Shown here: positions 1-40,000 of the stretch, piece after piece
Position numbering within the stretch: the stretch's first letter is position 1
How the letters are laid out: each line of letters opens with the position of its first letter
Assembly (NCBI GenBank): GCA_002695005.1
Contig: NZNT01000026.1
Coordinates: 381,588-421,587 of the forward strand
DNA: 40,000 nucleotides
Reading direction: 5' to 3'
DNA from: Maritimibacter sp.
GTDB lineage: Bacteria > Pseudomonadota > Alphaproteobacteria > Rhodobacterales > Rhodobacteraceae
The notes under the pieces: model-generated
The model's database searches: none
Seen by the model: the letters and a program-made list of their open reading frames with translations, nothing else
Told to the model about the DNA's origin: nothing
Translations under genes and position numbers: made by a program

Positions 1-264
1 GCGGAAAGTCTGTTCGAAGCCATGCGCCTCGAGGCCGTCGCCCGCCGACATCGCCGGGCCGATGATGCCGGCGTTGTTGATGAGCACGTCCACCGGCCCT
101 TCGATGGCACCGAAGGCCGCCGGGATCGTGTCGAGCGCCGCGAGGTCGCAGGCCACGTCGCCCGACGTGCGCCCGTGGCGGATCACGCTATGCCCGCGCG
201 CCTCCGCCTCGGCAGCCAGCGCCGCGCCGATGCCCCGGTTCGCCCCGGTAGTCAGGATGTTCAT
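1..264 (-). CDS. Short-chain dehydrogenase/reductase (SDR), N-terminal part only; the 3' end runs off the window
   Basis: Reverse-complement translation from the ATG at 264-262 reads MNILTTGANRGIGAALAAEAEARGH...VLINNAGI. This gives the TGxxxGIG Rossmann motif and NNAG. It is absent from the ORF track because it is open at the window edge. Its start overlaps the upstream phnE stop (TGATG). Confidence 0.8.
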   Translation of the reverse strand, partial: MNILTTGANRGIGAALAAEAEARGHSVIRHGRTSGDVACDLAALDTIPAAFGAIEGPVDVLINNAGIIGPAMSAGDGLEAHGFEQTFR

Positions 265-1583
265 CATTCCCCCTTGATCAACTTCCGGCGCAACCAGCCG
301 GAGAGCGAGTCCATGGCCATGACCATAAGAACCACGAGGATGATGTAATAGGTGACTTCTTCCCAGTCCTTCTGCGTGATCATCGCCTGCGTGAGCAGGA
401 GCCCGATCCCGCCCCCTGTGATCGCGCCGATGATCGTCGCGCTGCGGGTGTTGGATTCGAAGAAATAGAGGACCTGGCTCAGAAGCACGGGCGTGATCTG
501 CGGGATGACCCCGAAGCGGTAGCGGTGGGCGGTGGCCGCACCTGTAGAGGCGACGCCTTCGATCTGCTTGCCATCCACGTTCTCAAGCGCCTCGGAAAAC
601 ATCTTGCCGAACGAGCCCGTGTCGGTGAGCAGGATCGCCAGCGCGCCGGTCATCGGACCGGGGCCGAAAGCGCGGGCGAGGATGATGGTCCAGATCAGCC
701 CGTCGATGCCGCGAAACAGGTCGAACATGCGGCGCAAGGCAAAGCGCAGCGGTCCGAGCGGGGTGAAGTTCTTTGCCGCGAGAAATGCGAGCGGGAGCGA
801 GATGACGGCCGCGCCGAAGGTGCCGAGGAAGGCCATGAGGATGGTCTCGAACAGCGCCCAGGCGACATGACTGTGGCTCCACATCGTATTGTGCCAGAAA
901 TCGTGCCACGCCCCGGCGAAGTTCGAGCGTTCGGGGTCGATGCGCGGGCCGAATACGATCTCGCCCACCCCGTGATCCTTGTAGGGGCTTTCGAAGGTGA
1001 ACCAGAACAGCTCCCACCCCGGGAAGTAGTTGAACACCTCGGTCCGGTTGCGGGTGAAGGACACGCGCCCCTCATCCGTGGTGATCGCCAAACGGGTACG
1101 CGACAGGCTGATCCAGTCCGGCACCGGCTCTTCGAGGTTCGTGACGACGTCGCGCCCCTCCATTCCGGCCTCGATGGTGCCGAAGTCGGGAAGCTCCACC
1201 GACAGGCGCGTGTCGGGCAGGAAGGTGACGATCTGGCCGCCGCCGAGGTCGATGACGGTCGTCTCGCCCTGCATGTCGACCCAGTCGGGGGTGACGCCCG
1301 GGGGGTATTCGCCCTTGCGCTCACCCTCGATCGAAACCTCGGTCGTGCCGTCGCGGTTGTCGCGGGTCACATGGGTCTTGTAGCTCACCATGTCCGAGGT
1401 GAGCGTGCGCGCGTTGTCCATCCGGGCGCGGTCGGCGAGGCCCGGAATGTCGAAGGCGAAGAAGACATAGGCGAGGTAGGCGGCGACCACGACCGGGAGG
1501 CCGATGGCCAGCGCCTTTTTCCGGGCGAAGCGGGTGTCGATCCGGGCGCGCAGGTCGCCCGCGGAGATCACGTCAGTCGGCAT
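264..1583 (-). CDS. phnE: Phosphonate/phosphate ABC transporter permease, long PhnE/PhoT-like form (439 aa)
   Basis: The C-terminal ~200 aa is a typical PhnE core (…LIWTIILARAFGPGPMTGALAILLTDTGSFGKMFSEALENVD…SNTRSATIIGAITGGGIGLLL…). The N-terminal ~230 aa is one TM helix plus a soluble insert. There is a 1-nt start/stop overlap with the upstream phnE. Confidence 0.85.
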   Translation of the reverse strand: MPTDVISAGDLRARIDTRFARKKALAIGLPVVVAAYLAYVFFAFDIPGLADRARMDNARTLTSDMVSYKTHVTRDNRDGTTEVSIEGERKGEYPPGVTPDWVDMQGETTVIDLGGGQIVTFLPDTRLSVELPDFGTIEAGMEGRDVVTNLEEPVPDWISLSRTRLAITTDEGRVSFTRNRTEVFNYFPGWELFWFTFESPYKDHGVGEIVFGPRIDPERSNFAGAWHDFWHNTMWSHSHVAWALFETILMAFLGTFGAAVISLPLAFLAAKNFTPLGPLRFALRRMFDLFRGIDGLIWTIILARAFGPGPMTGALAILLTDTGSFGKMFSEALENVDGKQIEGVASTGAATAHRYRFGVIPQITPVLLSQVLYFFESNTRSATIIGAITGGGIGLLLTQAMITQKDWEEVTYYIILVVLMVMAMDSLSGWLRRKLIKGE

Positions 1584-2434
1584 CAGTGCGCCCCCTCTCC
1601 GGTCAGGCGGTTGCGGATATGGCTGGATATCTGGTCGAAGAAGACGATGGTGAGGAACAGCAGGATGAAGATGGCGGCTGCCTCGTCATACTTGCCCTGC
1701 CCCCAACTCATCGCGTTCTTGAGTTCGTAGCCGAGGCCCCCCGCCCCCACGAAGCCAAGGATAGCGGAGGCACGGATGTTGATCTCGAACCGGAGCAGCG
1801 CGTAGCTGAAGTAATTCGGCGAGACTTGCGGGATGATGCCCAGCCACATGCGCTGGCCCCAGCGGGCGCCGACCGAGGCGAGGCCCTCGACGGGCTTCAG
1901 GTCGGCGTTCTCGTTCACCTCGGAAAAGAGCTTGCCGAGTGCGCCAGAGGTGTGAAAGGCGATGGCGATCATCGCGGGCACCGGCCCGCCGCCCAGCACG
2001 AAGATCAAGACCAGCGCGACCACGATTTCCGGCACCGCGCGCATGATGTCCATGACCCGGCGGAACAGCCCCGTAAGGCGTGGCCAGCGTGCGATGCCCC
2101 GGGTGGACAGGAGCGAGAGCAGCGTGCCGAAAATCGTCCCGACGAGCGTGGCGACCGCAGCGATGTTGAGCGTTTCCACCAGCGACGGGAAGTAGGTCAC
2201 GAGATGGCCGGGAAGCTGGTCGAGCTTCGGGGCCGTATCCTCCCACACCGCGGCGGGGAAATCGAAGACGTTGAGGATGCCGTCCCAGAACCCGCCGGCA
2301 TTTCGGCTGTCGGCCAGCGTGAAACCGGAGATCATCAGGAGCGCGAAAATCGCGAGCATGATGCCGCCGTAGAGCCGTTTGCGGGCGACGAGCGCGACAT
2401 AGTTCGCGCGAAAGTCGGTCTCGACGAAGGACAT
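1583..2434 (-). CDS. phnE: Phosphonate/phosphate ABC transporter permease PhnE (283 aa)
   Basis: The translation has PhnE-type motifs (…MRAVPEIVVALVLIFVLGGGPVPAMIAIAFHTSGALGKLFSEVNENAD…INIRASAILGFVGAGGLGYEL…). It lies in a phnC-D-E-E context. Confidence 0.88.
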   Translation of the reverse strand: MSFVETDFRANYVALVARKRLYGGIMLAIFALLMISGFTLADSRNAGGFWDGILNVFDFPAAVWEDTAPKLDQLPGHLVTYFPSLVETLNIAAVATLVGTIFGTLLSLLSTRGIARWPRLTGLFRRVMDIMRAVPEIVVALVLIFVLGGGPVPAMIAIAFHTSGALGKLFSEVNENADLKPVEGLASVGARWGQRMWLGIIPQVSPNYFSYALLRFEINIRASAILGFVGAGGLGYELKNAMSWGQGKYDEAAAIFILLFLTIVFFDQISSHIRNRLTGEGAH

Positions 2435-2447
2435 GGCAGATTCCTTG

Positions 2448-2474
2448 AAAAAAGGCCCCGCCGGAAACCGGCGG
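2448..2474 (-). terminator. Intrinsic-terminator-like hairpin plus T-run between phnD and phnE (possible attenuator)
   Basis: The minus strand reads CCGCCGG-TTT-CCGGCGG (7-bp GC stem, 2458-2464 and 2468-2474) followed by TTTTTT (2448-2453). Confidence 0.5.
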
Positions 2475-2497
2475 AGCCCGATGGTGCTTAAATCCTG

Positions 2498-3403
2498 TTA
2501 CTCGGACTTCGCCTTTCGGGCCTCGATGATCGAGAGGTAGGCGTCGTGCGTGATCGGGTCGAAGCCGAGGCTCTCACCCGCCGAGATGTTGTAGGTGCAG
2601 TCCGGATCGGCGTCGTACATGCCGTCGACCAGCTCGGTCATCGTGGCTTTCACCTCGGCCGGGAGCGCGGTGCGCAGCACGACCGGACCCTCGGGGATCG
2701 GCTTGGAGCGCCAGATTTCGACGAGGTCGTTCATGTCGACGAGGCCGGCGTCCACCGCCTTGCGCAGCGCGCCGGAGTTGTAGCCGTCTTCCCACGCGCC
2801 CTGGCCATCGGCCCAGGTCACGCCGCCGTCGATGTCGCCGTTATTGACCGCGACGATGGTCTGCTCGTGACCGCCGGTGAAGCGCACGTCGGCGAAGTAT
2901 TCGCCCGGCTCCATGGTGATCGCGTCGCCAGCCTGCGGGATCTCGATGGAGGGGATCAGGTAGCCGGAGGTGGAGTTCGGGTCACCGAAACCGAAGACCT
3001 TACCTTGCATGTCCTCGAGCGAGGTGATGCCCGCGTCGCGGCGAGCGAAGCCGATGGAGTGGTAGCCGTAGGAACCGTCGAGGTTGATCTTCACCAGCGC
3101 CGGCTCGACCGCGTCCGGGTCCTGCAGGTAGGTGGCAGCATAGCCGGACGCGCCGAGCCAGGCCATGTCGATAGTGCCGCCCAGAAGTCCCTGAATGACG
3201 CCGGCGTAGTCGGCCGGGGCGAAGAGCTTGACCGGAACGCCCAGCGCCTCTTCGGCATACTCTTTCAGGCATTCATGGTTGGCCAGACGGTCCTGGGCGT
3301 TCTCGCCGCCGAGGATGCCGATGTTGAAGCCGTCGATCTCCTGACCGAAAGCGGTACCCGTGAGGGCGGTGGTGGTGAGCGCAGCAGCGATCAGTTTCTT
3401 CAT
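2498..3403 (-). CDS. phnD: Phosphonate/phosphate ABC transporter periplasmic substrate-binding protein PhnD
   Basis: It has an N-terminal signal peptide (MKKLIAAALTTTALTGTAFGQ) and PhnD-like body motifs (…DMAWLGASGY…FGDPNSTSGYLIP…). It sits between phnC and phnE. Confidence 0.88.
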   Translation of the reverse strand: MKKLIAAALTTTALTGTAFGQEIDGFNIGILGGENAQDRLANHECLKEYAEEALGVPVKLFAPADYAGVIQGLLGGTIDMAWLGASGYAATYLQDPDAVEPALVKINLDGSYGYHSIGFARRDAGITSLEDMQGKVFGFGDPNSTSGYLIPSIEIPQAGDAITMEPGEYFADVRFTGGHEQTIVAVNNGDIDGGVTWADGQGAWEDGYNSGALRKAVDAGLVDMNDLVEIWRSKPIPEGPVVLRTALPAEVKATMTELVDGMYDADPDCTYNISAGESLGFDPITHDAYLSIIEARKAKSE

Positions 3404-3468
3404 CTTACTCTCCAGTGGTTGTGCCCGCTGACGTTCGGCAGATGCGGACGGGTGATGAAACGGGGCGA

Positions 3469-4293
3469 TCAGACCTGCACCTTGGCGATGAGGCGCTCGG
3501 CCTCCTCGACAGGTTCGTGGTCGTTGATCGCGGTCGAGGTGGCGCCTTCGGAGAAATCGGCCCCGGCGCCGTAGATGTCGCGCGCGACCCCGGTGGTGAG
3601 CTGCGCGGGCGTGCCGTCAAAGACGATCCGTCCGTCGCGCATCCCGATAATCCGGTCGCAGTAGCGGCGCGCGGTGTCGAGCGTGTGAAGGTTCGCGATG
3701 ACCATGCGCCCGTCTTCCTCGTGGATGCGCCGAAGCGCCTCCATCACGGTCTGGGCGTTCATCGGGTCGAGCGAGGCGATGGGTTCGTCGGCGAGGATGA
3801 TCTTGGGGTCCTGCATGAGCGCGCGGGCGATGGCCACGCGTTGCTGCTGGCCGCCCGAGAGCGCCTCGGCGCGTTTGGCCGCGTGTTCGGCGACGCCCAG
3901 ACGTTCGAGGATGTCGATGGCGCGGTGGATGTCGTCGCGCGGGAAGAGGTTGAACATCGTGGCGAGGGTCGAGCGGCGGCCCAGCGTGCCGTGAAGCACG
4001 TTCGACACCACGTCCATGCGCGGCACGAGGTTGAACTGCTGAAAGATCATGGCGCAGTCGGCCTGCCACTCCCGCCGCGCGCGGCCGGTGAGCGTGAGCA
4101 CGTCGCGGCCTTCGAAACTCAGCTCCCCCGAACTCGCATCGGTCAGCCGGTTCATCATCCGAAGGAAGGTGGACTTGCCTGCACCGGACCGACCGATGAT
4201 CCCGATCATCTTCGGTTCGTCCACGGTGAAGCTGGCGTTGTCGACGGCCGTATTGGTTCCGAACCGCTTGGTCAGCGCTTTGACGACGAGCAT
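3469..4293 (-). CDS. phnC: Phosphonate/phosphate ABC transporter ATP-binding protein PhnC
   Basis: Walker [13 protein letters not shown] signature [15 protein letters not shown] and Walker B ILADEP are present. I chose the internal ATG at 4293 ([12 protein letters not shown]…), which is preceded by GGGGGAUAC. The ORF-track start at 4365 adds an implausible 24-aa leader. Confidence 0.88.
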
Positions 4294-4345
4294 GTATCCC
4301 CCGATCTGTTCTGCCGGGGGTCTAGGAGCGTCAGAACACGCTCGC

Positions 4346-4374
4346 GTGACAGTTTTGAAAAACATTTGTGACGA
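4346..4374 (-). promoter_or_regulatory. Candidate Pho box (PhoB site) upstream of phnC
   Basis: The minus strand reads TCGTCAC-AAAT-GTTTTTC-AAAA-CTGTCAC, three 7-bp elements in exact 11-bp phase. The outer two match the CTGTCA(C/T) Pho-box core. The site ends 53 nt upstream of the phnC ATG. Confidence 0.5.
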
Positions 4375-4494
4375 CCGCCCGCCGCGAAGGTCTGTGGGGC
4401 GGACGGATCGGACGATTGCGACCGTAACGCGTGCGGGCTACCGTGGCCTGCGCGGGCGTGCGAACCCGTTCGACACAAACACCGGGACAGTCAC

Positions 4495-5151
4495 ATGATG
4501 GAATCGCTCACCGCCGCCGACGGCCACCAATTCGAATGCTGGATGCATCCGGCGCAGGGCACGGCCCGGGGCGGGATCGTGATCTTGCAGGAAATCTTCG
4601 GTGTCACGGACCAGCTCAAGGGCGTCGCGGAGATGTATGCCGCCGAAGGGTATGACGTCGCGATTCCCGCGCTGTTCGACCGTCAGGCCCCGGGTCAGGT
4701 CATTTCGTTCGACGACGCCCCGAAGGGACGCGATCTGATGCTTTCCGCCGATCCGGGGGAGACGATGATGGACACGGATGCCGCCGTTCAGGCGCTGAAG
4801 GCCAAGGGCCACAAGGTGGGCGTCATGGGATTCTGCTGGGGTGGTGGCCTTGCACTGCGGGCCGCGCAGACGCTCGACGTGGATGCTGCGGTGTCCTTTT
4901 ACGGCACCCGGCTCACGCAATACCTCGACGCGCCGCTCCGCGCGCCGATGCAGGGGCATTTCGGCACGCACGACGACCACACACCCCGGGAGGTTCTGGA
5001 CGAGACCAAGGCCTACCTCCCCGCGTTCGAGATGCACCTATACGAGGCCGGCCACGCCTTCGCCAATGATCTGCGCCCGAGCTATGTGGCGGAGGCGGCT
5101 GACACGGCGCACGCGCGGACCAAGGCATTTTTCGCCACGCATCTGGGCTGA
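4495..5151 (+). CDS. Dienelactone hydrolase family protein (carboxymethylenebutenolidase-like)
   Basis: The pattern is typical of the DLH family: GGIVILQEIFGV…, nucleophile region GVMGFCWGGG and C-terminal HFGTHDDHTP…GHAF. Confidence 0.8.
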   Translation: MMESLTAADGHQFECWMHPAQGTARGGIVILQEIFGVTDQLKGVAEMYAAEGYDVAIPALFDRQAPGQVISFDDAPKGRDLMLSADPGETMMDTDAAVQALKAKGHKVGVMGFCWGGGLALRAAQTLDVDAAVSFYGTRLTQYLDAPLRAPMQGHFGTHDDHTPREVLDETKAYLPAFEMHLYEAGHAFANDLRPSYVAEAADTAHARTKAFFATHLG

Positions 5152-5175
5152 ACGACAACACGGGCGGCTGACGCA

Positions 5176-5916
5176 TTGGACCCTTCGGACATCATCCTGA
5201 TCGTCCTCGCATTCGCGGCGGGCGGACTTCTCAAGGGCGCGGTGGGCGCCGGTGCGCCGCTGCTCGCCGTGCCGCTCATGGCGCTTGTGGGAGACCTTCA
5301 ATTCGCGGTCGCGGTCTTCGTCCTGCCCAATATCGTGCCCAACGTCTGGCAATACTGGCTGTACCGAAGCCGCATCTCACGCCCGCGTTTCACGACGATC
5401 TTCGCGGTCGCGGGCGGCGTGGGGGCCGGGCTGGGCACGATCGCGCTGGCGGGGTGGAACCCTGACGTTCTGCTTCTTGGCGTCGGGCTCGTGCTGGTGG
5501 CCTACATCCTGTTTCGCCTGTTCAATCCGACGTGGGTTCTCTCCAACAGCATGAGCCGCATCCTCGCCCTGCCCGCAGGGTTGCTGGCCGGCGCACTTCA
5601 GGGCGCGACGGGATTGTCGGCCCCGGTGTCGATCACCTTCCTCGGGTCGCTCAAGCTGCCGCGGAAGGAGTTCATGGCGACGATCTCGCTCTTCTTCCTC
5701 GCGCTCGGGATCGTGCAACTGCCCGCACAGTTCGCCTACGGCATCATGACCGGCGAACGCCTGCTCCTGAGCGCGCTGTCGCTCGTCCCGCTGCTCCTCG
5801 CCATGCCGGTGGGCAACTGGATTGGCCAGCGCCTGCCCCGCGAGACGTTCGAACGCATTATCCTCGGGATTCTCGGCGTGCTGGCGATCCGGCTGATCTA
5901 CGCGGCGCTCGCCTGA
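5176..5916 (+). CDS. TauE/SafE (TSUP, DUF81) family anion-exporter-like membrane protein
   Basis: The protein is polytopic and hydrophobic, with a duplicated GxxxG-rich TSUP pattern (…AFAAGGLLKGAVGAGAPLLAVPLM…, …PAGLLAGALQGATGLSAPV…). The only in-frame start after the upstream stop is TTG at 5176. Confidence 0.75.
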   Translation: MDPSDIILIVLAFAAGGLLKGAVGAGAPLLAVPLMALVGDLQFAVAVFVLPNIVPNVWQYWLYRSRISRPRFTTIFAVAGGVGAGLGTIALAGWNPDVLLLGVGLVLVAYILFRLFNPTWVLSNSMSRILALPAGLLAGALQGATGLSAPVSITFLGSLKLPRKEFMATISLFFLALGIVQLPAQFAYGIMTGERLLLSALSLVPLLLAMPVGNWIGQRLPRETFERIILGILGVLAIRLIYAALA

Positions 5917-6036
5917 CCGCCGCAGGCGCGCGTCACATCCCGAAAGCGCACCAGACCCGGGCACCGCCGGGTCCAGACGCCCATACCTTGTGCAGAATTG
6001 GGTTTTCCCTGCAAATTCGTTCGCTTATGAATATAA

Positions 6037-6050
6037 GTGTTCAAATATGT
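6037..6050. promoter_or_regulatory. GTGTTCAAATATGT motif upstream of the IclR gene (candidate operator)
   Basis: It lies in an AT-rich patch 16 nt upstream of the IclR ATG. It shares the core GTTCAAATA(T) with several copies in the 20512-20682 divergent promoter region. Confidence 0.35.
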
Positions 6051-6065
6051 GCAGGTTGCGTAGCC

Positions 6066-6887
6066 ATGTCAGACACTCAGACCTCAGACGAAAAGGTGAG
6101 CCCGGCCTATTCCGTGCCCCCGGTAGAACGCGCCTTTCGACTGTTGCGCCATATCGCGGCGGGCAACCGATGCCGGAACCTGAACAAGACCGCGAAAGAG
6201 ATCGGCATCAACCGCACCACGTTGATCCGACTTTTGGCCACACTGGAGGCCGAGCGCATGATCGACGCCGTGTCGGACGGGGGCGGCTACCGGCTTGGCA
6301 CGGGTCTCATCACGCTCGCCTCGCAGGCGCTGAACGAACGGGGGTTGGTGCCGACGGCGCGCCCGGTGCTGCGCCAGCTGGTGGATGATCTGAACCTGTC
6401 GGCCCACCTTGGCGTGCGCGACGGGCGCGATATCGTCTACCTCGCGCGCGAAACGCCGAACTCCCACCTTGCCAGCATGGTGCGCGAAGGCACCCGCCTG
6501 CCTGCCCATGCGACGACCATCGGACGTATCCTGCTCGCTTCCATCAGCACGCGGGAGTTGAAGGAAATCTATGCGGGCCAGTCGCTCAAGGCGTTCTCGG
6601 ACAAGACCCGCACGACATTGGACGACCTGCTGAGGCAGCTGGAAAGCGACAGGGCGCAGGGCATTTCGTGGAGCGTGGCGAATTTCGAGCCCGACATCGG
6701 CTCGGCCGCGGTCGCGATCTACGATCATCAGGGGCAAGCCGTCGCTGCGATCAACGTGACCGGCCATGCTAGCACCTTCGCATCGGATGGCCCGATGGTC
6801 GAAGAGATCGAGGAAAAGCTCAAGGGTGCTGCGCGTGAGATTTCCGAGGCGCTCGGCTATCGCGGCTGGGGTGCGGATCAGATGTGA
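6066..6887 (+). CDS. IclR family transcriptional regulator
   Basis: From ATG 6066 the translation reads MSDTQTSDEKVSPAYSVPPVERAFRLLRHIA…. An N-terminal wHTH is followed by an IclR effector domain (…AHLGVRDGRDIVYLARE…LPAHATTIGRILLA…). The upstream part of the 451-aa track ORF overlaps the TSUP gene and is not coding. Confidence 0.85.
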   Translation: MSDTQTSDEKVSPAYSVPPVERAFRLLRHIAAGNRCRNLNKTAKEIGINRTTLIRLLATLEAERMIDAVSDGGGYRLGTGLITLASQALNERGLVPTARPVLRQLVDDLNLSAHLGVRDGRDIVYLARETPNSHLASMVREGTRLPAHATTIGRILLASISTRELKEIYAGQSLKAFSDKTRTTLDDLLRQLESDRAQGISWSVANFEPDIGSAAVAIYDHQGQAVAAINVTGHASTFASDGPMVEEIEEKLKGAAREISEALGYRGWGADQM

Positions 6888-6893
6888 CCGCGC

Positions 6894-7496
6894 TCAGGTC
6901 CAGACATAGCCATAGGCGAGGTCGAAGTCCTCCGCACGAATGGCGCGGTTGCCGATCTGCCCGCCGCGCAGCCAGAGCCGACCATGGACTTGCGTCCCGT
7001 CAAAGCGCGTCTCGGGCGGCAAGGCCACATGGTCGAGCCAGAGGCCGCCCATGCACTCCCCCTCCGACAGCAGCGCCGCGCCTTCGACGCGCGCGCCCTC
7101 GAACGAGAGGTTGCCGTTGCAGGTGACACCCGGCATCGTGACGCCTTGTGCGAACCGGGCACGGTCGAAGCGGGCGATGCCGCGGAAATCCGTGGCCGAA
7201 AAGTCGGCCTGACCGTCGAACTGCGCCTCCTCGAACCGGGCGTCCGAACCGAAGGTCGCGCCGGAGAAACGGGCGTCGCCCGCAAACCGTGCGCCCGTGA
7301 ACCAGCTCAGGCCAATGAACTGCGCACCGGAGGCGTCCACACCGTCCGGGAAATGCGCCCCCGAGAAATCGACGCCGGACAGGACAAAGCCGGACAGATC
7401 GAGCGGCCCGTCGCAGGTGATCCCCGCAAAGGACGTATGCGCCCCGTGCCGATACGGACGGGAGAGCGCCGCGCGAATCTCGTCCGGCGCGGTCAT
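6894..7496 (-). CDS. Pentapeptide-repeat protein (200 aa); last gene of the large operon
   Basis: There are consecutive 5-residue repeats with a central F/L (…ARFAG DARFS GATFG SDARF EEAQF DGQAD FSATD FRGIA RFDRA RFAQG…). Its ATG overlaps the flavodoxin stop (ATGA at 7493-7496). Confidence 0.85.
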   Translation of the reverse strand: MTAPDEIRAALSRPYRHGAHTSFAGITCDGPLDLSGFVLSGVDFSGAHFPDGVDASGAQFIGLSWFTGARFAGDARFSGATFGSDARFEEAQFDGQADFSATDFRGIARFDRARFAQGVTMPGVTCNGNLSFEGARVEGAALLSEGECMGGLWLDHVALPPETRFDGTQVHGRLWLRGGQIGNRAIRAEDFDLAYGYVWT

Positions 7497-7960
7497 GCGG
7501 CGGCGCCAAGCCGCTCTTCGGCCTGCGAGATGATCTCTTCGGCCCAGGGAAATGCGAGGTCTTCGGCCATCTCCGGGCCGGAGGCGTCATGCGCCACGCG
7601 TTCGCCGATCTGCGTCGCGCCGTGGGCCAGCATCAACTCGGCGAGCCGCTTGGGGCCGTGATTGAACGTTTCGTCGTATTCGCTGTCGCCCATCCCGAAG
7701 ATCGCGAAATGAATGGCCGAAAGATCGGGCTTGGCCGCCTCCATCGCCTCGGCAAAGGGCTGGGCCGACGCAGGCAGTTCGCCGTCGCCATAGGTCGAGC
7801 AAACCAGCAGGTAGAGATGTTCGGGCACGAGCGACATCGGGTCCACGTCCGACAGGTTCTGGCAGGAGACGTCGTGATCGCCCTCAAGCTCGGACTGGAT
7901 ATCCTCGGCGAGCATCTCGGCATTGCCGGTTTCGGTCCCGTAAAGAATGCTGATGTTCAT
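7493..7960 (-). CDS. Flavodoxin (155 aa)
   Basis: From the ATG at 7960 the translation reads MNISILYGTETGNAEMLAEDI…LLVCSTYGDGELP…FAIFGMGDSEY. This includes the flavodoxin FMN-binding signature (T/S)xTGN. The 37-aa Arg-rich extension in the track ORF was rejected. There is an ATGA overlap with the upstream reductase. Confidence 0.85.
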   Translation of the reverse strand: MNISILYGTETGNAEMLAEDIQSELEGDHDVSCQNLSDVDPMSLVPEHLYLLVCSTYGDGELPASAQPFAEAMEAAKPDLSAIHFAIFGMGDSEYDETFNHGPKRLAELMLAHGATQIGERVAHDASGPEMAEDLAFPWAEEIISQAEERLGAAA

Positions 7961-9192
7961 CCCGTGGTCACTCCTTTGCTTGCGAGGCGAGTCATTTCTT
8001 CGCGTGTCGTGATCTTGGCGCGGCACCGCCCTTCGGGCAGCGCCTCGGTTTCGGCGGCGTCGATGCGACACCAGCCGTCGTAATCGACGAGCCCTGTGCG
8101 GCCCTCGAAGATCGCGCGTCCTGGCTTTGCAGGGTCTGCGGTCAGATCGTCAAGGATGTGCGTCGCGAGCGCCTGCGCGTCGGCACGGTTTTCCGGGATC
8201 GTGCCGCGTGGACCGCGCCGGAACCAGCCGGTCGCGTAGAGACCCGGCGCGAGCGCCCCTGCCCCGGCGTCGGTCGCGCTTTCCAGAAGGGCGTCGCGCG
8301 GCAGGTCCGGGTCGGCGTCGAAGCCGATCGCCGTCAGAACCGATGTGCAGGGGATCGTTTCGTCGCCCGCGTCGCTCGTAAATCGAACCGCGCGAACCTG
8401 CCCTTGTGAGCCGATTACCTCTGCAGGCGTCAGGCCGAACCGGAAGGTCACGTTGCGCGCACCGCTGCCATGACCGGCGATGGAGGCGAGCGCGTCCAGC
8501 GTCTTCACCGCGTCGGGTTCGTCGCTCGCGCCTGTGCCCACGACGTCGATGCTGACACCGCCCAGCTTGGCGAGTTCCTTGATCATGACGGGATCGAATT
8601 TCGCCGCCGCCGCGGGTGAGCGACCGGTGATCGTGAGGGACTCGATCCCGGCTCCGGCCAGCCAGTCGGTCGGACCGGCGCCGAGGTCGGACCCGGCGAG
8701 TTCATCGGGGTCTTTCGCCAGAAGCCGCAGCAGGTCGATGGCGACGTTGCCGTTACCGACGATGAGGGGATGCGCCCCGAGCTCAGGGAGCGTTTCTGCA
8801 TCTGGGTGATCGTAGAGTGCGCGGGTCAGCCGCCCGGCGCCGAACACACCCGCGAGGTCGTCGCCGGGAATTCCGAGCGGCCGGTCCACCGGCATTCCCG
8901 TAGCGAGGACCACCGCGTCATAGGCTGCGCGCAAGTCTTCGAGCGCGACGTCATCACCGAGCCGCAGACACCCGAAGAACCGCGCACCCTGCCGTTCGAA
9001 CACGCGGGCGAACTGGCGTGTGACTGCCTTGGTTCCCTGGTGGTCCGCCGCGACTCCGTAACGTACGAGTCCGTAGGGCACCGGCAAAGCGTCGATCAGG
9101 TCGACCTCCAGGTCCGGCGCCGCCTTGAGCAGCGACTGGGCCAGATAGCAGCCGGACGGACCTGCGCCCACGATGGCGATCTTTCCGCTCAT
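7957..9192 (-). CDS. FprA/adrenodoxin-reductase-type NADPH:ferredoxin(flavodoxin) oxidoreductase
   Basis: From the ATG at 9192 the translation reads MSGKIAIVGAGPSGCYLAQSLLK…LPVPYGLVRYGVAADHQGTK…. A second dinucleotide fold follows (LIVGNGNVAIDLLRLL). This matches the FprA/AdR family pattern. There are ATGA overlaps at both ends. Confidence 0.75.
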   Translation of the reverse strand: MSGKIAIVGAGPSGCYLAQSLLKAAPDLEVDLIDALPVPYGLVRYGVAADHQGTKAVTRQFARVFERQGARFFGCLRLGDDVALEDLRAAYDAVVLATGMPVDRPLGIPGDDLAGVFGAGRLTRALYDHPDAETLPELGAHPLIVGNGNVAIDLLRLLAKDPDELAGSDLGAGPTDWLAGAGIESLTITGRSPAAAAKFDPVMIKELAKLGGVSIDVVGTGASDEPDAVKTLDALASIAGHGSGARNVTFRFGLTPAEVIGSQGQVRAVRFTSDAGDETIPCTSVLTAIGFDADPDLPRDALLESATDAGAGALAPGLYATGWFRRGPRGTIPENRADAQALATHILDDLTADPAKPGRAIFEGRTGLVDYDGWCRIDAAETEALPEGRCRAKITTREEMTRLASKGVTTG

Positions 9193-10697
9193 GGCGTCAC
9201 CGCAGCCCCCGCCCACGGGATCGGGGCGCCCGTGAGGTCGGTGTAAAAGCCTTTCTGACGCATGTAAGCGCGCAGGCCTTGTCGGCCCTTTTCACGCCCG
9301 ATGCCGCTCGCGCCGTCCCCGCCAAAAGGCGTCGACACCGAGAACTGCTTGTAGGTGTTGTGCCAGACGGTCCCGGCCTGAATGGCTTGCCCGACGCGCC
9401 AGGCGCGGGGAAAGTCACGGGTCCAGATGCCGCAGGCGAGGCCGTAGTCGTTGTCGTTGGACTGCGCGATGACGTCCGCCTCGTCGTCGAAGGGCAGAAC
9501 GGCGAGCACCGGGCCGAACACTTCTTCCCGGCAGAGCCGCGCAGTGTTGGGGAGGCTCGAAAGGATCGTGGGCAAGTAATAGCTGCCCCCGTCATACTCT
9601 GGCCCCTCTGGCGCGCGGCCACCGGTCAGAAGCTCGGCCCCGTCCGCGAGCGCCTGTGCGACATGCGCCGCGACCTCGTCCCGATGATCCATGTGGATGA
9701 GCGGGGCGACCTGCGTGGCCGGATCGAAGGGGTGGCCCACCACGAGCCGTTCGGTCGCTGCGACCAGCCGGGAGACGAAGCTGTCGAAGATAGAGCGTTC
9801 GACGAAGAGCCGCGAGCCGGCGATGCAGCTTTGGCCGGTCGAGGAGAAGATGCCGTAGAGCACACCGGCGATCGCGGTGTCCATGTCGGCATCGGCGAAA
9901 ACGATGGTCGGGGATTTGCCGCCGAGTTCGAGACTCACCGGCATGAGTTTCTGCGCCGCCTTCACGGCGAGCGCACGGCCCGTCTCGGTGCCGCCGGTGA
10001 AGCTCACACGCGCGATGTCCGGATGTTCTACGAGCAGATTACCGATCTCACGCCCAGATCCTGGAAGAACCGAGAACAGACCCTTGGGGCAGCCGGCCGC
10101 GTCCACGATCCGGGCCAGTTCCAGTGCGGTCAGCGGCGACCAGGAGGCGGGCTTGAGGATGACGGCGTTCCCGGCCGCAAGGGCCGGGGCGACCTTCTGC
10201 GCGTCCGAGGCGATGGGAGAGTTCCAGGGCGTGATCGCGGCGACCACACCCATCGGCTCGTAGACCGACAGGGTCATCGCAGGTCCGCGCCGGGTGGTAA
10301 GCTCCTCGTCCATCGTCTCCAACACCGCGCCGAAGTAGCGAAACGTCCCGGCGGCGGACGCGGCGAGCGCTCCCGTTTCGGCCAATGTCTTGCCGGTATC
10401 GCGCGACTGGATGCGCGAGATGCGTTCGGCATTGGCTTCGATCCCGTCCGCGATGCGATAGAGGAGCCGCGCGCGTTCATGTGGCTTGAGCGCGCGCCAG
10501 GCGGGATCGGCCTGTGCGGCCTTGGCCTTGGCGATGGCCTCTTCCCCGTCAGCGGCACTCGCGCCGCGAAACACCCGGTTCACCCGACCGTCCGCCGGAA
10601 AGATCGAAGTGATCTCGGCCCCGCGCCCATCGCGCCATTCGCCTGCGAGAAAGAGCTTGCCCTCGGGAAGCTCGGCGTTCACGTCCATATCCTTCAT
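9189..10697 (-). CDS. NAD(P)-dependent aldehyde dehydrogenase family protein
   Basis: ALDH hallmarks are present: …FTGGTETGR…, the ELGGKSP glutamate motif and the catalytic Cys context GQSCIAGSR. Length is 502 aa. Confidence 0.9.
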   Translation of the reverse strand: MKDMDVNAELPEGKLFLAGEWRDGRGAEITSIFPADGRVNRVFRGASAADGEEAIAKAKAAQADPAWRALKPHERARLLYRIADGIEANAERISRIQSRDTGKTLAETGALAASAAGTFRYFGAVLETMDEELTTRRGPAMTLSVYEPMGVVAAITPWNSPIASDAQKVAPALAAGNAVILKPASWSPLTALELARIVDAAGCPKGLFSVLPGSGREIGNLLVEHPDIARVSFTGGTETGRALAVKAAQKLMPVSLELGGKSPTIVFADADMDTAIAGVLYGIFSSTGQSCIAGSRLFVERSIFDSFVSRLVAATERLVVGHPFDPATQVAPLIHMDHRDEVAAHVAQALADGAELLTGGRAPEGPEYDGGSYYLPTILSSLPNTARLCREEVFGPVLAVLPFDDEADVIAQSNDNDYGLACGIWTRDFPRAWRVGQAIQAGTVWHNTYKQFSVSTPFGGDGASGIGREKGRQGLRAYMRQKGFYTDLTGAPIPWAGAAVTP

Positions 10698-11509
10698 CAG
10701 ATCACCATCGGTCCGATATGGTTTCGGATTTCGCGCAGAACGGAGTAGATCGTCGCCACGCTCGTCTTCGCATTGCCGTTCGACGGCAGGTTCTCGATCT
10801 CCACGCGCACCTTGGCGGCGGGGGAGACGACCTCGTAGCTGTGGACATTGCCGGGGGCTGCGGGGTCGGCCACGAGTTCCACCCGGGTCTTGTCGAGGCC
10901 GGGGCCTGCCAGCGCCAGAGTCGCGGCCACGTTGGCGTTCTTGGGAAACTGAGCCGCAGCCTCGCGGGCCGTGCCGGTAAAGAACACGGCCGCTGACTCA
11001 AGTGTATCAAGGTCGAGCGCTTCGGCCGCCGGCGATCCGGCCCAGGCTTTCGGCGGCTTCGTCCCGCGATAGGTCAGCGTGACCTCGCCCGAGGCGGACA
11101 GGGCCGATACGATGTCGATTCCGCCGACAGCACCTGCGGGCAGGATGATCCGCGCCCCGCCCGCGCGCGCGGCCGTCTCCAGCCTTGCCGCAAGGTCGGT
11201 GTCCGACAGCGCCCCGACCGAGACGACGACCACATCGAATCCGGCCTCGAGGCAAGGCCCCACATGCTCGGCCACACCGGCATGTCCTGCAGCCTCGACG
11301 ATAAGGTCCGGGCGGGCCGCGATCAGGTCGGCGGTCTCCTCCACGATCTCGGCCTTCGGTGTCATGGCGGCGATCTCGTCCTGCGCGCGGTCGCATTGCC
11401 CCGCGCGCACCAGAAGCGTGATACGGGTCACGTCCGGCGCATCCGGCGCGTCGAGGAACCCGAGAAGCGTCTTGACGATATTGCCGCACCCGATGAGACC
11501 GAGATGCAT
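10697..11509 (-). CDS. Aspartate dehydrogenase (NadX)-like domain protein
   Basis: The N-terminus has a Rossmann fold (MHLGLIGCGNIV). The C-terminal half reads …FPKNANVAATLALAG…ADPAAPGNVHSYEV…NLPSNGNAKTS…, as in the NadX family. Confidence 0.7.
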   Translation of the reverse strand: MHLGLIGCGNIVKTLLGFLDAPDAPDVTRITLLVRAGQCDRAQDEIAAMTPKAEIVEETADLIAARPDLIVEAAGHAGVAEHVGPCLEAGFDVVVVSVGALSDTDLAARLETAARAGGARIILPAGAVGGIDIVSALSASGEVTLTYRGTKPPKAWAGSPAAEALDLDTLESAAVFFTGTAREAAAQFPKNANVAATLALAGPGLDKTRVELVADPAAPGNVHSYEVVSPAAKVRVEIENLPSNGNAKTSVATIYSVLREIRNHIGPMVI

Positions 11510-11512
11510 GGA

Positions 11513-13198
11513 TCACACCTCCTTGGTCTGGGCGGCACCCGCCGGCGGTCCGGCAAAGGCTTCGGCGAAGGGTCCGATAGCGTTCATGTCGATCTCGATG
11601 AGCGACGGGCCGGACCCCGCGAGCGCGGCGTCGAGCACGCCCGCGAATGCTTCGACGTCATCGCAGCGCGTGTGCGGCATCCCGATGGAGGCGCAGAAGG
11701 CGTCGAACTCCGGCACGGCGATGGCCGAGTAGTGGCGGCGGCTGTCATACTGCGCGTCCTGGATGTTCTGGATCACGCCATAGGCCCTGTCGTTCATCAG
11801 GATGTAGACCAGCGGCGCATTCTCATCGACCGCAGTGATCATCTCGGCGAGACCGAGCATCGTGCCGCCGTCGCCCACGAGCGTCACCGCCTTCTGGTCA
11901 GGCGAACAGGCCAGCGCCGCGCCGATCCCCATGGCGACCCCCTGCCCGATCCCGCCGCCAAGGGCGTGGACCCCCTGCTCAGGCCGGGCAAGGCGGACGT
12001 AGCGGTTTCCGAAGGTGGAGTTCGAGATCGTCACGTCGCGCACCCAGGCGTGACCGCCTGCCGCCACAGCCTCGCTGATCGCGTCGGCGACCACGCGGTA
12101 TTGGCCGAGTTGAGAGCGCATGCGCCCCTCGGCCCCGGCCCGCGCGCGGGCGATGTCGAACCCGAGGTTCGGGTCGGCGTCGAGCTTGGCCGGCAGCTTG
12201 TCGAGCAAGCGCGCCAGCGTGTCCTGCGCGCCGCCGTGAATGAACATGTCGACGGCGTAGTTGCGCCCGCCCTGCGCGGCATCCGCGTCGATCTGGACCA
12301 GGGGGCGCGGCAGCGGCATCATGTTGTTGCGGGTCTCGTTGCCGCGCAGGCGCGAGCCGACCACGACCATCAGGTCGCAGGTTTCATACAGCGCGACCGA
12401 CTCCGGTCCCATGTTGAACGCGCCGAGGTTGGCCGAGGCCTCCTCGCTGACCGTTGCGCGGCCATTGGTCGAGGTGACGATACCGACGCCCCGGTTCATC
12501 AGTTCGGTCGCTTCGCGGGTCGCCTCACGCGCGCCACCGCCCAGCCACAGGAGGGGGCGTTTCGCGTTCACGATGGCGTCGGCAAGCGCGTCGATCGCGG
12601 GGTCCGGCGCGCGCGGCGCCTGGGCTTCAGGTGCGAAGATCGTGGATTGCTCCACCGCCATGTGGCGCTGCACATCGACGGGGATCTCAAGGCTCACGGG
12701 GCCTGACGGTGCCGACAAAGCGGACGACACGGCGGCGGTCAGCGTGCCGACGGCTCCGTTCGCGTCCCACATCCGGTAGACCGCCTTCGACACGCCGCGC
12801 AGCATCTCCGGCTGGCGCGGCACGTCGTGGATCGCCGCGCGGTCGCGGTCGGCATAGGCAAGGTCCACCTGGCTCGTGATATGGAGCACCCGGCTTCCGG
12901 CCGTGAGCGCCTCCGCCTGCGCCCCGGCCGCGTTGCCCGCCGCCGTGCCGGTCGAGGTGATGCACACGCCAAGACCGCCCGACACACGAGCATAGGCATC
13001 GGCCATGTTCATCGCCCCTGCCTCGCCGCGCGCGGGCACGAACCGGATCCGGCCCTGACGCGCGACGGCGTCGAGGATGGGCATGTTGTGGATCGAGATC
13101 ACCCCGAACATGGTGGTGACACCAACCTCCGCGAGATACCGGGCAATGTAGTCGCCGACGGTTTCGACGTCCTGGATGGTTTCGTGTTTCATGCCCAT
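11513..13198 (-). CDS. Thiamine-pyrophosphate-dependent enzyme (acetolactate synthase / benzoylformate decarboxylase superfamily)
   Basis: There is an N-terminal TPP-pyrimidine domain (…FGVISIHNMPILDA…ARGEAGAMNMADAYARVSG…) and a C-terminal TPP motif (GDGGTMLGLAEMITAVDENAPLVYILMNDRAYG). The start may instead be the second ATG at 13192, given GAGGAG spacing. Confidence 0.85.
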   Translation of the reverse strand: MGMKHETIQDVETVGDYIARYLAEVGVTTMFGVISIHNMPILDAVARQGRIRFVPARGEAGAMNMADAYARVSGGLGVCITSTGTAAGNAAGAQAEALTAGSRVLHITSQVDLAYADRDRAAIHDVPRQPEMLRGVSKAVYRMWDANGAVGTLTAAVSSALSAPSGPVSLEIPVDVQRHMAVEQSTIFAPEAQAPRAPDPAIDALADAIVNAKRPLLWLGGGAREATREATELMNRGVGIVTSTNGRATVSEEASANLGAFNMGPESVALYETCDLMVVVGSRLRGNETRNNMMPLPRPLVQIDADAAQGGRNYAVDMFIHGGAQDTLARLLDKLPAKLDADPNLGFDIARARAGAEGRMRSQLGQYRVVADAISEAVAAGGHAWVRDVTISNSTFGNRYVRLARPEQGVHALGGGIGQGVAMGIGAALACSPDQKAVTLVGDGGTMLGLAEMITAVDENAPLVYILMNDRAYGVIQNIQDAQYDSRRHYSAIAVPEFDAFCASIGMPHTRCDDVEAFAGVLDAALAGSGPSLIEIDMNAIGPFAEAFAGPPAGAAQTKEV

Positions 13199-13202
13199 CT
13201 CC

Positions 13203-13991
13203 TCAGATATGTCTGTCCAGGCCGCCCGACACGTCGAGTTGGGCCCCTGTTATGTAGCTGGCCGCGCGAGAGCCAAGGAACGCGATGGCGTTCGCCGCTT
13301 CTTCGGGATCGCCAAGACGCCCAAGGGGGATGCCCTTGCGCTCGGCCAGCGCCCCGTACCAGTCCGCGCGGCTGTCCGTCTGGTCTTCGCGCGCCTCGAA
13401 CCGCCGGGTCCACTGGCCGCTTTCGATGAGCCCCATCAGGACGGAGTTCACGCGAACGTCCGGCGCAAACTCGATCGAAAGGGATTTCAGGAGGTTCTGC
13501 ACCCCGGCCCGCGCCGAAGAGGTGCAGACCATGTGTTCTTCCGGCTGGTAGGCCAGCAGCGAGTTGACGGCCACGATCGACCCCCGCGCCTCGCGCAGCA
13601 TCGGCAGGAAGGCCCGGATCGGGTAGATCTGGCTGAAAAGCTTGAGCTCGTATTCCGCGCGCCAGTCCTCGTCCTCGGTCGTGGCGAAGGTCGATTGCCG
13701 GCCCGCGCCCGCGTTGTTGACGAGGAGGTCGCACCGGCCCCAGTGGTCCTGCACCCCTGCGGCGAAGCCGTTGACCGCATCGCGGTCGAGCACGTCGACG
13801 GTGCGCGACAGAATCCGGTCGGCCCCGAAGTCGCGTTCGAGAACGCCGCTCACCTGTGCGAGCCGTCCTTCGTTGCGTGCACAGAGCGCGACCCGTGCCC
13901 CGGCGCCCAGCAATGTCTTGACGGTCGCGAGCCCGATGCCGGACGTCCCGCCCGTGACCACCGCCACGGCATTTTCGTAGCCAAGGTCCAT
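13203..13991 (-). CDS. SDR-fold protein with non-canonical active site (TSSAR in place of YxxxK)
   Basis: From the ATG at 13991 the translation reads MDLGYENAVAVVTGGTSGIGLA…LVNNAGAG…AVNSLLAY…CTSSARAGVQNLLKSLS. Cofactor motifs are intact, but the Tyr and Lys positions read Thr and Arg (acc tct tcg gcg cgg, 13523-13509). Confidence 0.8.
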   Translation of the reverse strand: MDLGYENAVAVVTGGTSGIGLATVKTLLGAGARVALCARNEGRLAQVSGVLERDFGADRILSRTVDVLDRDAVNGFAAGVQDHWGRCDLLVNNAGAGRQSTFATTEDEDWRAEYELKLFSQIYPIRAFLPMLREARGSIVAVNSLLAYQPEEHMVCTSSARAGVQNLLKSLSIEFAPDVRVNSVLMGLIESGQWTRRFEAREDQTDSRADWYGALAERKGIPLGRLGDPEEAANAIAFLGSRAASYITGAQLDVSGGLDRHI

Positions 13992-14920
13992 CACGCGGCT
14001 CCCCGGTTGCGCTTGGCCAGTTCGGGGAATCCGGGATCTGGGCGCCCCTGCATCACCGCGCGTTGCGCGGGCGTCGGCGGCCCTGCGGTCATCCACTGGT
14101 CCATCGCTTCGGGGTCGGTGCGCGACCAGACCTTGGCCTCATGCGTCGCCTCGTCGATCTGTTCGAGCTCCGAGGTGAATTCGATCACGAAACCGGACGG
14201 CGAGACGAAATAGGCGAAGGGGTTGTTGCCCGGCCCATGCCGGCCCGGCCCCCAGCTCGGCACATGACCCTTCTGTTTCATCCGCCCGATGGAGCGCATG
14301 TATTCGTCGAGAGTCGGGAGTTCGAAGGCGACGTGGTTCACGCTGGGATAGGTCGCCCGCACGAGCGCGATGGAATGGTGGTCGGTGTTGCAGCGCAGAA
14401 AGACCATCTGGTCGGCGGAATAATCCGACGCGCGGAACCCGAGCACATCTTCGTACCAGGCCTGAACGCCATCCATGTCAGGCGTGTTCAGCACCACATG
14501 GCTGACCTTGCGGGGCCTGGCCCAGTCGGACCCGGCCTCCAGAACGCGGGCGTCGGTGCGAAAGCGCAAGCGGCGCATGTCGGGGTCGAGCATCTCGAAC
14601 CCGTAACCGCCCACCCAGTCGTCGAACGGGGCCGGGGCACCGATCACGTCCGCACCTTTCGCCACGACCTGGGCGTGAAGCGCATCCATCGACTCGCGGT
14701 CCGGCATTGCGAAATGGATGTATTCGATCCCGTGGGTGTCGCCATCCTTGAGGCCATAGAGGAACGGCTCCTCACCCGTGCCACGCAGGAGGGCTTCGCC
14801 TGTCTCTTCGTGGGCGAGCGACAGGCCCCACATGTCCAGATAGAACGGAAGGGTGTCGGTCATGCCCGGGGCGCGCATCATGATGCCGCGCAGTCTGCCG
14901 ACTCGTATCGTGTCGCTCAC
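13991..14920 (-). CDS. Two-domain extradiol ring-cleavage dioxygenase (VOC / catechol 2,3-dioxygenase type)
   Basis: The start is GTG at 14920, 8 nt downstream of AGGAGG. VOC pattern: …VSHVVLNTPD…, NHVAFEL and GFVIEFTSE give the expected H/H/E metal ligand positions. The upstream 52 aa of the track ORF is Arg/Pro-rich junk. Confidence 0.8.
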   Translation of the reverse strand: MSDTIRVGRLRGIMMRAPGMTDTLPFYLDMWGLSLAHEETGEALLRGTGEEPFLYGLKDGDTHGIEYIHFAMPDRESMDALHAQVVAKGADVIGAPAPFDDWVGGYGFEMLDPDMRRLRFRTDARVLEAGSDWARPRKVSHVVLNTPDMDGVQAWYEDVLGFRASDYSADQMVFLRCNTDHHSIALVRATYPSVNHVAFELPTLDEYMRSIGRMKQKGHVPSWGPGRHGPGNNPFAYFVSPSGFVIEFTSELEQIDEATHEAKVWSRTDPEAMDQWMTAGPPTPAQRAVMQGRPDPGFPELAKRNRGAA

Positions 14921-14948
14921 AAGTCCATCCTCCTGTCGTCGCCCCGGC

Positions 14949-15761
14949 TCATTTTGCCGGGACCGTTTCCTGTTCGAGTGCCGTCGCGAATGCAGCCGGC
15001 GCCTGTTGGTAGATCGCGTGCCCGGCCTCGGGCACGAGTGTGAAGGCCCCGCGGTACCGCGCGGGCACGGCGGCATGGGCGCGGCGCGCGCCGTCCGGCG
15101 GCGTCACCACGTCGCCCGCACCGACGATGACATCGGTGGGCACCGACAGCCGTTCGGCATCGTCGAGCAGCCGGCCCGACGCGAGCATCCGCGCGGCCTG
15201 CGCGTAGCCCGGCAGTTTGACCCGGGACATGGCGTCGCGCACGATCTCGACCGCTTCGGGGTGGTCCTCGGCGCGGTGAACGAGGCGGGCGGCCCGTGCT
15301 GCGGCAAAGGCAGCGGCCCCTTCGTGCTCCAGATCGTCGATCCGGCTTTGCGCGGCCGAGCTGAGCCCCCCGCCCCGGACAACGCCGTGACCCAGCGCGG
15401 GCGAGGCCATGACGAGCCGGCACACAAGGTCACCGTGGCGGGCGGCGAAGGCCGCCCCCATAAGAGCGCCCAGCGAATGCCCGACAAGCGTCGCCCGCCC
15501 GATATCGAGCGCAGCGAACAGGCGGCGCAGCGCCGCGGCGTAATCCGTCGCCTCCGGCCACTCCCGGTCCAGCGGGTGGGACTCGCCATAGCCCGGCGCG
15601 CTCCACGCGATCACACGCGCCGAGCGCGGCAGGTGCGGCAGAAGCGGTGTGAACGACGCGGCTTGCGAGCCGATGCCGTGAAGGAGGACGAGTGTCTCAC
15701 CGTTGCCGGGACGTTCGAGGTACTCGAGCCCGGCGGCGCTATGCGTGGTCCAGCCGCTCAT
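14949..15761 (-). CDS. Alpha/beta-fold hydrolase (meta-cleavage-product hydrolase-like)
   Basis: From the ATG at 15761 the translation reads MSGWTTHSAAGLEYLERPGNGETLVLLHGIGS…. The nucleophile elbow is GHSLG and a C-terminal GH is present (PEAGHAIY). There is an ATGA overlap with the upstream SDR. Confidence 0.82.
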   Translation of the reverse strand: MSGWTTHSAAGLEYLERPGNGETLVLLHGIGSQAASFTPLLPHLPRSARVIAWSAPGYGESHPLDREWPEATDYAAALRRLFAALDIGRATLVGHSLGALMGAAFAARHGDLVCRLVMASPALGHGVVRGGGLSSAAQSRIDDLEHEGAAAFAAARAARLVHRAEDHPEAVEIVRDAMSRVKLPGYAQAARMLASGRLLDDAERLSVPTDVIVGAGDVVTPPDGARRAHAAVPARYRGAFTLVPEAGHAIYQQAPAAFATALEQETVPAK

Positions 15762-16498
15762 GTGAACACGAAGCCGTTGTTGACCGGCAGCACCTGCCCG
15801 GTGAGGGTCAGCGCGCTTTCGGTCAGCAGGAAACATGCCACCTCGGACACGTCGCCCGTGTCCTGCGGCCCCGGCACGGCGCGGCCGTCCTGGTAGAACC
15901 TGTGGCGGTGCTCCGGCACATATTCCGTGCTTTCGGTCGTCAGGATGCCGGGCGCGATGGCGGTGACGCCCACCCGATCCGGCCCGAGTTCGCGCGCGAG
16001 CGATCGGGTCATTGAAATAACCGCGCCCTTGGACGCGACATAGGACAATAGGTTCTGGGCCCCCCATAGCGCCGTGTCCGAGGCGACGTTGACGACCCGA
16101 CCGGACCCCGACGCCTTGAGCAGCGGCGCGGCGGCACGGGTCATCAGCCAGGTGCCGCGCACGTTGACGCGCTGGACAAGATCCCAGGTGTCGATCTCGA
16201 TGGCGTCGAACGGGATGCCGCCGATACCCGTCGCGATGGCCCCGTTGTTGACCAGCCCGTGCAGTTTCCCGCCCGTGCGCTCGGCCACCCCGGCGGCCAG
16301 CGCCTCGATCGAGGCCGGATCACCAAGGTCGACGGGCAGGAAGTCTGCGCCCAGCGCCTCGGCCGTCGCGCCTCCCGTTTCCTCGGCAATGTCCGCGAGG
16401 ATCAGCGATGCGCCCTGGCCGGCGAGGGTCTTGGCGATTTCGGCGCCAAGACCGCGGGCCGCGCCGGTCACGAGGATATGTCGTCCGTCGAGCGTCAT
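15758..16498 (-). CDS. Classical SDR oxidoreductase (dihydrodiol/3-oxoacyl reductase-like)
   Basis: Motifs VTGAARGLG and NNGA are present, with catalytic S…YVASK. There is a 1-nt overlap (TAATG) with the Rieske gene stop. Confidence 0.88.
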   Translation of the reverse strand: MTLDGRHILVTGAARGLGAEIAKTLAGQGASLILADIAEETGGATAEALGADFLPVDLGDPASIEALAAGVAERTGGKLHGLVNNGAIATGIGGIPFDAIEIDTWDLVQRVNVRGTWLMTRAAAPLLKASGSGRVVNVASDTALWGAQNLLSYVASKGAVISMTRSLARELGPDRVGVTAIAPGILTTESTEYVPEHRHRFYQDGRAVPGPQDTGDVSEVACFLLTESALTLTGQVLPVNNGFVFT

Positions 16499-17541
16499 TA
16501 TTCCGCCGCTACCTCGGCAGCCTTCAGCTCCGCCTCGATCTGCGCCTTGGCGGCGCGGGTCAGGACCTGCCGGATACGGCTTACACCAAGGTCATGCTGG
16601 TAGAGCATCTCGCGCTTGCGGGCGTCGTCCGGCATGCCTTCGAGCATGACGCGGTCCTGCTCCAGCACGTTCCAGTGGTTCTCCTCAAGCTGGGCGCGAT
16701 AGAGGAAACGCCAGCTTTCGCGCGCGGTCCCTTCCACCTGGCGCATCCGCCAGAAGAAGACCTTGGTCGTGTGGGCGTCCATCGGGGTGGTGTAACCGAT
16801 GATGCGGAACACGCCGCCCGGGCCGCCTGCGGGTGGATAGGGAATGTCGAGGAAACAGAACATCGTGCCTTGGTGAACCTCGAACTCGGTCCAGTCGAAA
16901 TTCTCACCCGTCTGGCCGACCCGCTCGATCCGGAACCCGCTGTCGGTCTTGTCGAGCTTCATGAGGTCCTGTTTGGAACCAAATGCCAGCGTGAAGCTCT
17001 CGGAATGGAGGTAACAGCCGTGCATCGGGTCGGCGAGGTTGTCGAGCGCGTAGCGGTAGTTTGCCTCCCAGACGGACGTGCAGAGAAAACCAGTCCATTC
17101 GTCGCTGACCAGCTCCTTGGGCAGAACCAGTTCCGGAGCCTCCGGCTGATCGACCGAGGGGACATAGACGAACACGGCGTCGTTGCTCTCGGTCACCTCA
17201 TAAGAGGTGAGCGCCTTGCGGCCCTCAAGCGCGCAATCGGGCATCGCGGGGACCCTGACCACGACACCGTCGCCGTCGACGATCACGCCGTGGTAGCGGC
17301 ATCCGATGTGGCCTTCGTGGATCTCGCCATATGAAAGCGGCGCGCCACGGTGCGGGCAGAAGTCCTCGATGCAGCGGATCTTGCCGGACCCATCGCGCCA
17401 GAGGACGACCTTCTCGCCCAGAAGCCGGGTGCCGTAGGGCTTGGAGGTCTTCACCTCCACCGACTTCGCCACCGGATACCACTGGCCGCGCAGGCCCTCG
17501 TTCACCCGGTTCTCGATCAGGGTTTTCTTGTCGACTGTCAT
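16498..17541 (-). CDS. Rieske [2Fe-2S] non-haem-iron oxygenase, alpha-only type (VanA/TsaM/phthalate-family-like), 347 aa
   Basis: The Rieske motif is CPHRGAPLSYGEIHEGHIGCRYHG (CxH…CxxH). The mononuclear-iron region is NLADPMHGCYLH (HxxxxH). No beta-subunit gene is adjacent. Confidence 0.88.
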   Translation of the reverse strand: MTVDKKTLIENRVNEGLRGQWYPVAKSVEVKTSKPYGTRLLGEKVVLWRDGSGKIRCIEDFCPHRGAPLSYGEIHEGHIGCRYHGVIVDGDGVVVRVPAMPDCALEGRKALTSYEVTESNDAVFVYVPSVDQPEAPELVLPKELVSDEWTGFLCTSVWEANYRYALDNLADPMHGCYLHSESFTLAFGSKQDLMKLDKTDSGFRIERVGQTGENFDWTEFEVHQGTMFCFLDIPYPPAGGPGGVFRIIGYTTPMDAHTTKVFFWRMRQVEGTARESWRFLYRAQLEENHWNVLEQDRVMLEGMPDDARKREMLYQHDLGVSRIRQVLTRAAKAQIEAELKAAEVAAE

Positions 17542-17569
17542 TTCGGTGTCTCCCTGTCTTGCCCGGCGC

Positions 17570-18427
17570 TTACTGGTGCGCCTTGGGCAGGTAATGCAGA
17601 ACCCGCTCTTCGATCCGCTCCAGCACGACGTAAAGGAGGAAGCCGATCACGGTCAGCAGGATGATGGCGTTGAAGACCATGGCCGCGTTGGCCTGCCCTC
17701 CGCCGTAGGAAATCAGGTAGCCGAGCCCGGTGTTTCCGCCGACCAGCTCGCCCACGGTCACGCCGATGACGGCGAGGGTCGAGGCGATGCGCAGGCCTGC
17801 CATGAGGTTGGGCACGGTCGACGGCATCTCGACCTTCCAGAAGATGCCCAGCCGGGTCAGGTTGTAGGCCCGTGCGAGGTTCACGAGGTCCCGGTCGACG
17901 GTGCGCATTGCCTGCAACACGTTGACGAGGACCGGGAAGAACACGATCAGCACGGTAACCAGCAGTTTCGGCATCGAGTTGTAGCCGAACCACATGATGA
18001 AAAGCGGGGCGAAGGCGACCTTCGGCGCGATTTGCAGCGCGAGGATGTAGGGCGACAGCACCTTTTCCCAGAACTTGGACATGCCAAGCAGATAGCCCAT
18101 GACGGCGCCCAGAAGGCTGCCGATGAGAAAGCCCAGCACGGTATAGAGCGCGGTGGACAGAATGTGACCCAGAAGACCCTCGTTCGCCCACATCCGCTGC
18201 AATTCGGCAAGCGAATCCGACAGCGTCGGGATGATGAACCGCGGGACGTCCAGGGCGGTCGGCAGGACCTCCCACGCGACGAGAACGGCGATCAGGATCG
18301 CGACGCTCGTCAGCTTGATGCCATGCTTGCGGATCATCGATGTGTTCCTCGTCGCGGGTTTCGGGCTCGGGGCGGGGGTGTCCGGGGCCGCTTGGGCCCC
18401 GGTTCCGTGGTGGGTCGCGTCGGTCAT
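17570..18427 (-). CDS. ABC transporter permease, NitT/TauT (SsuC-like) family
   Basis: It is a BPD-type permease (…ALQIAPKVAFAPLFIMWFGYNSMPKLLV…). I chose the start at 18427, which overlaps the SBP stop (ATGA). An alternative ATG lies at 18337 (MIRKHGIKL…). The rest of the 423-aa track ORF overlaps the SBP gene. Confidence 0.82.
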   Translation of the reverse strand: MTDATHHGTGAQAAPDTPAPSPKPATRNTSMIRKHGIKLTSVAILIAVLVAWEVLPTALDVPRFIIPTLSDSLAELQRMWANEGLLGHILSTALYTVLGFLIGSLLGAVMGYLLGMSKFWEKVLSPYILALQIAPKVAFAPLFIMWFGYNSMPKLLVTVLIVFFPVLVNVLQAMRTVDRDLVNLARAYNLTRLGIFWKVEMPSTVPNLMAGLRIASTLAVIGVTVGELVGGNTGLGYLISYGGGQANAAMVFNAIILLTVIGFLLYVVLERIEERVLHYLPKAHQ

Positions 18428-19398
18428 TGCACGAATTCGTTGGTGTAGAGGTCTTCGACCGGCACGGCGGTCTGGACGATCCCGCTTTCGACATAGAACT
18501 TCTGCACGGCCGCGATCCGCTCGGGGTCGAAGCTGCCCAGCGGCTGGTCCTCGCCCTCGGGATAGATCAGGTTCGAATAGGCGCGCATGATCGCTTCGAT
18601 CTGGGCTTCCTTGCCCTCGTGCTGCGGCACGAACCCGACATATTCCTTGGCGGCCTGAGCCGGGTCGGACGTGATGTCGCCGATGGCCTTGAGGACAGCG
18701 CCCACGAAGCCGGAGACGATCTCGGGCCGCTCCGCAATGGTTTCGTCCGACGCGATGATTGCCTGCGCCATGGCCGGGAAGATCGTGTCGACGGGAACCT
18801 GGTCCATCTCGACACCGGCGCCTTCGATGGCGGCGATCCATTCCGGCACACCCGACATGCCGTCGAGTTTGCCGGCGATGTTGAGCTGGATGATGCCGCC
18901 CGGTCCGACCGCCTGAATATCGACGTCGTCCTTGGACAGGCCGACCGAGGCGAGCACGCCGAGCAGGTTGTAATAGGTGGTATCCTGGAACGCGAGCACG
19001 CCGATCGACTTGCCGGCGAAATCCTCCGGACCGGTGATCCCGCTCTCGGTACGCCAGGCAAGCTGGGTCAGGCCGCGACCGCCCAGCAGGGCGACCCCGC
19101 GGATTTCGAGCCCGTTGGCACGCACGATGATCGGCGTGTCGCCGATGCCGCCGCCGAGATCGGCATTGCCGAGCGCGACCTGCGTCGCCACGTCCGCGCC
19201 GCCCTTGCCGACCTGGAAGGTCACGTCGAGATCGGCCTCGGCGAAGTATCCTTTGCCAAGAGCGAGCTGGAACGGCGCGAAGGCCGGGAGGAAATCAGGC
19301 GCGGGGAAGAGGTAGGTCACCTGTTCCGCCGCGAAGGCCGCCGTTGCCGACACCGCGATCGTCGCGGCCGCCACTGTATTCTGAAGCAGTTTTTTCAT
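18424..19398 (-). CDS. ABC transporter substrate-binding protein, NMT1/THI5-like (NitT/TauT family)
   Basis: It has a signal peptide (MKKLLQNTVAAATIAVSATAAFA). The body is typical of NMT1/SsuA-like binding proteins. It is flanked by the cognate permease and ATPase genes. Confidence 0.8.
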   Translation of the reverse strand: MKKLLQNTVAAATIAVSATAAFAAEQVTYLFPAPDFLPAFAPFQLALGKGYFAEADLDVTFQVGKGGADVATQVALGNADLGGGIGDTPIIVRANGLEIRGVALLGGRGLTQLAWRTESGITGPEDFAGKSIGVLAFQDTTYYNLLGVLASVGLSKDDVDIQAVGPGGIIQLNIAGKLDGMSGVPEWIAAIEGAGVEMDQVPVDTIFPAMAQAIIASDETIAERPEIVSGFVGAVLKAIGDITSDPAQAAKEYVGFVPQHEGKEAQIEAIMRAYSNLIYPEGEDQPLGSFDPERIAAVQKFYVESGIVQTAVPVEDLYTNEFVQ

Positions 19399-19414
19399 TT
19401 GTTGAGTCTCCCTG

Positions 19415-20185
19415 TCAGGCTGCTTTTTCTTCGAGTTTCAGATGCTTAAAGAGCTGCGCGGCGTATTCGCCGACTTCCGGCAGAACCCGGCGCCTGATCG
19501 GTTGATCCCGATGCGGCAGGTCCACCTTGATTTCCGCGATCACCTGACCCGGACGCTCGCTGAGGACGAGAATGCGATCCGACATGAGGACGGCCTCGGA
19601 AAGGTCGTGCGTGATCAGGAGCGTGGTCTTGCCCGCGTCCTTGATCGTCTTGGCAAAGGAGTTCTGGAGAAGGAGTTTGGTCTGGGCGTCGAGCGCCGAG
19701 AACGGCTCGTCCAGCAGGATGATTTCCGGGTCGATCGAGAGCGTGCGCGCGAGGGCCGCACGCTGCCGCATTCCGCCGGAAAGCTGGTAGGGAAAGTGGT
19801 TCTCGAAGCCGGACAACTGGCAATGGTCCAGCTCCTTCATCGCACGGGCGCGCCGGTCAGCCTTGGGCACGCCGCGGGCTTCGAGCCCGAATTCGATGTT
19901 CGCGATGATGTTGCGCCACGGCAGGAGCAGGTCTTTCTGGAGCATGAACCCGACGTGCGAGTTGGGTCCGGTCACCGGCACGTTAGAAACGAGCACCTCG
20001 CCCGACGTGGGCTGATACAGGCCCGCGGTCATCGACAGGATGGTCGACTTGCCGCAGCCCGAGGGGCCGACGACCGATACGAACTCGCCTTCCTCCACGC
20101 GGAAGCTGACATCATCGACGGCGAGGAGTTCCCCGTCGCCTTGCGTCGCGAAAGATTTGGAGACATTGCGGAACTCAAGCGCCAT
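19415..20185 (-). CDS. ABC transporter ATP-binding protein (NitT/TauT family)
   Basis: From the ATG at 20185 the translation reads MALEFRNVSKSF…. Walker A GPSGCGKST, signature LSGGMRQRAALAR and Walker B ILLDEP are present. Confidence 0.9.
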   Translation of the reverse strand: MALEFRNVSKSFATQGDGELLAVDDVSFRVEEGEFVSVVGPSGCGKSTILSMTAGLYQPTSGEVLVSNVPVTGPNSHVGFMLQKDLLLPWRNIIANIEFGLEARGVPKADRRARAMKELDHCQLSGFENHFPYQLSGGMRQRAALARTLSIDPEIILLDEPFSALDAQTKLLLQNSFAKTIKDAGKTTLLITHDLSEAVLMSDRILVLSERPGQVIAEIKVDLPHRDQPIRRRVLPEVGEYAAQLFKHLKLEEKAA

Positions 20186-20477
20186 AACCGTGCTCCTGAT
20201 AGGCGGCTTCGAGATCGGCATTGATGGCGGCGAGCTCTTTGGCGAGGCTCTCTTCGGTCCAGTCGGTCCCGCCTGAGATCGGCGCAACCACGCCCCGCTC
20301 CGTGAGCGCCTTGGCGACAAGCGCGAAGTCATGCGTGCCGTCGGAATAGATATCCATGAGAGCGGCTGCGAGCGCCGTTTCCGCGTCTGTCAGGTCACGC
20401 CCCCGGCTCTGGTGCGCCAGTGCCGGACGGCCGGTATCCCGCGCCCGCTCTGAAAGTCTGTCCTTGAATGCGTCCAT
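20175..20477 (-). CDS. Small (~100 aa) hypothetical protein, possibly a recombinase-like HTH domain protein; first gene of the operon
   Basis: The ORF reads MDAFKDRLSERARDTGRPALAHQSRGRDLTDAE…HDFALVAKALTERGVVAPISGGTDWTEESLAKELAAIN…. The ATG at 20477 has GGGGG 8 nt upstream, and GTG at 20486 is an alternative start. Its 3' end overlaps the ATPase start by 11 nt. The family assignment is from memory of similar small proteins and is weak. Confidence 0.5.
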   Translation of the reverse strand: MDAFKDRLSERARDTGRPALAHQSRGRDLTDAETALAAALMDIYSDGTHDFALVAKALTERGVVAPISGGTDWTEESLAKELAAINADLEAAYQEHGYGA

Positions 20478-20511
20478 TCCTGGCACCCCCTGTCGTTTGC
20501 TCTAACGGATA

Positions 20512-20529
20512 GTGTTCAATATTGAGCAC
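20512..20529. promoter_or_regulatory. Imperfect 18-bp palindrome GTGTTCAAT|ATTGAGCAC (candidate IclR operator)
   Basis: It lies in the AT-rich divergent intergenic region, 35 nt upstream of the operon's first ORF. It is followed by further GTTCAA copies (ATGTTCAAATAC from 20531, CGTTCAATTCG from 20550). Confidence 0.4.
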
Positions 20530-20650
20530 TATGTTCAAATACGATTTTTCGTTCAATTCGATCTTGAGTCAACATCTTTTTCGGGTCTTGGGGGCGCGAA
20601 GGGCTGCGGGATGCGGCCAACTTGACCGAAGTGCCTGATATCTGGCATTA

Positions 20651-20682
20651 TTCATATTTGAAATTTACGTTCATTTATGAAC
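20651..20682. promoter_or_regulatory. Two small palindromes, TTCATATTTGAA and GTTCATTTATGAAC, upstream of the FAD monooxygenase gene
   Basis: TTCATATTTGAA spans 20651-20662 and its reverse complement is TTCAAATATGAA. GTTCATTTATGAAC spans 20669-20682 and has 6-bp arms. Both lie 33-64 nt upstream of the ATG at 20715. Confidence 0.35.
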
Positions 20683-20714
20683 ATTATACCGTGAAAGAAG
20701 AAGGAACAGCGACA

Positions 20715-21869
20715 ATGACAGGATTGACCATAGCGATAGCCGGCGGCGGCGTTGGCGGGATGACCCTCGCCATTGCGCTTCAGGCGCGCGGACATAATGT
20801 TCGGATCTTCGAACAGGCTCAGGCCTATGGCCGTGTTGGTGCGGATGTGAACCTCACCCCGAACGCGGTCCACGCACTCGACGGTCTCGGAGGGGGCGTC
20901 GGGGCCGCACTGCGCAAAACGGCGGCGCGCCCGGAGTTCCGAATCAGCCGGATGTGGGACGACGGGCGCGAGACATCACGCCTCCCCATGAGCACGGCGG
21001 CCGAGACGAAGTATGGCGCGCCGCAGCTCACCATCCACCGCGCCGACCTTCTGACCGCCCTGGAGGCCGCCCTCGCACCCGACACGATTCGCTTCGGCAG
21101 CCCGGTCAGCGGGTATCGCGAGGACGGGACACACGCGCGCCTGACCTTTGTCGACGGGACCGAAAGCGAGCCCGCGGACGTGGTGGTCGGCGCAGACGGC
21201 ATCCACTCGGTCCTGCGCTCGCAGATGTTCGGGCCCGATGCGCCGCGCTTCACAGGACTCGTGTCCTGGCGGGCGGTCGTGCCGCGTGCGGCGGTCGAGG
21301 GTCTCGACAACCTGGACAGTTTCACCAAGTGGTGGGGTCCGGAGGCCGAGCGCCAGATCGTCACCTTTCCCCTGTCGCGTGGCGAGGAAATCTTTGTCTT
21401 TGCGACCACGCCCGCCTCGGACTGGAGCGCGGAGGGCTGGACCCTGCCCGGCGACGTGGAAGAGCTGCGCGCTGCCTATGCCGACTTCCACCCCGACGCC
21501 CGCGCCCTGCTGGACGCAGTGGACGAGGTCACGCGGTCGGCACTTCATGTGCGTGAGCCCATGAACGCCTGGTCACGGGGGTGTGCAACGATCCTTGGCG
21601 ACGCGGCTCACCCGATGGTGCCGTTCATGGCGCAGGGGGCCTGCATGGCAATCGAGGACGCGGTCCTTCTGACGCGCGCTCTGGATGCGCACGCAAACGA
21701 CATCTCCTCGGCACTCCGTTTTTACGAGGACAGTCGCCGCGACCGGACAGCGGCGGTCCAGCGCGGATCGCTCGCGAACGACTGGCTCAAGCAGGGCGGG
21801 AACGCGGACTGGGTCTATGGCTACAGCGCGTGGGACGCGCCGCTGGGCGAACCGGTCGCGACGGCCTGA
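20715..21869 (+). CDS. FAD-dependent aromatic monooxygenase (salicylate / 3-hydroxybenzoate hydroxylase-like)
   Basis: From the ATG at 20715 (GAAGGAA upstream) the translation reads MTGLTIAIAGGGVGGMTLAIALQARGHNVRIFEQ (GxGxxG). Later motifs are VGADGIHSVLR and GDAAHPMVPFMAQGACMAIEDA. Confidence 0.85.
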   Translation: MTGLTIAIAGGGVGGMTLAIALQARGHNVRIFEQAQAYGRVGADVNLTPNAVHALDGLGGGVGAALRKTAARPEFRISRMWDDGRETSRLPMSTAAETKYGAPQLTIHRADLLTALEAALAPDTIRFGSPVSGYREDGTHARLTFVDGTESEPADVVVGADGIHSVLRSQMFGPDAPRFTGLVSWRAVVPRAAVEGLDNLDSFTKWWGPEAERQIVTFPLSRGEEIFVFATTPASDWSAEGWTLPGDVEELRAAYADFHPDARALLDAVDEVTRSALHVREPMNAWSRGCATILGDAAHPMVPFMAQGACMAIEDAVLLTRALDAHANDISSALRFYEDSRRDRTAAVQRGSLANDWLKQGGNADWVYGYSAWDAPLGEPVATA

Positions 21870-21892
21870 GGCCCCCCAGCCCTTCGAACAAC

Positions 21893-21917
21893 GCGGCGCT
21901 CCGGCGTCGCTTTTTTT
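21893..21917 (+). terminator. Rho-independent terminator after the monooxygenase gene
   Basis: GCGGCGC-TCCG-GCGTCGC forms a 7-bp stem with one G·U pair. It is followed by TTTTTTT (21911-21917). Confidence 0.6.
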
Positions 21918-21932
21918 CCTAGCCACGCACGG

Positions 21933-21964
21933 AAAACGGGCCGCCCCTGTCACAGGACGGCCCG
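21933..21964 (-). terminator. Hairpin terminator after the bicupin gene
   Basis: CGGGCCG…CCTGT-C-ACAGG…CGGCCCG is a nested palindrome (21937-21964). On the minus strand it is followed by TTTT (21933-21936). Confidence 0.5.
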
Positions 21965-21981
21965 GGATTGAAAGGGCGCCA

Positions 21982-22932
21982 TCAAGCTGCGGCGTAGACC
22001 ACGTCATCCTGCTTCGCAGACCCGATGACGGTCCAGACCGTGGCATGTGCCGCCCCGTTGTTACGGAACCAGTGCTTGCGGCCCGCCGGTGTCTTGACGA
22101 GGTCGCGGGGGCCAAGCTCGACCTCCACCTGCTCGCCATCCTCGGCTTCCCACCCGACGGTCAGCGACCCTTCCAGCACGAAGAAGGCGTCCTCGACATC
22201 CCGCACGAAGGGCGCGACGCCCACGCGGCTCGGCACGCCCCACATCTCCTTGCGGCAGCTGTCGTTGTCGATCCCGCCCTCACCCACATAGACCTTGCGG
22301 GTGAAACCGGCGTCTTCCCAGATCGTCGGCAGTTCGACATGGCGCACGACGTACTTGCCCATGAGCTGTTGCAGCGGATGATCGCCCGCCGGATCGAAGG
22401 GCATCGTCTTGCCCGGCTGCGCCCCGAAACTGCGCGCGAGTTCCGGCGCGTGATCCTTGGGGTGGTAATGGTATTTCGGCGGGAGCGGTTTGCCCACGTC
22501 GACCGAGATCGACATCAGGACCGGCTCCACTCCGTCCACGCGAAAGCCATGCCCGACCTCACGCGCGTTCAGGATCATGTCCTTGGGGCCGAGATTGACC
22601 TCGACCACCTCGCCATCCCGCTCCCATCCGACGATCAGCGCCCCGTCGATGATGAGGAAGCTCTCTTCGATCTCGTGGCTGTGGCAGGCCGCATAACGCC
22701 CCGGCTCCTTGTAGATGAGCGACAGGGTGAAATGGTCGGGCTTCAGGGTCGTCGTGTCGCCGACCTTGGGCGACCCGCCCGCCCCGATATAGCGCATCTG
22801 TGCGCGGGCGAGTTCATCGTATCCCGAGTTCGACGGGAAGGCGTCCCAGTCGAAGGCCTTGTCGGTGAAGCGCCCGGTATGGGCCTTGAGGTCCCCGGCA
22901 AGGGGGCTCGGAGTTCCGGCTTGGGTGTTCAT
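21982..22932 (-). CDS. Bicupin protein (gentisate/hydroxyaromatic dioxygenase-like); function unassigned
   Basis: The N-terminal cupin has a perfect motif 1, G-RYAAC-HSH-EIE-E-SFLIID-G. The second cupin domain (…APFVRDVEDAFFVLEGSL…) lacks the HxH ligands. Confidence 0.7.
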   Translation of the reverse strand: MNTQAGTPSPLAGDLKAHTGRFTDKAFDWDAFPSNSGYDELARAQMRYIGAGGSPKVGDTTTLKPDHFTLSLIYKEPGRYAACHSHEIEESFLIIDGALIVGWERDGEVVEVNLGPKDMILNAREVGHGFRVDGVEPVLMSISVDVGKPLPPKYHYHPKDHAPELARSFGAQPGKTMPFDPAGDHPLQQLMGKYVVRHVELPTIWEDAGFTRKVYVGEGGIDNDSCRKEMWGVPSRVGVAPFVRDVEDAFFVLEGSLTVGWEAEDGEQVEVELGPRDLVKTPAGRKHWFRNNGAAHATVWTVIGSAKQDDVVYAAA

Positions 22933-23007
22933 GCGTCCTCTCCTGTGTCGCGCAATGTCATGACACAGAGGTAGCCAGCGCGCGTTTCATTGCCTATACG
23001 GCGTTTT

Positions 23008-23799
23008 ATGGACAAAACACAGACCGCCGTGAACGATGACCGTTACCTCGTCCCGGGCCTCATGCGCGGGATGCAGGTGCTGGGTGCATTCACCCCGGAG
23101 CGCCGCGACATGAGCCTGAGCGACATCGCCCGCGTGATCGGACAGAGCCGGTCGGCCACCTTCCGGACCGTTTATACACTGACCCACATGGGCTACCTCC
23201 TTCATGACGAGCGGTTGAAAACCTACAGCCTCGGGCCGGCGGTCATGAAACTCGGACACGGCTACATGGCCAATCGCGAACTGGTTGAGATCGCCATGCC
23301 GGAGTTGGAACGACTGCGCGACGAAACCGACTGGTCCGCCCATCTCGGGGTGCGGGACGGGGCACGCGTGGTTTATGTGCTGCGCGTGCCGAGCCGGATG
23401 GGGATGGGCAGTATCGTCCATGTGGGAAGCCGCCTCCCGGCGGCGAGCACGACGATGGGGCGCGTGTTGCTCGCGGCCCTCGACGAGGCGACGATCACCC
23501 GCCTGCACCGTGACGGGCCACCCGCCGTGTCAGGCGGAAGTTTCCTCGCCCTTCCCGACATTCTCGCTCAGCGTGTGCGGGACCGGGAGACAGAGAATGT
23601 GGTTCAGGTGGGCAGTTTCGAAGCCGGGATTTCCTCTGTCGCGGCCCCCGTACGCGACCTCACGGGCGACGTCATCGCAGCGATCAATGCCACCCGTGCC
23701 GTCGACGGATTGACCGACGTGCCCGAGGCTGTCCAGCGCGCAGTCGTCGACACCGCTCACCGCCTGTCGCACCTGCTGGGTTACACTGCAAGAACGTGA
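23008..23799 (+). CDS. IclR family transcriptional regulator (PcaR/PobR-like)
   Basis: The translation reads MDKTQTAVNDDRYLVPGLMRGMQVLGAF…AHLGVRDGARVVYVLRV…LPAASTTMGRVLLAAL. It is divergent from the bicupin gene. The track ORF starts at TTG 22990, and ATG 23008 is equally plausible. Confidence 0.82.
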   Translation: MDKTQTAVNDDRYLVPGLMRGMQVLGAFTPERRDMSLSDIARVIGQSRSATFRTVYTLTHMGYLLHDERLKTYSLGPAVMKLGHGYMANRELVEIAMPELERLRDETDWSAHLGVRDGARVVYVLRVPSRMGMGSIVHVGSRLPAASTTMGRVLLAALDEATITRLHRDGPPAVSGGSFLALPDILAQRVRDRETENVVQVGSFEAGISSVAAPVRDLTGDVIAAINATRAVDGLTDVPEAVQRAVVDTAHRLSHLLGYTART

Positions 23800-23835
23800 C
23801 CAAGCTCGGCGGGCCAAAGAAACCAGCCTGCCGGT

Positions 23836-24918
23836 TTATGAGCTGGTTTCCGGCGCGCCCTGAATCCGGACCTGTAGCCGGGCGAGCGCATTCGAAAGCT
23901 GTTCGGCTTCGAACGTGCGCGTCGCTTCCGATGGGAAAACCGGCTCGCCGTCAGCGATCTTCGCCGCCTCATGTGCAAGGTCGGCAAGCGGCTTGAGGTA
24001 TCGGAATGCGAACACCAGAGCCAGGACGCCGATTGCGCCCAGCAACCCGGCCACCGTCCAGATCAGATACGAGAAGACCGAACCCATTTCGGTGTTCCCC
24101 GTCGACACAGGGACGCGCACGACAAGCGACCAACCTGGCTTCGGCACGTCGCTCTCCGCGAGGATCGGGAGCACGTTTGAGACAATTCCTTCGCCACGTC
24201 CCGTCTGCACGGTATCTTCAAATCGCGAGCCCAGTTGCGCACGCGACCGGATCATGGTCGACAGTTCCGCCCCGACACGATCGCCCTGATCGAAGAGCGT
24301 TTCCGCGTTCTGGTCCAGCACCGTGACGTCGACACCAAGCCGCTCTGACGACTCCTGAATGAATCGGTCCAACCAAGCCGCATCCAAGCGGTACACGGCC
24401 AATCCGAGGATCTCACCCAATTCGTCGCGCACGGAGCGGGACATGTAGATGTATGAGTCACCTTCCGTGTCGGACGATGTCACCGTCTGCAACGTGTCGC
24501 GCCGCAGCCCCTGGTTGAACCAGATCGACGTCGATACGTCCGCGCCCTGATCCACGCCCATCGTCGCCGCGTCGACCTTGCCGTCCAGTCCGACCACGGC
24601 AGCCCAGGTCACGCCTTCGGACGCCATTGCGGCCGCGTCCGTGAGAACCCGCATGCTGTCGTAATCGCCGACATCGACGAAAGAGCTGAAGCCAACGAGG
24701 CTCTCCCATTCCCGGGTGATCAAAGTCGAAACCGCCAATTGGATCGCACGCGCGGCATGTTGAGTCGCATCTCCCTGTGACCGAAAGGCGAAATCCTCGA
24801 CCTTCCGTTGCAGCGGCAGGAAGACGACGAGTATCGCCAACAGGAACGCGACCGCCGCACTGATGAACAGCGTGCTGATGATGCGGGGCTGGTATGACTT
24901 GCGGACTGAATGGGGCAT
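23836..24918 (-). CDS. Membrane sensor-like protein: TM, ~250-aa periplasmic (Cache-like?) domain, TM, HAMP-like helix pair, no output domain
   Basis: TM1 is IISTLFISAAVAFLLAILVVFLPL and TM2 is VFSYLIWTVAGLLGAIGVLALVFAF. The HAMP-like segment is RYLKPLADLAHEAAKIADGE…EAEQLSNALARLQ, after which the protein ends. The Cache assignment is a size and topology guess. Confidence 0.6.
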   Translation of the reverse strand: MPHSVRKSYQPRIISTLFISAAVAFLLAILVVFLPLQRKVEDFAFRSQGDATQHAARAIQLAVSTLITREWESLVGFSSFVDVGDYDSMRVLTDAAAMASEGVTWAAVVGLDGKVDAATMGVDQGADVSTSIWFNQGLRRDTLQTVTSSDTEGDSYIYMSRSVRDELGEILGLAVYRLDAAWLDRFIQESSERLGVDVTVLDQNAETLFDQGDRVGAELSTMIRSRAQLGSRFEDTVQTGRGEGIVSNVLPILAESDVPKPGWSLVVRVPVSTGNTEMGSVFSYLIWTVAGLLGAIGVLALVFAFRYLKPLADLAHEAAKIADGEPVFPSEATRTFEAEQLSNALARLQVRIQGAPETSS

Positions 24919-24938
24919 GGTGTGAACTCGGGGTTGCG

Positions 24939-24948
24939 TTAACCTTAA
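24939..24948. promoter_or_regulatory. 10-mer TTAACCTTAA (TTAAGGTTAA on the minus strand) upstream of the sensor gene
   Basis: It is an exact reverse complement of the 10-mer at 26084-26093. Each copy reads TTAAGGTTAA in the direction of the gene it precedes. Confidence 0.35.
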
Positions 24949-25021
24949 TATCGATTATGGATTTGTCAGGAATGAGGCAAGACTTCGGTTCTCAATTAGG
25001 CTGGCGGCGAAGGCCCGAGAC

Positions 25022-26050
25022 ATGAACCGCCGCGCGCTTTTGGCTGGTCTGACTGGAGCCGTTTTGCCCTTTGCAACGTCCCGCCCTGCCTTCGCCGACG
25101 CAGAACCAATCTGGTCAGACTGGAAAGCGCGGTTTCTTGAAGCCAACGGGCGCGTCGTCGACAGTCTTCAGGGCAACGCGAGCCATTCGGAAGGACAAGG
25201 ATACGGCCTTCTGCTTGCGCAGGCATTCGGCGATCGCGACGCTTTCGACGCTATCGAGTCCTGGACCCGGGGACATCTCCTGATCCGGGACGACACGCTT
25301 ATGGCCTGGCGGTGGCGGCCCGAGGAAGCCGACCCCGCAACCGCCGACAATCGCGACTGGCATACCGCCACGGACGGCGACCTATTCCGTGCCTGGGGGC
25401 TTTTGCGTGCGGACACGTTTTCGGGCTGGGGCGATTACGGGGCGGAGGTTCGCCGCATCGCCGAAGCGCTCGCCGCGCTCTGCCTGAAACCCGACCCGCG
25501 TGCCCCGGGTGAAGTGGTGCTCACGCCGGGGGCCGAGGCCCTGGGCACGCCCGACCGTGTTCTGTTCAACCCGTCCTACGTCATGCCGCGCGCGCTACGC
25601 GAACTGGGCGCGTATTCCGGTGTGACCGAACTGATCCGGGCGGCGGATCACGGCGAAACCATTCTGGCCGAACTGGCGGCAACGGGGCTGGTGCCCGACT
25701 GGAGCATGATCACGCCGACCGGGTTCGCCCAGCCTGAAGGTTTCGGCACCAACCACGGCTATGACGCGATACGGGTCGCGCTCTACCTGCACTGGTCGGG
25801 GCAGAAGACGCACCCCGCGTTGACGCAAAAGGCCGGCGTCTGGTCCGGGGCCCCCGCCCTGCCCGTCGTTCTGACGCCAGAAGGACAGGTGATCGAGCGC
25901 AGCACTTTTCCCGGCTACCATGCCATCGCCGATCTGATCGCTTGCCGCCCGGTCGCCCCCCACCCGGATCAGGGCGAACCCTACTACCCGGCCACCCTTG
26001 GCCTGTTGTCACGCGTCGCCCGGCGGGAAAGCGGCCTTTGTCCGGCTTGA
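25022..26050 (+). CDS. Glycoside hydrolase family 8 endoglucanase (BcsZ/CelY-like), secreted
   Basis: It has a Tat/Sec-like leader (MNRRALLAGLTGAVLPFATSRPAFA). The GH8 signature region is ASHSEGQGYGLLLA, followed by …ATDGDLFRAWGLL…. Confidence 0.82.
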   Translation: MNRRALLAGLTGAVLPFATSRPAFADAEPIWSDWKARFLEANGRVVDSLQGNASHSEGQGYGLLLAQAFGDRDAFDAIESWTRGHLLIRDDTLMAWRWRPEEADPATADNRDWHTATDGDLFRAWGLLRADTFSGWGDYGAEVRRIAEALAALCLKPDPRAPGEVVLTPGAEALGTPDRVLFNPSYVMPRALRELGAYSGVTELIRAADHGETILAELAATGLVPDWSMITPTGFAQPEGFGTNHGYDAIRVALYLHWSGQKTHPALTQKAGVWSGAPALPVVLTPEGQVIERSTFPGYHAIADLIACRPVAPHPDQGEPYYPATLGLLSRVARRESGLCPA

Positions 26051-26083
26051 AAGCTTCCACACTTTCGACAATCTCTGCGTGTG

Positions 26084-26093
26084 TTAAGGTTAA
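26084..26093. promoter_or_regulatory. 10-mer TTAAGGTTAA upstream of the HlyD-like gene
   Basis: See 24939-24948. This copy lies 34 to 55 nt upstream of the alternative starts of the membrane-fusion gene. Confidence 0.35.
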
Positions 26094-26147
26094 TTCAAAA
26101 CACAGGTTCTGCGGCTGATCGCCGTAGTGAATTTCAGGAGGCACGTC

Positions 26148-27293
26148 GTGCGGTATCTTCGCCTCGTCATCGGTTCCATCGTCATCATCGGCGCGCTCTA
26201 CATCCTCGTGGCCGAGCATGTGACGGGTGCCAGCTCTAACGCGTTCGTCAACACCCCGGTCGTCACTGTCCGCTCGCCCGTCGCAGGTGACATCCAGATC
26301 GCCACCCGCACCGTCGGGGCCGAAGTCACGACCGATACGGTCCTGTTCAACGTCAGCGACGTGCGCGCCGACGGTGTCCGGTTGGACGACCTGATTCTGG
26401 AGCATGAACGCGCGCTTGCCGAGGTCGAACGCCTCCAAGGGCAAAAGACCGCGCTCGAGGATCACAGTGCGCGGCTTGACCGGCGACGTGACGCCTACGC
26501 TGCGGCAAGAACGCGGGAGCTTGCCCTCATGGCGGACCAGCCCGTCGATGGCCCTCTGCCTGACCTCTCCGATCCCGAAAAATTCGAGGACCTCAACGTC
26601 GCACAACCCGTGGTCGATACCGCGACGGAAGAACCGAACGGGGATACTCAGGCCAGCTCGACGCTTGCCGGGCTGCGACTGGACGCTGCAACCGGCGACG
26701 TTTTCCTTGATGGTTCGGCGGGCGCGACATGGAATTATGGCTATTGGGCCGAAACGGCACGCCATCAGCTCGCGCGCCTGGAAACCGATCTTTCAGCGGC
26801 TCAATCAATCGCGAAATCCTATGACGACCGGATCGCGCGCGAGCGGGTTCGCATGATCCGCCTGACCGGAGGCGACATCATGTCCCCGGCCAACGGGATC
26901 ATCTGGGAACGGATGGTCGGCGACGGGGTCAACGTCCAACGCGGCGACCCGATCATGAAGGTGGCGGACTGTTCCTCGGCCGTGGTGTCGCTGAGCGTGT
27001 CTGAAATCGTCTACAACCGCCTGCGCACCGGAGACCCGGCCACGTTCCGTCTGTCGGGTGCCGACGCGGTCATGGATGGCACCGTCGCGCGGCTCGCCGG
27101 TGCCGGAGCCGCCACGGTCTATGACGACATGGCGGTCAAACCCAGCAGAGAGCACCTCGAACGCTACGACGTGACGCTGATCGTGCCGGAGCTGCGGGAC
27201 GCGGACGGATCGGGCGGCTGTGGAATCGGGCGCACGGGCCGCGTGTTCTTCGAAGACCGACCGCTGGACCCGCTGCGCCGCCTTCTCAACTAG
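26148..27293 (+). CDS. HlyD-family membrane-fusion protein (BgsB-like partner of the glucan synthase)
   Basis: GTG at 26148 is preceded by AGGAGG plus 6 nt; the track start at GTG 26127 is in frame. The protein has an N-terminal TM (LRLVIGSIVIIGALYILV) and lipoyl-hairpin halves (VRSPVAGDI… and …IMSPANGIIWERMVGDGVNVQRGDPIMKV). A coiled-coil lies between them. Confidence 0.78.
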   Translation: MRYLRLVIGSIVIIGALYILVAEHVTGASSNAFVNTPVVTVRSPVAGDIQIATRTVGAEVTTDTVLFNVSDVRADGVRLDDLILEHERALAEVERLQGQKTALEDHSARLDRRRDAYAAARTRELALMADQPVDGPLPDLSDPEKFEDLNVAQPVVDTATEEPNGDTQASSTLAGLRLDAATGDVFLDGSAGATWNYGYWAETARHQLARLETDLSAAQSIAKSYDDRIARERVRMIRLTGGDIMSPANGIIWERMVGDGVNVQRGDPIMKVADCSSAVVSLSVSEIVYNRLRTGDPATFRLSGADAVMDGTVARLAGAGAATVYDDMAVKPSREHLERYDVTLIVPELRDADGSGGCGIGRTGRVFFEDRPLDPLRRLLN

Positions 27294-27302
27294 GCCGGCG
27301 CG

Positions 27303-29282
27303 ATGATCTATCCGAGCGACCTTGGGTCGAGCTTCAACCAACTGGCCCTGATATTGGGGATCGCCGTCGTGATCCCGTTGATCTTCGACAAGTCCAAGCC
27401 CACCCATCGCGTCGCGATGCTTTCCGTCGCCATCGTCCTCGCCCTGCGCTACATCTTCTGGCGAGCGACCGAGACTATCGCGCCGTTCGGCCTGACCCTG
27501 GACTGGGCGGCCAGTTGGGCTTTGCTCGCACTCGAAGCTCTGGCCCTGATCGGTTCGCTCAGCGCCTTTGTCATCATGATGCGCGTCAAGTCCCGCTCGA
27601 CCGAGGCGACCGACCACGCGAACTGGTGGGGGCCGGCGGGCGACCCGTCCGTCGCCCTCCTGATCGCGACCTATAACGAAGACCTCGACGTTCTCGAACG
27701 CACGATCATCGGGGCCAAGGCACTGCGCCACCCGAACAAGGAAGTACTCGTGCTCGACGACGGGCGGCGCGATTGGCTGCGCGATTTCTGCGCCCGCTCC
27801 GAAGTCGGATACATGCGCCGCCCGGACAACAAAGATTCCAAGGCCGGCAATATCAACCACGCGCTCCAACGACTGGTCGAGCGGGACAGCCCGCCCGATT
27901 ACGTCGCCGTGCTGGACGCCGACTTCGTGCCGCATCGCGGATTCCTGCGCCGCTCACTCGCCTTGTTCCACGACCCCGGCGTCGGCCTCGTCCAGACGCC
28001 GCAGCATTTCTTCAATGCCGACCCGATCCAGCACAACCTCGGCGTCAGCCAGTCCTACCCGGACGAGCAGCGGTTCTTCTTCGACCACATGCAACCGTCA
28101 CGGGATGCCTGGGGCATCGCGTTCTGTTGCGGCACGTCATCGGTCATCCGGTTCTCGGCGCTTCAGGATATCGGGGGATTCCCGACCGAAAGCATCACCG
28201 AGGACTTCATGTTGACCTTGGCACTGCAAAACCACGGCTGGCGCACGGTGTACCTGAACGAGGCACTGACCGAGGGGCTCGCCCCCGAAGGACTCAAGGA
28301 ATACGTCACGCAACGCGCGCGCTGGTGCCTTGGCCTCATGCAGATCGCGCGCGGCTCGCTCGGACCCTTCGCCAGAAACAACCTGCGCCTGCGGGATCGG
28401 TGGAGCGTCATGGACTCGGTCTTCTACTGGCTCACGACCTTCACCTTCCGCCTCGCGGCGCTCGTGTTCCCCCTGCTCTACTGGTACGGCAACGTGACGG
28501 TGGTGAATGCCCAGCTTGCCGATGTCGTGTCCTATTTCGGTACCTATTATCTGTGGATTCTGCTCACCCTGAACCTGCTGTCGCGGGGGCATGTGGTGCC
28601 GGTCCTCAACGACGTCCGCCAATTGATCGGTGCCTATCCCATCGCGCGCTCCGCAATCACCGGTCTGATCAAGCCTTACGGCCACCCGTTCAGCGTCACC
28701 GCCAAGGGGGGCGACCGCAGCAAGATCGTCGTTCAATGGCGCATGATGTTGCCCTTCGCGGTCATGCTCGCCCTGACGCTCGTTGGCCTCTGCCTCGGCG
28801 TGTTTACGGACAGGTTTGCGTTCTTCGACGCGGGCGACGGCAAATGGGTCATCCTGTTCTGGACGCTTTACAACATCGTCGTCCTGTCGGTCACGCTTGT
28901 GGCCTGTGTCGAGCTGCCCCGGCGCGAACGCCATGTGGCGGATGCGCCGGAACAGGTCCGCGTCACATTCGGGGGGCATGACCTGAAGCTGTGGATGACG
29001 AACCTCACCCTCGACCACGCCCGTCTGCGCGGTCGCAAGTTCGACGTGGGGACGCGCGGCAGCATCGAACTCGCCGGGGTCGGCTCGGTGCCGGCCTATG
29101 TGAGCGAGAAATCAGGCGACGGCGTCCGGCTCCAACTCCTGCCCGACGATCAACAGCGCGCCGCGCTGTTCCTGCGCTTTCATGCAGAGGACAACACGCC
29201 GGGCATATCCAACGTGCGCATGTCCGCCATGTTGCGCGATATCGCACGCCGGTTCACCTTCAGTTCGGCACGGAAGTCATGA
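27303..29282 (+). CDS. Processive family-2 glycosyltransferase, cellulose-synthase-like beta-glucan synthase with a C-terminal PilZ-like domain (BgsA/BcsA-like)
   Basis: Catalytic motifs are present: VLDDGRRD, LDADFVP (DxD), QTPQHF, TED (ESITEDF) and QRARW (28311-28325). There are multiple TM helices on both sides. The C-terminal ~124 aa is a beta-rich domain beginning PRRERH. Confidence 0.85.
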   Translation: MIYPSDLGSSFNQLALILGIAVVIPLIFDKSKPTHRVAMLSVAIVLALRYIFWRATETIAPFGLTLDWAASWALLALEALALIGSLSAFVIMMRVKSRSTEATDHANWWGPAGDPSVALLIATYNEDLDVLERTIIGAKALRHPNKEVLVLDDGRRDWLRDFCARSEVGYMRRPDNKDSKAGNINHALQRLVERDSPPDYVAVLDADFVPHRGFLRRSLALFHDPGVGLVQTPQHFFNADPIQHNLGVSQSYPDEQRFFFDHMQPSRDAWGIAFCCGTSSVIRFSALQDIGGFPTESITEDFMLTLALQNHGWRTVYLNEALTEGLAPEGLKEYVTQRARWCLGLMQIARGSLGPFARNNLRLRDRWSVMDSVFYWLTTFTFRLAALVFPLLYWYGNVTVVNAQLADVVSYFGTYYLWILLTLNLLSRGHVVPVLNDVRQLIGAYPIARSAITGLIKPYGHPFSVTAKGGDRSKIVVQWRMMLPFAVMLALTLVGLCLGVFTDRFAFFDAGDGKWVILFWTLYNIVVLSVTLVACVELPRRERHVADAPEQVRVTFGGHDLKLWMTNLTLDHARLRGRKFDVGTRGSIELAGVGSVPAYVSEKSGDGVRLQLLPDDQQRAALFLRFHAEDNTPGISNVRMSAMLRDIARRFTFSSARKS

Positions 29283-29399
29283 TAATTTTGCGATGGCCCG
29301 CACATTAATCCACTGAACGCGCCGCAATCAGGAATTCTCAACTCATATCGCTTGTTGACCTACCTTTGACATGCGCTGCGCTCAGACGAACGCAATAAA

Positions 29400-29747
29400 T
29401 CACAGTGAACCGTTTAGCGTTTCCACCATGAATGCGACGTCGCCGTAGTCCCGATCGCCCCCGCCGGTTTGATCCTCGAACCCAATGGTGATGGATTTCC
29501 CGCCGGCATTGACGCCAGACAGGGCATGTTGCACGCCGTCTGAATTCAAGCTCTCAGAATAGCTGTGGAAAATCTTCAAATCTTCCGTGGAGCCATTCAA
29601 TTGGAGATACAGGTCGCTGCCATCAGATACTTTGGCTGCTTCGCCGATCCCGTTCACGAACCCGAATGTGTCCGTGTCTGACACCGTTGAGGCCAACCCA
29701 GCCGCGTCTTGCAAAATGAAAAAGCCGAGGCTGTTGCCAGCTTCCAC
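29400..29747 (-). CDS. DUF4114-like domain protein fragment (possibly the 3' part of a frameshifted gene)
   Basis: The C-terminal part reads …GGKSITIGFEDQTGGGDRDYGDVAFMVE, matching my memory of the DUF4114 GFED…GGGD.D(Y/F).D signature. The only start is GTG at 29747. An upstream overlapping frame (to 29923) reads on as …GDLAATDARALAGAFEAK…. GC content is lower here. Confidence 0.5.
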   Translation of the reverse strand: MEAGNSLGFFILQDAAGLASTVSDTDTFGFVNGIGEAAKVSDGSDLYLQLNGSTEDLKIFHSYSESLNSDGVQHALSGVNAGGKSITIGFEDQTGGGDRDYGDVAFMVETLNGSL

Positions 29748-29986
29748 GTCCGTAATCGTCGTTTGCGCCGTTTTGTCAGCCTTGGCGTTTGCGAATGCAC
29801 TTTCGCCTCGAACGCCCCAGCCAAGGCGCGTGCATCGGTTGCGGCCAAATCACCGAAAACCCGTCGGTCCCGTTCAAAGCTGCTTGCGATCTGCATTTCT
29901 CGCGTCCCGTTAACAAAAGACAATGCCTCGCATGCAAGGCGCTCCTAACAGGTAGGCATACCTCAAATGCAAAAGGAGTTCTTCGT

Positions 29987-30538
29987 ATGAAAATCGAACA
30001 CAGCGGCAAGGCCACAATCCTGTTCGGGCTGGGCGCCACAATCATCTATCTTGTCATGGTACTGGGCACGCTCAGGTATCTGACCGATCTTGCAGGCGCG
30101 CTGCCTTTCGATCTGCGGCCCTCAGGGTACACACAGGCTGACGCCGAAGGTCTGCTGGAAGCACTCGGCGGGAGAGGGCGCAACTATTATCTCACTCGGC
30201 AGATCCCCCTCGATACGCTCTACCCCGCATTGCTTGCGCTGACCCTGATTTCGGCATTGCGATGGCGTTCCTTCAGGTTCGGGCCGACGCTGATGACCAA
30301 GATAGGCGGAGCCTTGGCAATCCTGGCCGCGACTTTCGACTATCTGGAAAACCTTGGCATAAGCCTCATGCTGCTGACTGGATCAGGGTCAGACCTTGCG
30401 CTGGTAACGGCCATAAGCACAGCGACGATCTTGAAATCTGCTCTGACGACGGCGTCCGTACTTGCCTTGATCGTAAGTCTACTATTGGTCCTGTTCAGTC
30501 GCATGTTGAGTGCACGCAGCACCCCGGCCGCGCGCTGA
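29987..30538 (+). CDS. Hypothetical integral membrane protein (183 aa)
   Basis: The ATG at 29987 is preceded by AAAGGAG. There are four or five hydrophobic segments (…ATILFGLGATIIYLVMVLG…, …ALLALTLISAL…, …IGGALAILAATF…, …ASVLALIVSLLLVLF…). I recognise no family. The upstream part of the 249-aa track ORF was rejected. Confidence 0.55.
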   Translation: MKIEHSGKATILFGLGATIIYLVMVLGTLRYLTDLAGALPFDLRPSGYTQADAEGLLEALGGRGRNYYLTRQIPLDTLYPALLALTLISALRWRSFRFGPTLMTKIGGALAILAATFDYLENLGISLMLLTGSGSDLALVTAISTATILKSALTTASVLALIVSLLLVLFSRMLSARSTPAAR

Positions 30539-30888
30539 TAAGATGTCTCGGCTCATCTGCGCTGAGCCTGCATCCAAAACCGCTCAGCCCGACGAAAAGC
30601 GAAGAATTACCCCTGCGCTCAGAACGATTATCCGCTTGATATCGGCGCCCGAAAAAATCTGTGTCGTCCCAGCAGGGTTTCGTCGAGGAAATCGACGAAA
30701 AGCCGGACGCTGCACCCGGCGCGGGTCGGCTTGCATCAGCACCCATGTTGAGCGGCGCTGGTCGGGGTCGGTCCCTCTTATTCCGCGCAGAGACCGCGCC
30801 GTTCGGTCAGAGCGGCGGCGCAGCCTCGAACATGGATCGGCTTGAGAGGCTCCGTTCTTCGTTGAAGTGTCTTGAGACAGAAGCGTGG

Positions 30889-31000
30889 CCCGGTGGGCAA
30901 CTGGATCGGCCAGCGCCTGCCCCGCGAGACGTTCGCGCGCATTGCCTTCGGGATTCTCGGCGTGCTAGCGATCTGGCTGACTTACGCTCCGCTCGGCTGA
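30889..31000 (+). pseudogene. 3'-terminal relic of a second TauE/SafE (TSUP) gene
   Basis: About 112 bp align without gaps to 5806-5916, the 3' end of the intact TSUP gene. By hand count there are about 14 mismatches. The in-frame reading is PVGNWIGQRLPRETFARIAFGILGVLAIWLTYAPLG*. Similarity stops abruptly at about 30889. Confidence 0.8.
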
Positions 31001-31015
31001 CCCGCCGCGCCGCCC

Positions 31016-31975
31016 TCAGCCCGGTTTGACCAGCCGGTTGCGCAGCACACCGATCCCCTCGACCTCGAGTTCGACCACGTCGTCCGGTTTCAGGAAGCGC
31101 ATGTGTTCCAGGCCGCAGCCATTGCCCACTGTGCCGGAGCCCAGAAACTCGCCCGACCGGATCGTCTCGGAGGCCGATATGTGTTCGATCAGGTCCGCGA
31201 AACTCCAGTGCATCGTCGACGTGGAGCCACGGCCCCATTCTTCTCCGTTCACCCGGCAGATCATCGTCTTGTCATAGGGATCACCGAATTCATCGGCTGT
31301 CACGAGGCACGGGCCCATCGGGTTCGCCGTGTCGAAATCCTTGCCCTTGGCCGGGCCGAGCGATCCGCCCATCTCGGCGGTCTGGGCATCGCGGGCCGTG
31401 AAGTCGTTGAAGATCGTGTAGCCGAAGACGTGATCCATCGCGTCGGCCTTTTTCACATCCTTGGCCGGTTTGCCGATGTAGACGCCGAACTCCAGTTCGA
31501 AATCCATGAAGTTGGAATAGCCGGGCCATATCACGTCATGCTCGTGCCCAACGACAGAAAAGCGGTTGGCTTTGTAATAGATCGGCTGGTCGTAGAACGT
31601 CTGCGGCACCGACAGGATGCCCTGCTCTTCCATCTCGCGTTCGGCGGCTTCCGGATCGGGCATCTGGCTCGCCCGCAGTTTGCGCGCCTGCTTGAACGCC
31701 TGGATCAGGTGGGTCTCGAAACACAGGCAATCGCGCATCTGCGGTGGCGGCTCGATGGGGGCCATCAGCCGGACGTCGTCCAATGATACCTGTGTGCTCC
31801 CCTTGGCCGCATCCTGCGCCTGTGCCAGCGCGCTTTCGCCGCCTTCGGCGATCCACAAGACCGACTCCACAGCGCCTGATGAGTTGGCAGCCAAGTCGGC
31901 AATCCTGCTGCCGTCCCCGACCAACGCGCCGGGCCGACCGATCCCGTCGCCCGTATCGTATGTGACAAGTTTCAT
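31016..31975 (-). CDS. Fumarylacetoacetate hydrolase (FAH) family protein
   Basis: The translation shows the FAH-fold pattern (…YYKANRFSVVGHEHDVIWP…ELEFGVYIGK…GYTIFNDFTARD…GPAKGKDFD…). GGGAGGA lies upstream of the ATG. Confidence 0.82.
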   Translation of the reverse strand: MKLVTYDTGDGIGRPGALVGDGSRIADLAANSSGAVESVLWIAEGGESALAQAQDAAKGSTQVSLDDVRLMAPIEPPPQMRDCLCFETHLIQAFKQARKLRASQMPDPEAAEREMEEQGILSVPQTFYDQPIYYKANRFSVVGHEHDVIWPGYSNFMDFELEFGVYIGKPAKDVKKADAMDHVFGYTIFNDFTARDAQTAEMGGSLGPAKGKDFDTANPMGPCLVTADEFGDPYDKTMICRVNGEEWGRGSTSTMHWSFADLIEHISASETIRSGEFLGSGTVGNGCGLEHMRFLKPDDVVELEVEGIGVLRNRLVKPG

Positions 31976-31997
31976 GCGAGTTCCTCCCTGAATGTCC

Positions 31998-32678
31998 TTA
32001 GTCTTCCGATCCGCGTGTCTGGTCGCGATCCCGGTATTTCAGTCCGGCGACAAGGATCGCGCACATGTGGCGCGCGGCCTCCTCCCAATTGTCGGACGAC
32101 ACACGCCCCCCGGAGAGCCGCGCCATGCGGCCATTATCCGTCATGACGATCATCATGGCCCCGAGCATCGTGTGATAGGCCCAGTGAACCTCTTCCAGCG
32201 TCCAGTCGGGAAAGCACTTCGATATAGCATCGGTCAGCATCTCGGCCACGGGGTCGAACATGTCGCGGAAAATGCCCCGCGCTTCTGACTGCGGGTCCGA
32301 CATTTCGCGCACGATCATGCGCCCGAAATCCGCGGACGGGCTTTCGCCACGTAGCGAGAACATCGGGTAGATCAGCGCCTTGACCACGAGGTCGATGCGC
32401 CGGTCGAGGTCCGGTTCGGCCCGCGCGAGCCTCAGCCCGGCGATCCGCTGATCCATGATAGCCGGCGCGCGCTTCTCGAAAATCGCGCGGTACAGCCCGG
32501 CCTTGGATCCGAAGTGGTAGTTGATGAGCGCGACAGGCACCCCCGCCTCTTCCGAGATCCGGCGGACCGAGGCCCCGTCGAAACCCCATTCCGCGAAGAC
32601 CGATTCGGCGGAGGCGAGGATTCGCTCCTTCGAGGTTTCGCCCTGATCGGCCTTGTTTCGTTGGGGTTTGATGGTCAT
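31998..32678 (-). CDS. TetR/AcrR family transcriptional regulator
   Basis: From the ATG at 32678 the translation reads MTIKPQRNKADQGETSKERILASAESVFAEWGFDGASVRRISEEAGVPVALINYHFGSKAGLY. This is the TetR HTH. The gene lies 22 nt upstream of the FAH gene. Confidence 0.88.
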   Translation of the reverse strand: MTIKPQRNKADQGETSKERILASAESVFAEWGFDGASVRRISEEAGVPVALINYHFGSKAGLYRAIFEKRAPAIMDQRIAGLRLARAEPDLDRRIDLVVKALIYPMFSLRGESPSADFGRMIVREMSDPQSEARGIFRDMFDPVAEMLTDAISKCFPDWTLEEVHWAYHTMLGAMMIVMTDNGRMARLSGGRVSSDNWEEAARHMCAILVAGLKYRDRDQTRGSED

Positions 32679-32712
32679 GAAATGCCCTGTGTTGAACGCC
32701 ATCGTAATAATC

Positions 32713-32728
32713 TTGAACAGTTGTTCAA
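32713..32728. promoter_or_regulatory. Palindrome TTGAACA-GT-TGTTCAA (candidate TetR operator)
   Basis: It has 7-bp perfect inverted arms. It sits in the 104-bp divergent region between the TetR gene (start 32678) and dctP (start 32783). Confidence 0.5.
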
Positions 32729-32782
32729 TGGCCGTTAGCGTTGGCTTCGGAGGAAACGGCGAAAGCCATCAGGGAGGAAAAC

Positions 32783-33862
32783 ATGAAAACCATACGTCAC
32801 AGTATGTCGCTTCTGGCCGCGTCCGCGGTTCTGGCAGGCGGGGCGCTTCCGGCGCTTGCGCAGGAGAAGCTTAACCTGACCATCGCGACGGGACATCCGG
32901 CGGTGTTCCTGTGGGTCAAGCATATCGGCGAGACGTTCATTCCGACGCTCAACGAGGAGCTCGCCAAAACCGGCGAGGTTGAGGTCGAGTGGACCGAGGC
33001 CTATGGCGGCACGCTCGTCAAACTCGGCGCCGAAGCACAGTCGATGCAGGATGGTCTGATCGACGTCGGACAGGCGATGGGCGTCTTCGACCCGGCGAAC
33101 ATGGGCATCCTGAACATGACTTATGCCATGCCGTTCGGACCGGTCGACGCCAAGCTGGTGACCGAAGCGGCGGAACACGCGCTCATGTCGAGCGAGGGCT
33201 TTATCGATCAGCTCGCGGACGCGACCGGCGTGGTCTACATCGGCGGCGGCATCGCCATCGACGGCTACAACATCGCGACGACCATGCCGCTCAAGACCCG
33301 TGCCGACATGGCGGGCGTCAAGATCTCGGGTGCCGGTCCGAACCTGTCCTGGCTCGACGGCACCGACGCGGTCGGCGTGCAGGGCAGCTATGTCAGCTTC
33401 TACAACGACATCAAGACGGGCGTATCGGACGGCGCGATCGGCTGGATCACGGCGAACGCCCCAGCGAAGCTTTGGGAAGTCGCCCCCTATTACAACGCGG
33501 TCGAATTCGGCGCGATGTATGTGGGCGGTCTCGCGGTGTCGCAAGACCGTTGGGAAAGCTTCTCGGACGCCACCAAGGATGCCTTCCGGGTCGCGGCCGA
33601 TGCCTACCAAGAGGCCTATTTTGCCGAACAGTCGGCCCGGATCGAGGGCGCGACGCAGGCGATGCTGGACGGCGGTGGCGAGATCGTCGAATTCGATCCG
33701 GCCGAGCGCAAGGCCTGGATCGAGGAAATGGCCAATCCGGCCACGGCCTGGGCTGAGGCCGCGCGGGCGCGGGGCGAGCCGGTGGATGATATCCTTGCGG
33801 CCTATGTCGCCTACCTCGCCGATGCGGGGTTCACCTTCCAGCGCAACTACCTCGAAGACTGA
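32783..33862 (+). CDS. dctP: TRAP transporter substrate-binding protein (DctP family)
   Basis: The ATG at 32783 follows AGGGAGG. It has a signal peptide (MKTIRHSMSLLAASAVLAGGALPALA) and is followed by DctQ and DctM genes. Confidence 0.8.
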   Translation: MKTIRHSMSLLAASAVLAGGALPALAQEKLNLTIATGHPAVFLWVKHIGETFIPTLNEELAKTGEVEVEWTEAYGGTLVKLGAEAQSMQDGLIDVGQAMGVFDPANMGILNMTYAMPFGPVDAKLVTEAAEHALMSSEGFIDQLADATGVVYIGGGIAIDGYNIATTMPLKTRADMAGVKISGAGPNLSWLDGTDAVGVQGSYVSFYNDIKTGVSDGAIGWITANAPAKLWEVAPYYNAVEFGAMYVGGLAVSQDRWESFSDATKDAFRVAADAYQEAYFAEQSARIEGATQAMLDGGGEIVEFDPAERKAWIEEMANPATAWAEAARARGEPVDDILAAYVAYLADAGFTFQRNYLED

Positions 33863-33913
33863 CCGGACCTGCCCCGGCGCATCATGCGCCGGGGTGACCG
33901 GGAGGAGACTGAC

Positions 33914-34462
33914 GTGAGCGATGTGAACGAAACATCCCGCGCGCCCGGAGGGCGTGGCGGGGGCGATGGGCCTTTGGGTCCGGTCGTGGCCGGGCTGAAC
34001 GCGCTCGGATCCGTGTGGATCATCGCGATCATGCTGCTGATCTGCGCCGATATCGCCATGCGGACCCTGTTCAATGCGCCCATCGCGGGCGTGGCAGAGA
34101 TGGTCGCCTTCTCAATCGTCGGGATCGTGTTTCTGCAACTGGCCCACACGTTACGCTCCGGCGCGCTCACGCGGTCGGACCTGCTCATCATGGTGGTGAT
34201 GAAGCGCTCGCCGCGCGCTGCGCAGATCCTGCTGGCCGTGTTCAACATAATCGGCGCCGTGCTTCTGGCGCTGACTTTCTGGTATTTCTTCCCGGTGCTG
34301 TCCAAGGCCTGGGTTCAGCCCGAGCGCAACTTCATGGGCAATCCGGGCTTCTTCGTCATTCCCACTTGGCCGCTCTACGGCCTCATGGCGATCGGCATGG
34401 CCGCGACGGTGCTGCAATACCTCGCCTCCGCCTGGGCCAACCTCGCGGGGCGCCAACCATGA
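33914..34462 (+). CDS. dctQ: TRAP transporter small permease (DctQ family)
   Basis: It has four hydrophobic helices and overlaps the dctM start (ATGA). GTG at 33914 follows GGGAGGAG plus 6 nt. The track ATG at 33884 is the in-frame alternative. Confidence 0.78.
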   Translation: MSDVNETSRAPGGRGGGDGPLGPVVAGLNALGSVWIIAIMLLICADIAMRTLFNAPIAGVAEMVAFSIVGIVFLQLAHTLRSGALTRSDLLIMVVMKRSPRAAQILLAVFNIIGAVLLALTFWYFFPVLSKAWVQPERNFMGNPGFFVIPTWPLYGLMAIGMAATVLQYLASAWANLAGRQP

Positions 34463-35772
34463 CGGGACTCGAGATCGGTTTCGCCTCTATCGGCGTGATG
34501 CTGGTGCTGATCTATTCCGGGCTTCATGTCGCCATCACGCTCATGCTGGTGAGCTTTGTCGGCGTCTGGCTCCTGCGCGACAACATGGACCTCGCAGCCA
34601 AGCTGATGGTCGCCGCGTTCAAGGATTCCATCTCGGACTACCTTTTCGGGGTCGTGCCGCTCTTTGTGCTGATGGGCCTCGTCGTGTCCGTCGCCGGGAT
34701 CGGGCGCGATACGTTCGACGTCGCACAGCAGGCATTTCGCAAGGTGGTCGGCGGGCTGGGCGTCGCCACTGTCGCCGCCAACGCGATCTTCGCCGCGATC
34801 ACCGGCATTTCCATCGCCTCGGCGGCCGTGTTCACCAAAGTCGCGGTGCCGGAGATGCGCCGCCACGGATATACCCCGCATTTTTCGGTCGGCGTTGTCG
34901 CGGGTTCGGCGGTACTGGGAATGCTGATCCCTCCGTCCCTGCTCTTCATCCTTTACGGCGTTCTGACCGAGCAATCGGTCGGCGACCTCTTCATCGCCGG
35001 CATCATCCCCGGTCTCGTTCTGTCGGCGACCTATGCCTTCGGGATCATCGCAATGGGTAAATGGGCACCCGAATTTATCGGCGGGACACAAGTGCCGGTG
35101 GACGACATGCCGACCATGTCGGCAGGTGAGATGCTGGGCAAGCTTGCACCTATCGTGATCCTTGTAGCGCTCGTTCTGGGCGGCATCTACGGCGGGGTCT
35201 TCACCCCGACGGAAGCCGGAGCCGCAGGTGCCGCAGGTGCGCTGGTCATCGCCATCGCGAAACGCCGGCTGGGCTGGCGCGACTTCTGGCAGGTGCTCGT
35301 CCAGACCGGTCACACCACCGCGTCGATCTGTTTCCTCATCATGGGTGCGACGCTCTATTCCCGGATGCTCGCCCTGTCGGGCATGCCCGACTGGCTCGGT
35401 GACACGGTGCTGGGCGCAGGTTTCGGCGTGAACGGGGTCGTCATCGCCATGATCCTCGTCATGGTCGTTCTGGGCACCATCCTCGACAGCGCCTCGATCA
35501 TGCTGCTTGTGCTGCCCATTGCCGTGCCGATTCTCACCGGGCTTCAGGTCGATCTGATCTGGCTCGGTGTCATCGCCATCCTCGCGGTCGAGATCGGGCT
35601 CCTGACCCCACCCTTCGGTCTGGCCGTCTATGTCATCAAGTCAACGCTCGGGCCGGACAGCGACATCACGCTTGGCCAGATCTTCAAGGGCGCCGCCCCT
35701 TTCGCTCTGATGATGGCGCTCGTCCTCGTTCTCGTATTCCTGTTTCCGGCGCTCGCCACCGCACTTCTTTAG
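34459..35772 (+). CDS. dctM: TRAP transporter large permease (DctM family)
   Basis: From the ATG at 34459 the translation reads MTGLEIGFASIGVMLVLIYSGLHVAITLML…. It is a ~437-aa polytopic protein with a typical DctM pattern. The upstream part of the 585-aa track ORF overlaps dctQ in another frame. Confidence 0.88.
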   Translation: MTGLEIGFASIGVMLVLIYSGLHVAITLMLVSFVGVWLLRDNMDLAAKLMVAAFKDSISDYLFGVVPLFVLMGLVVSVAGIGRDTFDVAQQAFRKVVGGLGVATVAANAIFAAITGISIASAAVFTKVAVPEMRRHGYTPHFSVGVVAGSAVLGMLIPPSLLFILYGVLTEQSVGDLFIAGIIPGLVLSATYAFGIIAMGKWAPEFIGGTQVPVDDMPTMSAGEMLGKLAPIVILVALVLGGIYGGVFTPTEAGAAGAAGALVIAIAKRRLGWRDFWQVLVQTGHTTASICFLIMGATLYSRMLALSGMPDWLGDTVLGAGFGVNGVVIAMILVMVVLGTILDSASIMLLVLPIAVPILTGLQVDLIWLGVIAILAVEIGLLTPPFGLAVYVIKSTLGPDSDITLGQIFKGAAPFALMMALVLVLVFLFPALATALL

Positions 35773-35784
35773 GGAGGAATTCTC

Positions 35785-36786
35785 ATGTCTAAATGGAAAT
35801 ACACCAAGGGTCTGCACGATCTTGGCAACGGCTGCTGGGGCTATCTCGTCCCGGACGGGTCGTGGGGCTGGTCCAACGCGGGCATCATCGCGGATGGTGA
35901 GGCGAACCTTCTGGTCGATACCTTATTCGATCTGAAATGCACCAAGGAAATGCTGGACGATATCAAGGCCAACGTCCCTGGCGGGGGTGACATCGGCATC
36001 CTCGTCAACACCCATGCGGACGGTGACCACACCTTTGGAAATCAGCTCGTCAAGGACGCGCGGATCATCGGGACTGACGGCACCGTGACCGACTTTGACC
36101 GGTTCGATCCGGCGTTCCTCGACCAGGTGATGAAAGACCCGGGCCAATTCGGCGTCGCGGGCGAGTTCATGGCGGAGTGTTTCCGGCCCTTCGACTTTTC
36201 AGGCATCACGCTGACCCCGCCGACCGAGACCTTCAAGGACCGGATGACCATCATGGTCGGAGACAAGCGCGTCGAGCTGATCGAGGTGGGGCCGGCACAT
36301 TCGCTGGGTGACGCGCTGATCTATGTGCCCGAGGACAAGGTGCTCTACACCGGCGATATCCTGTTCTCGGCAGGCACGCCTATCGCGTGGTATGGTCCGG
36401 TCGCGCGCTGGATCAACGTGTGCAACATGGTGCTCGACATGGATGTCGAGGTGATCGTCGCAGGCCACGGCCCGATTTCCACCAAGGACGACGTGCGCAA
36501 AATGCGTGACTACTTGCTGGATGTGACCGAGATGGCGCGCCCGTTTTATGAACAGGGGGTCGAATTCCTCGACGCGGCCTACAAGATTGATCTGGGCGAC
36601 TACAAGAACTGGACCGACGCCGAGCGGGTCATCGTGACAGTGCAGACGCTTTATGACGATTTCGATCCGTCGGACGAGCGCCCGGTTCACGTCCCGATCC
36701 CCTATTTCGAAATGATGAAGAACATGCGCGACCACATGGGCAAACCGCGCGTCCATGACGAATGGTGCAAGGAACACGGGCATTGA
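35785..36786 (+). CDS. MBL-fold metallo-hydrolase
   Basis: The metal motif is LVNTHADGDHTFGN (HxHxDH variant), with later GPAHSLGD and AGHG. GGGAGGA lies upstream. The gene is 12 nt after dctM. Confidence 0.82.
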   Translation: MSKWKYTKGLHDLGNGCWGYLVPDGSWGWSNAGIIADGEANLLVDTLFDLKCTKEMLDDIKANVPGGGDIGILVNTHADGDHTFGNQLVKDARIIGTDGTVTDFDRFDPAFLDQVMKDPGQFGVAGEFMAECFRPFDFSGITLTPPTETFKDRMTIMVGDKRVELIEVGPAHSLGDALIYVPEDKVLYTGDILFSAGTPIAWYGPVARWINVCNMVLDMDVEVIVAGHGPISTKDDVRKMRDYLLDVTEMARPFYEQGVEFLDAAYKIDLGDYKNWTDAERVIVTVQTLYDDFDPSDERPVHVPIPYFEMMKNMRDHMGKPRVHDEWCKEHGH

Positions 36787-37097
36787 GGGCGCGCTGACCC
36801 CACGGATCAGACGCGCGTAAGGGGAATTTCCGTGCTGACCGCCTTTTCATTCTTGGCAATGGTTGAGCAAACAAGTGTGTATTGAATTGGCGCCACTTCC
36901 GGTACAGCGAAGTCCGGACGGATTTTTAATCGCCCGGCGCGCGGAGCTTGCATCTCGCATAGCTGGTCGGGCGATCGAGGTGGGTGGGGGAAAGGGCATG
37001 TGAGGAACCTTTCCTTCTCCTCCGAGTTCTCAAAGCAGATATGGATTCGCAACCAGAGAGAAACGAGATAGTTCCACAAGCTGCTGAGAGCCAGCCC

Positions 37098-37694
37098 ATG
37101 TTCATGATCCTTTTAGGCTGGATCGTGATCGCCGGCTGCACGGCTCTCGCAGCAGCCATTTTAATTGCGGATGTGGCTGTTCCAAATCACGATTGGATCG
37201 CCGATACGATCAGTGACCTGGGCGCCGGTCGGTATGAGTTCATCGTAGACATTGGTCTTTATTCTTATTCTATTGGCATCCTGTCTGCAGCGCTCCTTTC
37301 AGCCCACGTTCACTTGGGCGGCAAGCGGTGGAGTATTGGCATATTTGCGCTTCTCATTTTTGGCTTGCTGGTTTTCCTGATCGGCGCAAGAAACGAATAC
37401 GGTGACGCGGACAGCGACGGCTGGGTTATTCACCAATACTTGGTCTACGGGGTCGGCGCGGCGGTCCTTGTAATCGCATTCACGATGGCGAAAGGCTTGA
37501 AACGCGCAAATGACCGCTACGCCTATGCGATGCGAGGACTCGGCGCGCTTTGGATGATCAGCGCGCCGGTGTTTTTCTTTCTACCGACCGATATTGACGG
37601 CCTCTATGAGCGAGCATTGGGGGTTATCTCCGGCGCCATCCTAATCACCTTGGCAATCTTTTTCATTCGTCGCGGATGCCATTTGGCCGCATGA
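37098..37694 (+). CDS. DUF998-like integral membrane protein
   Basis: The translation reads MFMILLGWIVIAGCTALAAAILIA…DWIADTISDLGAG… followed by five further TM segments. Alternative in-frame starts lie at 37041 and 36984. The region has lower GC. Confidence 0.6.
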   Translation: MFMILLGWIVIAGCTALAAAILIADVAVPNHDWIADTISDLGAGRYEFIVDIGLYSYSIGILSAALLSAHVHLGGKRWSIGIFALLIFGLLVFLIGARNEYGDADSDGWVIHQYLVYGVGAAVLVIAFTMAKGLKRANDRYAYAMRGLGALWMISAPVFFFLPTDIDGLYERALGVISGAILITLAIFFIRRGCHLAA

Positions 37695-37726
37695 TGGTGA
37701 CCCGCTCTCCTGAAACGTCCTCGATT

Positions 37727-37930
37727 TGAGGTTAGCCTGTTCTCCCACTGAGGAGACAGATGATGAAGAGAAGCCATTTCAGCGAAGAGCAGATCATTGG
37801 CATCCTGAAGGAGTTCCAGTGACCAAGGGAGCCGCGGCAGATTCTCGTGTGAAGAAAATGGGCGAGAAGCATCTCGTTACGCCCTGGTCGTGACAGTGTA
37901 GCGAACGGCACGAGATGGGATCTGAACGCT
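37727..37930 (+). mobile_element. Remnant of an IS3-family insertion sequence (left end plus decayed orfA 5' part)
   Basis: TGAGGTTAGCCTGTTCTCCCACTGAGGAGACAG looks like an IS3/IS407-type terminal repeat. It is followed by ATGATGAAGAGAAGCCATTTCAGCGAAGAGCAGATCATTGGCATCCTGAAGGAG = MMKRSHFSEEQIIGILKE, the conserved OrfA N-terminus. A stop occurs at 37820. Downstream similarity is only degenerate (…VKKMGEKHLVTPW… versus …CRKHGIS.ATFY.W…). No orfB or right end is present. Confidence 0.6.
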
Positions 37931-38033
37931 GTCCGCCAAGCCCGGGCAAGCCCATCCGCCTGTACCCCTGACTTGCAACAGTCCCTTGCCGCCCGCGACC
38001 CGCAGCGCATAGACTTCGCGGGGTCATCGGGAC

Positions 38034-39566
38034 ATGCGGGAACGAAGGGCGACAATTGTGGACACTGTGATGGACGAGCGCGAGATCACCTTCAGGTCCG
38101 CCCTGAAGTCGCCGCTCTCCGCCTACATCCGCGCCTTCGACGCGCCCGGCACCTCGCTCGACGAAACCCTCGTGAAGATCCTCATCGACTACAAGATGGG
38201 GCGCTTCCGGCAGGCGATGAAACGGTTTCACAACCTGCTCGTGGCGCAAGACCTCGACCCCGAGGTGCCGCTCCTTAAGCAACGGGATGCTCTGACCGAG
38301 GACACCGCCGCCCTGCTGGTGATCGAGATGCTGGCCCATATGGGCTACGATACCACGCTCAGCCCCGAGGGGATGTGGGGGTATGTCGACGCGATTTCGC
38401 TGTTCGATCCCGACGATCACGTCTGTCACGGCGCGGTCTACAACATGCTCCTGATGATCGCGTTCCGGCGGCTGGACCTGTCGGCGGCGGCCGAGTTCGG
38501 CCAGCTCGCCATCGACGCCTACCGGGCCAGCGGGTCGGATTATCTGGAAGGGTTCATCCACCTCCACCTCGGCTTCCTGAACATCAGCACCGGCGACCTC
38601 GCCGCCGCCTCGCGCGCGATGGACGAGGGGCATCGGTGTTTCGCCGCCGCCGGGGCGCCGGTCTGCGAAATGGCGATGGTCACCGTGGTGCGCTGGTGGA
38701 TCGACGCCGAGCATACGGGGGCCCTGCCCGACCCCGCGGCGCTTGTCGAAATGCAGGACGCGCTGGTCCACGGTGAGTTCTGGCCCGAGACCCTGCTGGT
38801 ACTCGCCACGCTTTTGTTCCGTGTCGGACAGGCGGAACAGGACGAGCGGGTACTGGAGCGGCACGCCGCGCTAGAAACCCTCCTCAGGGTGCGCGGCATG
38901 ACCGATCTCCTGCCCGCGATGCAGCTCTTGCGCGACGAATTCTTCCACGGGGCCAATCATGCCAAACCGGACGGGGCCAGCCCGCTCCGGCTGGACGAGC
39001 GGCACATGGTGATCCTGATGCCCAACACCACGTCTTTGGTCGTGAACTGGGGTGCCGACGCGCCGGAGGTGTCGCTGACCCTCGCCCGGCTTCGCGCAAC
39101 CCAGAGCCTACTCAACGGTGAACGGGCCATGCAGCAGGGTCGGTTCGACGAGGCCGCGCGCTGGCTGCTTCCCACCTTCGAGACGATCGAGGCGCAGGGC
39201 TGGACCTATCTTTTTACCACCGCGCGCGAGACCTTCGACCGCTTCTGCGCAGAATGTCGTGTGCGGCGCCGGTTCATCGACCGCGCCCGACACATCCGCG
39301 ATGCCTATCTCGACCCGCTCTCGGCGCAGGACCGGCTCGACCCCGCACCGCCGGACCTGACCCCGGCGGAATACGCCGTGCTCTGCCTTCTGCCGAACGC
39401 AACGAGCAACAAGGCGCTGGCCCGCACCCGCGGGGTGAGCGAGGCGACGGTGAAGTTCCACCTCAAGAGCATCTACGCCAAGCTTGGCGTGGGCCGCAGG
39501 CGCGACGCGATTGAGGCCGCGAAGCGCCTGGGCTGGATCGGTCAGGCGACGTCGAGCGGTTTGTAG
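38034..39566 (+). CDS. Large LuxR-family transcriptional regulator (helical/TPR-like N-terminal region plus C-terminal LuxR HTH)
   Basis: The C-terminus reads LTPAEYAVLCLLPNATSNKALARTRGVSEATVKFHLKSIYAKLGV.RRRDAIEAAKRLG. There is no Walker motif or receiver domain in the N-terminal ~440 aa. The start is uncertain (ATG 38034, or 38070). Confidence 0.8.
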   Translation: MRERRATIVDTVMDEREITFRSALKSPLSAYIRAFDAPGTSLDETLVKILIDYKMGRFRQAMKRFHNLLVAQDLDPEVPLLKQRDALTEDTAALLVIEMLAHMGYDTTLSPEGMWGYVDAISLFDPDDHVCHGAVYNMLLMIAFRRLDLSAAAEFGQLAIDAYRASGSDYLEGFIHLHLGFLNISTGDLAAASRAMDEGHRCFAAAGAPVCEMAMVTVVRWWIDAEHTGALPDPAALVEMQDALVHGEFWPETLLVLATLLFRVGQAEQDERVLERHAALETLLRVRGMTDLLPAMQLLRDEFFHGANHAKPDGASPLRLDERHMVILMPNTTSLVVNWGADAPEVSLTLARLRATQSLLNGERAMQQGRFDEAARWLLPTFETIEAQGWTYLFTTARETFDRFCAECRVRRRFIDRARHIRDAYLDPLSAQDRLDPAPPDLTPAEYAVLCLLPNATSNKALARTRGVSEATVKFHLKSIYAKLGVGRRRDAIEAAKRLGWIGQATSSGL

Positions 39567-40000
39567 TCCGCGTCGATCCCGAAGTAGCGCGGGCCGACGA
39601 GCGCAAGCGCCTCCTCGGTCCGCCAGATCGGGTCGCAGGGCAGGCCCAGCACCTTGACCGACAGCCCGTATTTCACCGTGTCCGTCGGCACCGGCGCGCC
39701 GGTGTTGGCGTCGATCAGCGTGATGAGGTCCGGCGTGGTGGCAAGCATGCGCCCGTCCTCCTCCGCCGACAGAAACTCGTTCTGAAAGCCCAGCGTCACG
39801 GTCCGGCCCCGGAAATGCCCCTGCCCTTCGATCCGCACGCTGCCCTTGGCGAACGCGCCCTCGAGCCGGCGCTCCACGTCACGCACACGGCCATGAAATA
39901 GCATGTCTGCCGTCAGCACCCTTGGGACATCTGAATTGATTTCGTAATGGAGGGTTTCTGGCTCATCGTAACCGCCAAGGAGTGGAGATGAGACAGAAAC
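39542..40000 (-). CDS. DUF917-family protein, C-terminal part (5' end off-window)
   Basis: The minus-strand frame is open from 40000 down to the stop at 39542. It reads …LTADMLFHGRVRDVERRLEGAFAKGSVRIEG…LGFQNEFLSAEEDGRMLATTPDLITLIDANTGAPVPTDTVKYGLSVKVLGLPCDPIWRTEEALALVGPRYFGIDADYKPL, matching the DUF917 C-terminal pattern as I remember it. Confidence 0.6.
   Translation of the reverse strand, partial: VSVSSPLLGGYDEPETLHYEINSDVPRVLTADMLFHGRVRDVERRLEGAFAKGSVRIEGQGHFRGRTVTLGFQNEFLSAEEDGRMLATTPDLITLIDANTGAPVPTDTVKYGLSVKVLGLPCDPIWRTEEALALVGPRYFGIDADYKPLDVA

Follow-up and report, generated by a model that had tools for sequence, protein, structure and literature searches.

A conserved, putative catabolic operon of Maritimibacter sp. 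and its tentative link to kynurenate degradation

The ORF list and a junction script placed 15 collinear genes on the minus strand between positions 6894 and 20486 of the window, the 40,000-nt stretch of Maritimibacter sp. DNA that was analysed. The question raised by this locus is whether these genes act as one unit and which compound they degrade. All family calls of the initial annotation were reproduced by profile search (Pfam and NCBIfam; the FprA call also by a PDB match). The features, with strand and supporting matches, are as follows.

6066..6887, +, IclR-family regulator, PcaR/PobR-like (Pfam HTH_IclR, IclR_C; NCBIfam PcaR/PcaU/PobR subfamily, 146 bits)
6894..7496, -, pentapeptide-repeat protein (Pfam Pentapeptide_3, 87 bits)
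7493..7960, -, short-chain (MioC-like) flavodoxin (Pfam Flavodoxin_1, 97 bits)
7957..9192, -, FprA/adrenodoxin-reductase-type NADPH:flavodoxin (ferredoxin) reductase (PDB M. tuberculosis FprA 1LQT, E = 1e-50)
9189..10697, -, NAD(P)-dependent aldehyde dehydrogenase, ALDH (Pfam Aldedh, 531 bits)
10697..11509, -, L-aspartate dehydrogenase, NadX/AspDH, PRK13303 (Pfam Asp_DH_C, NAD_binding_3; NCBIfam equivalog NF009827, 246 bits, cut-off 226)
11513..13198, -, thiamine-diphosphate (TPP) enzyme (NCBIfam PRK07064, 750 bits, cut-off 495)
13203..13991, -, atypical SDR, SDR2 (NCBIfam PRK07062, 376 bits, cut-off 266)
13991..14920, -, two-domain VOC-type (type I) extradiol dioxygenase (Pfam Glyoxalase)
14949..15761, -, alpha/beta-fold hydrolase, GHSLG (NCBIfam PcaD, 111 bits, cut-off 256; BphD, 34 bits, cut-off 462)
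15758..16498, -, classical SDR, SDR1 (Pfam adh_short; TGxxxGxG and YxxxK motifs)
16498..17541, -, alpha-only Rieske non-haem-iron oxygenase, no beta subunit (Pfam Rieske, 83 bits; VanA_C, 47 bits)
17570..18427, -, ABC importer permease (Pfam BPD_transp_1); 4-nt overlap with the solute-binding protein gene
18424..19398, -, periplasmic NMT1/THI5-like solute-binding protein (Pfam NMT1, 105 bits)
19415..20185, -, ABC importer ATPase, NitT/TauT type (Pfam ABC_tran); overlaps the upstream gene by 11 nt
20175..20477, -, HTH_62 (recombinase-like helix-turn-helix) protein, ~100 aa (Pfam PF20552, 50.5 bits)
20511..20572, -, operon promoter and operator (promoter scan and orthologous intergenic conservation)
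20715..21869, +, class A FAD-dependent aromatic hydroxylase (Pfam FAD_binding_3)
21982..22932, -, bicupin (Pfam Cupin_2)
22990..23799, +, second IclR-family regulator (Pfam, NCBIfam)

Operon architecture and control

The junctions were recovered exactly as first described, with nine start/stop overlaps (11, 4, 1, 4, 1, 1, 4, 4 and 4 nt) and five gaps that do not exceed 28 nt (16, 28, 28, 4 and 3 nt), and Shine-Dalgarno-like sequences precede the non-overlapping starts. The first gene was retained, but its start was moved from GTG at 20486 to ATG at 20477 (MDAFKD) by conservation in 11 orthologous loci. The operon promoter was the sole minus-strand promoter-like site within 6000-21500, and the scan of that range detected no internal promoter or terminator signal inside the operon. 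The -35 element TTGACT is located at 20572-20567 and a conserved operator, TTTGAACA-n3-TGyTCA-n4-TGAACA, at approximately 20540-20511. Both TTGAC and the operator half-sites were invariant or near-invariant across 11 orthologous intergenic regions from 11 genera, and the operator palindrome occurred once, at the operon promoter. A TPP riboswitch was looked for at the operon and none was found. The junctions, the one promoter/operator and the lack of internal signals support the initial reading of a single translationally coupled catabolic operon; by sequence and comparison, the 15 genes form a single coupled unit of transcription under one conserved promoter and operator.

The IclR gene at 6066..6887 is convergent with the 3' end of the operon and likely encodes its repressor or activator; an ortholog was beside or within the cluster in about 60 of the 86 loci of our comparative set, which includes a Rieske-containing subset (n=59) and a Rieske-less subset (n=10). 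The limits 6894-20486 were too narrow for the functional unit, because the flanking FAD monooxygenase, bicupin and two IclR genes accompany the operon in other genomes. The FAD monooxygenase gene is divergent from the operon, with a regulatory region common to both; orthologs were found in 42/86 loci, and those of P. chlororaphis and Pseudorhodoferax are encoded inside the operon itself. Its top NCBIfam models were 3-hydroxybenzoate 6-monooxygenase (252 bits), urate hydroxylase HpxO and salicylate hydroxylase, all under cut-off. The second IclR gene is divergent from the bicupin gene across a 57-bp spacer with its own palindrome (TGTGTC...GACACA), and this pair adjoins the cluster in seven loci (L001, L002, L008, L018, L036, L049 and L056). 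The N-terminal barrel of the bicupin carries the only metal site of this protein (HxH..E..H), and the AF2 model of the bicupin (pLDDT 78) gave non-specific Foldseek matches to oxalate decarboxylase, quercetin dioxygenase and salicylate dioxygenase. A 180-aa monocupin encoded inside the operon in other lineages aligns with both bicupin halves, and the two forms are nearly mutually exclusive (one form in 60 loci, both in 1); the bicupin is predicted to be its equivalent.

Conservation and modules

The search for conserved neighbourhoods proposed in the initial annotation recovered the same 15-gene order at 17 or more Rhodobacterales and Rhizobiales loci, covering about a dozen genera with 43-96% protein identity, far more than chance would produce. 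Plasmids of Pseudosulfitobacter and of Paracoccus carry this order, as do Maritimibacter, Nitratireductor, Roseibium and others. In Cupriavidus, Ralstonia, Pseudomonas (P. putida, P. chlororaphis) and Aromatoleum the same enzymes are encoded in a different arrangement, and they are also present in Pseudorhodoferax; in these clusters a VanB-type reductase replaces FprA and flavodoxin.

These comparisons show that the system is modular. The core module comprises the hydrolase, extradiol dioxygenase, atypical SDR, TPP enzyme, AspDH, ALDH, cupin and FAD monooxygenase, and the entry module comprises HTH_62, the Rieske oxygenase, SDR1 and a reductase, which is FprA plus flavodoxin in the present operon and VanB-type in others. 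Certain loci carry, instead of the entry module, a sulfatase together with a second FAD monooxygenase and a TRAP transporter. The gene for HTH_62, a protein without cysteines, was found in 42/59 Rieske-containing loci and 0/10 Rieske-less loci, and in Pseudomonas, Aromatoleum and Cupriavidus it immediately precedes the Rieske gene. FprA and flavodoxin were always paired (28 loci each), were missing from Rieske-less loci, and interchange with the VanB/PDR-type reductase (26/59 vs 12/59 Rieske loci); SDR1 likewise co-occurs with the Rieske gene across loci. The pentapeptide-repeat gene, present in 46/86 loci and in 1/10 Rieske-less loci, accompanies the Rieske module in Alphaproteobacteria and adjoins HTH_62-Rieske in four loci (L023, L029, L030 and L056). 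Since certain loci have no AspDH, ALDH or even VOC gene inside 10 kb, these enzymes would be dispensable or encoded elsewhere.

Enzymes, transport and substrate class

The Rieske translation contains CPH...CRYH and D-x2-H-x4-H motifs. Its nearest solved structures were a putative phthalate 4,5-dioxygenase alpha subunit and carbazole CarAa. These matches cover residues ~17-184, from the Rieske domain into the first part of the catalytic domain, and one phthalate-family match runs to residue 282. More than 2,300 homologs were found, every one generically named, and no close characterised relatives of the Rieske, VOC or SDR1 proteins were found in NCBIfam or PDB. We propose that NADPH supplies the electrons for this oxygenase, with the FprA-type reductase as their first carrier and flavodoxin as the direct donor to the Rieske cluster.

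The VOC protein has the same length as its annotated orthologs (309 aa), and its top NCBIfam models, HpaD and catechol 2,3-dioxygenase (~79 bits), were under cut-off. The hydrolase matched PcaD and HsaD alike in PDB (E of about 1e-13) and is equally distant from enol-lactonases and meta-cleavage-product hydrolases. The bph-type core seen earlier in this block is an analogy only, with the BphC equivalog at 53 bits (cut-off 366), BphD at 34 bits (cut-off 462) and an alpha-only oxygenase. SDR2 has Ser-Thr-Arg where Ser-Tyr-Lys is usual; it matched PDB 3LF1/3LF2 with 285 bits in an alignment that keeps the ...TS(S/A)AR... centre, and is the ortholog of P. aeruginosa NADPH-binding Q9HYA2, whose crystal structure (3LF1/3LF2) is without the catalytic Tyr/Lys. 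For the TPP enzyme, the closest named NCBIfam model was 5-guanidino-2-oxopentanoate decarboxylase, a 2-oxo-acid decarboxylase feeding an ALDH; PDB gave BbmA/CsmA first, then acetolactate synthases and benzoylformate decarboxylase, and a genome scan confirmed at least 587 pattern-matched relatives. We propose that it is a non-oxidative 2-oxo-acid decarboxylase. In PDB, AspDH matched the structures of this enzyme from T. maritima and A. fulgidus. ALDH has the catalytic motifs ELGGKSP and GQSCIAG in its translation, and its top NCBIfam models (BADH, HpaE) were under cut-off.

The NitT/TauT family of the importer was confirmed. The top ATPase models, SaoA and TauB, were both below cut-off, the solute-binding protein scored 61 bits against taurine/sulfonate equivalogs (NCBIfam cut-off 304), and its PDB relatives were remote ones only. 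Transporter type varies among homologous clusters (ABC, TRAP, TTT, MFS), so this importer is poorly informative on chemistry. The TRAP, TTT and MFS replacements, the sole PDB relative of the TRAP solute-binding protein (4MNC) and the PcaR/PobR-like regulators point to a carboxylate rather than a sulfonate substrate. That the substrate is polar or hetero-aromatic and not a hydrocarbon, as first suggested, is supported. Nitrogen in its skeleton is indicated by the AspDH, which passes its equivalog cut-off, by RidA-family imine/enamine deaminase genes that at least 8 loci have in the cluster or next to it (in P. chlororaphis one lies between the Rieske and reductase genes), and by an IorAB-like molybdenum hydroxylase that, with a 77%-identical IclR paralog, adjoins the cluster in Cupriavidus.

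Kynurenate as the candidate substrate

No named pathway for the gene set or synteny was found in NCBIfam, Pfam, PDB or the open literature, and the two family-specific models in NCBIfam release 20 are still generically named. The initial statement that the genes map to no characterised pathway therefore holds for the synteny, but on paper they could be mapped to the gene-orphan kynurenate "quinoline" pathway. This bacterial route of kynurenic acid degradation was described 60 years ago and is still without assigned genes. In Pseudomonas extracts kynurenate is converted to the 7,8-dihydrodiol and 7,8-dihydroxykynurenate, followed by 8,8a-extradiol cleavage, NADH reduction of the side chain and oxidative decarboxylation, and the route ends in glutamate, alanine, acetate and CO2. 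Delftia acidovorans is a known kynurenate user. So is A. baumannii (PMC10732645), and the primary papers on Pseudomonas kynurenate breakdown are cited in PMC11354673 and PMC5610271.

Applied to the operon, the Rieske oxygenase would cis-dihydroxylate the ring of kynurenate to give the 7,8-dihydrodiol, and SDR1, as cis-dihydrodiol dehydrogenase, would re-aromatise this to the catechol 7,8-dihydroxykynurenate. The VOC dioxygenase would then cleave the carbocyclic ring beside the diol, yielding 4,6-dihydroxypicolinate with a 3-carboxy-3-oxopropenyl side chain. SDR2 would reduce the double bond of this 2-oxo-3-enoate side chain with NADPH, the TPP enzyme would decarboxylate the 2-oxo acid to the aldehyde, and ALDH would oxidise the aldehyde to 5-(2-carboxyethyl)-4,6-dihydroxypicolinate. 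The FAD monooxygenase, cupin and hydrolase, whose three roles are guesses, might hydroxylate and open the pyridone ring. This would release 2-oxoglutarate as a C5 unit and, as a C4 unit that keeps the nitrogen, iminoaspartate or aminofumarate, which AspDH would interconvert with aspartate, or with oxaloacetate and ammonia. In Rieske-less variants, the sulfatase and second FAD monooxygenase may arrive at the same catechol by starting from a hydroxylated analogue, xanthurenate, or from its sulfate ester.

Degradation of kynurenate (and xanthurenate) is our best model, by a match of enzyme classes only, because all required classes are present and each conserved gene is assignable; the side-chain logic of reduction, decarboxylation and oxidation is favoured by the relationship of SDR2 to Q9HYA2 and, for the TPP enzyme, by its closest named relative, which feeds an ALDH. 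Counting against the model are the loci without AspDH, ALDH or VOC inside 10 kb, the distance of the Rieske, VOC and SDR1 proteins from any characterised relative, and the flavodoxin-fed Rieske step, since we know of no Rieske oxygenase shown to take electrons from flavodoxin. The hydrolase also argues against it. Its gene adjoins the VOC gene in most VOC-carrying loci (in several with an IclR gene intervening; the two are separated in the Cupriavidus/Ralstonia/Pseudomonas arrangement), which suggests that the hydrolase may act directly on the ring-fission product, whereas the classical kynurenate scheme has no such step.

We therefore read the operon, tentatively and with a probability of roughly 0.38, as an IclR-controlled system that would import and degrade an aromatic carboxylate, most probably a tryptophan-derived quinoline-2-carboxylate such as kynurenate. 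The block is a member of a widespread cluster family that spans hundreds of bacterial species; Pseudomonas aeruginosa is one of them, and its cluster contains the gene for Q9HYA2.

Structure and control region of the operon

A six-frame ORF list and a junction script reproduced the 15 collinear minus-strand genes between 6894 and 20486 that had been described in the initial annotation. Nine junctions are start/stop overlaps (11, 4, 1, 4, 1, 1, 4, 4 and 4 nt) and the other five are gaps of 16, 28, 28, 4 and 3 nt, in agreement with the earlier count of nine overlaps and the earlier limit of 28 nt. Shine-Dalgarno-like sequences precede the non-overlapping starts. The operon and the flanking genes treated with it are as follows.

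6066-6887, IclR regulator gene
6894-20486, minus strand, the 15-gene operon, HTH_62 gene first and pentapeptide-repeat gene last
20715-21869, FAD monooxygenase gene, divergent from the operon
21982-22932, bicupin gene
22990-23799, second IclR gene

The ORF of the first gene opens at GTG 20486, and the start conserved among orthologs is ATG 20477 (MDAFKD...), with a GGGGG/GGGAGG Shine-Dalgarno sequence upstream of it. A consensus scan of 6000-21500 revealed a single promoter-like site on the minus strand, TTGACT-17-AAAAAT at 20572-20544, just 5' of the first gene, and no minus-strand terminator-like site was found by consensus scan within the 15-gene block. No riboswitch, TPP riboswitch included, or other RNA element was found across the whole window with Rfam.

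The divergent intergenic region (20478-20714) was aligned across 11 orthologous loci from 11 genera. TTGAC, the -35 element of the predicted promoter, was invariant in all 11 regions, and a predicted operator, TTTGAACA-n3-TGyTCA-n4-TGAACA (window about 20540-20511), was conserved in the 11 loci 3' of this element. The operator palindrome occurs once, at the operon promoter, and the alignment showed a second GTTCA-rich element on the FAD-monooxygenase side (20655-20690). The intergenic region is AT-rich, and its GTTCA/TGAAC half-site arrays, one set of which overlaps the operon promoter, are conserved across the 11 genera. The arrays at 20511-20540 and 20655-20690 are probably IclR operators. 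Taken with the gene couplings, the conserved promoter and operator and the single palindrome support one regulated transcript covering all 15 genes. Co-regulation of the divergent FAD monooxygenase with the operon is suggested, and the product of the IclR gene at 6066-6887, which is PcaR/PobR-like, is probably the regulator of both.

The 57-bp spacer between the bicupin and second IclR genes (22933-22989) carries an inverted repeat of its own, TGTGTC-n12-GACACA, unlike the operon operator. A dienelactone hydrolase family gene (4495-5151, plus strand; Pfam DLH, 135 bits) is found a short way upstream of the convergent IclR gene and was not a recurrent neighbor in other loci. An unrelated block at 23836-29282 contains a gene for a membrane sensor-like protein followed by three plus-strand genes that, judged by eye, encode a family-8 glycosidase, an HlyD-like protein and a family-2 (cellulose-synthase-like) glycosyltransferase. 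Between 28000 and 38000 the G+C content falls from about 0.65 to 0.57-0.62, with a strongly negative AT skew at 34-36 kb; this region holds a TetR gene, a fumarylacetoacetase-like ORF and a TRAP/TAXI-like transporter, and may be a separately acquired segment.

Enzyme families and a proposed kynurenate model

Each enzyme class required by the classical kynurenate pathway was found in one co-regulated unit, namely a Rieske oxygenase with its electron chain, a classical SDR (SDR1), a VOC dioxygenase, an NADPH-type atypical SDR (SDR2), a ThDP enzyme (TPP) and an ALDH. Judged by these enzyme classes, the probability that the substrate is of the kynurenate type is roughly one in three. Profile searches with Pfam and NCBIfam returned every family named in the initial annotation, as listed here for the minus-strand genes of 6894-20486.

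HTH_62 protein
ABC importer: ATPase (ABC_tran), substrate-binding protein or SBP (NMT1), permease (BPD_transp_1)
alpha-only Rieske oxygenase (Rieske + VanA_C)
classical SDR (SDR1)
alpha/beta hydrolase (GHSLG)
two-domain VOC dioxygenase
atypical SDR (SDR2)
ThDP enzyme (TPP)
NadX/AspDH-type dehydrogenase (AspDH)
ALDH
FprA/adrenodoxin-reductase-type flavoprotein (PDB 1LQT, E = 1e-50)
flavodoxin
pentapeptide-repeat protein

The Rieske oxygenase scored above both Pfam gathering scores (Rieske 83 bits, VanA_C 47 bits), and its translation carries the motifs CPH...CRYH and DPMHGCYLH. With a Rieske [2Fe-2S] motif and a VanA_C domain with a 2-His-1-carboxylate site, it is of the alpha-only (phthalate-family/VanA-like) type. 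Its closest solved structures were a putative phthalate 4,5-dioxygenase alpha subunit and carbazole CarAa, the matches running from the Rieske domain into the first part of the catalytic domain (residues ~17-184), with one phthalate-family match reaching residue 282. No Rieske beta subunit or ferredoxin was found in the operon, and no single-protein PDR/VanB-type FMN/[2Fe-2S] reductase in the window, where an FprA-like reductase and a flavodoxin take its place.

SDR2 matched NF005468 (PRK07062) with 376 bits against a cut-off of 266 and is the ortholog of P. aeruginosa Q9HYA2 (PDB 3LF1/3LF2, 285 bits). Within the SDR Rossmann fold, Ser-Thr-Arg replaces Ser-Tyr-Lys, as seen in the alignment to 3LF1 (NSLLA...TSSAR vs NSLLA...TSAAR). 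Q9HYA2 (3LF2) reportedly binds NADPH and is without the Tyr/Lys of alcohol dehydrogenases. The TPP enzyme belongs to the PRK07064 family (750 bits, NCBIfam cut-off 495); its nearest named NCBIfam model is 2-ketoarginine decarboxylase, and its PDB matches include BbmA/CsmA, the nearest solved relatives, and benzoylformate decarboxylases. No publication on BbmA/CsmA was traced in the literature. Since the AspDH gene product scored 246 bits against the cut-off of 226 for the equivalog NF009827, in addition to Pfam matches to PF01958 (99.6 bits) and PF03447 (76.8 bits), it is predicted to be an L-aspartate dehydrogenase (NadX/AspDH). The P. aeruginosa ortholog is reportedly aspartate-specific.

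The equivalogs of the bph, hsa, hpa and pca pathways (BphC, BphD, HsaC, HsaD, HpaD and PcaD) were all far below their curated NCBIfam cut-offs. The VOC protein has the two-domain VOC fold and matched the BphC model TIGR03213 with 52.6 bits (cut-off 366) in its C-terminal domain only. For the hydrolase, scores were 34 bits for TIGR03343 (BphD; cut-off 462), 59 for HsaD (cut-off 400) and, for the best NCBIfam model, PcaD enol-lactonase, 111 (cut-off 256); as the PDB matches to PcaD and HsaD were equally weak, this protein is as distant from C-C hydrolases as from enol-lactonases. Relatives of the FAD monooxygenase are HpxO, NicC-type and salicylate hydroxylases. An AlphaFold model of the bicupin gave generic Foldseek matches (TM about 0.55) that do not single out one function, and its predicted fold resembles quercetin dioxygenase, salicylate dioxygenase and oxalate decarboxylase. 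Among the importer components, the SBP was NMT1 at Pfam family level only, and the scores for the Tau/Ssu equivalogs were below cut-off throughout (bits/cut-off: TauA 61/304, SsuA family 59/164, SsuC 112/347, TauB 215/357). When this SBP and the TRAP DctP protein of variant loci were searched against the PDB for liganded relatives, remote matches only were obtained; for the TRAP protein the sole relative was 4MNC, a structure that reportedly holds benzoylformate. No desulfonation or sulfite-handling genes were found in the operon with Pfam and NCBIfam, and no hydratase, aldolase or acetaldehyde dehydrogenase genes in the cluster.

In the proposed pathway, NADPH would reduce the alpha-only Rieske oxygenase through FprA and flavodoxin, the oxygenase would form a cis-dihydrodiol, SDR1 would re-aromatise it to a catechol, and the VOC enzyme would cut the ring adjacent to the diol. 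These three assignments follow from the established enzymology of their families. Extradiol products all end in a 2-hydroxy-dienoate, which is a 2-oxo-enoate. Because this terminus is the only 2-oxo acid for a ThDP decarboxylase, SDR2, TPP and ALDH are placed there, and the side chain would be reduced by SDR2, decarboxylated by TPP and oxidized by ALDH. Reduction, decarboxylation and oxidation are said to have followed in that order in the Pseudomonas extracts on kynurenate that Hayaishi, Taniuchi, Horibata and Dagley studied in 1961-63. The classical route, as given in KEGG map00380 and the work of Taniuchi & Hayaishi 1963, Horibata et al. 1961 and Dagley & Johnson 1963, reportedly leads from kynurenate to the 7,8-dihydrodiol (EC 1.14.99.2), 7,8-dihydroxykynurenate (EC 1.3.1.18), 5-(3-carboxy-3-oxopropenyl)-4,6-dihydroxypicolinate (EC 1.13.11.10), the oxopropyl compound and 5-(2-carboxyethyl)-4,6-dihydroxypicolinate, and the end products in Pseudomonas extracts were reportedly glutamate, alanine, acetate and CO2.

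Opening of the pyridone at N1-C6 and C4-C5 would release a C5 unit (2-oxoglutarate) and N1-C2(COOH)-C3-C4, the iminoaspartate skeleton, which would explain the conserved AspDH and RidA genes and the old end products; glutamate would come from 2-oxoglutarate, and alanine and acetate from oxaloacetate or aspartate. RidA proteins are imine/enamine deaminases, as in the 2-aminophenol pathway. Candidates for ring opening are the FAD monooxygenase, the metal-binding cupin and the hydrolase, although the last might act instead on the first ring-fission product, opening its pyrone or enol-lactone form. In loci without the Rieske gene, a sulfatase and a second monooxygenase could start from xanthurenate (8-hydroxykynurenate) or the corresponding sulfate ester and arrive at the same catechol. 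A molybdenum hydroxylase in Cupriavidus could convert quinaldate to kynurenate, for which quinaldate 4-oxidoreductase is a precedent. It is tentatively possible, then, that the operon and its Pseudomonas, Cupriavidus and Rhodobacterales relatives encode the gene-orphan kynurenate/xanthurenate pathway, with a Ser-Thr-Arg 2-oxo-3-enoate reductase, pyridone fission to 2-oxoglutarate and iminoaspartate, and an FprA/flavodoxin-driven Rieske oxygenase without an iron-sulfur carrier. That the pentapeptide-repeat protein is a Qnr-like gyrase shield against a 4-quinolone substrate is pure speculation.

The operon was compared with known systems. In the classical kynurenate pathway, the ring dioxygenase (NAD(P)H), dihydrodiol dehydrogenase, Fe(II) extradiol dioxygenase, pyridine-nucleotide-dependent ene-reduction and 2-oxo-acid decarboxylation and oxidation are all of classes encoded in the operon, and the AspDH would fit an N-containing C4 end product; the published scheme, however, has no roles for a hydrolase, a cupin or an FAD monooxygenase. 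Taniuchi & Hayaishi 1963 and Horibata et al. 1961 are cited in PMC5610271 and PMC11354673. No assignment of genes to EC 1.14.99.2, 1.3.1.18 and 1.13.11.10 was found in the literature.

The hca/mhp and bph pathways likewise bring a Rieske oxygenase and an SDR, or an FAD monooxygenase, to one catechol for type-I/II extradiol cleavage, with an alpha/beta hydrolase beside. They differ in that the operon's oxygenase is alpha-only with VanA_C, in that the BphC, BphD and HsaC/D equivalogs are far below cut-off, and in that hydratase, aldolase and acetaldehyde dehydrogenase are replaced by a reductase-like SDR, TPP, ALDH and AspDH. The likeness of the middle block to a bph-type meta-cleavage core, proposed at first, therefore holds for the two-domain VOC fold and otherwise as an analogy only, since the oxygenase is alpha-only and the BphC and BphD models are far below cut-off. 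A bph-type upper pathway (BphA-D) was rejected: there is no alpha3beta3 Rieske oxygenase with ferredoxin, and the proteins are outside BphC and BphD/HsaD.

The only publication found that combines Rieske, extradiol and thiamine chemistry concerns the 25-gene Lum operon of Nocardioides simplex, with the P450 LumU, the xanthine-oxidase-type LumJ, the alpha/beta Rieske oxygenase LumCD with ferredoxin, and a split TPP enzyme, LumK/L, for which the heterocycle itself is the substrate of decarboxylation (PMC12746152). There too an N-heterobicyclic/tricyclic carboxylate is degraded by a Rieske oxygenase and an extradiol dioxygenase, with a ThDP-dependent decarboxylation and a pyrone-type ring-fission product that is hydrolysed, but the Lum operon is without AspDH, atypical SDR and an ALDH-coupled step (PMC12746152). 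A lumichrome/riboflavin pathway was rejected, as the LumU, LumJ, LumCD and LumK/L architectures, as described in PMC12746152, are absent from the window. Phthalate-family (class IA-like) Rieske oxygenases are alpha-only as in the operon, and orthologous clusters use a DmmA_N/Fer2 PDR-type reductase, whereas the FprA-type flavoprotein and flavodoxin of the operon leave no iron-sulfur carrier between NADPH and the Rieske center. We know of no description of an FprA-type reductase and flavodoxin as partners of a Rieske oxygenase.

Modules and spread across genomes

In the comparison set of 86 homologous loci, the core consisted of hydrolase, VOC, SDR2, TPP, AspDH and ALDH, usually accompanied by IclR, a class A FAD monooxygenase and a cupin. 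The cupin was either a 180-aa monocupin within the operon or a 316-aa bicupin nearby (window 21982-22932). The monocupin aligns to either half of the bicupin, and as the two forms are almost mutually exclusive they were treated as equivalent. The entry module comprises HTH_62, Rieske and SDR1, to which the pentapeptide protein is added in Alphaproteobacteria. Near the Rieske gene (59 loci), FprA and flavodoxin were found in 26, a VanB/PDR-type reductase in 12 and neither in 23, and in none of the 59 did both reductase types serve one Rieske oxygenase. FprA, flavodoxin and HTH_62 were present in none of the 10 full-length Rieske-less loci. Because FprA and flavodoxin are swapped like for like with the VanB/PDR-type reductase, they probably feed the Rieske center, and an electron route NADPH -> FprA -> flavodoxin -> Rieske is proposed from this gene distribution.

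Six of the 10 Rieske-less full-length loci have a TRAP transporter, six a second, distantly related FAD monooxygenase and three a PF00884 sulfatase; in all, a sulfatase was found in nine variant loci, suggesting a sulfated phenolic analogue of the substrate. TRAP, PF00884 sulfatase and second FAD monooxygenase genes occur together in the homologous loci L033, L038, L040, L044, L045, L054, L067 and L068 (e.g. L068:14411-20211). In the sulfatase-type variants, which include contigs labelled SUP05 or gammaproteobacterial SAGs, the Rieske module is replaced in some and accompanied in others. Transport across the family is by NMT1-type ABC, TRAP, TTT or MFS (plus porin) systems, the last three usually being carboxylate carriers. 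RidA/YjgF-family genes lie in or beside the cluster in at least eight loci (e.g. L084:6647-7081), and the P. chlororaphis RidA gene (L088:18515-18961) is located between the Rieske gene and its reductase. On a Cupriavidus pauculus plasmid (L003:1-4423), an IorAB-like two-subunit molybdenum hydroxylase, a TTT binding protein and an IclR paralog directly adjoin the cluster, the paralog being 77% identical to the internal IclR of that cluster; this hints at N-heterocycle hydroxylation feeding the pathway. No Pfam match was obtained for four proteins that recur or are encoded within the cluster, L077:2577-2924 (115 aa), whose family recurs in 12 loci, L061:2458-2838 (126 aa), L088:16916-17233 (105 aa) and L085:18254-19483 (409 aa). 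No kynurenine-pathway gene (kynA, kynB or an aminotransferase) recurred among the frequent neighbors in the 86 loci or over the remainder of the window.

A scan of species-representative genomes with the TPP-enzyme alignment confirmed at least 587 relatives of this enzyme. Among the best 80 of these at least 587, which were inspected, identical gene order was found in at least 17 loci from about a dozen Rhodobacterales and Rhizobiales genera. The closest locus among the matches listed was that of Maritimibacter harenae DP07, whose proteins are 69-96% identical when compared one gene at a time. Megablast against plasmids matched the whole block to a plasmid of 247 kb in Pseudosulfitobacter sp. 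DSM 107133 (76% nucleotide identity); in Paracoccus sp. MA, whose plasmid measures 672 kb, the match covered a central ~3.5 kb, or 25% of the query. By RefSeq annotation both plasmids carry the same 15 genes as the window, in the same order. The cluster is plasmid-borne in Pseudosulfitobacter (L001), Paracoccus (L002) and, on a 334-kb conjugative plasmid, Cupriavidus pauculus (L003), and the L001 copy has an IS6 transposase at a distance of about 2 kb; plasmid location and the nearby transposase fit horizontal spread.

Rearranged clusters with the same enzymes were found in Cupriavidus and Ralstonia via short DNA matches. The Q9HYA2 search retrieved loci in P. putida, P. chlororaphis, Aromatoleum and Pseudorhodoferax with the order ABC importer, SDR1, monocupin, hydrolase, IclR, SDR2, TPP, AspDH, ALDH, VOC, (FAD monooxygenase), HTH_62, Rieske, (RidA), VanB/PDR-type reductase. 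The P. putida and P. chlororaphis clusters share with the operon an NMT1-type ABC importer, SDR1, cupin, hydrolase, IclR, SDR2, TPP, AspDH, ALDH, VOC, HTH_62 and the alpha-only Rieske oxygenase, but differ in gene order, with IclR inside, in a one-protein VanB/PDR-type reductase instead of FprA and flavodoxin, in the lack of a pentapeptide protein, in a monocupin rather than a bicupin and in the occasional presence of RidA. The PAO1 counterpart we take to be PA3514-PA3504 and downstream genes (ALDH, AspDH, TPP 'decarboxylase', SDR, IclR, hydrolase, cupin, SDR and ABC importer), with PA3505 presumably the characterized L-aspartate dehydrogenase and PA3507 Q9HYA2. To our knowledge, two members of PA3504-PA3514 have been studied, each in isolation (AspDH enzymology and the Q9HYA2 structure). 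On this comparative evidence, the cluster is conserved, mobile and modular, and not confined to this genome.

The view that the gene set maps to no characterized pathway stood, since a search of NCBIfam and the open literature for the same synteny with a named pathway found none. In NCBIfam release 20 (June 2026) both family-specific models are still generically named, the names of all 240 Rieske and SDR2 homologs listed are generic, and no functional assignment for PA3504-PA3510, Q9HYA2, or kynurenate, xanthurenate and quinoline-pathway genes was found in the literature.

Alternative readings and significance

The strongest rival to a kynurenate-type substrate is another aromatic carboxylate, monocyclic or otherwise, degraded with the same architecture, a possible but doubtful reading. 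The hydrolase would then cut the ring-fission product like a meta-cleavage-product hydrolase, SDR2, TPP and ALDH would form a novel lower route from a 2-hydroxypentadienoate-type 2-oxo-enoate to a short fatty acid instead of hydratase and aldolase, and AspDH would serve an aspartate-like second product or nitrogen assimilation. This agrees with the adjacency of hydrolase and VOC genes in most VOC-containing loci, with a hydrolase no closer to PcaD than to HsaD/BphD, with a cluster free of hydratase and aldolase genes and with two entry modules meeting at one catechol, as in E. coli hca/mhp; the enzymes are also without close characterized relatives, which leaves the substrate open. It gives, however, no coherent role to the cupin, the FAD monooxygenase (core in many loci), RidA and AspDH, the meta-cleavage-product hydrolase equivalogs are far below cut-off, and a phenylalanine-type substrate, the sole direct source of aspartate, is ill-suited to TRAP/TTT/MFS/NitT transporters and PobR-like regulators. 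It is improbable that SDR2-TPP-AspDH-ALDH act first, as an Ehrlich- or mandelate-type side-chain module taking an aryl amino or hydroxy acid through the 2-oxo acid to a shorter aromatic acid for Rieske, SDR1, VOC and hydrolase. The order of dehydrogenase, TPP decarboxylase and ALDH does mirror the 2-ketoarginine (AruI/KauB) and benzoylformate routes, these are also the functions of the nearest named TPP model and of some PDB matches, and 4MNC, the sole PDB relative of the TRAP SBP, is reportedly benzoylformate-bound. But AspDH scores above the aspartate dehydrogenase equivalog cut-off, with a P. aeruginosa ortholog reportedly specific for aspartate, SDR2 is without the Tyr/Lys needed in ordinary alcohol oxidation, and the block stays with VOC and hydrolase in Rieske-less loci, which ties it to ring cleavage rather than to an upstream funnel.

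Following the lead of the initial annotation, the importer family could mark the substrate as an aromatic sulfonate, a methoxylated aromatic or a pyrimidine/thiamine-type compound, and we regard this as very unlikely. An NMT1/THI5-like SBP, an ATPase and permease resembling Tau/Ssu/Sao components, a VanA-like Rieske catalytic domain as in O-demethylases and TsaM, and the sulfatase of nine variant loci would suit it, although sulfatases act on sulfate esters and not on sulfonates. Uptake of a sulfonate, a pyrimidine-type compound or a thiamine precursor was abandoned as a reading because the taurine and sulfonate equivalogs are all far below cut-off, no TPP riboswitch or other Rfam element was found in the window, and carboxylate-type TRAP, TTT and MFS systems replace the importer in homologous clusters; desulfonation and sulfite-handling genes are also missing from the operon, and the dedicated diol dehydrogenase adjoining the Rieske gene indicates dihydroxylation, not demethylation. 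Chance juxtaposition of independent transporter, oxygenase, TPP/AspDH/ALDH and redox sets with no common pathway is extremely unlikely. Elsewhere an IclR gene does split the cluster, modules are shuffled or partly missing, and transporter and reductase types vary; yet the swaps are like for like, reductase for reductase and transporter for transporter, the same enzyme families, although rearranged, remain linked in Alpha-, Beta- and Gammaproteobacteria, and the operon has nine start/stop overlaps, no internal signals and one conserved promoter and operator.

The component families and the logic of uptake, dihydroxylation and extradiol cleavage were already known. New are the conserved combination of reductase, ThDP decarboxylase, ALDH and AspDH, an SDR with a Ser-Thr-Arg center, the supply of electrons through a flavodoxin, and the HTH_62 and pentapeptide proteins that accompany the oxygenase. 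It is also new that a cluster found in P. aeruginosa and in hundreds of further species has no pathway assigned to it. Its members include conserved genes of many marine Rhodobacterales/Rhizobiales, of Cupriavidus and of strains of P. aeruginosa, P. putida and P. chlororaphis, and a pathway assignment would explain two isolated studies, that of AspDH used for aspartate production and that of the Q9HYA2 crystal structure. Whatever the substrate, replacement of the hydratase/aldolase lower pathway by a reductase, a ThDP decarboxylase and an ALDH is new, as is the one-for-one exchange of a [2Fe-2S] reductase for FprA and flavodoxin, possibly an adaptation that spares iron. Should the substrate prove to be kynurenate or xanthurenate, a gap of 60 years in tryptophan catabolism would be closed, EC 1.14.99.2, 1.3.1.18 and 1.13.11.10 would gain sequences, 'aspartate dehydrogenase' genes outside NAD synthesis would have a physiological reason, and markers would be at hand to trace how microbes in hosts and in the sea remove neuroactive and immunoactive kynurenines.

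Follow-up and report, generated by a model that had tools for sequence, protein, structure and literature searches.

A putative FprA-flavodoxin electron supply and a candidate pentapeptide-repeat accessory protein in the operon of an alpha-only Rieske oxygenase

The 40-kb stretch of DNA analysed here, hereafter the window, comes from a marine bacterium and carries an operon for aromatic degradation that includes the gene of a Rieske oxygenase and closes with genes for an FprA-type reductase, a flavodoxin and a pentapeptide-repeat protein (PRP) (Table 1). As the preliminary description had stated, these last three genes are all ATGA-coupled: the open reading frames and the junction sequences agree, with the ALDH stop and the reductase start overlapping in ccATGAgc (9192-9189), the reductase stop and the flavodoxin start in ggATGAac (7960-7957), and the flavodoxin stop and the PRP start in gcATGAcc (7496-7493). 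The overlap at the PRP start is not a matter of chance, since an overlap of -4 or -1 with the preceding stop recurs in almost every one of some 40 related loci. A search for RNA evidence of co-transcription turned up DNA runs only.

Table 1. Genes of the oxygenase operon and its convergent neighbour
Feature	Coordinates	Strand	Length	Remarks
Convergent IclR-family regulator	6060..6887	+		IclR_C + HTH_IclR; ends 6 nt from the PRP stop
Pentapeptide-repeat protein (PRP)	6894..7496	-	200 aa	Last operon gene; proposed to be an accessory to the oxygenase
Short-chain cindoxin/MioC-like FMN flavodoxin	7493..7960	-	155 aa	Flavodoxin_1, PDB relatives
FprA/adrenodoxin-reductase-like FAD flavoprotein	7957..9192	-	411 aa	Proposed NADPH-dependent flavodoxin reductase
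Aldehyde dehydrogenase (ALDH)	9189..10697	-	502 aa	Aldedh, 531 bits
SDR1 dehydrogenase	15758..16498	-	246 aa	Pfam adh_short
Alpha-only Rieske oxygenase	16498..17541	-	347 aa	Rieske + VanA_C (Pfam); proposed flavodoxin electron acceptor and PRP binding partner
Small HTH_62 protein, first operon gene	20175..20486	-	103 aa	Pfam HTH_62 at 2e-13

Marine Rhodobacterales and Rhizobiales commonly carry the operon, flavodoxin clusters at no less than 66% identity numbering more than 120; Marinovum, Mameliella and Nitratireductor are among the genera that have it in type-A form. The small HTH_62 protein accompanies the oxygenase in all related loci (tblastn matches in 27 related loci), and L087, L119 and L121 also keep the IclR gene next to where the operon ends. 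The Pseudomonas genes PA3504-PA3507 are possible homologs of the pathway core, and nothing was found in the literature on their function.

The reductase matches Pfam Pyr_redox_2 (49 bits), and its best PDB matches in a sequence search are FprA of Mycobacterium tuberculosis (1lqt, 1e-50, residues 5-351) and adrenodoxin reductase (1cjc, 1e-46). Its translation holds both motifs of the AdR/FprA family, GAGPSGC for FAD and GNGNVAID for NADPH. The flavodoxin scores 96.8 bits with Flavodoxin_1 (Pfam cut-off 25), is closest in the PDB to cindoxin (4oxx, 2.8e-27) followed by MioC (4e-16), and its phosphate loop, GTETGNAE, is invariant across 20 orthologs. It is not assigned as a MioC or FldA equivalog, the best NCBIfam match being MioC at 100 bits against a cut-off of 158. 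Furthermore, FprA is present as a single copy in the genome and this flavodoxin is its sole stand-alone one, so that the only genes of either kind lie within this operon.

The oxygenase comprises Rieske and VanA_C domains, with no beta subunit according to Pfam, and its PDB relatives are phthalate 4,5-dioxygenase, CarAa and DdmC. It is the sole enzyme of the operon that needs external electrons. A search for its conventional partners bears out the earlier claim that the window encodes neither a VanB-type reductase nor a ferredoxin. Indeed, tblastn of the window with 15 Fer2, VanB-like, NAD_binding_1 and Rieske-ferredoxin proteins of the same genome matches only the Rieske domain of the oxygenase, and a six-frame motif scan of the window retrieves the CPH...CRYH of the oxygenase (17290-17358) alone, with no ferredoxin motif of the 4Fe-4S or 2Fe-2S kind. 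No linked [2Fe-2S] reductase or ferredoxin of the kind that defines Batie classes I-III is thus found in the 40-kb window, nor is one found in the loci of the same gene order, termed type A. The conserved small protein of 103-108 aa was considered as a ferredoxin and ruled out, for it has zero cysteines and matches HTH_62.

Sequence comparison suggests that the FprA-type reductase and the flavodoxin are the operon's own electron supply, destined most plausibly for the Rieske oxygenase, because the pair is displaced by conventional partners in homologous clusters and recurs beside other electron-requiring oxygenases. Clusters in other proteobacterial classes share the oxygenase (48-50% identity), SDR1, the hydrolase, EDO, SDR2, the TPP enzyme, the AspDH-like gene and ALDH; in L054, L055, L057 and L058 a VanB-type reductase lies beside the oxygenase or closes the operon, and in L059-L062 a Rieske-type ferredoxin is present instead, while FprA, flavodoxin and PRP were not found in these beta- and gammaproteobacterial clusters. 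Elsewhere, FprA-flavodoxin pairs at 45-58% identity adjoin P450s (L124, L131), one such pair adjoins a LigXa-like Rieske oxygenase (L128), and another a BoxB-like diiron oxygenase (L129). None of the best 29 FprA homologs in other alphaproteobacterial families has an adjacent flavodoxin. The flavin-only chain to the Rieske centre that the preliminary description suggested is therefore well backed, though not proven, by comparative genomics. Its remark that it knew of no such arrangement as standard also stands, as we found no paper describing an FprA-type reductase and a flavodoxin as partners of a Rieske oxygenase.

The PRP matches Pentapeptide_3 (87.4 bits, Pfam cut-off 27) and its AF2 model (pLDDT 96.5) is a beta-helix made up along its whole length of short, regular strands, as in the pentapeptide-repeat family; a motif specific to its own family, R-P-W-R-H-G-E-H, marks the N-terminus. 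Of 401 Rhodobacteraceae genomes, 18 carry an ortholog of the oxygenase, and every one of these has the PRP as well; the PRP is seen in 19 in all, the sole extra genome giving a weak match (E = 6e-11). The PRP always closes the oxygenase operon, whichever gene precedes it: the flavodoxin in type-A loci, SDR1 in type-B loci (where it lies between oxygenase and PRP in the gene order of L027-L032 and L070-L085), the oxygenase itself (L031, L016, L017, L123), ALDH (L009) or AspDH (L053). Type-C loci separate the two elements, the PRP directly following the oxygenase and the FprA-flavodoxin pair ending the operon without it, and the PRP is present in five genomes (G732, G192, G329, G107, G165) that yielded neither FprA nor flavodoxin. 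From genome to genome the PRP therefore goes with the oxygenase and not with the redox pair, and its overlap with the flavodoxin stop in the window is accounted for by its constant place at the end of the oxygenase operon. Open frames of 554 aa in G128, G356 and G079, which resembled oxygenase-PRP fusions, were set aside as a high-GC artefact, because L031 shows two adjacent genes in different frames.

Structure prediction hints that the PRP may bind the oxygenase. The predicted complex, with the oxygenase as a monomer, reaches an ipSAE of 0.56 (best control 0.00), a mark that 58 of 80 solved complexes attained, as did 2 of 110 mismatched pairs, on a scale where scores of 0.60 or below count as weak. 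In this model, a conserved face of the PRP beta-helix, comprising G62, D85, G106, G150-151 and G172-R173, docks on the catalytic domain of the oxygenase at the C-terminal helix region (residues 306-328). Of the 12 PRP columns that are invariant, 7 fall in the predicted interface (p = 2e-4), an overlap not independent of the alignment that the model was given. The surface docked on this monomer could be buried in the native alpha3 trimer. Comparison of the oxygenase interface between PRP-bearing and PRP-lacking lineages (consensus identity 0.42 versus 0.55) is mildly suggestive only, and the oxygenase residues D192, E10, D306, R310 and M312 are conserved only in alphaproteobacteria. In a three-chain prediction with oxygenase and PRP, the flavodoxin makes no predicted contact with either and scores 0.00, a value that is uninformative rather than negative.

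We favour, with a probability of about 0.6, a reading in which the last three genes form two functional units, an electron supply for the oxygenase and an accessory of the oxygenase. The FprA-like FAD reductase and the cindoxin-like FMN flavodoxin would constitute a portable, iron-sulfur-free module in which electrons pass from NADPH to FAD to FMN. The flavodoxin would then deliver single electrons to the [2Fe-2S] Rieske centre of the alpha-only oxygenase and from there to the mononuclear iron, both direction and acceptor being our proposal. The PRP, always the last cistron, would be an accessory dedicated to oxygenases of this lineage, docking by prediction onto the catalytic domain through one conserved face of its beta-helix. 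Its role is most likely that of a structural or stabilising subunit, or of an assembly or docking adaptor; this is the weakest step of the scheme. The fuller picture of a Rieske system of undescribed architecture, in which an AdR-type FAD reductase, an FMN flavodoxin and the Rieske centre would form a chain with no iron-sulfur carrier and the catalytic alpha would bear a dedicated PRP subunit, is put forward tentatively, at less than even odds.

The main competitor for the first unit holds that an unlinked, generic VanB-type reductase reduces the Rieske oxygenase, while the FprA-flavodoxin pair serves a genome P450 in trans or reactivates the extradiol dioxygenase of the operon in the manner of XylT-type ferredoxins. 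The genome offers the means, with about seven VanB-like reductases (one of them encoded at C2:95928-96524) and about seven P450 genes elsewhere, those for P450s sitting on other contigs and none in the window. Furthermore, the pair is missing at the locus in 6 of the 18 genomes with oxygenase and PRP, and no FprA was found genome-wide in 5 of these 6, which means that oxygenases of this lineage can draw on a reductase encoded elsewhere. In type-B relatives the oxygenase operates with no linked reductase, and FprA and flavodoxin orthologs were not found in three of them; a reductase hidden near type-B loci was ruled out, the genes downstream of the PRP there encoding an FAD monooxygenase, an arylsulfatase, a TRAP transporter and a second FAD monooxygenase, with no reductase or ferredoxin. 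The preliminary description had regarded a dedicated VanB-type reductase encoded elsewhere, if required and sufficient, as contrary to the flavin chain, and this finds a partial counterpart in these relatives. The E. coli flavodoxin and flavodoxin reductase, a non-cognate system, did not support another Rieske oxygenase, CAO, in vitro, while VanB, TsaB and DdmAB did (PMC9615114). Nevertheless, we consider an unlinked supply unlikely in the operon studied here, where the pair is translationally coupled into the oxygenase operon, as it is in dozens of genomes, fills the slot of the VanB-type reductases and Rieske ferredoxins, and in its other contexts adjoins electron-requiring oxygenases. As for reactivation, the extradiol dioxygenase is indeed always in the pathway, but type-B loci and beta/gamma clusters retain it without the pair.

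For the PRP, the preliminary description had proposed a physical role with the redox proteins, for instance as a scaffold holding or docking flavodoxin and reductase, which would fit the overlap of its start with the flavodoxin stop in the window and other type-A loci. This now appears very improbable: the genomes with a PRP and no FprA or flavodoxin found, the PRP-less FprA-flavodoxin ends of type-C loci, the lack of any PRP beside FprA-flavodoxin pairs in the other contexts examined and the 0.00 of the flavodoxin in the complex prediction all speak against it. Improbable as well is a DNA mimic of the Qnr/MfpA/AlbG kind, self-protecting gyrase or another DNA-binding enzyme from the pathway substrate or a reactive intermediate, and the doubt that the preliminary description voiced about such a role seems reasonable. 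Immunity PRPs are encoded inside gene clusters for gyrase poisons, the size (170-210 aa) and beta-helix fold suit MfpA and Qnr, and the top Foldseek matches of the model are QnrB1, another PRP and AlbG. However, these are generic PRP/beta-helix matches with TM-scores that are poor because of repeat-register problems, and fold likeness among PRPs is generic. Neither an NCBIfam match at 1e-3, to the Qnr, MfpA or AlbG families or otherwise, nor a PDB sequence match at 1e-2 was obtained. The homologous beta/gamma clusters do without a PRP, and in the predicted complex it is the oxygenase that the conserved face contacts. Nor does an acidic, DNA-like surface seem to be kept, the whole-sequence pI of orthologs spanning 4.7 to 9.9 and their net charge about -11 to +3.

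Electron-transfer partners are the basis on which Rieske oxygenases are grouped into classes and reconstituted for biocatalysis, and to our knowledge every accepted class relies on an iron-sulfur reductase or a ferredoxin. Pentapeptide-repeat proteins are abundant and mostly without known function. In a 2025 review, flavodoxin appears only in references on P450 fusions (PMC12445004). A native flavodoxin-based chain, if true, would add a class of Rieske oxygenase systems, would represent an iron-sparing supply route that is sensible in iron-poor seawater, and would make available, for heterologous use, a simple set of partners consisting of two flavoproteins. A PRP subfamily paired one-to-one with a specific oxygenase offers a directly testable role other than DNA mimicry and, if the PRP is a subunit, it would be the first pentapeptide-repeat protein acting in an oxygenase complex rather than as a DNA mimic.

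The closest parallels come from several known systems. Class IA systems such as VanAB, TsaMB and phthalate dioxygenase/PDR share an alpha-only oxygenase with Rieske and VanA_C-type domains; while they employ an FMN/FAD-[2Fe-2S] reductase, the operon described here encodes two separate flavoproteins without iron-sulfur clusters, plus the PRP. The P450cin system of Citrobacter braakii (cindoxin reductase with FAD, cindoxin with FMN, and P450cin) has the same two-protein flavin-only chain from NADPH, and its gene pair is matched here by an AdR-like reductase gene adjoining, and ATGA-coupled to, a cindoxin-like flavodoxin gene, but its terminal acceptor is a P450 whereas the candidate linked acceptor here is a Rieske oxygenase. 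M. tuberculosis FprA and mitochondrial adrenodoxin reductase resemble the reductase in full-length homology and in both dinucleotide motifs; they reduce iron-sulfur ferredoxins, while its coupled neighbour is a flavodoxin, and it is about 45 residues shorter. The PRP shares with the gyrase-protecting DNA mimics MfpA, Qnr, AlbG and McbG a pentapeptide-repeat beta-helix of similar length, but it has no detectable sequence relationship to them beyond the repeat, does not conserve charge, and has its own N-terminal motif and a strict co-occurrence with a catabolic oxygenase. By analogy only, it recalls the beta subunits of alpha3beta3 Rieske oxygenases, which are likewise small (about 170-200 aa), cofactor-free and co-expressed with the catalytic subunit; these bind the catalytic domain, as the PRP does by prediction only, and they are NTF2-like, a fold unrelated to its beta-helix.

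A long operon of tightly packed genes lies on the minus strand of the window, and its last three genes encode an FprA/adrenodoxin-reductase-like flavoprotein, a flavodoxin (Fld) and a pentapeptide-repeat protein (PRP), with an ATGA overlap at each of the three junctions (ALDH/reductase, reductase/flavodoxin and flavodoxin/PRP). The top structure matches of the reductase are Mycobacterium tuberculosis FprA (1lqt, 1e-50) and adrenodoxin reductase (1cjc, 1e-46), and that of the flavodoxin is cindoxin (4oxx, 2.8e-27), with MioC well behind. Homology searches found no VanB-like reductase and no plant-type, adrenodoxin-type or Rieske ferredoxin in the window, and a motif scan of all its frames no 4Fe-4S motif. 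Junctions and searches thus agree with the preliminary description, which had reported an ATGA-coupled tail and neither VanB-type reductase nor ferredoxin in the window. The source genome, from a marine Rhodobacteraceae (4.27 Mb, 99.8% complete), has a single stand-alone flavodoxin (closest named relative in Maritimibacter harenae, 90% identity) and a single FprA-like gene, both located in this operon, along with 15 Rieske-domain matches, about seven VanB-type (Fer2 + NAD_binding_1) reductases, several of which adjoin other Rieske oxygenases, and about seven P450 genes on other contigs.

Coordinates and gene orders of the operon and of related loci (L-numbers); unprefixed positions are those of the window
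Feature	Location	Strand	Remark
Small HTH_62 protein	20175-20486	-	first in operon
HTH_62 protein elsewhere	L070:7878-8201; L057:9157-9474
NitT/TauT-type ABC importer		-	between HTH_62 gene and oxygenase
Alpha-only Rieske oxygenase	16498-17541	-	Rieske and VanA_C domains
SDR1, alpha/beta hydrolase, extradiol dioxygenase (EDO), SDR2		-	in order after oxygenase
TPP enzyme, aspartate-dehydrogenase-like protein (AspDH), aldehyde dehydrogenase (ALDH)		-	in order after SDR2
FprA-like flavoprotein	7957-9192	-	tail gene 1, 411 aa
Flavodoxin	7493-7960	-	tail gene 2, 155 aa
PRP	6894-7496	-	tail gene 3, 200 aa, operon end
PRP/IclR gene ends	6885-6896		convergent
FAD monooxygenase and bicupin	20622-22932		flanking operon promoter region
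Type A	window, L022-L025, L030, L034-L036, L086, L088, L119, L121 and others		...ALDH-FprA-Fld-PRP
Type B	L027-L029, L032, L051, L052, L070-L085		bicupin-HTH_62-oxygenase-SDR1-PRP, all ATGA-coupled, no FprA-Fld
Type C	L031/L063, L016, L017, L123		oxygenase-PRP first; FprA-Fld closes operon without PRP
Other	L009		ALDH-PRP
Other	L053		AspDH-PRP
Type-B neighbours	L070:10535-16166		see text
LigXa-like oxygenase	L128:7658-9402	-	Rieske domain 8908-9402; catalytic domain 7658-about 8890
Diiron oxygenase locus	L129:7372-12246
GOGAT-like locus	L125:1-8462

The Rieske oxygenase is the sole enzyme of this operon needing external electrons, and the FprA-Fld pair is most probably what supplies them. The type-A operon is rigidly kept across many Rhodobacterales and Rhizobiales, and the flavodoxin by itself accounts for over 120 clusters at identities of 66% or higher. 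In other proteobacterial classes, homologous clusters (L054, L055, L057-L062) encode an oxygenase 48-50% identical together with most or all of SDR1, hydrolase, EDO, SDR2, TPP enzyme, AspDH and ALDH, and FprA, flavodoxin and PRP are all missing from the loci examined. A VanB-type reductase directly adjoins the oxygenase in L054, L055 and L058 or stands at the operon end, after ALDH-EDO, in L057, while a Rieske-type ferredoxin adjoins it in L059-L062; this exchange is a classic case of non-orthologous displacement, here affecting the supply of electrons. The core of L054-L062, which includes an IclR gene besides the oxygenase and the seven enzymes and is accompanied by TctC, MFS or porin uptake genes, is conserved far beyond alphaproteobacteria; it seems functionally uncharacterised and is presumably similar to the PA3498-PA3514 region in P. 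aeruginosa.

The genomic neighbourhoods of the pair further suggest a portable module beside other enzymes needing single low-potential electrons. It is found next to P450s (L131, and as FprA-Fld-P450 in L124; a cindoxin-like flavodoxin also adjoins a P450 in L127), next to a LigXa-like Rieske oxygenase (L128), next to a BoxB-like (PaaA/PaaC-type) diiron oxygenase with a NAD_binding_1-thioesterase fusion (L129), and after an 1824-aa GOGAT-like large subunit and a CysJ-like diflavin reductase (L125), so that its client range is wider than one oxygenase class. The LigXa-like gene, divergent from the pair, is split over two frames, whether through a frameshift or through faulty assembly. FprA homologs of 35-45% identity are common and single-copy in other alphaproteobacterial families (91/401 genomes), and none of the best 29 has an adjacent flavodoxin.

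Type-A conservation, displacement in the homologous clusters and reuse beside other electron-requiring enzymes are the grounds for regarding the pair as the probable electron supply, and they favour the flavin-only chain to the Rieske centre that had been proposed from the sequence; against it stands the absence of the pair from the locus in 6 of 18 Rhodobacteraceae genomes with an oxygenase ortholog. FprA was not found genome-wide in five (G192, G329, G107, G165 and G147, the last only 84% complete), G298 has a type-B locus (examined at the locus only), and neither FprA nor flavodoxin was found in G732, from a separate phylum-level sample. The oxygenase lineage can therefore work with an unlinked reductase, and related genomes with the oxygenase and no FprA-Fld carry VanB-like genes elsewhere. 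The window could be a like case: a VanB-type reductase encoded elsewhere, which the preliminary description had named as refuting its proposal if both required and sufficient, may be what serves the oxygenase. The Rieske oxygenase CAO was not driven by the non-cognate E. coli flavodoxin/flavodoxin-reductase, while VanB, TsaB and DdmAB worked (PMC9615114). In a three-chain complex prediction the flavodoxin scored 0.00, which for a transient electron-transfer complex speaks neither for nor against.

The PRP had been tied to the redox proteins from its overlap with the flavodoxin stop codon, a view that the comparative data do not support: it tracks the oxygenase in 18/18 genomes, including those without FprA-Fld. 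Among 401 Rhodobacteraceae genomes, one per genus, the PRP was detected in 19 and the oxygenase ortholog in 18, which are related and so non-independent, yet represent 18 different genera; the single additional match is weak (E = 6e-11) and to a different PRP. A second species of the window's genus lacks both. The neighbour of the PRP changes among loci, its association with the oxygenase is constant, and in nearly all of them 4 or 1 nt are shared between its start and the stop codon before it; in type B, the bicupin leads the oxygenase operon and the remaining pathway genes lie in a convergent operon of their own. Where FprA-Fld pairs were examined in non-homologous contexts, no PRP turned up next to them. 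The operon tail consists of two units, the FprA-Fld module and the PRP, and co-occurrence and gene order point to the latter as an accessory, specific to this lineage, that belongs to the oxygenase rather than to the redox pair.

The PRP matches Pentapeptide_3 with 87 bits (cut-off 27), has no sequence relatives among solved structures or NCBIfam models, and is confidently predicted as a beta-helix (pLDDT 96.5). An N-terminal R-P-W-R-H-G-E-H motif is the family signature, and G62, W65, D85, R87, G106, G150-G151, W153 and G172-R173 are invariant. A less likely reading is a DNA mimic of the Qnr/MfpA/AlbG kind, which fold and size fit, but the PRP has no sequence kinship to these proteins, the pI of its orthologs ranges from 4.7 to 9.9, and the homologous clusters of other proteobacterial classes manage without it. 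Binding to the oxygenase is weakly supported by a predicted complex with an ipSAE of 0.56 (runs 0.58, 0.55 and 0.56; three controls all 0.00), a mark reached by 58/80 solved complexes and 2/110 mismatched pairs, scores of 0.60 or less being often wrong. The predicted interface holds 7 of 12 invariant PRP columns (hypergeometric p = 2e-4, which is not independent of the model's input alignment) and, on the oxygenase, the N-terminus, residues 192-196 and 208-209 and the C-terminal helix region 306-328, where E10, D192, D306, R310 and M312 are at least 95% conserved only in PRP-bearing lineages; the oxygenase was folded as a monomer, and the native trimer might bury this site. Our best guess is that the PRP serves the oxygenase as a subunit with a structural or stabilising part, or as an adaptor for docking.

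Other features touch the pathway at large. A small protein of about 103-108 aa, which has an HTH_62 'recombinase-like HTH' domain and no cysteines, accompanies the oxygenase in every related locus, as the leading gene in type A and immediately upstream of the oxygenase in types B and C, also occurs in at least two VanB-type clusters (L057; weak match in L058), and may be a further oxygenase accessory or regulator. The FAD monooxygenase (3-hydroxybenzoate 6-monooxygenase-like) and the 316-aa bicupin are conserved alongside the pathway in loci of types B and C and are probably members of it. At the other end, the PRP and IclR genes end 6 nt apart, with no space for a terminator; IclR also adjoins the operon end in L087, L119 and L121. 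In type-B loci an arylsulfatase, a TRAP transporter and two FAD monooxygenases adjoin the oxygenase-SDR1-PRP operon, in place of which the window has the NitT/TauT (SsuA/taurine-like) importer; its NMT1/SsuA-like binding protein and the type-B arylsulfatase and TRAP transporter hint that the substrate is an aromatic compound bearing a sulfonate or sulfate group.

Cindoxin, the closest solved relative of the window flavodoxin, is the FMN partner of P450cin. In a 2025 review on Rieske oxygenase electron transfer, flavodoxin appears solely in references on P450 fusions (PMC12445004), and we found no report in the literature of a native flavodoxin partner of a Rieske oxygenase. A Rieske oxygenase with a flavin-only electron-supply module would be a new variant of the Rieske oxygenase system.

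Follow-up and report, generated by a model that had tools for sequence, protein, structure and literature searches.

Linear β-glucans of bacteria (cellulose, curdlan, and glucan of mixed linkage) bear on biofilms, on attachment to hosts and algae, and on biotechnology. In the classification of bacterial GT2 β-glucan synthases by Oehme et al. 2019 (PMC6821405), BgsA falls into clade 5 and clade 6 is made up of cyanobacterial synthases alone, while clade 4 is labeled "unknown function"; S4 Table of that study lists Maritimibacter, Agrobacterium, Thioclava, Sulfitobacter, Pseudooceanicola, Roseivivax, Salipiger, Loktanella, Bradyrhizobium, and Azospirillum under clade 4. The C-terminal tail of BgsA lacks PilZ motifs and still binds c-di-GMP (PMC5567048); residues R599 and H615 are needed for this binding, and R605, D608, Y633, G635, and R656 for activity. 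BgsBA output in Sinorhizobium meliloti needs TolC (PMC13438883). Export of cellulose by HlyD/TolC in cyanobacteria is described in PMC8892547, which, citing Maeda et al. 2018, gives a synthase, an HlyD-like protein, TolC, and an endoglucanase for Thermosynechococcus.

Gene content, conservation and predicted export partners

The locus lies in a 40,000-nt stretch of Maritimibacter sp. DNA, hereafter the window. ORF and Pfam evidence places its four genes at 23836–29282, where the initial annotation had put them. A membrane protein composed of dCache_1 and HAMP, and devoid of an output domain, is encoded on the minus strand (23836–24918, 360 aa; the dCache_1 match is weak for this protein alone). 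The plus strand carries a GH8 endoglucanase of the CMCax/BcsZ type (25022–26050, 342 aa; PF01270 Glyco_hydro_8, E 3.7e-43), predicted to be periplasmic, followed by an HlyD-family membrane-fusion (periplasmic adaptor) protein homologous to BgsB (26127–27293, 388 aa; HlyD_3, E 2.1e-13, and HlyD_D23) and by a BcsA-like processive GT2 β-glucan synthase (27303–29282, 659 aa). As annotated, the HlyD-type gene stands directly 5′ of the GT2 gene on the same strand, its end at 27293 and the GT2 start at 27303 being 9 nt apart, and a secreted GH8 enzyme is encoded one gene further upstream, its N-terminus (MNRRALLAG...AFA) resembling a Tat signal peptide.

Two promoter-like sites were noted between the genes. 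A TTAAGGTTAA box, promoter-like or operator-like, lies on the minus strand at 24939–24948, 21 nt 5′ of the start codon of the sensor gene, and a plus-strand element 5′ of hlyD-GT2 (26063–26093) consists of TTTCGACAAT (26063–26072), 11 nt, and TTAAGGTTAA (26084–26093). The TTAAGGTTAA 10-mer occurs in two copies only in the window, against 0.16 expected. In relatives L016, L017, L018, and L045 the TTAACCa core of the sensor-side box is retained, and both boxes are kept in the GH8-HlyD spacer. Judging from the AGGAGG at 26136–26141 that precedes it, the GTG at 26148 is probably the true HlyD start; relatives show AGGAGGCACATG at the HlyD start region. A simple sigma-70 scan returned no promoters and did not call the hlyD-GT2 element, and terminator predictions were no better than those for shuffled sequences, so that both scans were uninformative on operon structure.

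The four-gene module was found in ~80 species, mostly Rhodobacterales. Across 89 loci the prevailing gene orders were GH8-HlyD-GT2-Cache (41), HlyD-GT2-Cache (14), Cache-GH8-HlyD-GT2 (10), and HlyD-GT2-Cache-GH8 (10); the GH8 gene was present in ~80% of the loci of the clade and missing from ~20%. The flanks of the module are unrelated, even within Maritimibacter. As the set recurs in so many species with unrelated flanks, the four genes are not a chance juxtaposition. The GH8 enzyme and the sensor, described initially as additions to the locus, are genuine components of it. A fifth conserved gene (diguanylate cyclase, TolC, or kinase) was sought in 76 loci and none was found, further clusters being shadow ORFs on other frames. 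A decaying or non-functional locus was considered and rejected, since the four ORFs are intact, the catalytic residues are retained, and the cassette keeps 60–90% identity across genera. We conclude that the four genes are a real, self-contained unit of synthase, membrane-fusion adaptor, trimming glucanase, and output-less periplasmic sensor. It is compact (5.4 kb), often plasmid-borne, and forms one cassette here, whereas the Thermosynechococcus genes are dispersed in the genome. Literature searches with UniProt accessions of the clade or with the combination of HlyD, Cache, cellulose synthase, and GH8 found no paper in the collection searched, and a search for Roseobacter and curdlan found nothing specific.

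The initial annotation had reported a lack of BcsB and BcsC. Extending the search beyond the window to the whole, 99.8%-complete genome, we found no BcsB (PF03170), no BcsC (PF05420), and no second BcsA-like gene, while the positive controls of the searches worked. This genome-wide absence and the separation of the GT2 from BcsA (see below) bear out the view that the locus is not a canonical cellulose operon. The genome carries at least five TolC-family (OEP) genes. Homology between the HlyD adaptor and BgsB of S. meliloti extends along the full length (25% identity across 370 aa, E 2e-24). The GH8 protein gave its best PDB matches to 5czl, 6vc5, 5gy3, and 1wzz (E 1e-36 to 8e-32), and its catalytic residues, Glu57 of SEGQG and the Asp of YDAIR, are intact in alignment with these structures.

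Phylogenetic position and specificity residues of the synthase

The GT-A catalytic domain of the GT2 (residues 115–350; 27645–28352, plus strand) is matched by Pfam Glyco_tranf_2_3 over residues 115–342. The full set of processive GT2 motifs claimed for it was recovered, namely D152-D153, D205-x-D207, Q231TPQHF236, T299ED301, and Q337RARW341, and is invariant in 42 homologues; the gating-loop motif reads F463xVTxK468. The AF2 model (pLDDT 81) matched BcsA in Foldseek with TM 0.82–0.84, the C-terminal barrel being superposed too. Sequence identity to BcsA is ~27–30%, and the score of 380 bits against TIGR03030 CelA lies far under the 699-bit cut-off. Identity was 37% to S. meliloti BgsA, whose tail is barely alignable, 34.5% to a CrdS-type protein, 63% to the Agrobacterium C58 pAT copy, and 88% to the copy of M. 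alkaliphilus HTCC2654.

Firm grouping with BcsA, together with bcsB/bcsC partner genes elsewhere, had been named beforehand as an outcome that would refute the initial proposal. In the ML tree, the GT2 was split from BcsA with 100/100 support and placed in a 97/99 clade with the Agrobacterium pAT and B. barranii proteins. BgsA formed its own 100/99 clade on a long stem, and CrdS lay on a separate long branch. By its place in this tree the GT2 does not count as an orthologue of BgsA; it belongs to the clade 4 that Oehme et al. 2019 defined, an indirect assignment made through the genera of the S4 Table, which are those of the GT2 homologues found here, and through the grouping in the tree of the Maritimibacter and Agrobacterium copies, the two genera for which clade 4 has the entries A3VA50 and A9CLP5.

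To compare residues linked to specificity, we used the positions of S8 Table in PMC6821405, in RsBcsA numbering. At 12 positions where CrdS and BgsA agree and both differ from BcsA, the window GT2 has the CrdS/BgsA state; the shared residues may reflect common descent and not chemistry. Among the positions that separate CrdS from BgsA, 7 of its residues are BgsA-like, 4 are CrdS-like, and ~6 are unique; unique residues stand at specificity positions 387, 410, 412, 465, and 501. These data bear on the possibility that the locus makes cellulose (pure β-1,4) in the manner of the cyanobacterial "tripartite" type, with synthase, HlyD-like adaptor, TolC, and endoglucanase. The gene content is as given for Thermosynechococcus in PMC8892547, the GH8 enzyme is nearest to CMCax and BcsZ of cellulose operons, and the entire GT2 fold matches BcsA. 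Nevertheless, the maximally supported split from BcsA, the CrdS/BgsA residues, in place of those of BcsA, at 12 positions of the channel and active site that are differentially conserved, and the placement of cyanobacterial synthases in their own clade 6 (PMC6821405) make cellulose a rather unlikely product.

Many database records of homologues carry the name of a curdlan (β-1,3) synthase, several sources calling close homologues "Curdlan synthase", and the GT2 is indeed CrdS-like at positions 320, 321, and 480. However, the CrdS-specific residues V295, V/I318, F322, W359, Y/F402, and A/S562 are replaced by P, C, S, Y, L, and N, while a protein from a crdA-S-C context on pAspH13-3a, aligned in parallel as a positive comparison, showed every CrdS state. 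In addition, the CrdS-type protein is only distantly related and branches separately. To our knowledge, no GH8 enzyme that cleaves β-1,3-glucan is known in CAZy, and a dedicated GH8 partner would therefore make little sense for curdlan. We regard this name as very improbable for the product of the window GT2.

The C-terminal domain and the dCache-HAMP partner

The C-terminal part of the GT2 (residues 539–659; 28917–29279, plus strand) was modeled by AF2 as a six-strand barrel (strands within 550–612) with helices. Where the c-di-GMP-binding motifs RxxxR and (D/N)x(S/A)xxG are expected, the sequence reads PRR---ERH and NLTLDH. When the tail alone was searched against Pfam with E values of up to 10 allowed, no match to PilZ was obtained, and a profile built from 12 tails of the clade returned only noise against PDB sequences. 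Because these direct searches gave nothing, homology was established through PilZ-positive tails of sister subfamilies, to which the tails of the window clade align with an hhalign probability of 97.9% (E 6.6e-13), and through the AF2 fold. By profile comparison and predicted structure, the tail is a PilZ-derived barrel. Every member of the clade examined lacks RxxxR and DxSxxG through a common 3-residue deletion, while the sister subfamilies keep both; in the tally of tails, 82 had neither motif and 5 had both. The tails of Azospirillum and B. elkanii are PilZ-positive. The present results also suggest decayed PilZ domains in the CrdS tail and in what was termed a "novel" c-di-GMP domain in BgsA.

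Since the motif-less BgsA tail binds c-di-GMP, such control may still exist in the window GT2. The genome codes for 3 GGDEF and 3 EAL proteins. Yet activation cannot be transferred from BgsA, as the residues that bind c-di-GMP there are missing here. Of those needed for binding or activity, R599, R605, and D608 belong to an insertion of 13 residues found only in BgsA, H615 is replaced by Leu, Y633 by H, and G635 by E, and only R656 is retained. The same residues weigh against a true BgsBA orthologue, which would make a strictly alternating β-1,3/1,4 glucan under c-di-GMP activation through the C-terminal tail. An orthologue would agree with the HlyD-GT2 pair at its 9-nt spacing, the BgsB homology of the adaptor, two tails without PilZ motifs, the seven BgsA-like positions, and the GGDEF and EAL proteins of the genome. 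Against it stand the low GT2 identity with a barely alignable tail, the separate long-stem BgsA clade (placed by PMC6821405 in clade 5 and not in clade 4), the five unique specificity residues, and BgsBA loci that have neither a GH8 nor a Cache partner, so that we hold orthology to be quite unlikely. The designation "bgsBA-like" given initially therefore stands for the layout, i.e., an HlyD-GT2 pair with a BgsB-homologous adaptor and no BcsB or BcsC, but does not extend to the synthase, which shares too little identity, falls into a separate clade, and lacks the c-di-GMP residues of BgsA.

The initially annotated sensor-like gene was confirmed as dCache-HAMP and turned out to be part of the conserved core of the clade, not an incidental neighbor. 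Its product has a first transmembrane segment, a periplasmic double-Cache region (~residues 40–275), a second transmembrane segment, and HAMP, after which it stops. Profile matches in the PDB were to the Tsr HAMP and to the Cache domains of PctA and KinD, and the AF2 model (pLDDT 87.7) retrieved the DctB, KinD, and Tlp3 sensor domains in Foldseek. Among the orthologues, dCache_1 was matched by Pfam in 47 of 48 and HAMP in 23 of 48. No output domain (kinase, cyclase, GGDEF/EAL, or MCP signaling) follows HAMP, the window protein ending 6 residues past AS2; ~70 orthologues, all of ~355–410 aa and uniform in layout, are likewise output-less, and the AS2 helix motif (E337, S342, A344, L345) is near-invariant. 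The gene adjoins the synthase in ~77 of 80 loci of the clade (~95%), in four arrangements, and from this neighborhood we infer that the Cache/HAMP protein is a regulatory subunit of the synthase.

It could instead be a sensor in its own right, or what is left of such a sensor, that is simply carried along with the locus. The gene lies mostly on the opposite strand and would then be transcribed separately, Pacificitalea carries GH8-HlyD-GT2 without it, and its sequence diverges far more quickly than that of the GT2 (24–30% vs. 60–72% identity). Adjacency has nevertheless outlasted four rearrangements, including same-strand, operonic arrangements in B. barranii and Tranquillimonas; the uniform length and domain layout argue against a truncation remnant, and both the near-invariant AS2 motif and the promoter-like box common to the sensor and hlyD-GT2 in this genome also speak against this reading. 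An independent sensor thus appears unlikely. A bolder version of the subunit reading, possible but doubtful in our view, makes the dCache-HAMP protein an integral allosteric subunit, in which a ligand in the periplasm (perhaps an oligosaccharide that GH8 sets free) would gate polymerization directly, by contacts that HAMP makes with the degenerate PilZ barrel or the gating loop. The clade would then record an evolutionary hand-over, from Azospirillum with the partner and an intact PilZ to Rhodobacterales and Agrobacterium with the partner and a decayed PilZ. An Azospirillum relative does have both the Cache partner and the intact PilZ motif, and the partner is therefore not a simple substitute for PilZ. 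If the allosteric version is true, a polysaccharide synthase would be controlled from outside the cytoplasm and not by c-di-GMP.

Proposed module and comparison with known systems

Taken together, the data make it reasonably probable that the locus is a BcsB/BcsC-independent GT2-HlyD-TolC module for synthesis and export of a β-glucan, with trimming by GH8 and regulation by the Cache/HAMP protein. By the family chemistry, the inner-membrane GT2 would polymerize glucose from UDP-glucose and push the chain out by a transmembrane channel of its own, in the manner of BcsA, CrdS, and BgsA. The HlyD adaptor, by its homology to BgsB and by analogy with S. meliloti and cyanobacteria, would span the periplasm to one of the TolC-family outer-membrane channels of the genome, and the Tat-exported GH8 endo-β-1,4-glucanase would trim or release the chain in the periplasm, like BcsZ and CMCax. 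The dCache-HAMP protein may sense a periplasmic small molecule and pass the signal through its second transmembrane segment and HAMP straight to the synthase or the adaptor, a route that would add to or take the place of the classical gating by c-di-GMP and PilZ, for which the whole clade has lost the signature motifs. Family membership and the GH8 neighbor point to a linear β-glucan with β-1,4 bonds as the most likely product. Our guess is a β-1,4-containing, possibly mixed β-1,3/1,4 polymer, not necessarily the strictly alternating one of BgsA; the initial caution that linkage cannot be read from sequence was right. At the level of predicted function, the unit probably makes and exports an uncharacterized β-glucan in marine Rhodobacterales.

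For clade 4, a whole clade of these synthases, the complete, portable four-gene cassette is now defined and shown to be independent of BcsB/BcsC. The pairing of an output-less Cache-HAMP protein with a PilZ domain minus its c-di-GMP motifs points to an unusual control element. The cassette thus offers a compact target for work on the identity of the clade 4 polymer and on the gating of a synthase by an extracytoplasmic sensor. The account of clade 4 in PMC6821405 covered the catalytic core of the synthase only; the HlyD, GH8, and Cache neighbors and the status of the C-terminal domain were not described there.

With the canonical Bcs system (BcsA-BcsB-BcsZ-BcsC; PDB 4HG6, 4P00) the module shares the BcsA fold including the C-terminal barrel, the catalytic motifs, and a BcsZ-like GH8 enzyme, but it differs in the absence of BcsB, BcsC, and the PilZ motifs and in a GT2 of low identity from a separate clade. 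Like cyanobacterial tripartite cellulose secretion, it has a synthase, an HlyD-like adaptor, and an endoglucanase in place of BcsB/BcsC with presumed export by TolC, whereas the cyanobacterial synthases belong to the cyanobacteria-only clade 6 and are not known to have a Cache/HAMP partner. The BgsBA system of S. meliloti and Rhizobium etli (PMC5567048, PMC9495663, PMC13438883) has the same layout of an HlyD-type gene directly upstream of a BcsA-like GT2 of ~660 aa, with no BcsB/BcsC, a tail without PilZ motifs, a full-length homologous adaptor, and TolC-family channels present; the Maritimibacter module differs from it by adding GH8 and dCache-HAMP and by a synthase whose specificity positions are only partly BgsA-like.

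Gene content and organization of the cassette

Domain scans and the ORF list placed all four genes exactly where the initial annotation had put them. The sensor gene (window 23836-24918, minus strand) codes for a 360-aa protein with a weak dCache_1 match when scanned singly; on the plus strand lie genes for a 342-aa GH8 protein (25022-26050; Glyco_hydro_8, E 3.7e-43), a 388-aa HlyD adaptor (26127-27293; HlyD_3 and HlyD_D23) and a 659-aa GT2 synthase (27303-29282). The full set of GT2 motifs claimed for the synthase was present as well (D152-D153, D205-A-D207, Q231TPQHF236, T299ED301, and Q337RARW341), and its translated sequence carries the gating-loop motif F463-S-V-T-A-K468. The processive motifs and the gating-loop motif are invariant across 42 homologues. 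The GH8 protein begins with MNRRALLAGLTGAVLPFATSRPAFA, which resembles a Tat signal, and its nearest solved structures are the cellulose-operon endoglucanases 5czl, 6vc5, 5gy3, and 1wzz (CMCax). Alignment of the catalytic site showed that the glutamate of SEGQG and the aspartate of YDAIR both line up with these solved relatives. The earliest possible start of the HlyD ORF is GTG 26127; the alternative GTG 26148, preceded by AGGAGG at 26136-26141, is the likelier true start, since relatives have AGGAGGCACATG at the same place.

Two copies of TTAAGGTTAA occur in the window vs. 0.16 expected. One (24939-24948, minus strand) precedes the sensor gene by 21 nt and points toward it; the other (within 26063-26093, plus strand) precedes the HlyD ORF by 34 nt and points toward HlyD, with a TTTCGACAAT box 11 nt further upstream in the same interval and on the same strand. 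The HlyD-proximal TTAAGGTTAA and TTTCGACAAT are both kept in the four closest relatives. These boxes look like candidate promoter elements, and their conservation suggests an internal promoter for hlyD-GT2, with possible co-regulation of the sensor.

Homologues of the four proteins were sought in one genome per species, giving 80 loci, plus nine plasmid loci. We found a convergent GH8-HlyD-GT2-Cache arrangement at 41 loci, HlyD-GT2-Cache at 14, the order of the window (divergent Cache, then GH8-HlyD-GT2) at 10, HlyD-GT2-Cache-GH8 at another 10, GH8-HlyD-GT2 at two, and Cache on the synthase strand at two. The sensor is linked to the synthase clade-wide, and the gene order of the window recurs in other Maritimibacter, Tranquillimonas, Mesobacterium, Pseudooceanicola, and Histidinibacterium. 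Loci with GT2 identity of 40% or less (BgsBA, B. elkanii, Phyllobacterium, Nisaea, Thalassospira) carry HlyD-GT2 alone. Clustering of all ORFs from 76 loci revealed no fifth conserved gene. On the Agrobacterium C58 plasmid pAT (locus L001, 11186-13677) the Cache gene is followed by a sensor histidine kinase and an ATPase-domain protein, a pair not conserved at other loci in the same clustering.

Nucleotide similarity to the four closest relatives is confined to the cassette (window 23850-29276), which is frequently found on plasmids or flanked by IS elements, and the sensor was detected in 8 of 201 genera sampled within the GTDB family of the window. We thus concluded that the cassette is patchily distributed and probably mobile. 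The G+C content falls to 0.59-0.61 right past the synthase stop (window 29283-32000); together with the end of similarity at about 29276, this indicates that the cassette adjoins a variable patch.

Placement of the synthase and its putative product

The synthase scored 380 bits against TIGR03030 CelA, far under the equivalog cut-off of 699 bits. Its nearest named organisms are Maritimibacter (83-90% identity; M. alkaliphilus HTCC2654, 88%). Identity amounts to 63% over the full length with the Agrobacterium fabrum C58 pAT protein, 34.5% with a protein of crdA-crdS-crdC context on Agrobacterium pAspH13-3a, and about 30% with E. coli BcsA. The comparison with BgsA, BcsA, and CrdS proposed in the initial annotation gave no grouping with BcsA, as an IQ-TREE phylogeny of 18 sequences split BcsA from all others at 100/100. 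In this tree the window and Agrobacterium pAT proteins form one 100/100 clade, joined at 97/99 by a Bradyrhizobium barranii plasmid protein; BgsA of S. meliloti and R. leguminosarum forms a long-stemmed clade apart, a single long branch represents CrdS, and the branching order among the non-BcsA groups is not resolved.

Six clades of bacterial beta-glucan synthases have been described, with BcsA in clades 1-2, CrdS in clade 3, and BgsA in clade 5 (Oehme et al., 2019, PMC6821405). Clade 4 (S4 Table therein) comprises proteins from Maritimibacter (A3VA50), Agrobacterium (A9CLP5), Thioclava, Sulfitobacter, Pseudooceanicola, Roseivivax, Salipiger, Loktanella, Bradyrhizobium, and Azospirillum. As the same genera appear among the matches of our synthase, it is by this correspondence a member of clade 4. 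The label "bgsBA-like" therefore needs dividing: the HlyD adaptor is homologous to BgsB, while orthology of the synthase to BgsA was rejected (37% identity to S. meliloti pSymB BgsA over residues 16-626 with a barely alignable tail, a separate tree clade, and clade 4 instead of 5). Literature searches found no published experimental work on any clade-4 member. Of the two HlyD-GT2 pairs in the single strain M. alkaliphilus SY-2-18 (loci L094 and L033), one (68% identity) belongs to a clade-4 cassette that includes GH8 and Cache, and the other is distant (40%) and has no partners.

We also read the 33 "differentially conserved" positions (PMC6821405, S8 Table) on R. sphaeroides BcsA numbering. 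As a control, the crdASC-context protein had all CrdS states and both BgsA proteins all BgsA states. The window synthase has the common CrdS/BgsA state, not that of BcsA, at 12 positions (249, 276, 285, 296, 298, 299, 302, 317, 336, 357, 376, and 500). Among the positions that separate CrdS from BgsA, it resembles BgsA at 295, 309, 318, 322, 359, 402, and 562 and CrdS at 320, 321, and 480. Position 479 is Arg in the window protein and CrdS-like Ser elsewhere in the clade, and states at 387, 410, 412, 465, and 501 are unique yet clade-conserved. This signature is distinct, so that linkage is not inferable from these positions, in keeping with the earlier caution on reading linkage from sequence. 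Two weak pointers to the product come from the partner GH8, which is of the beta-1,4-endoglucanase (CMCax/BcsZ) type, and from channel residues resembling those of CrdS and BgsA, the two makers of beta-1,3 bonds. Our best guess is therefore a beta-1,4-containing, possibly mixed-linkage glucan, with cellulose second and curdlan unlikely.

The synthase tail and the Cache-HAMP protein

In the tail alignment, RxxxR and DxSxxG were found in Azospirillum, Phyllobacterium, B. elkanii, Nisaea, and Thalassospira. In Pfam scans, the PilZ threshold is exceeded by the tails of B. elkanii, Phyllobacterium, and B. barranii and narrowly missed by that of Azospirillum. The approximately 79 clade members (GT2 identity of at least 52%) all share a 3-residue deletion (PRR---ERH), and (D/N)x(S/A)xxG is absent from all their tails. 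The motif-less tails matched the PilZ-positive ones with an hhalign probability of 97.9% (E 6.6e-13, 117 columns). The AF2 model of the synthase (pLDDT 81) has six strands at 550-612 with helices after them, and superposition of the entire model on BcsA, including its PilZ domain, gives TM 0.82-0.84. Judged from alignments and model, the tail of the window synthase is a decayed PilZ domain. Tails of BgsA (L002, the S. meliloti locus, 5950-7959) and of the CrdS-type synthase (L007, the pAspH13-3a locus, 4935-6902) can be aligned colinearly with the PilZ-positive ones of HlyD-coupled relatives, which suggests that they too are decayed PilZ domains.

R599 and H615 of BgsA were shown experimentally to bind c-di-GMP (PMC5567048). 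Neither has a counterpart in the aligned window tail, where the H615 position is Leu; R599, R605, and D608 of BgsA lie within a 13-residue insertion found in BgsA only. Control by c-di-GMP is thus not to be assumed, although the window synthase may conceivably respond to it. The genome holds three GGDEF and three EAL matches; despite these, a Pfam search of the whole genome returned zero recognisable PilZ domains.

dCache_1 was matched in 47 of 48 sensor orthologues and HAMP in 23 of 48. Their lengths are uniform (about 355-410 aa), so that the lack of an output domain characterises the family and does not reflect truncation. In the AF2 model (pLDDT 87.7), a long TM and stalk helix is followed by two PAS-like modules; after these come TM2, continuous with AS1 of the HAMP domain, then a connector and finally AS2, with which the protein ends. 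Foldseek matched the model to sensor domains of DctB, KinD, Tlp3, and PctA. The whole protein is fast-evolving (24-30% identity), and AS2 residues E337, S342, A344, and L345 are nearly invariant. The best-conserved periplasmic segment of the family, FAGDVHxAxLLA...PLRFxDLA, occurs in most orthologues; in the orthologue alignment it is missing from the window sensor (sensor residues ~139-153, window 24430-24500) and about 14 others, mostly at loci with the sensor gene off the convergent position. This suggests two sensor subtypes with different ligand binding.

By hhalign (probability 100%, E 5e-43), the neighbour that is annotated "cache and HAMP" in Azospirillum is a member of the sensor family, and at that locus it occurs together with an intact PilZ. 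If control was handed over from c-di-GMP to the sensor, acquisition of the partner may, tentatively (tree support 63/75), have preceded PilZ decay.

Proposed export route and comparison with known systems

The reported absence of BcsB and BcsC holds genome-wide: searches with PF03170 (BcsB) and PF05420 (BcsC) over the 4.27-Mb, 99.8%-complete assembly gave no match, with control genomes positive. No further copy of the window synthase was found in the genome, the sole match being an unrelated GT2 (24% identity). At least five TolC-family (OEP) genes are available. We propose that the synthase would polymerise UDP-glucose and translocate the chain, which HlyD and a TolC channel would carry over the periplasm and outer membrane; GH8 would trim the glucan, and the Cache-HAMP protein would act as a ligand-sensing regulatory subunit.

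A tblastn search with the window HlyD found the CrdA-position protein upstream of the CrdS-type synthase (L007, 3342-4796; 22% identity, E<1e-5). CrdA may thus be a membrane-fusion protein of divergent sequence, and an HlyD/TolC-like route may serve the export of curdlan too. A route like the one proposed here is now argued for BgsBA (PMC13438883) and for cyanobacterial cellulose (PMC8892547).
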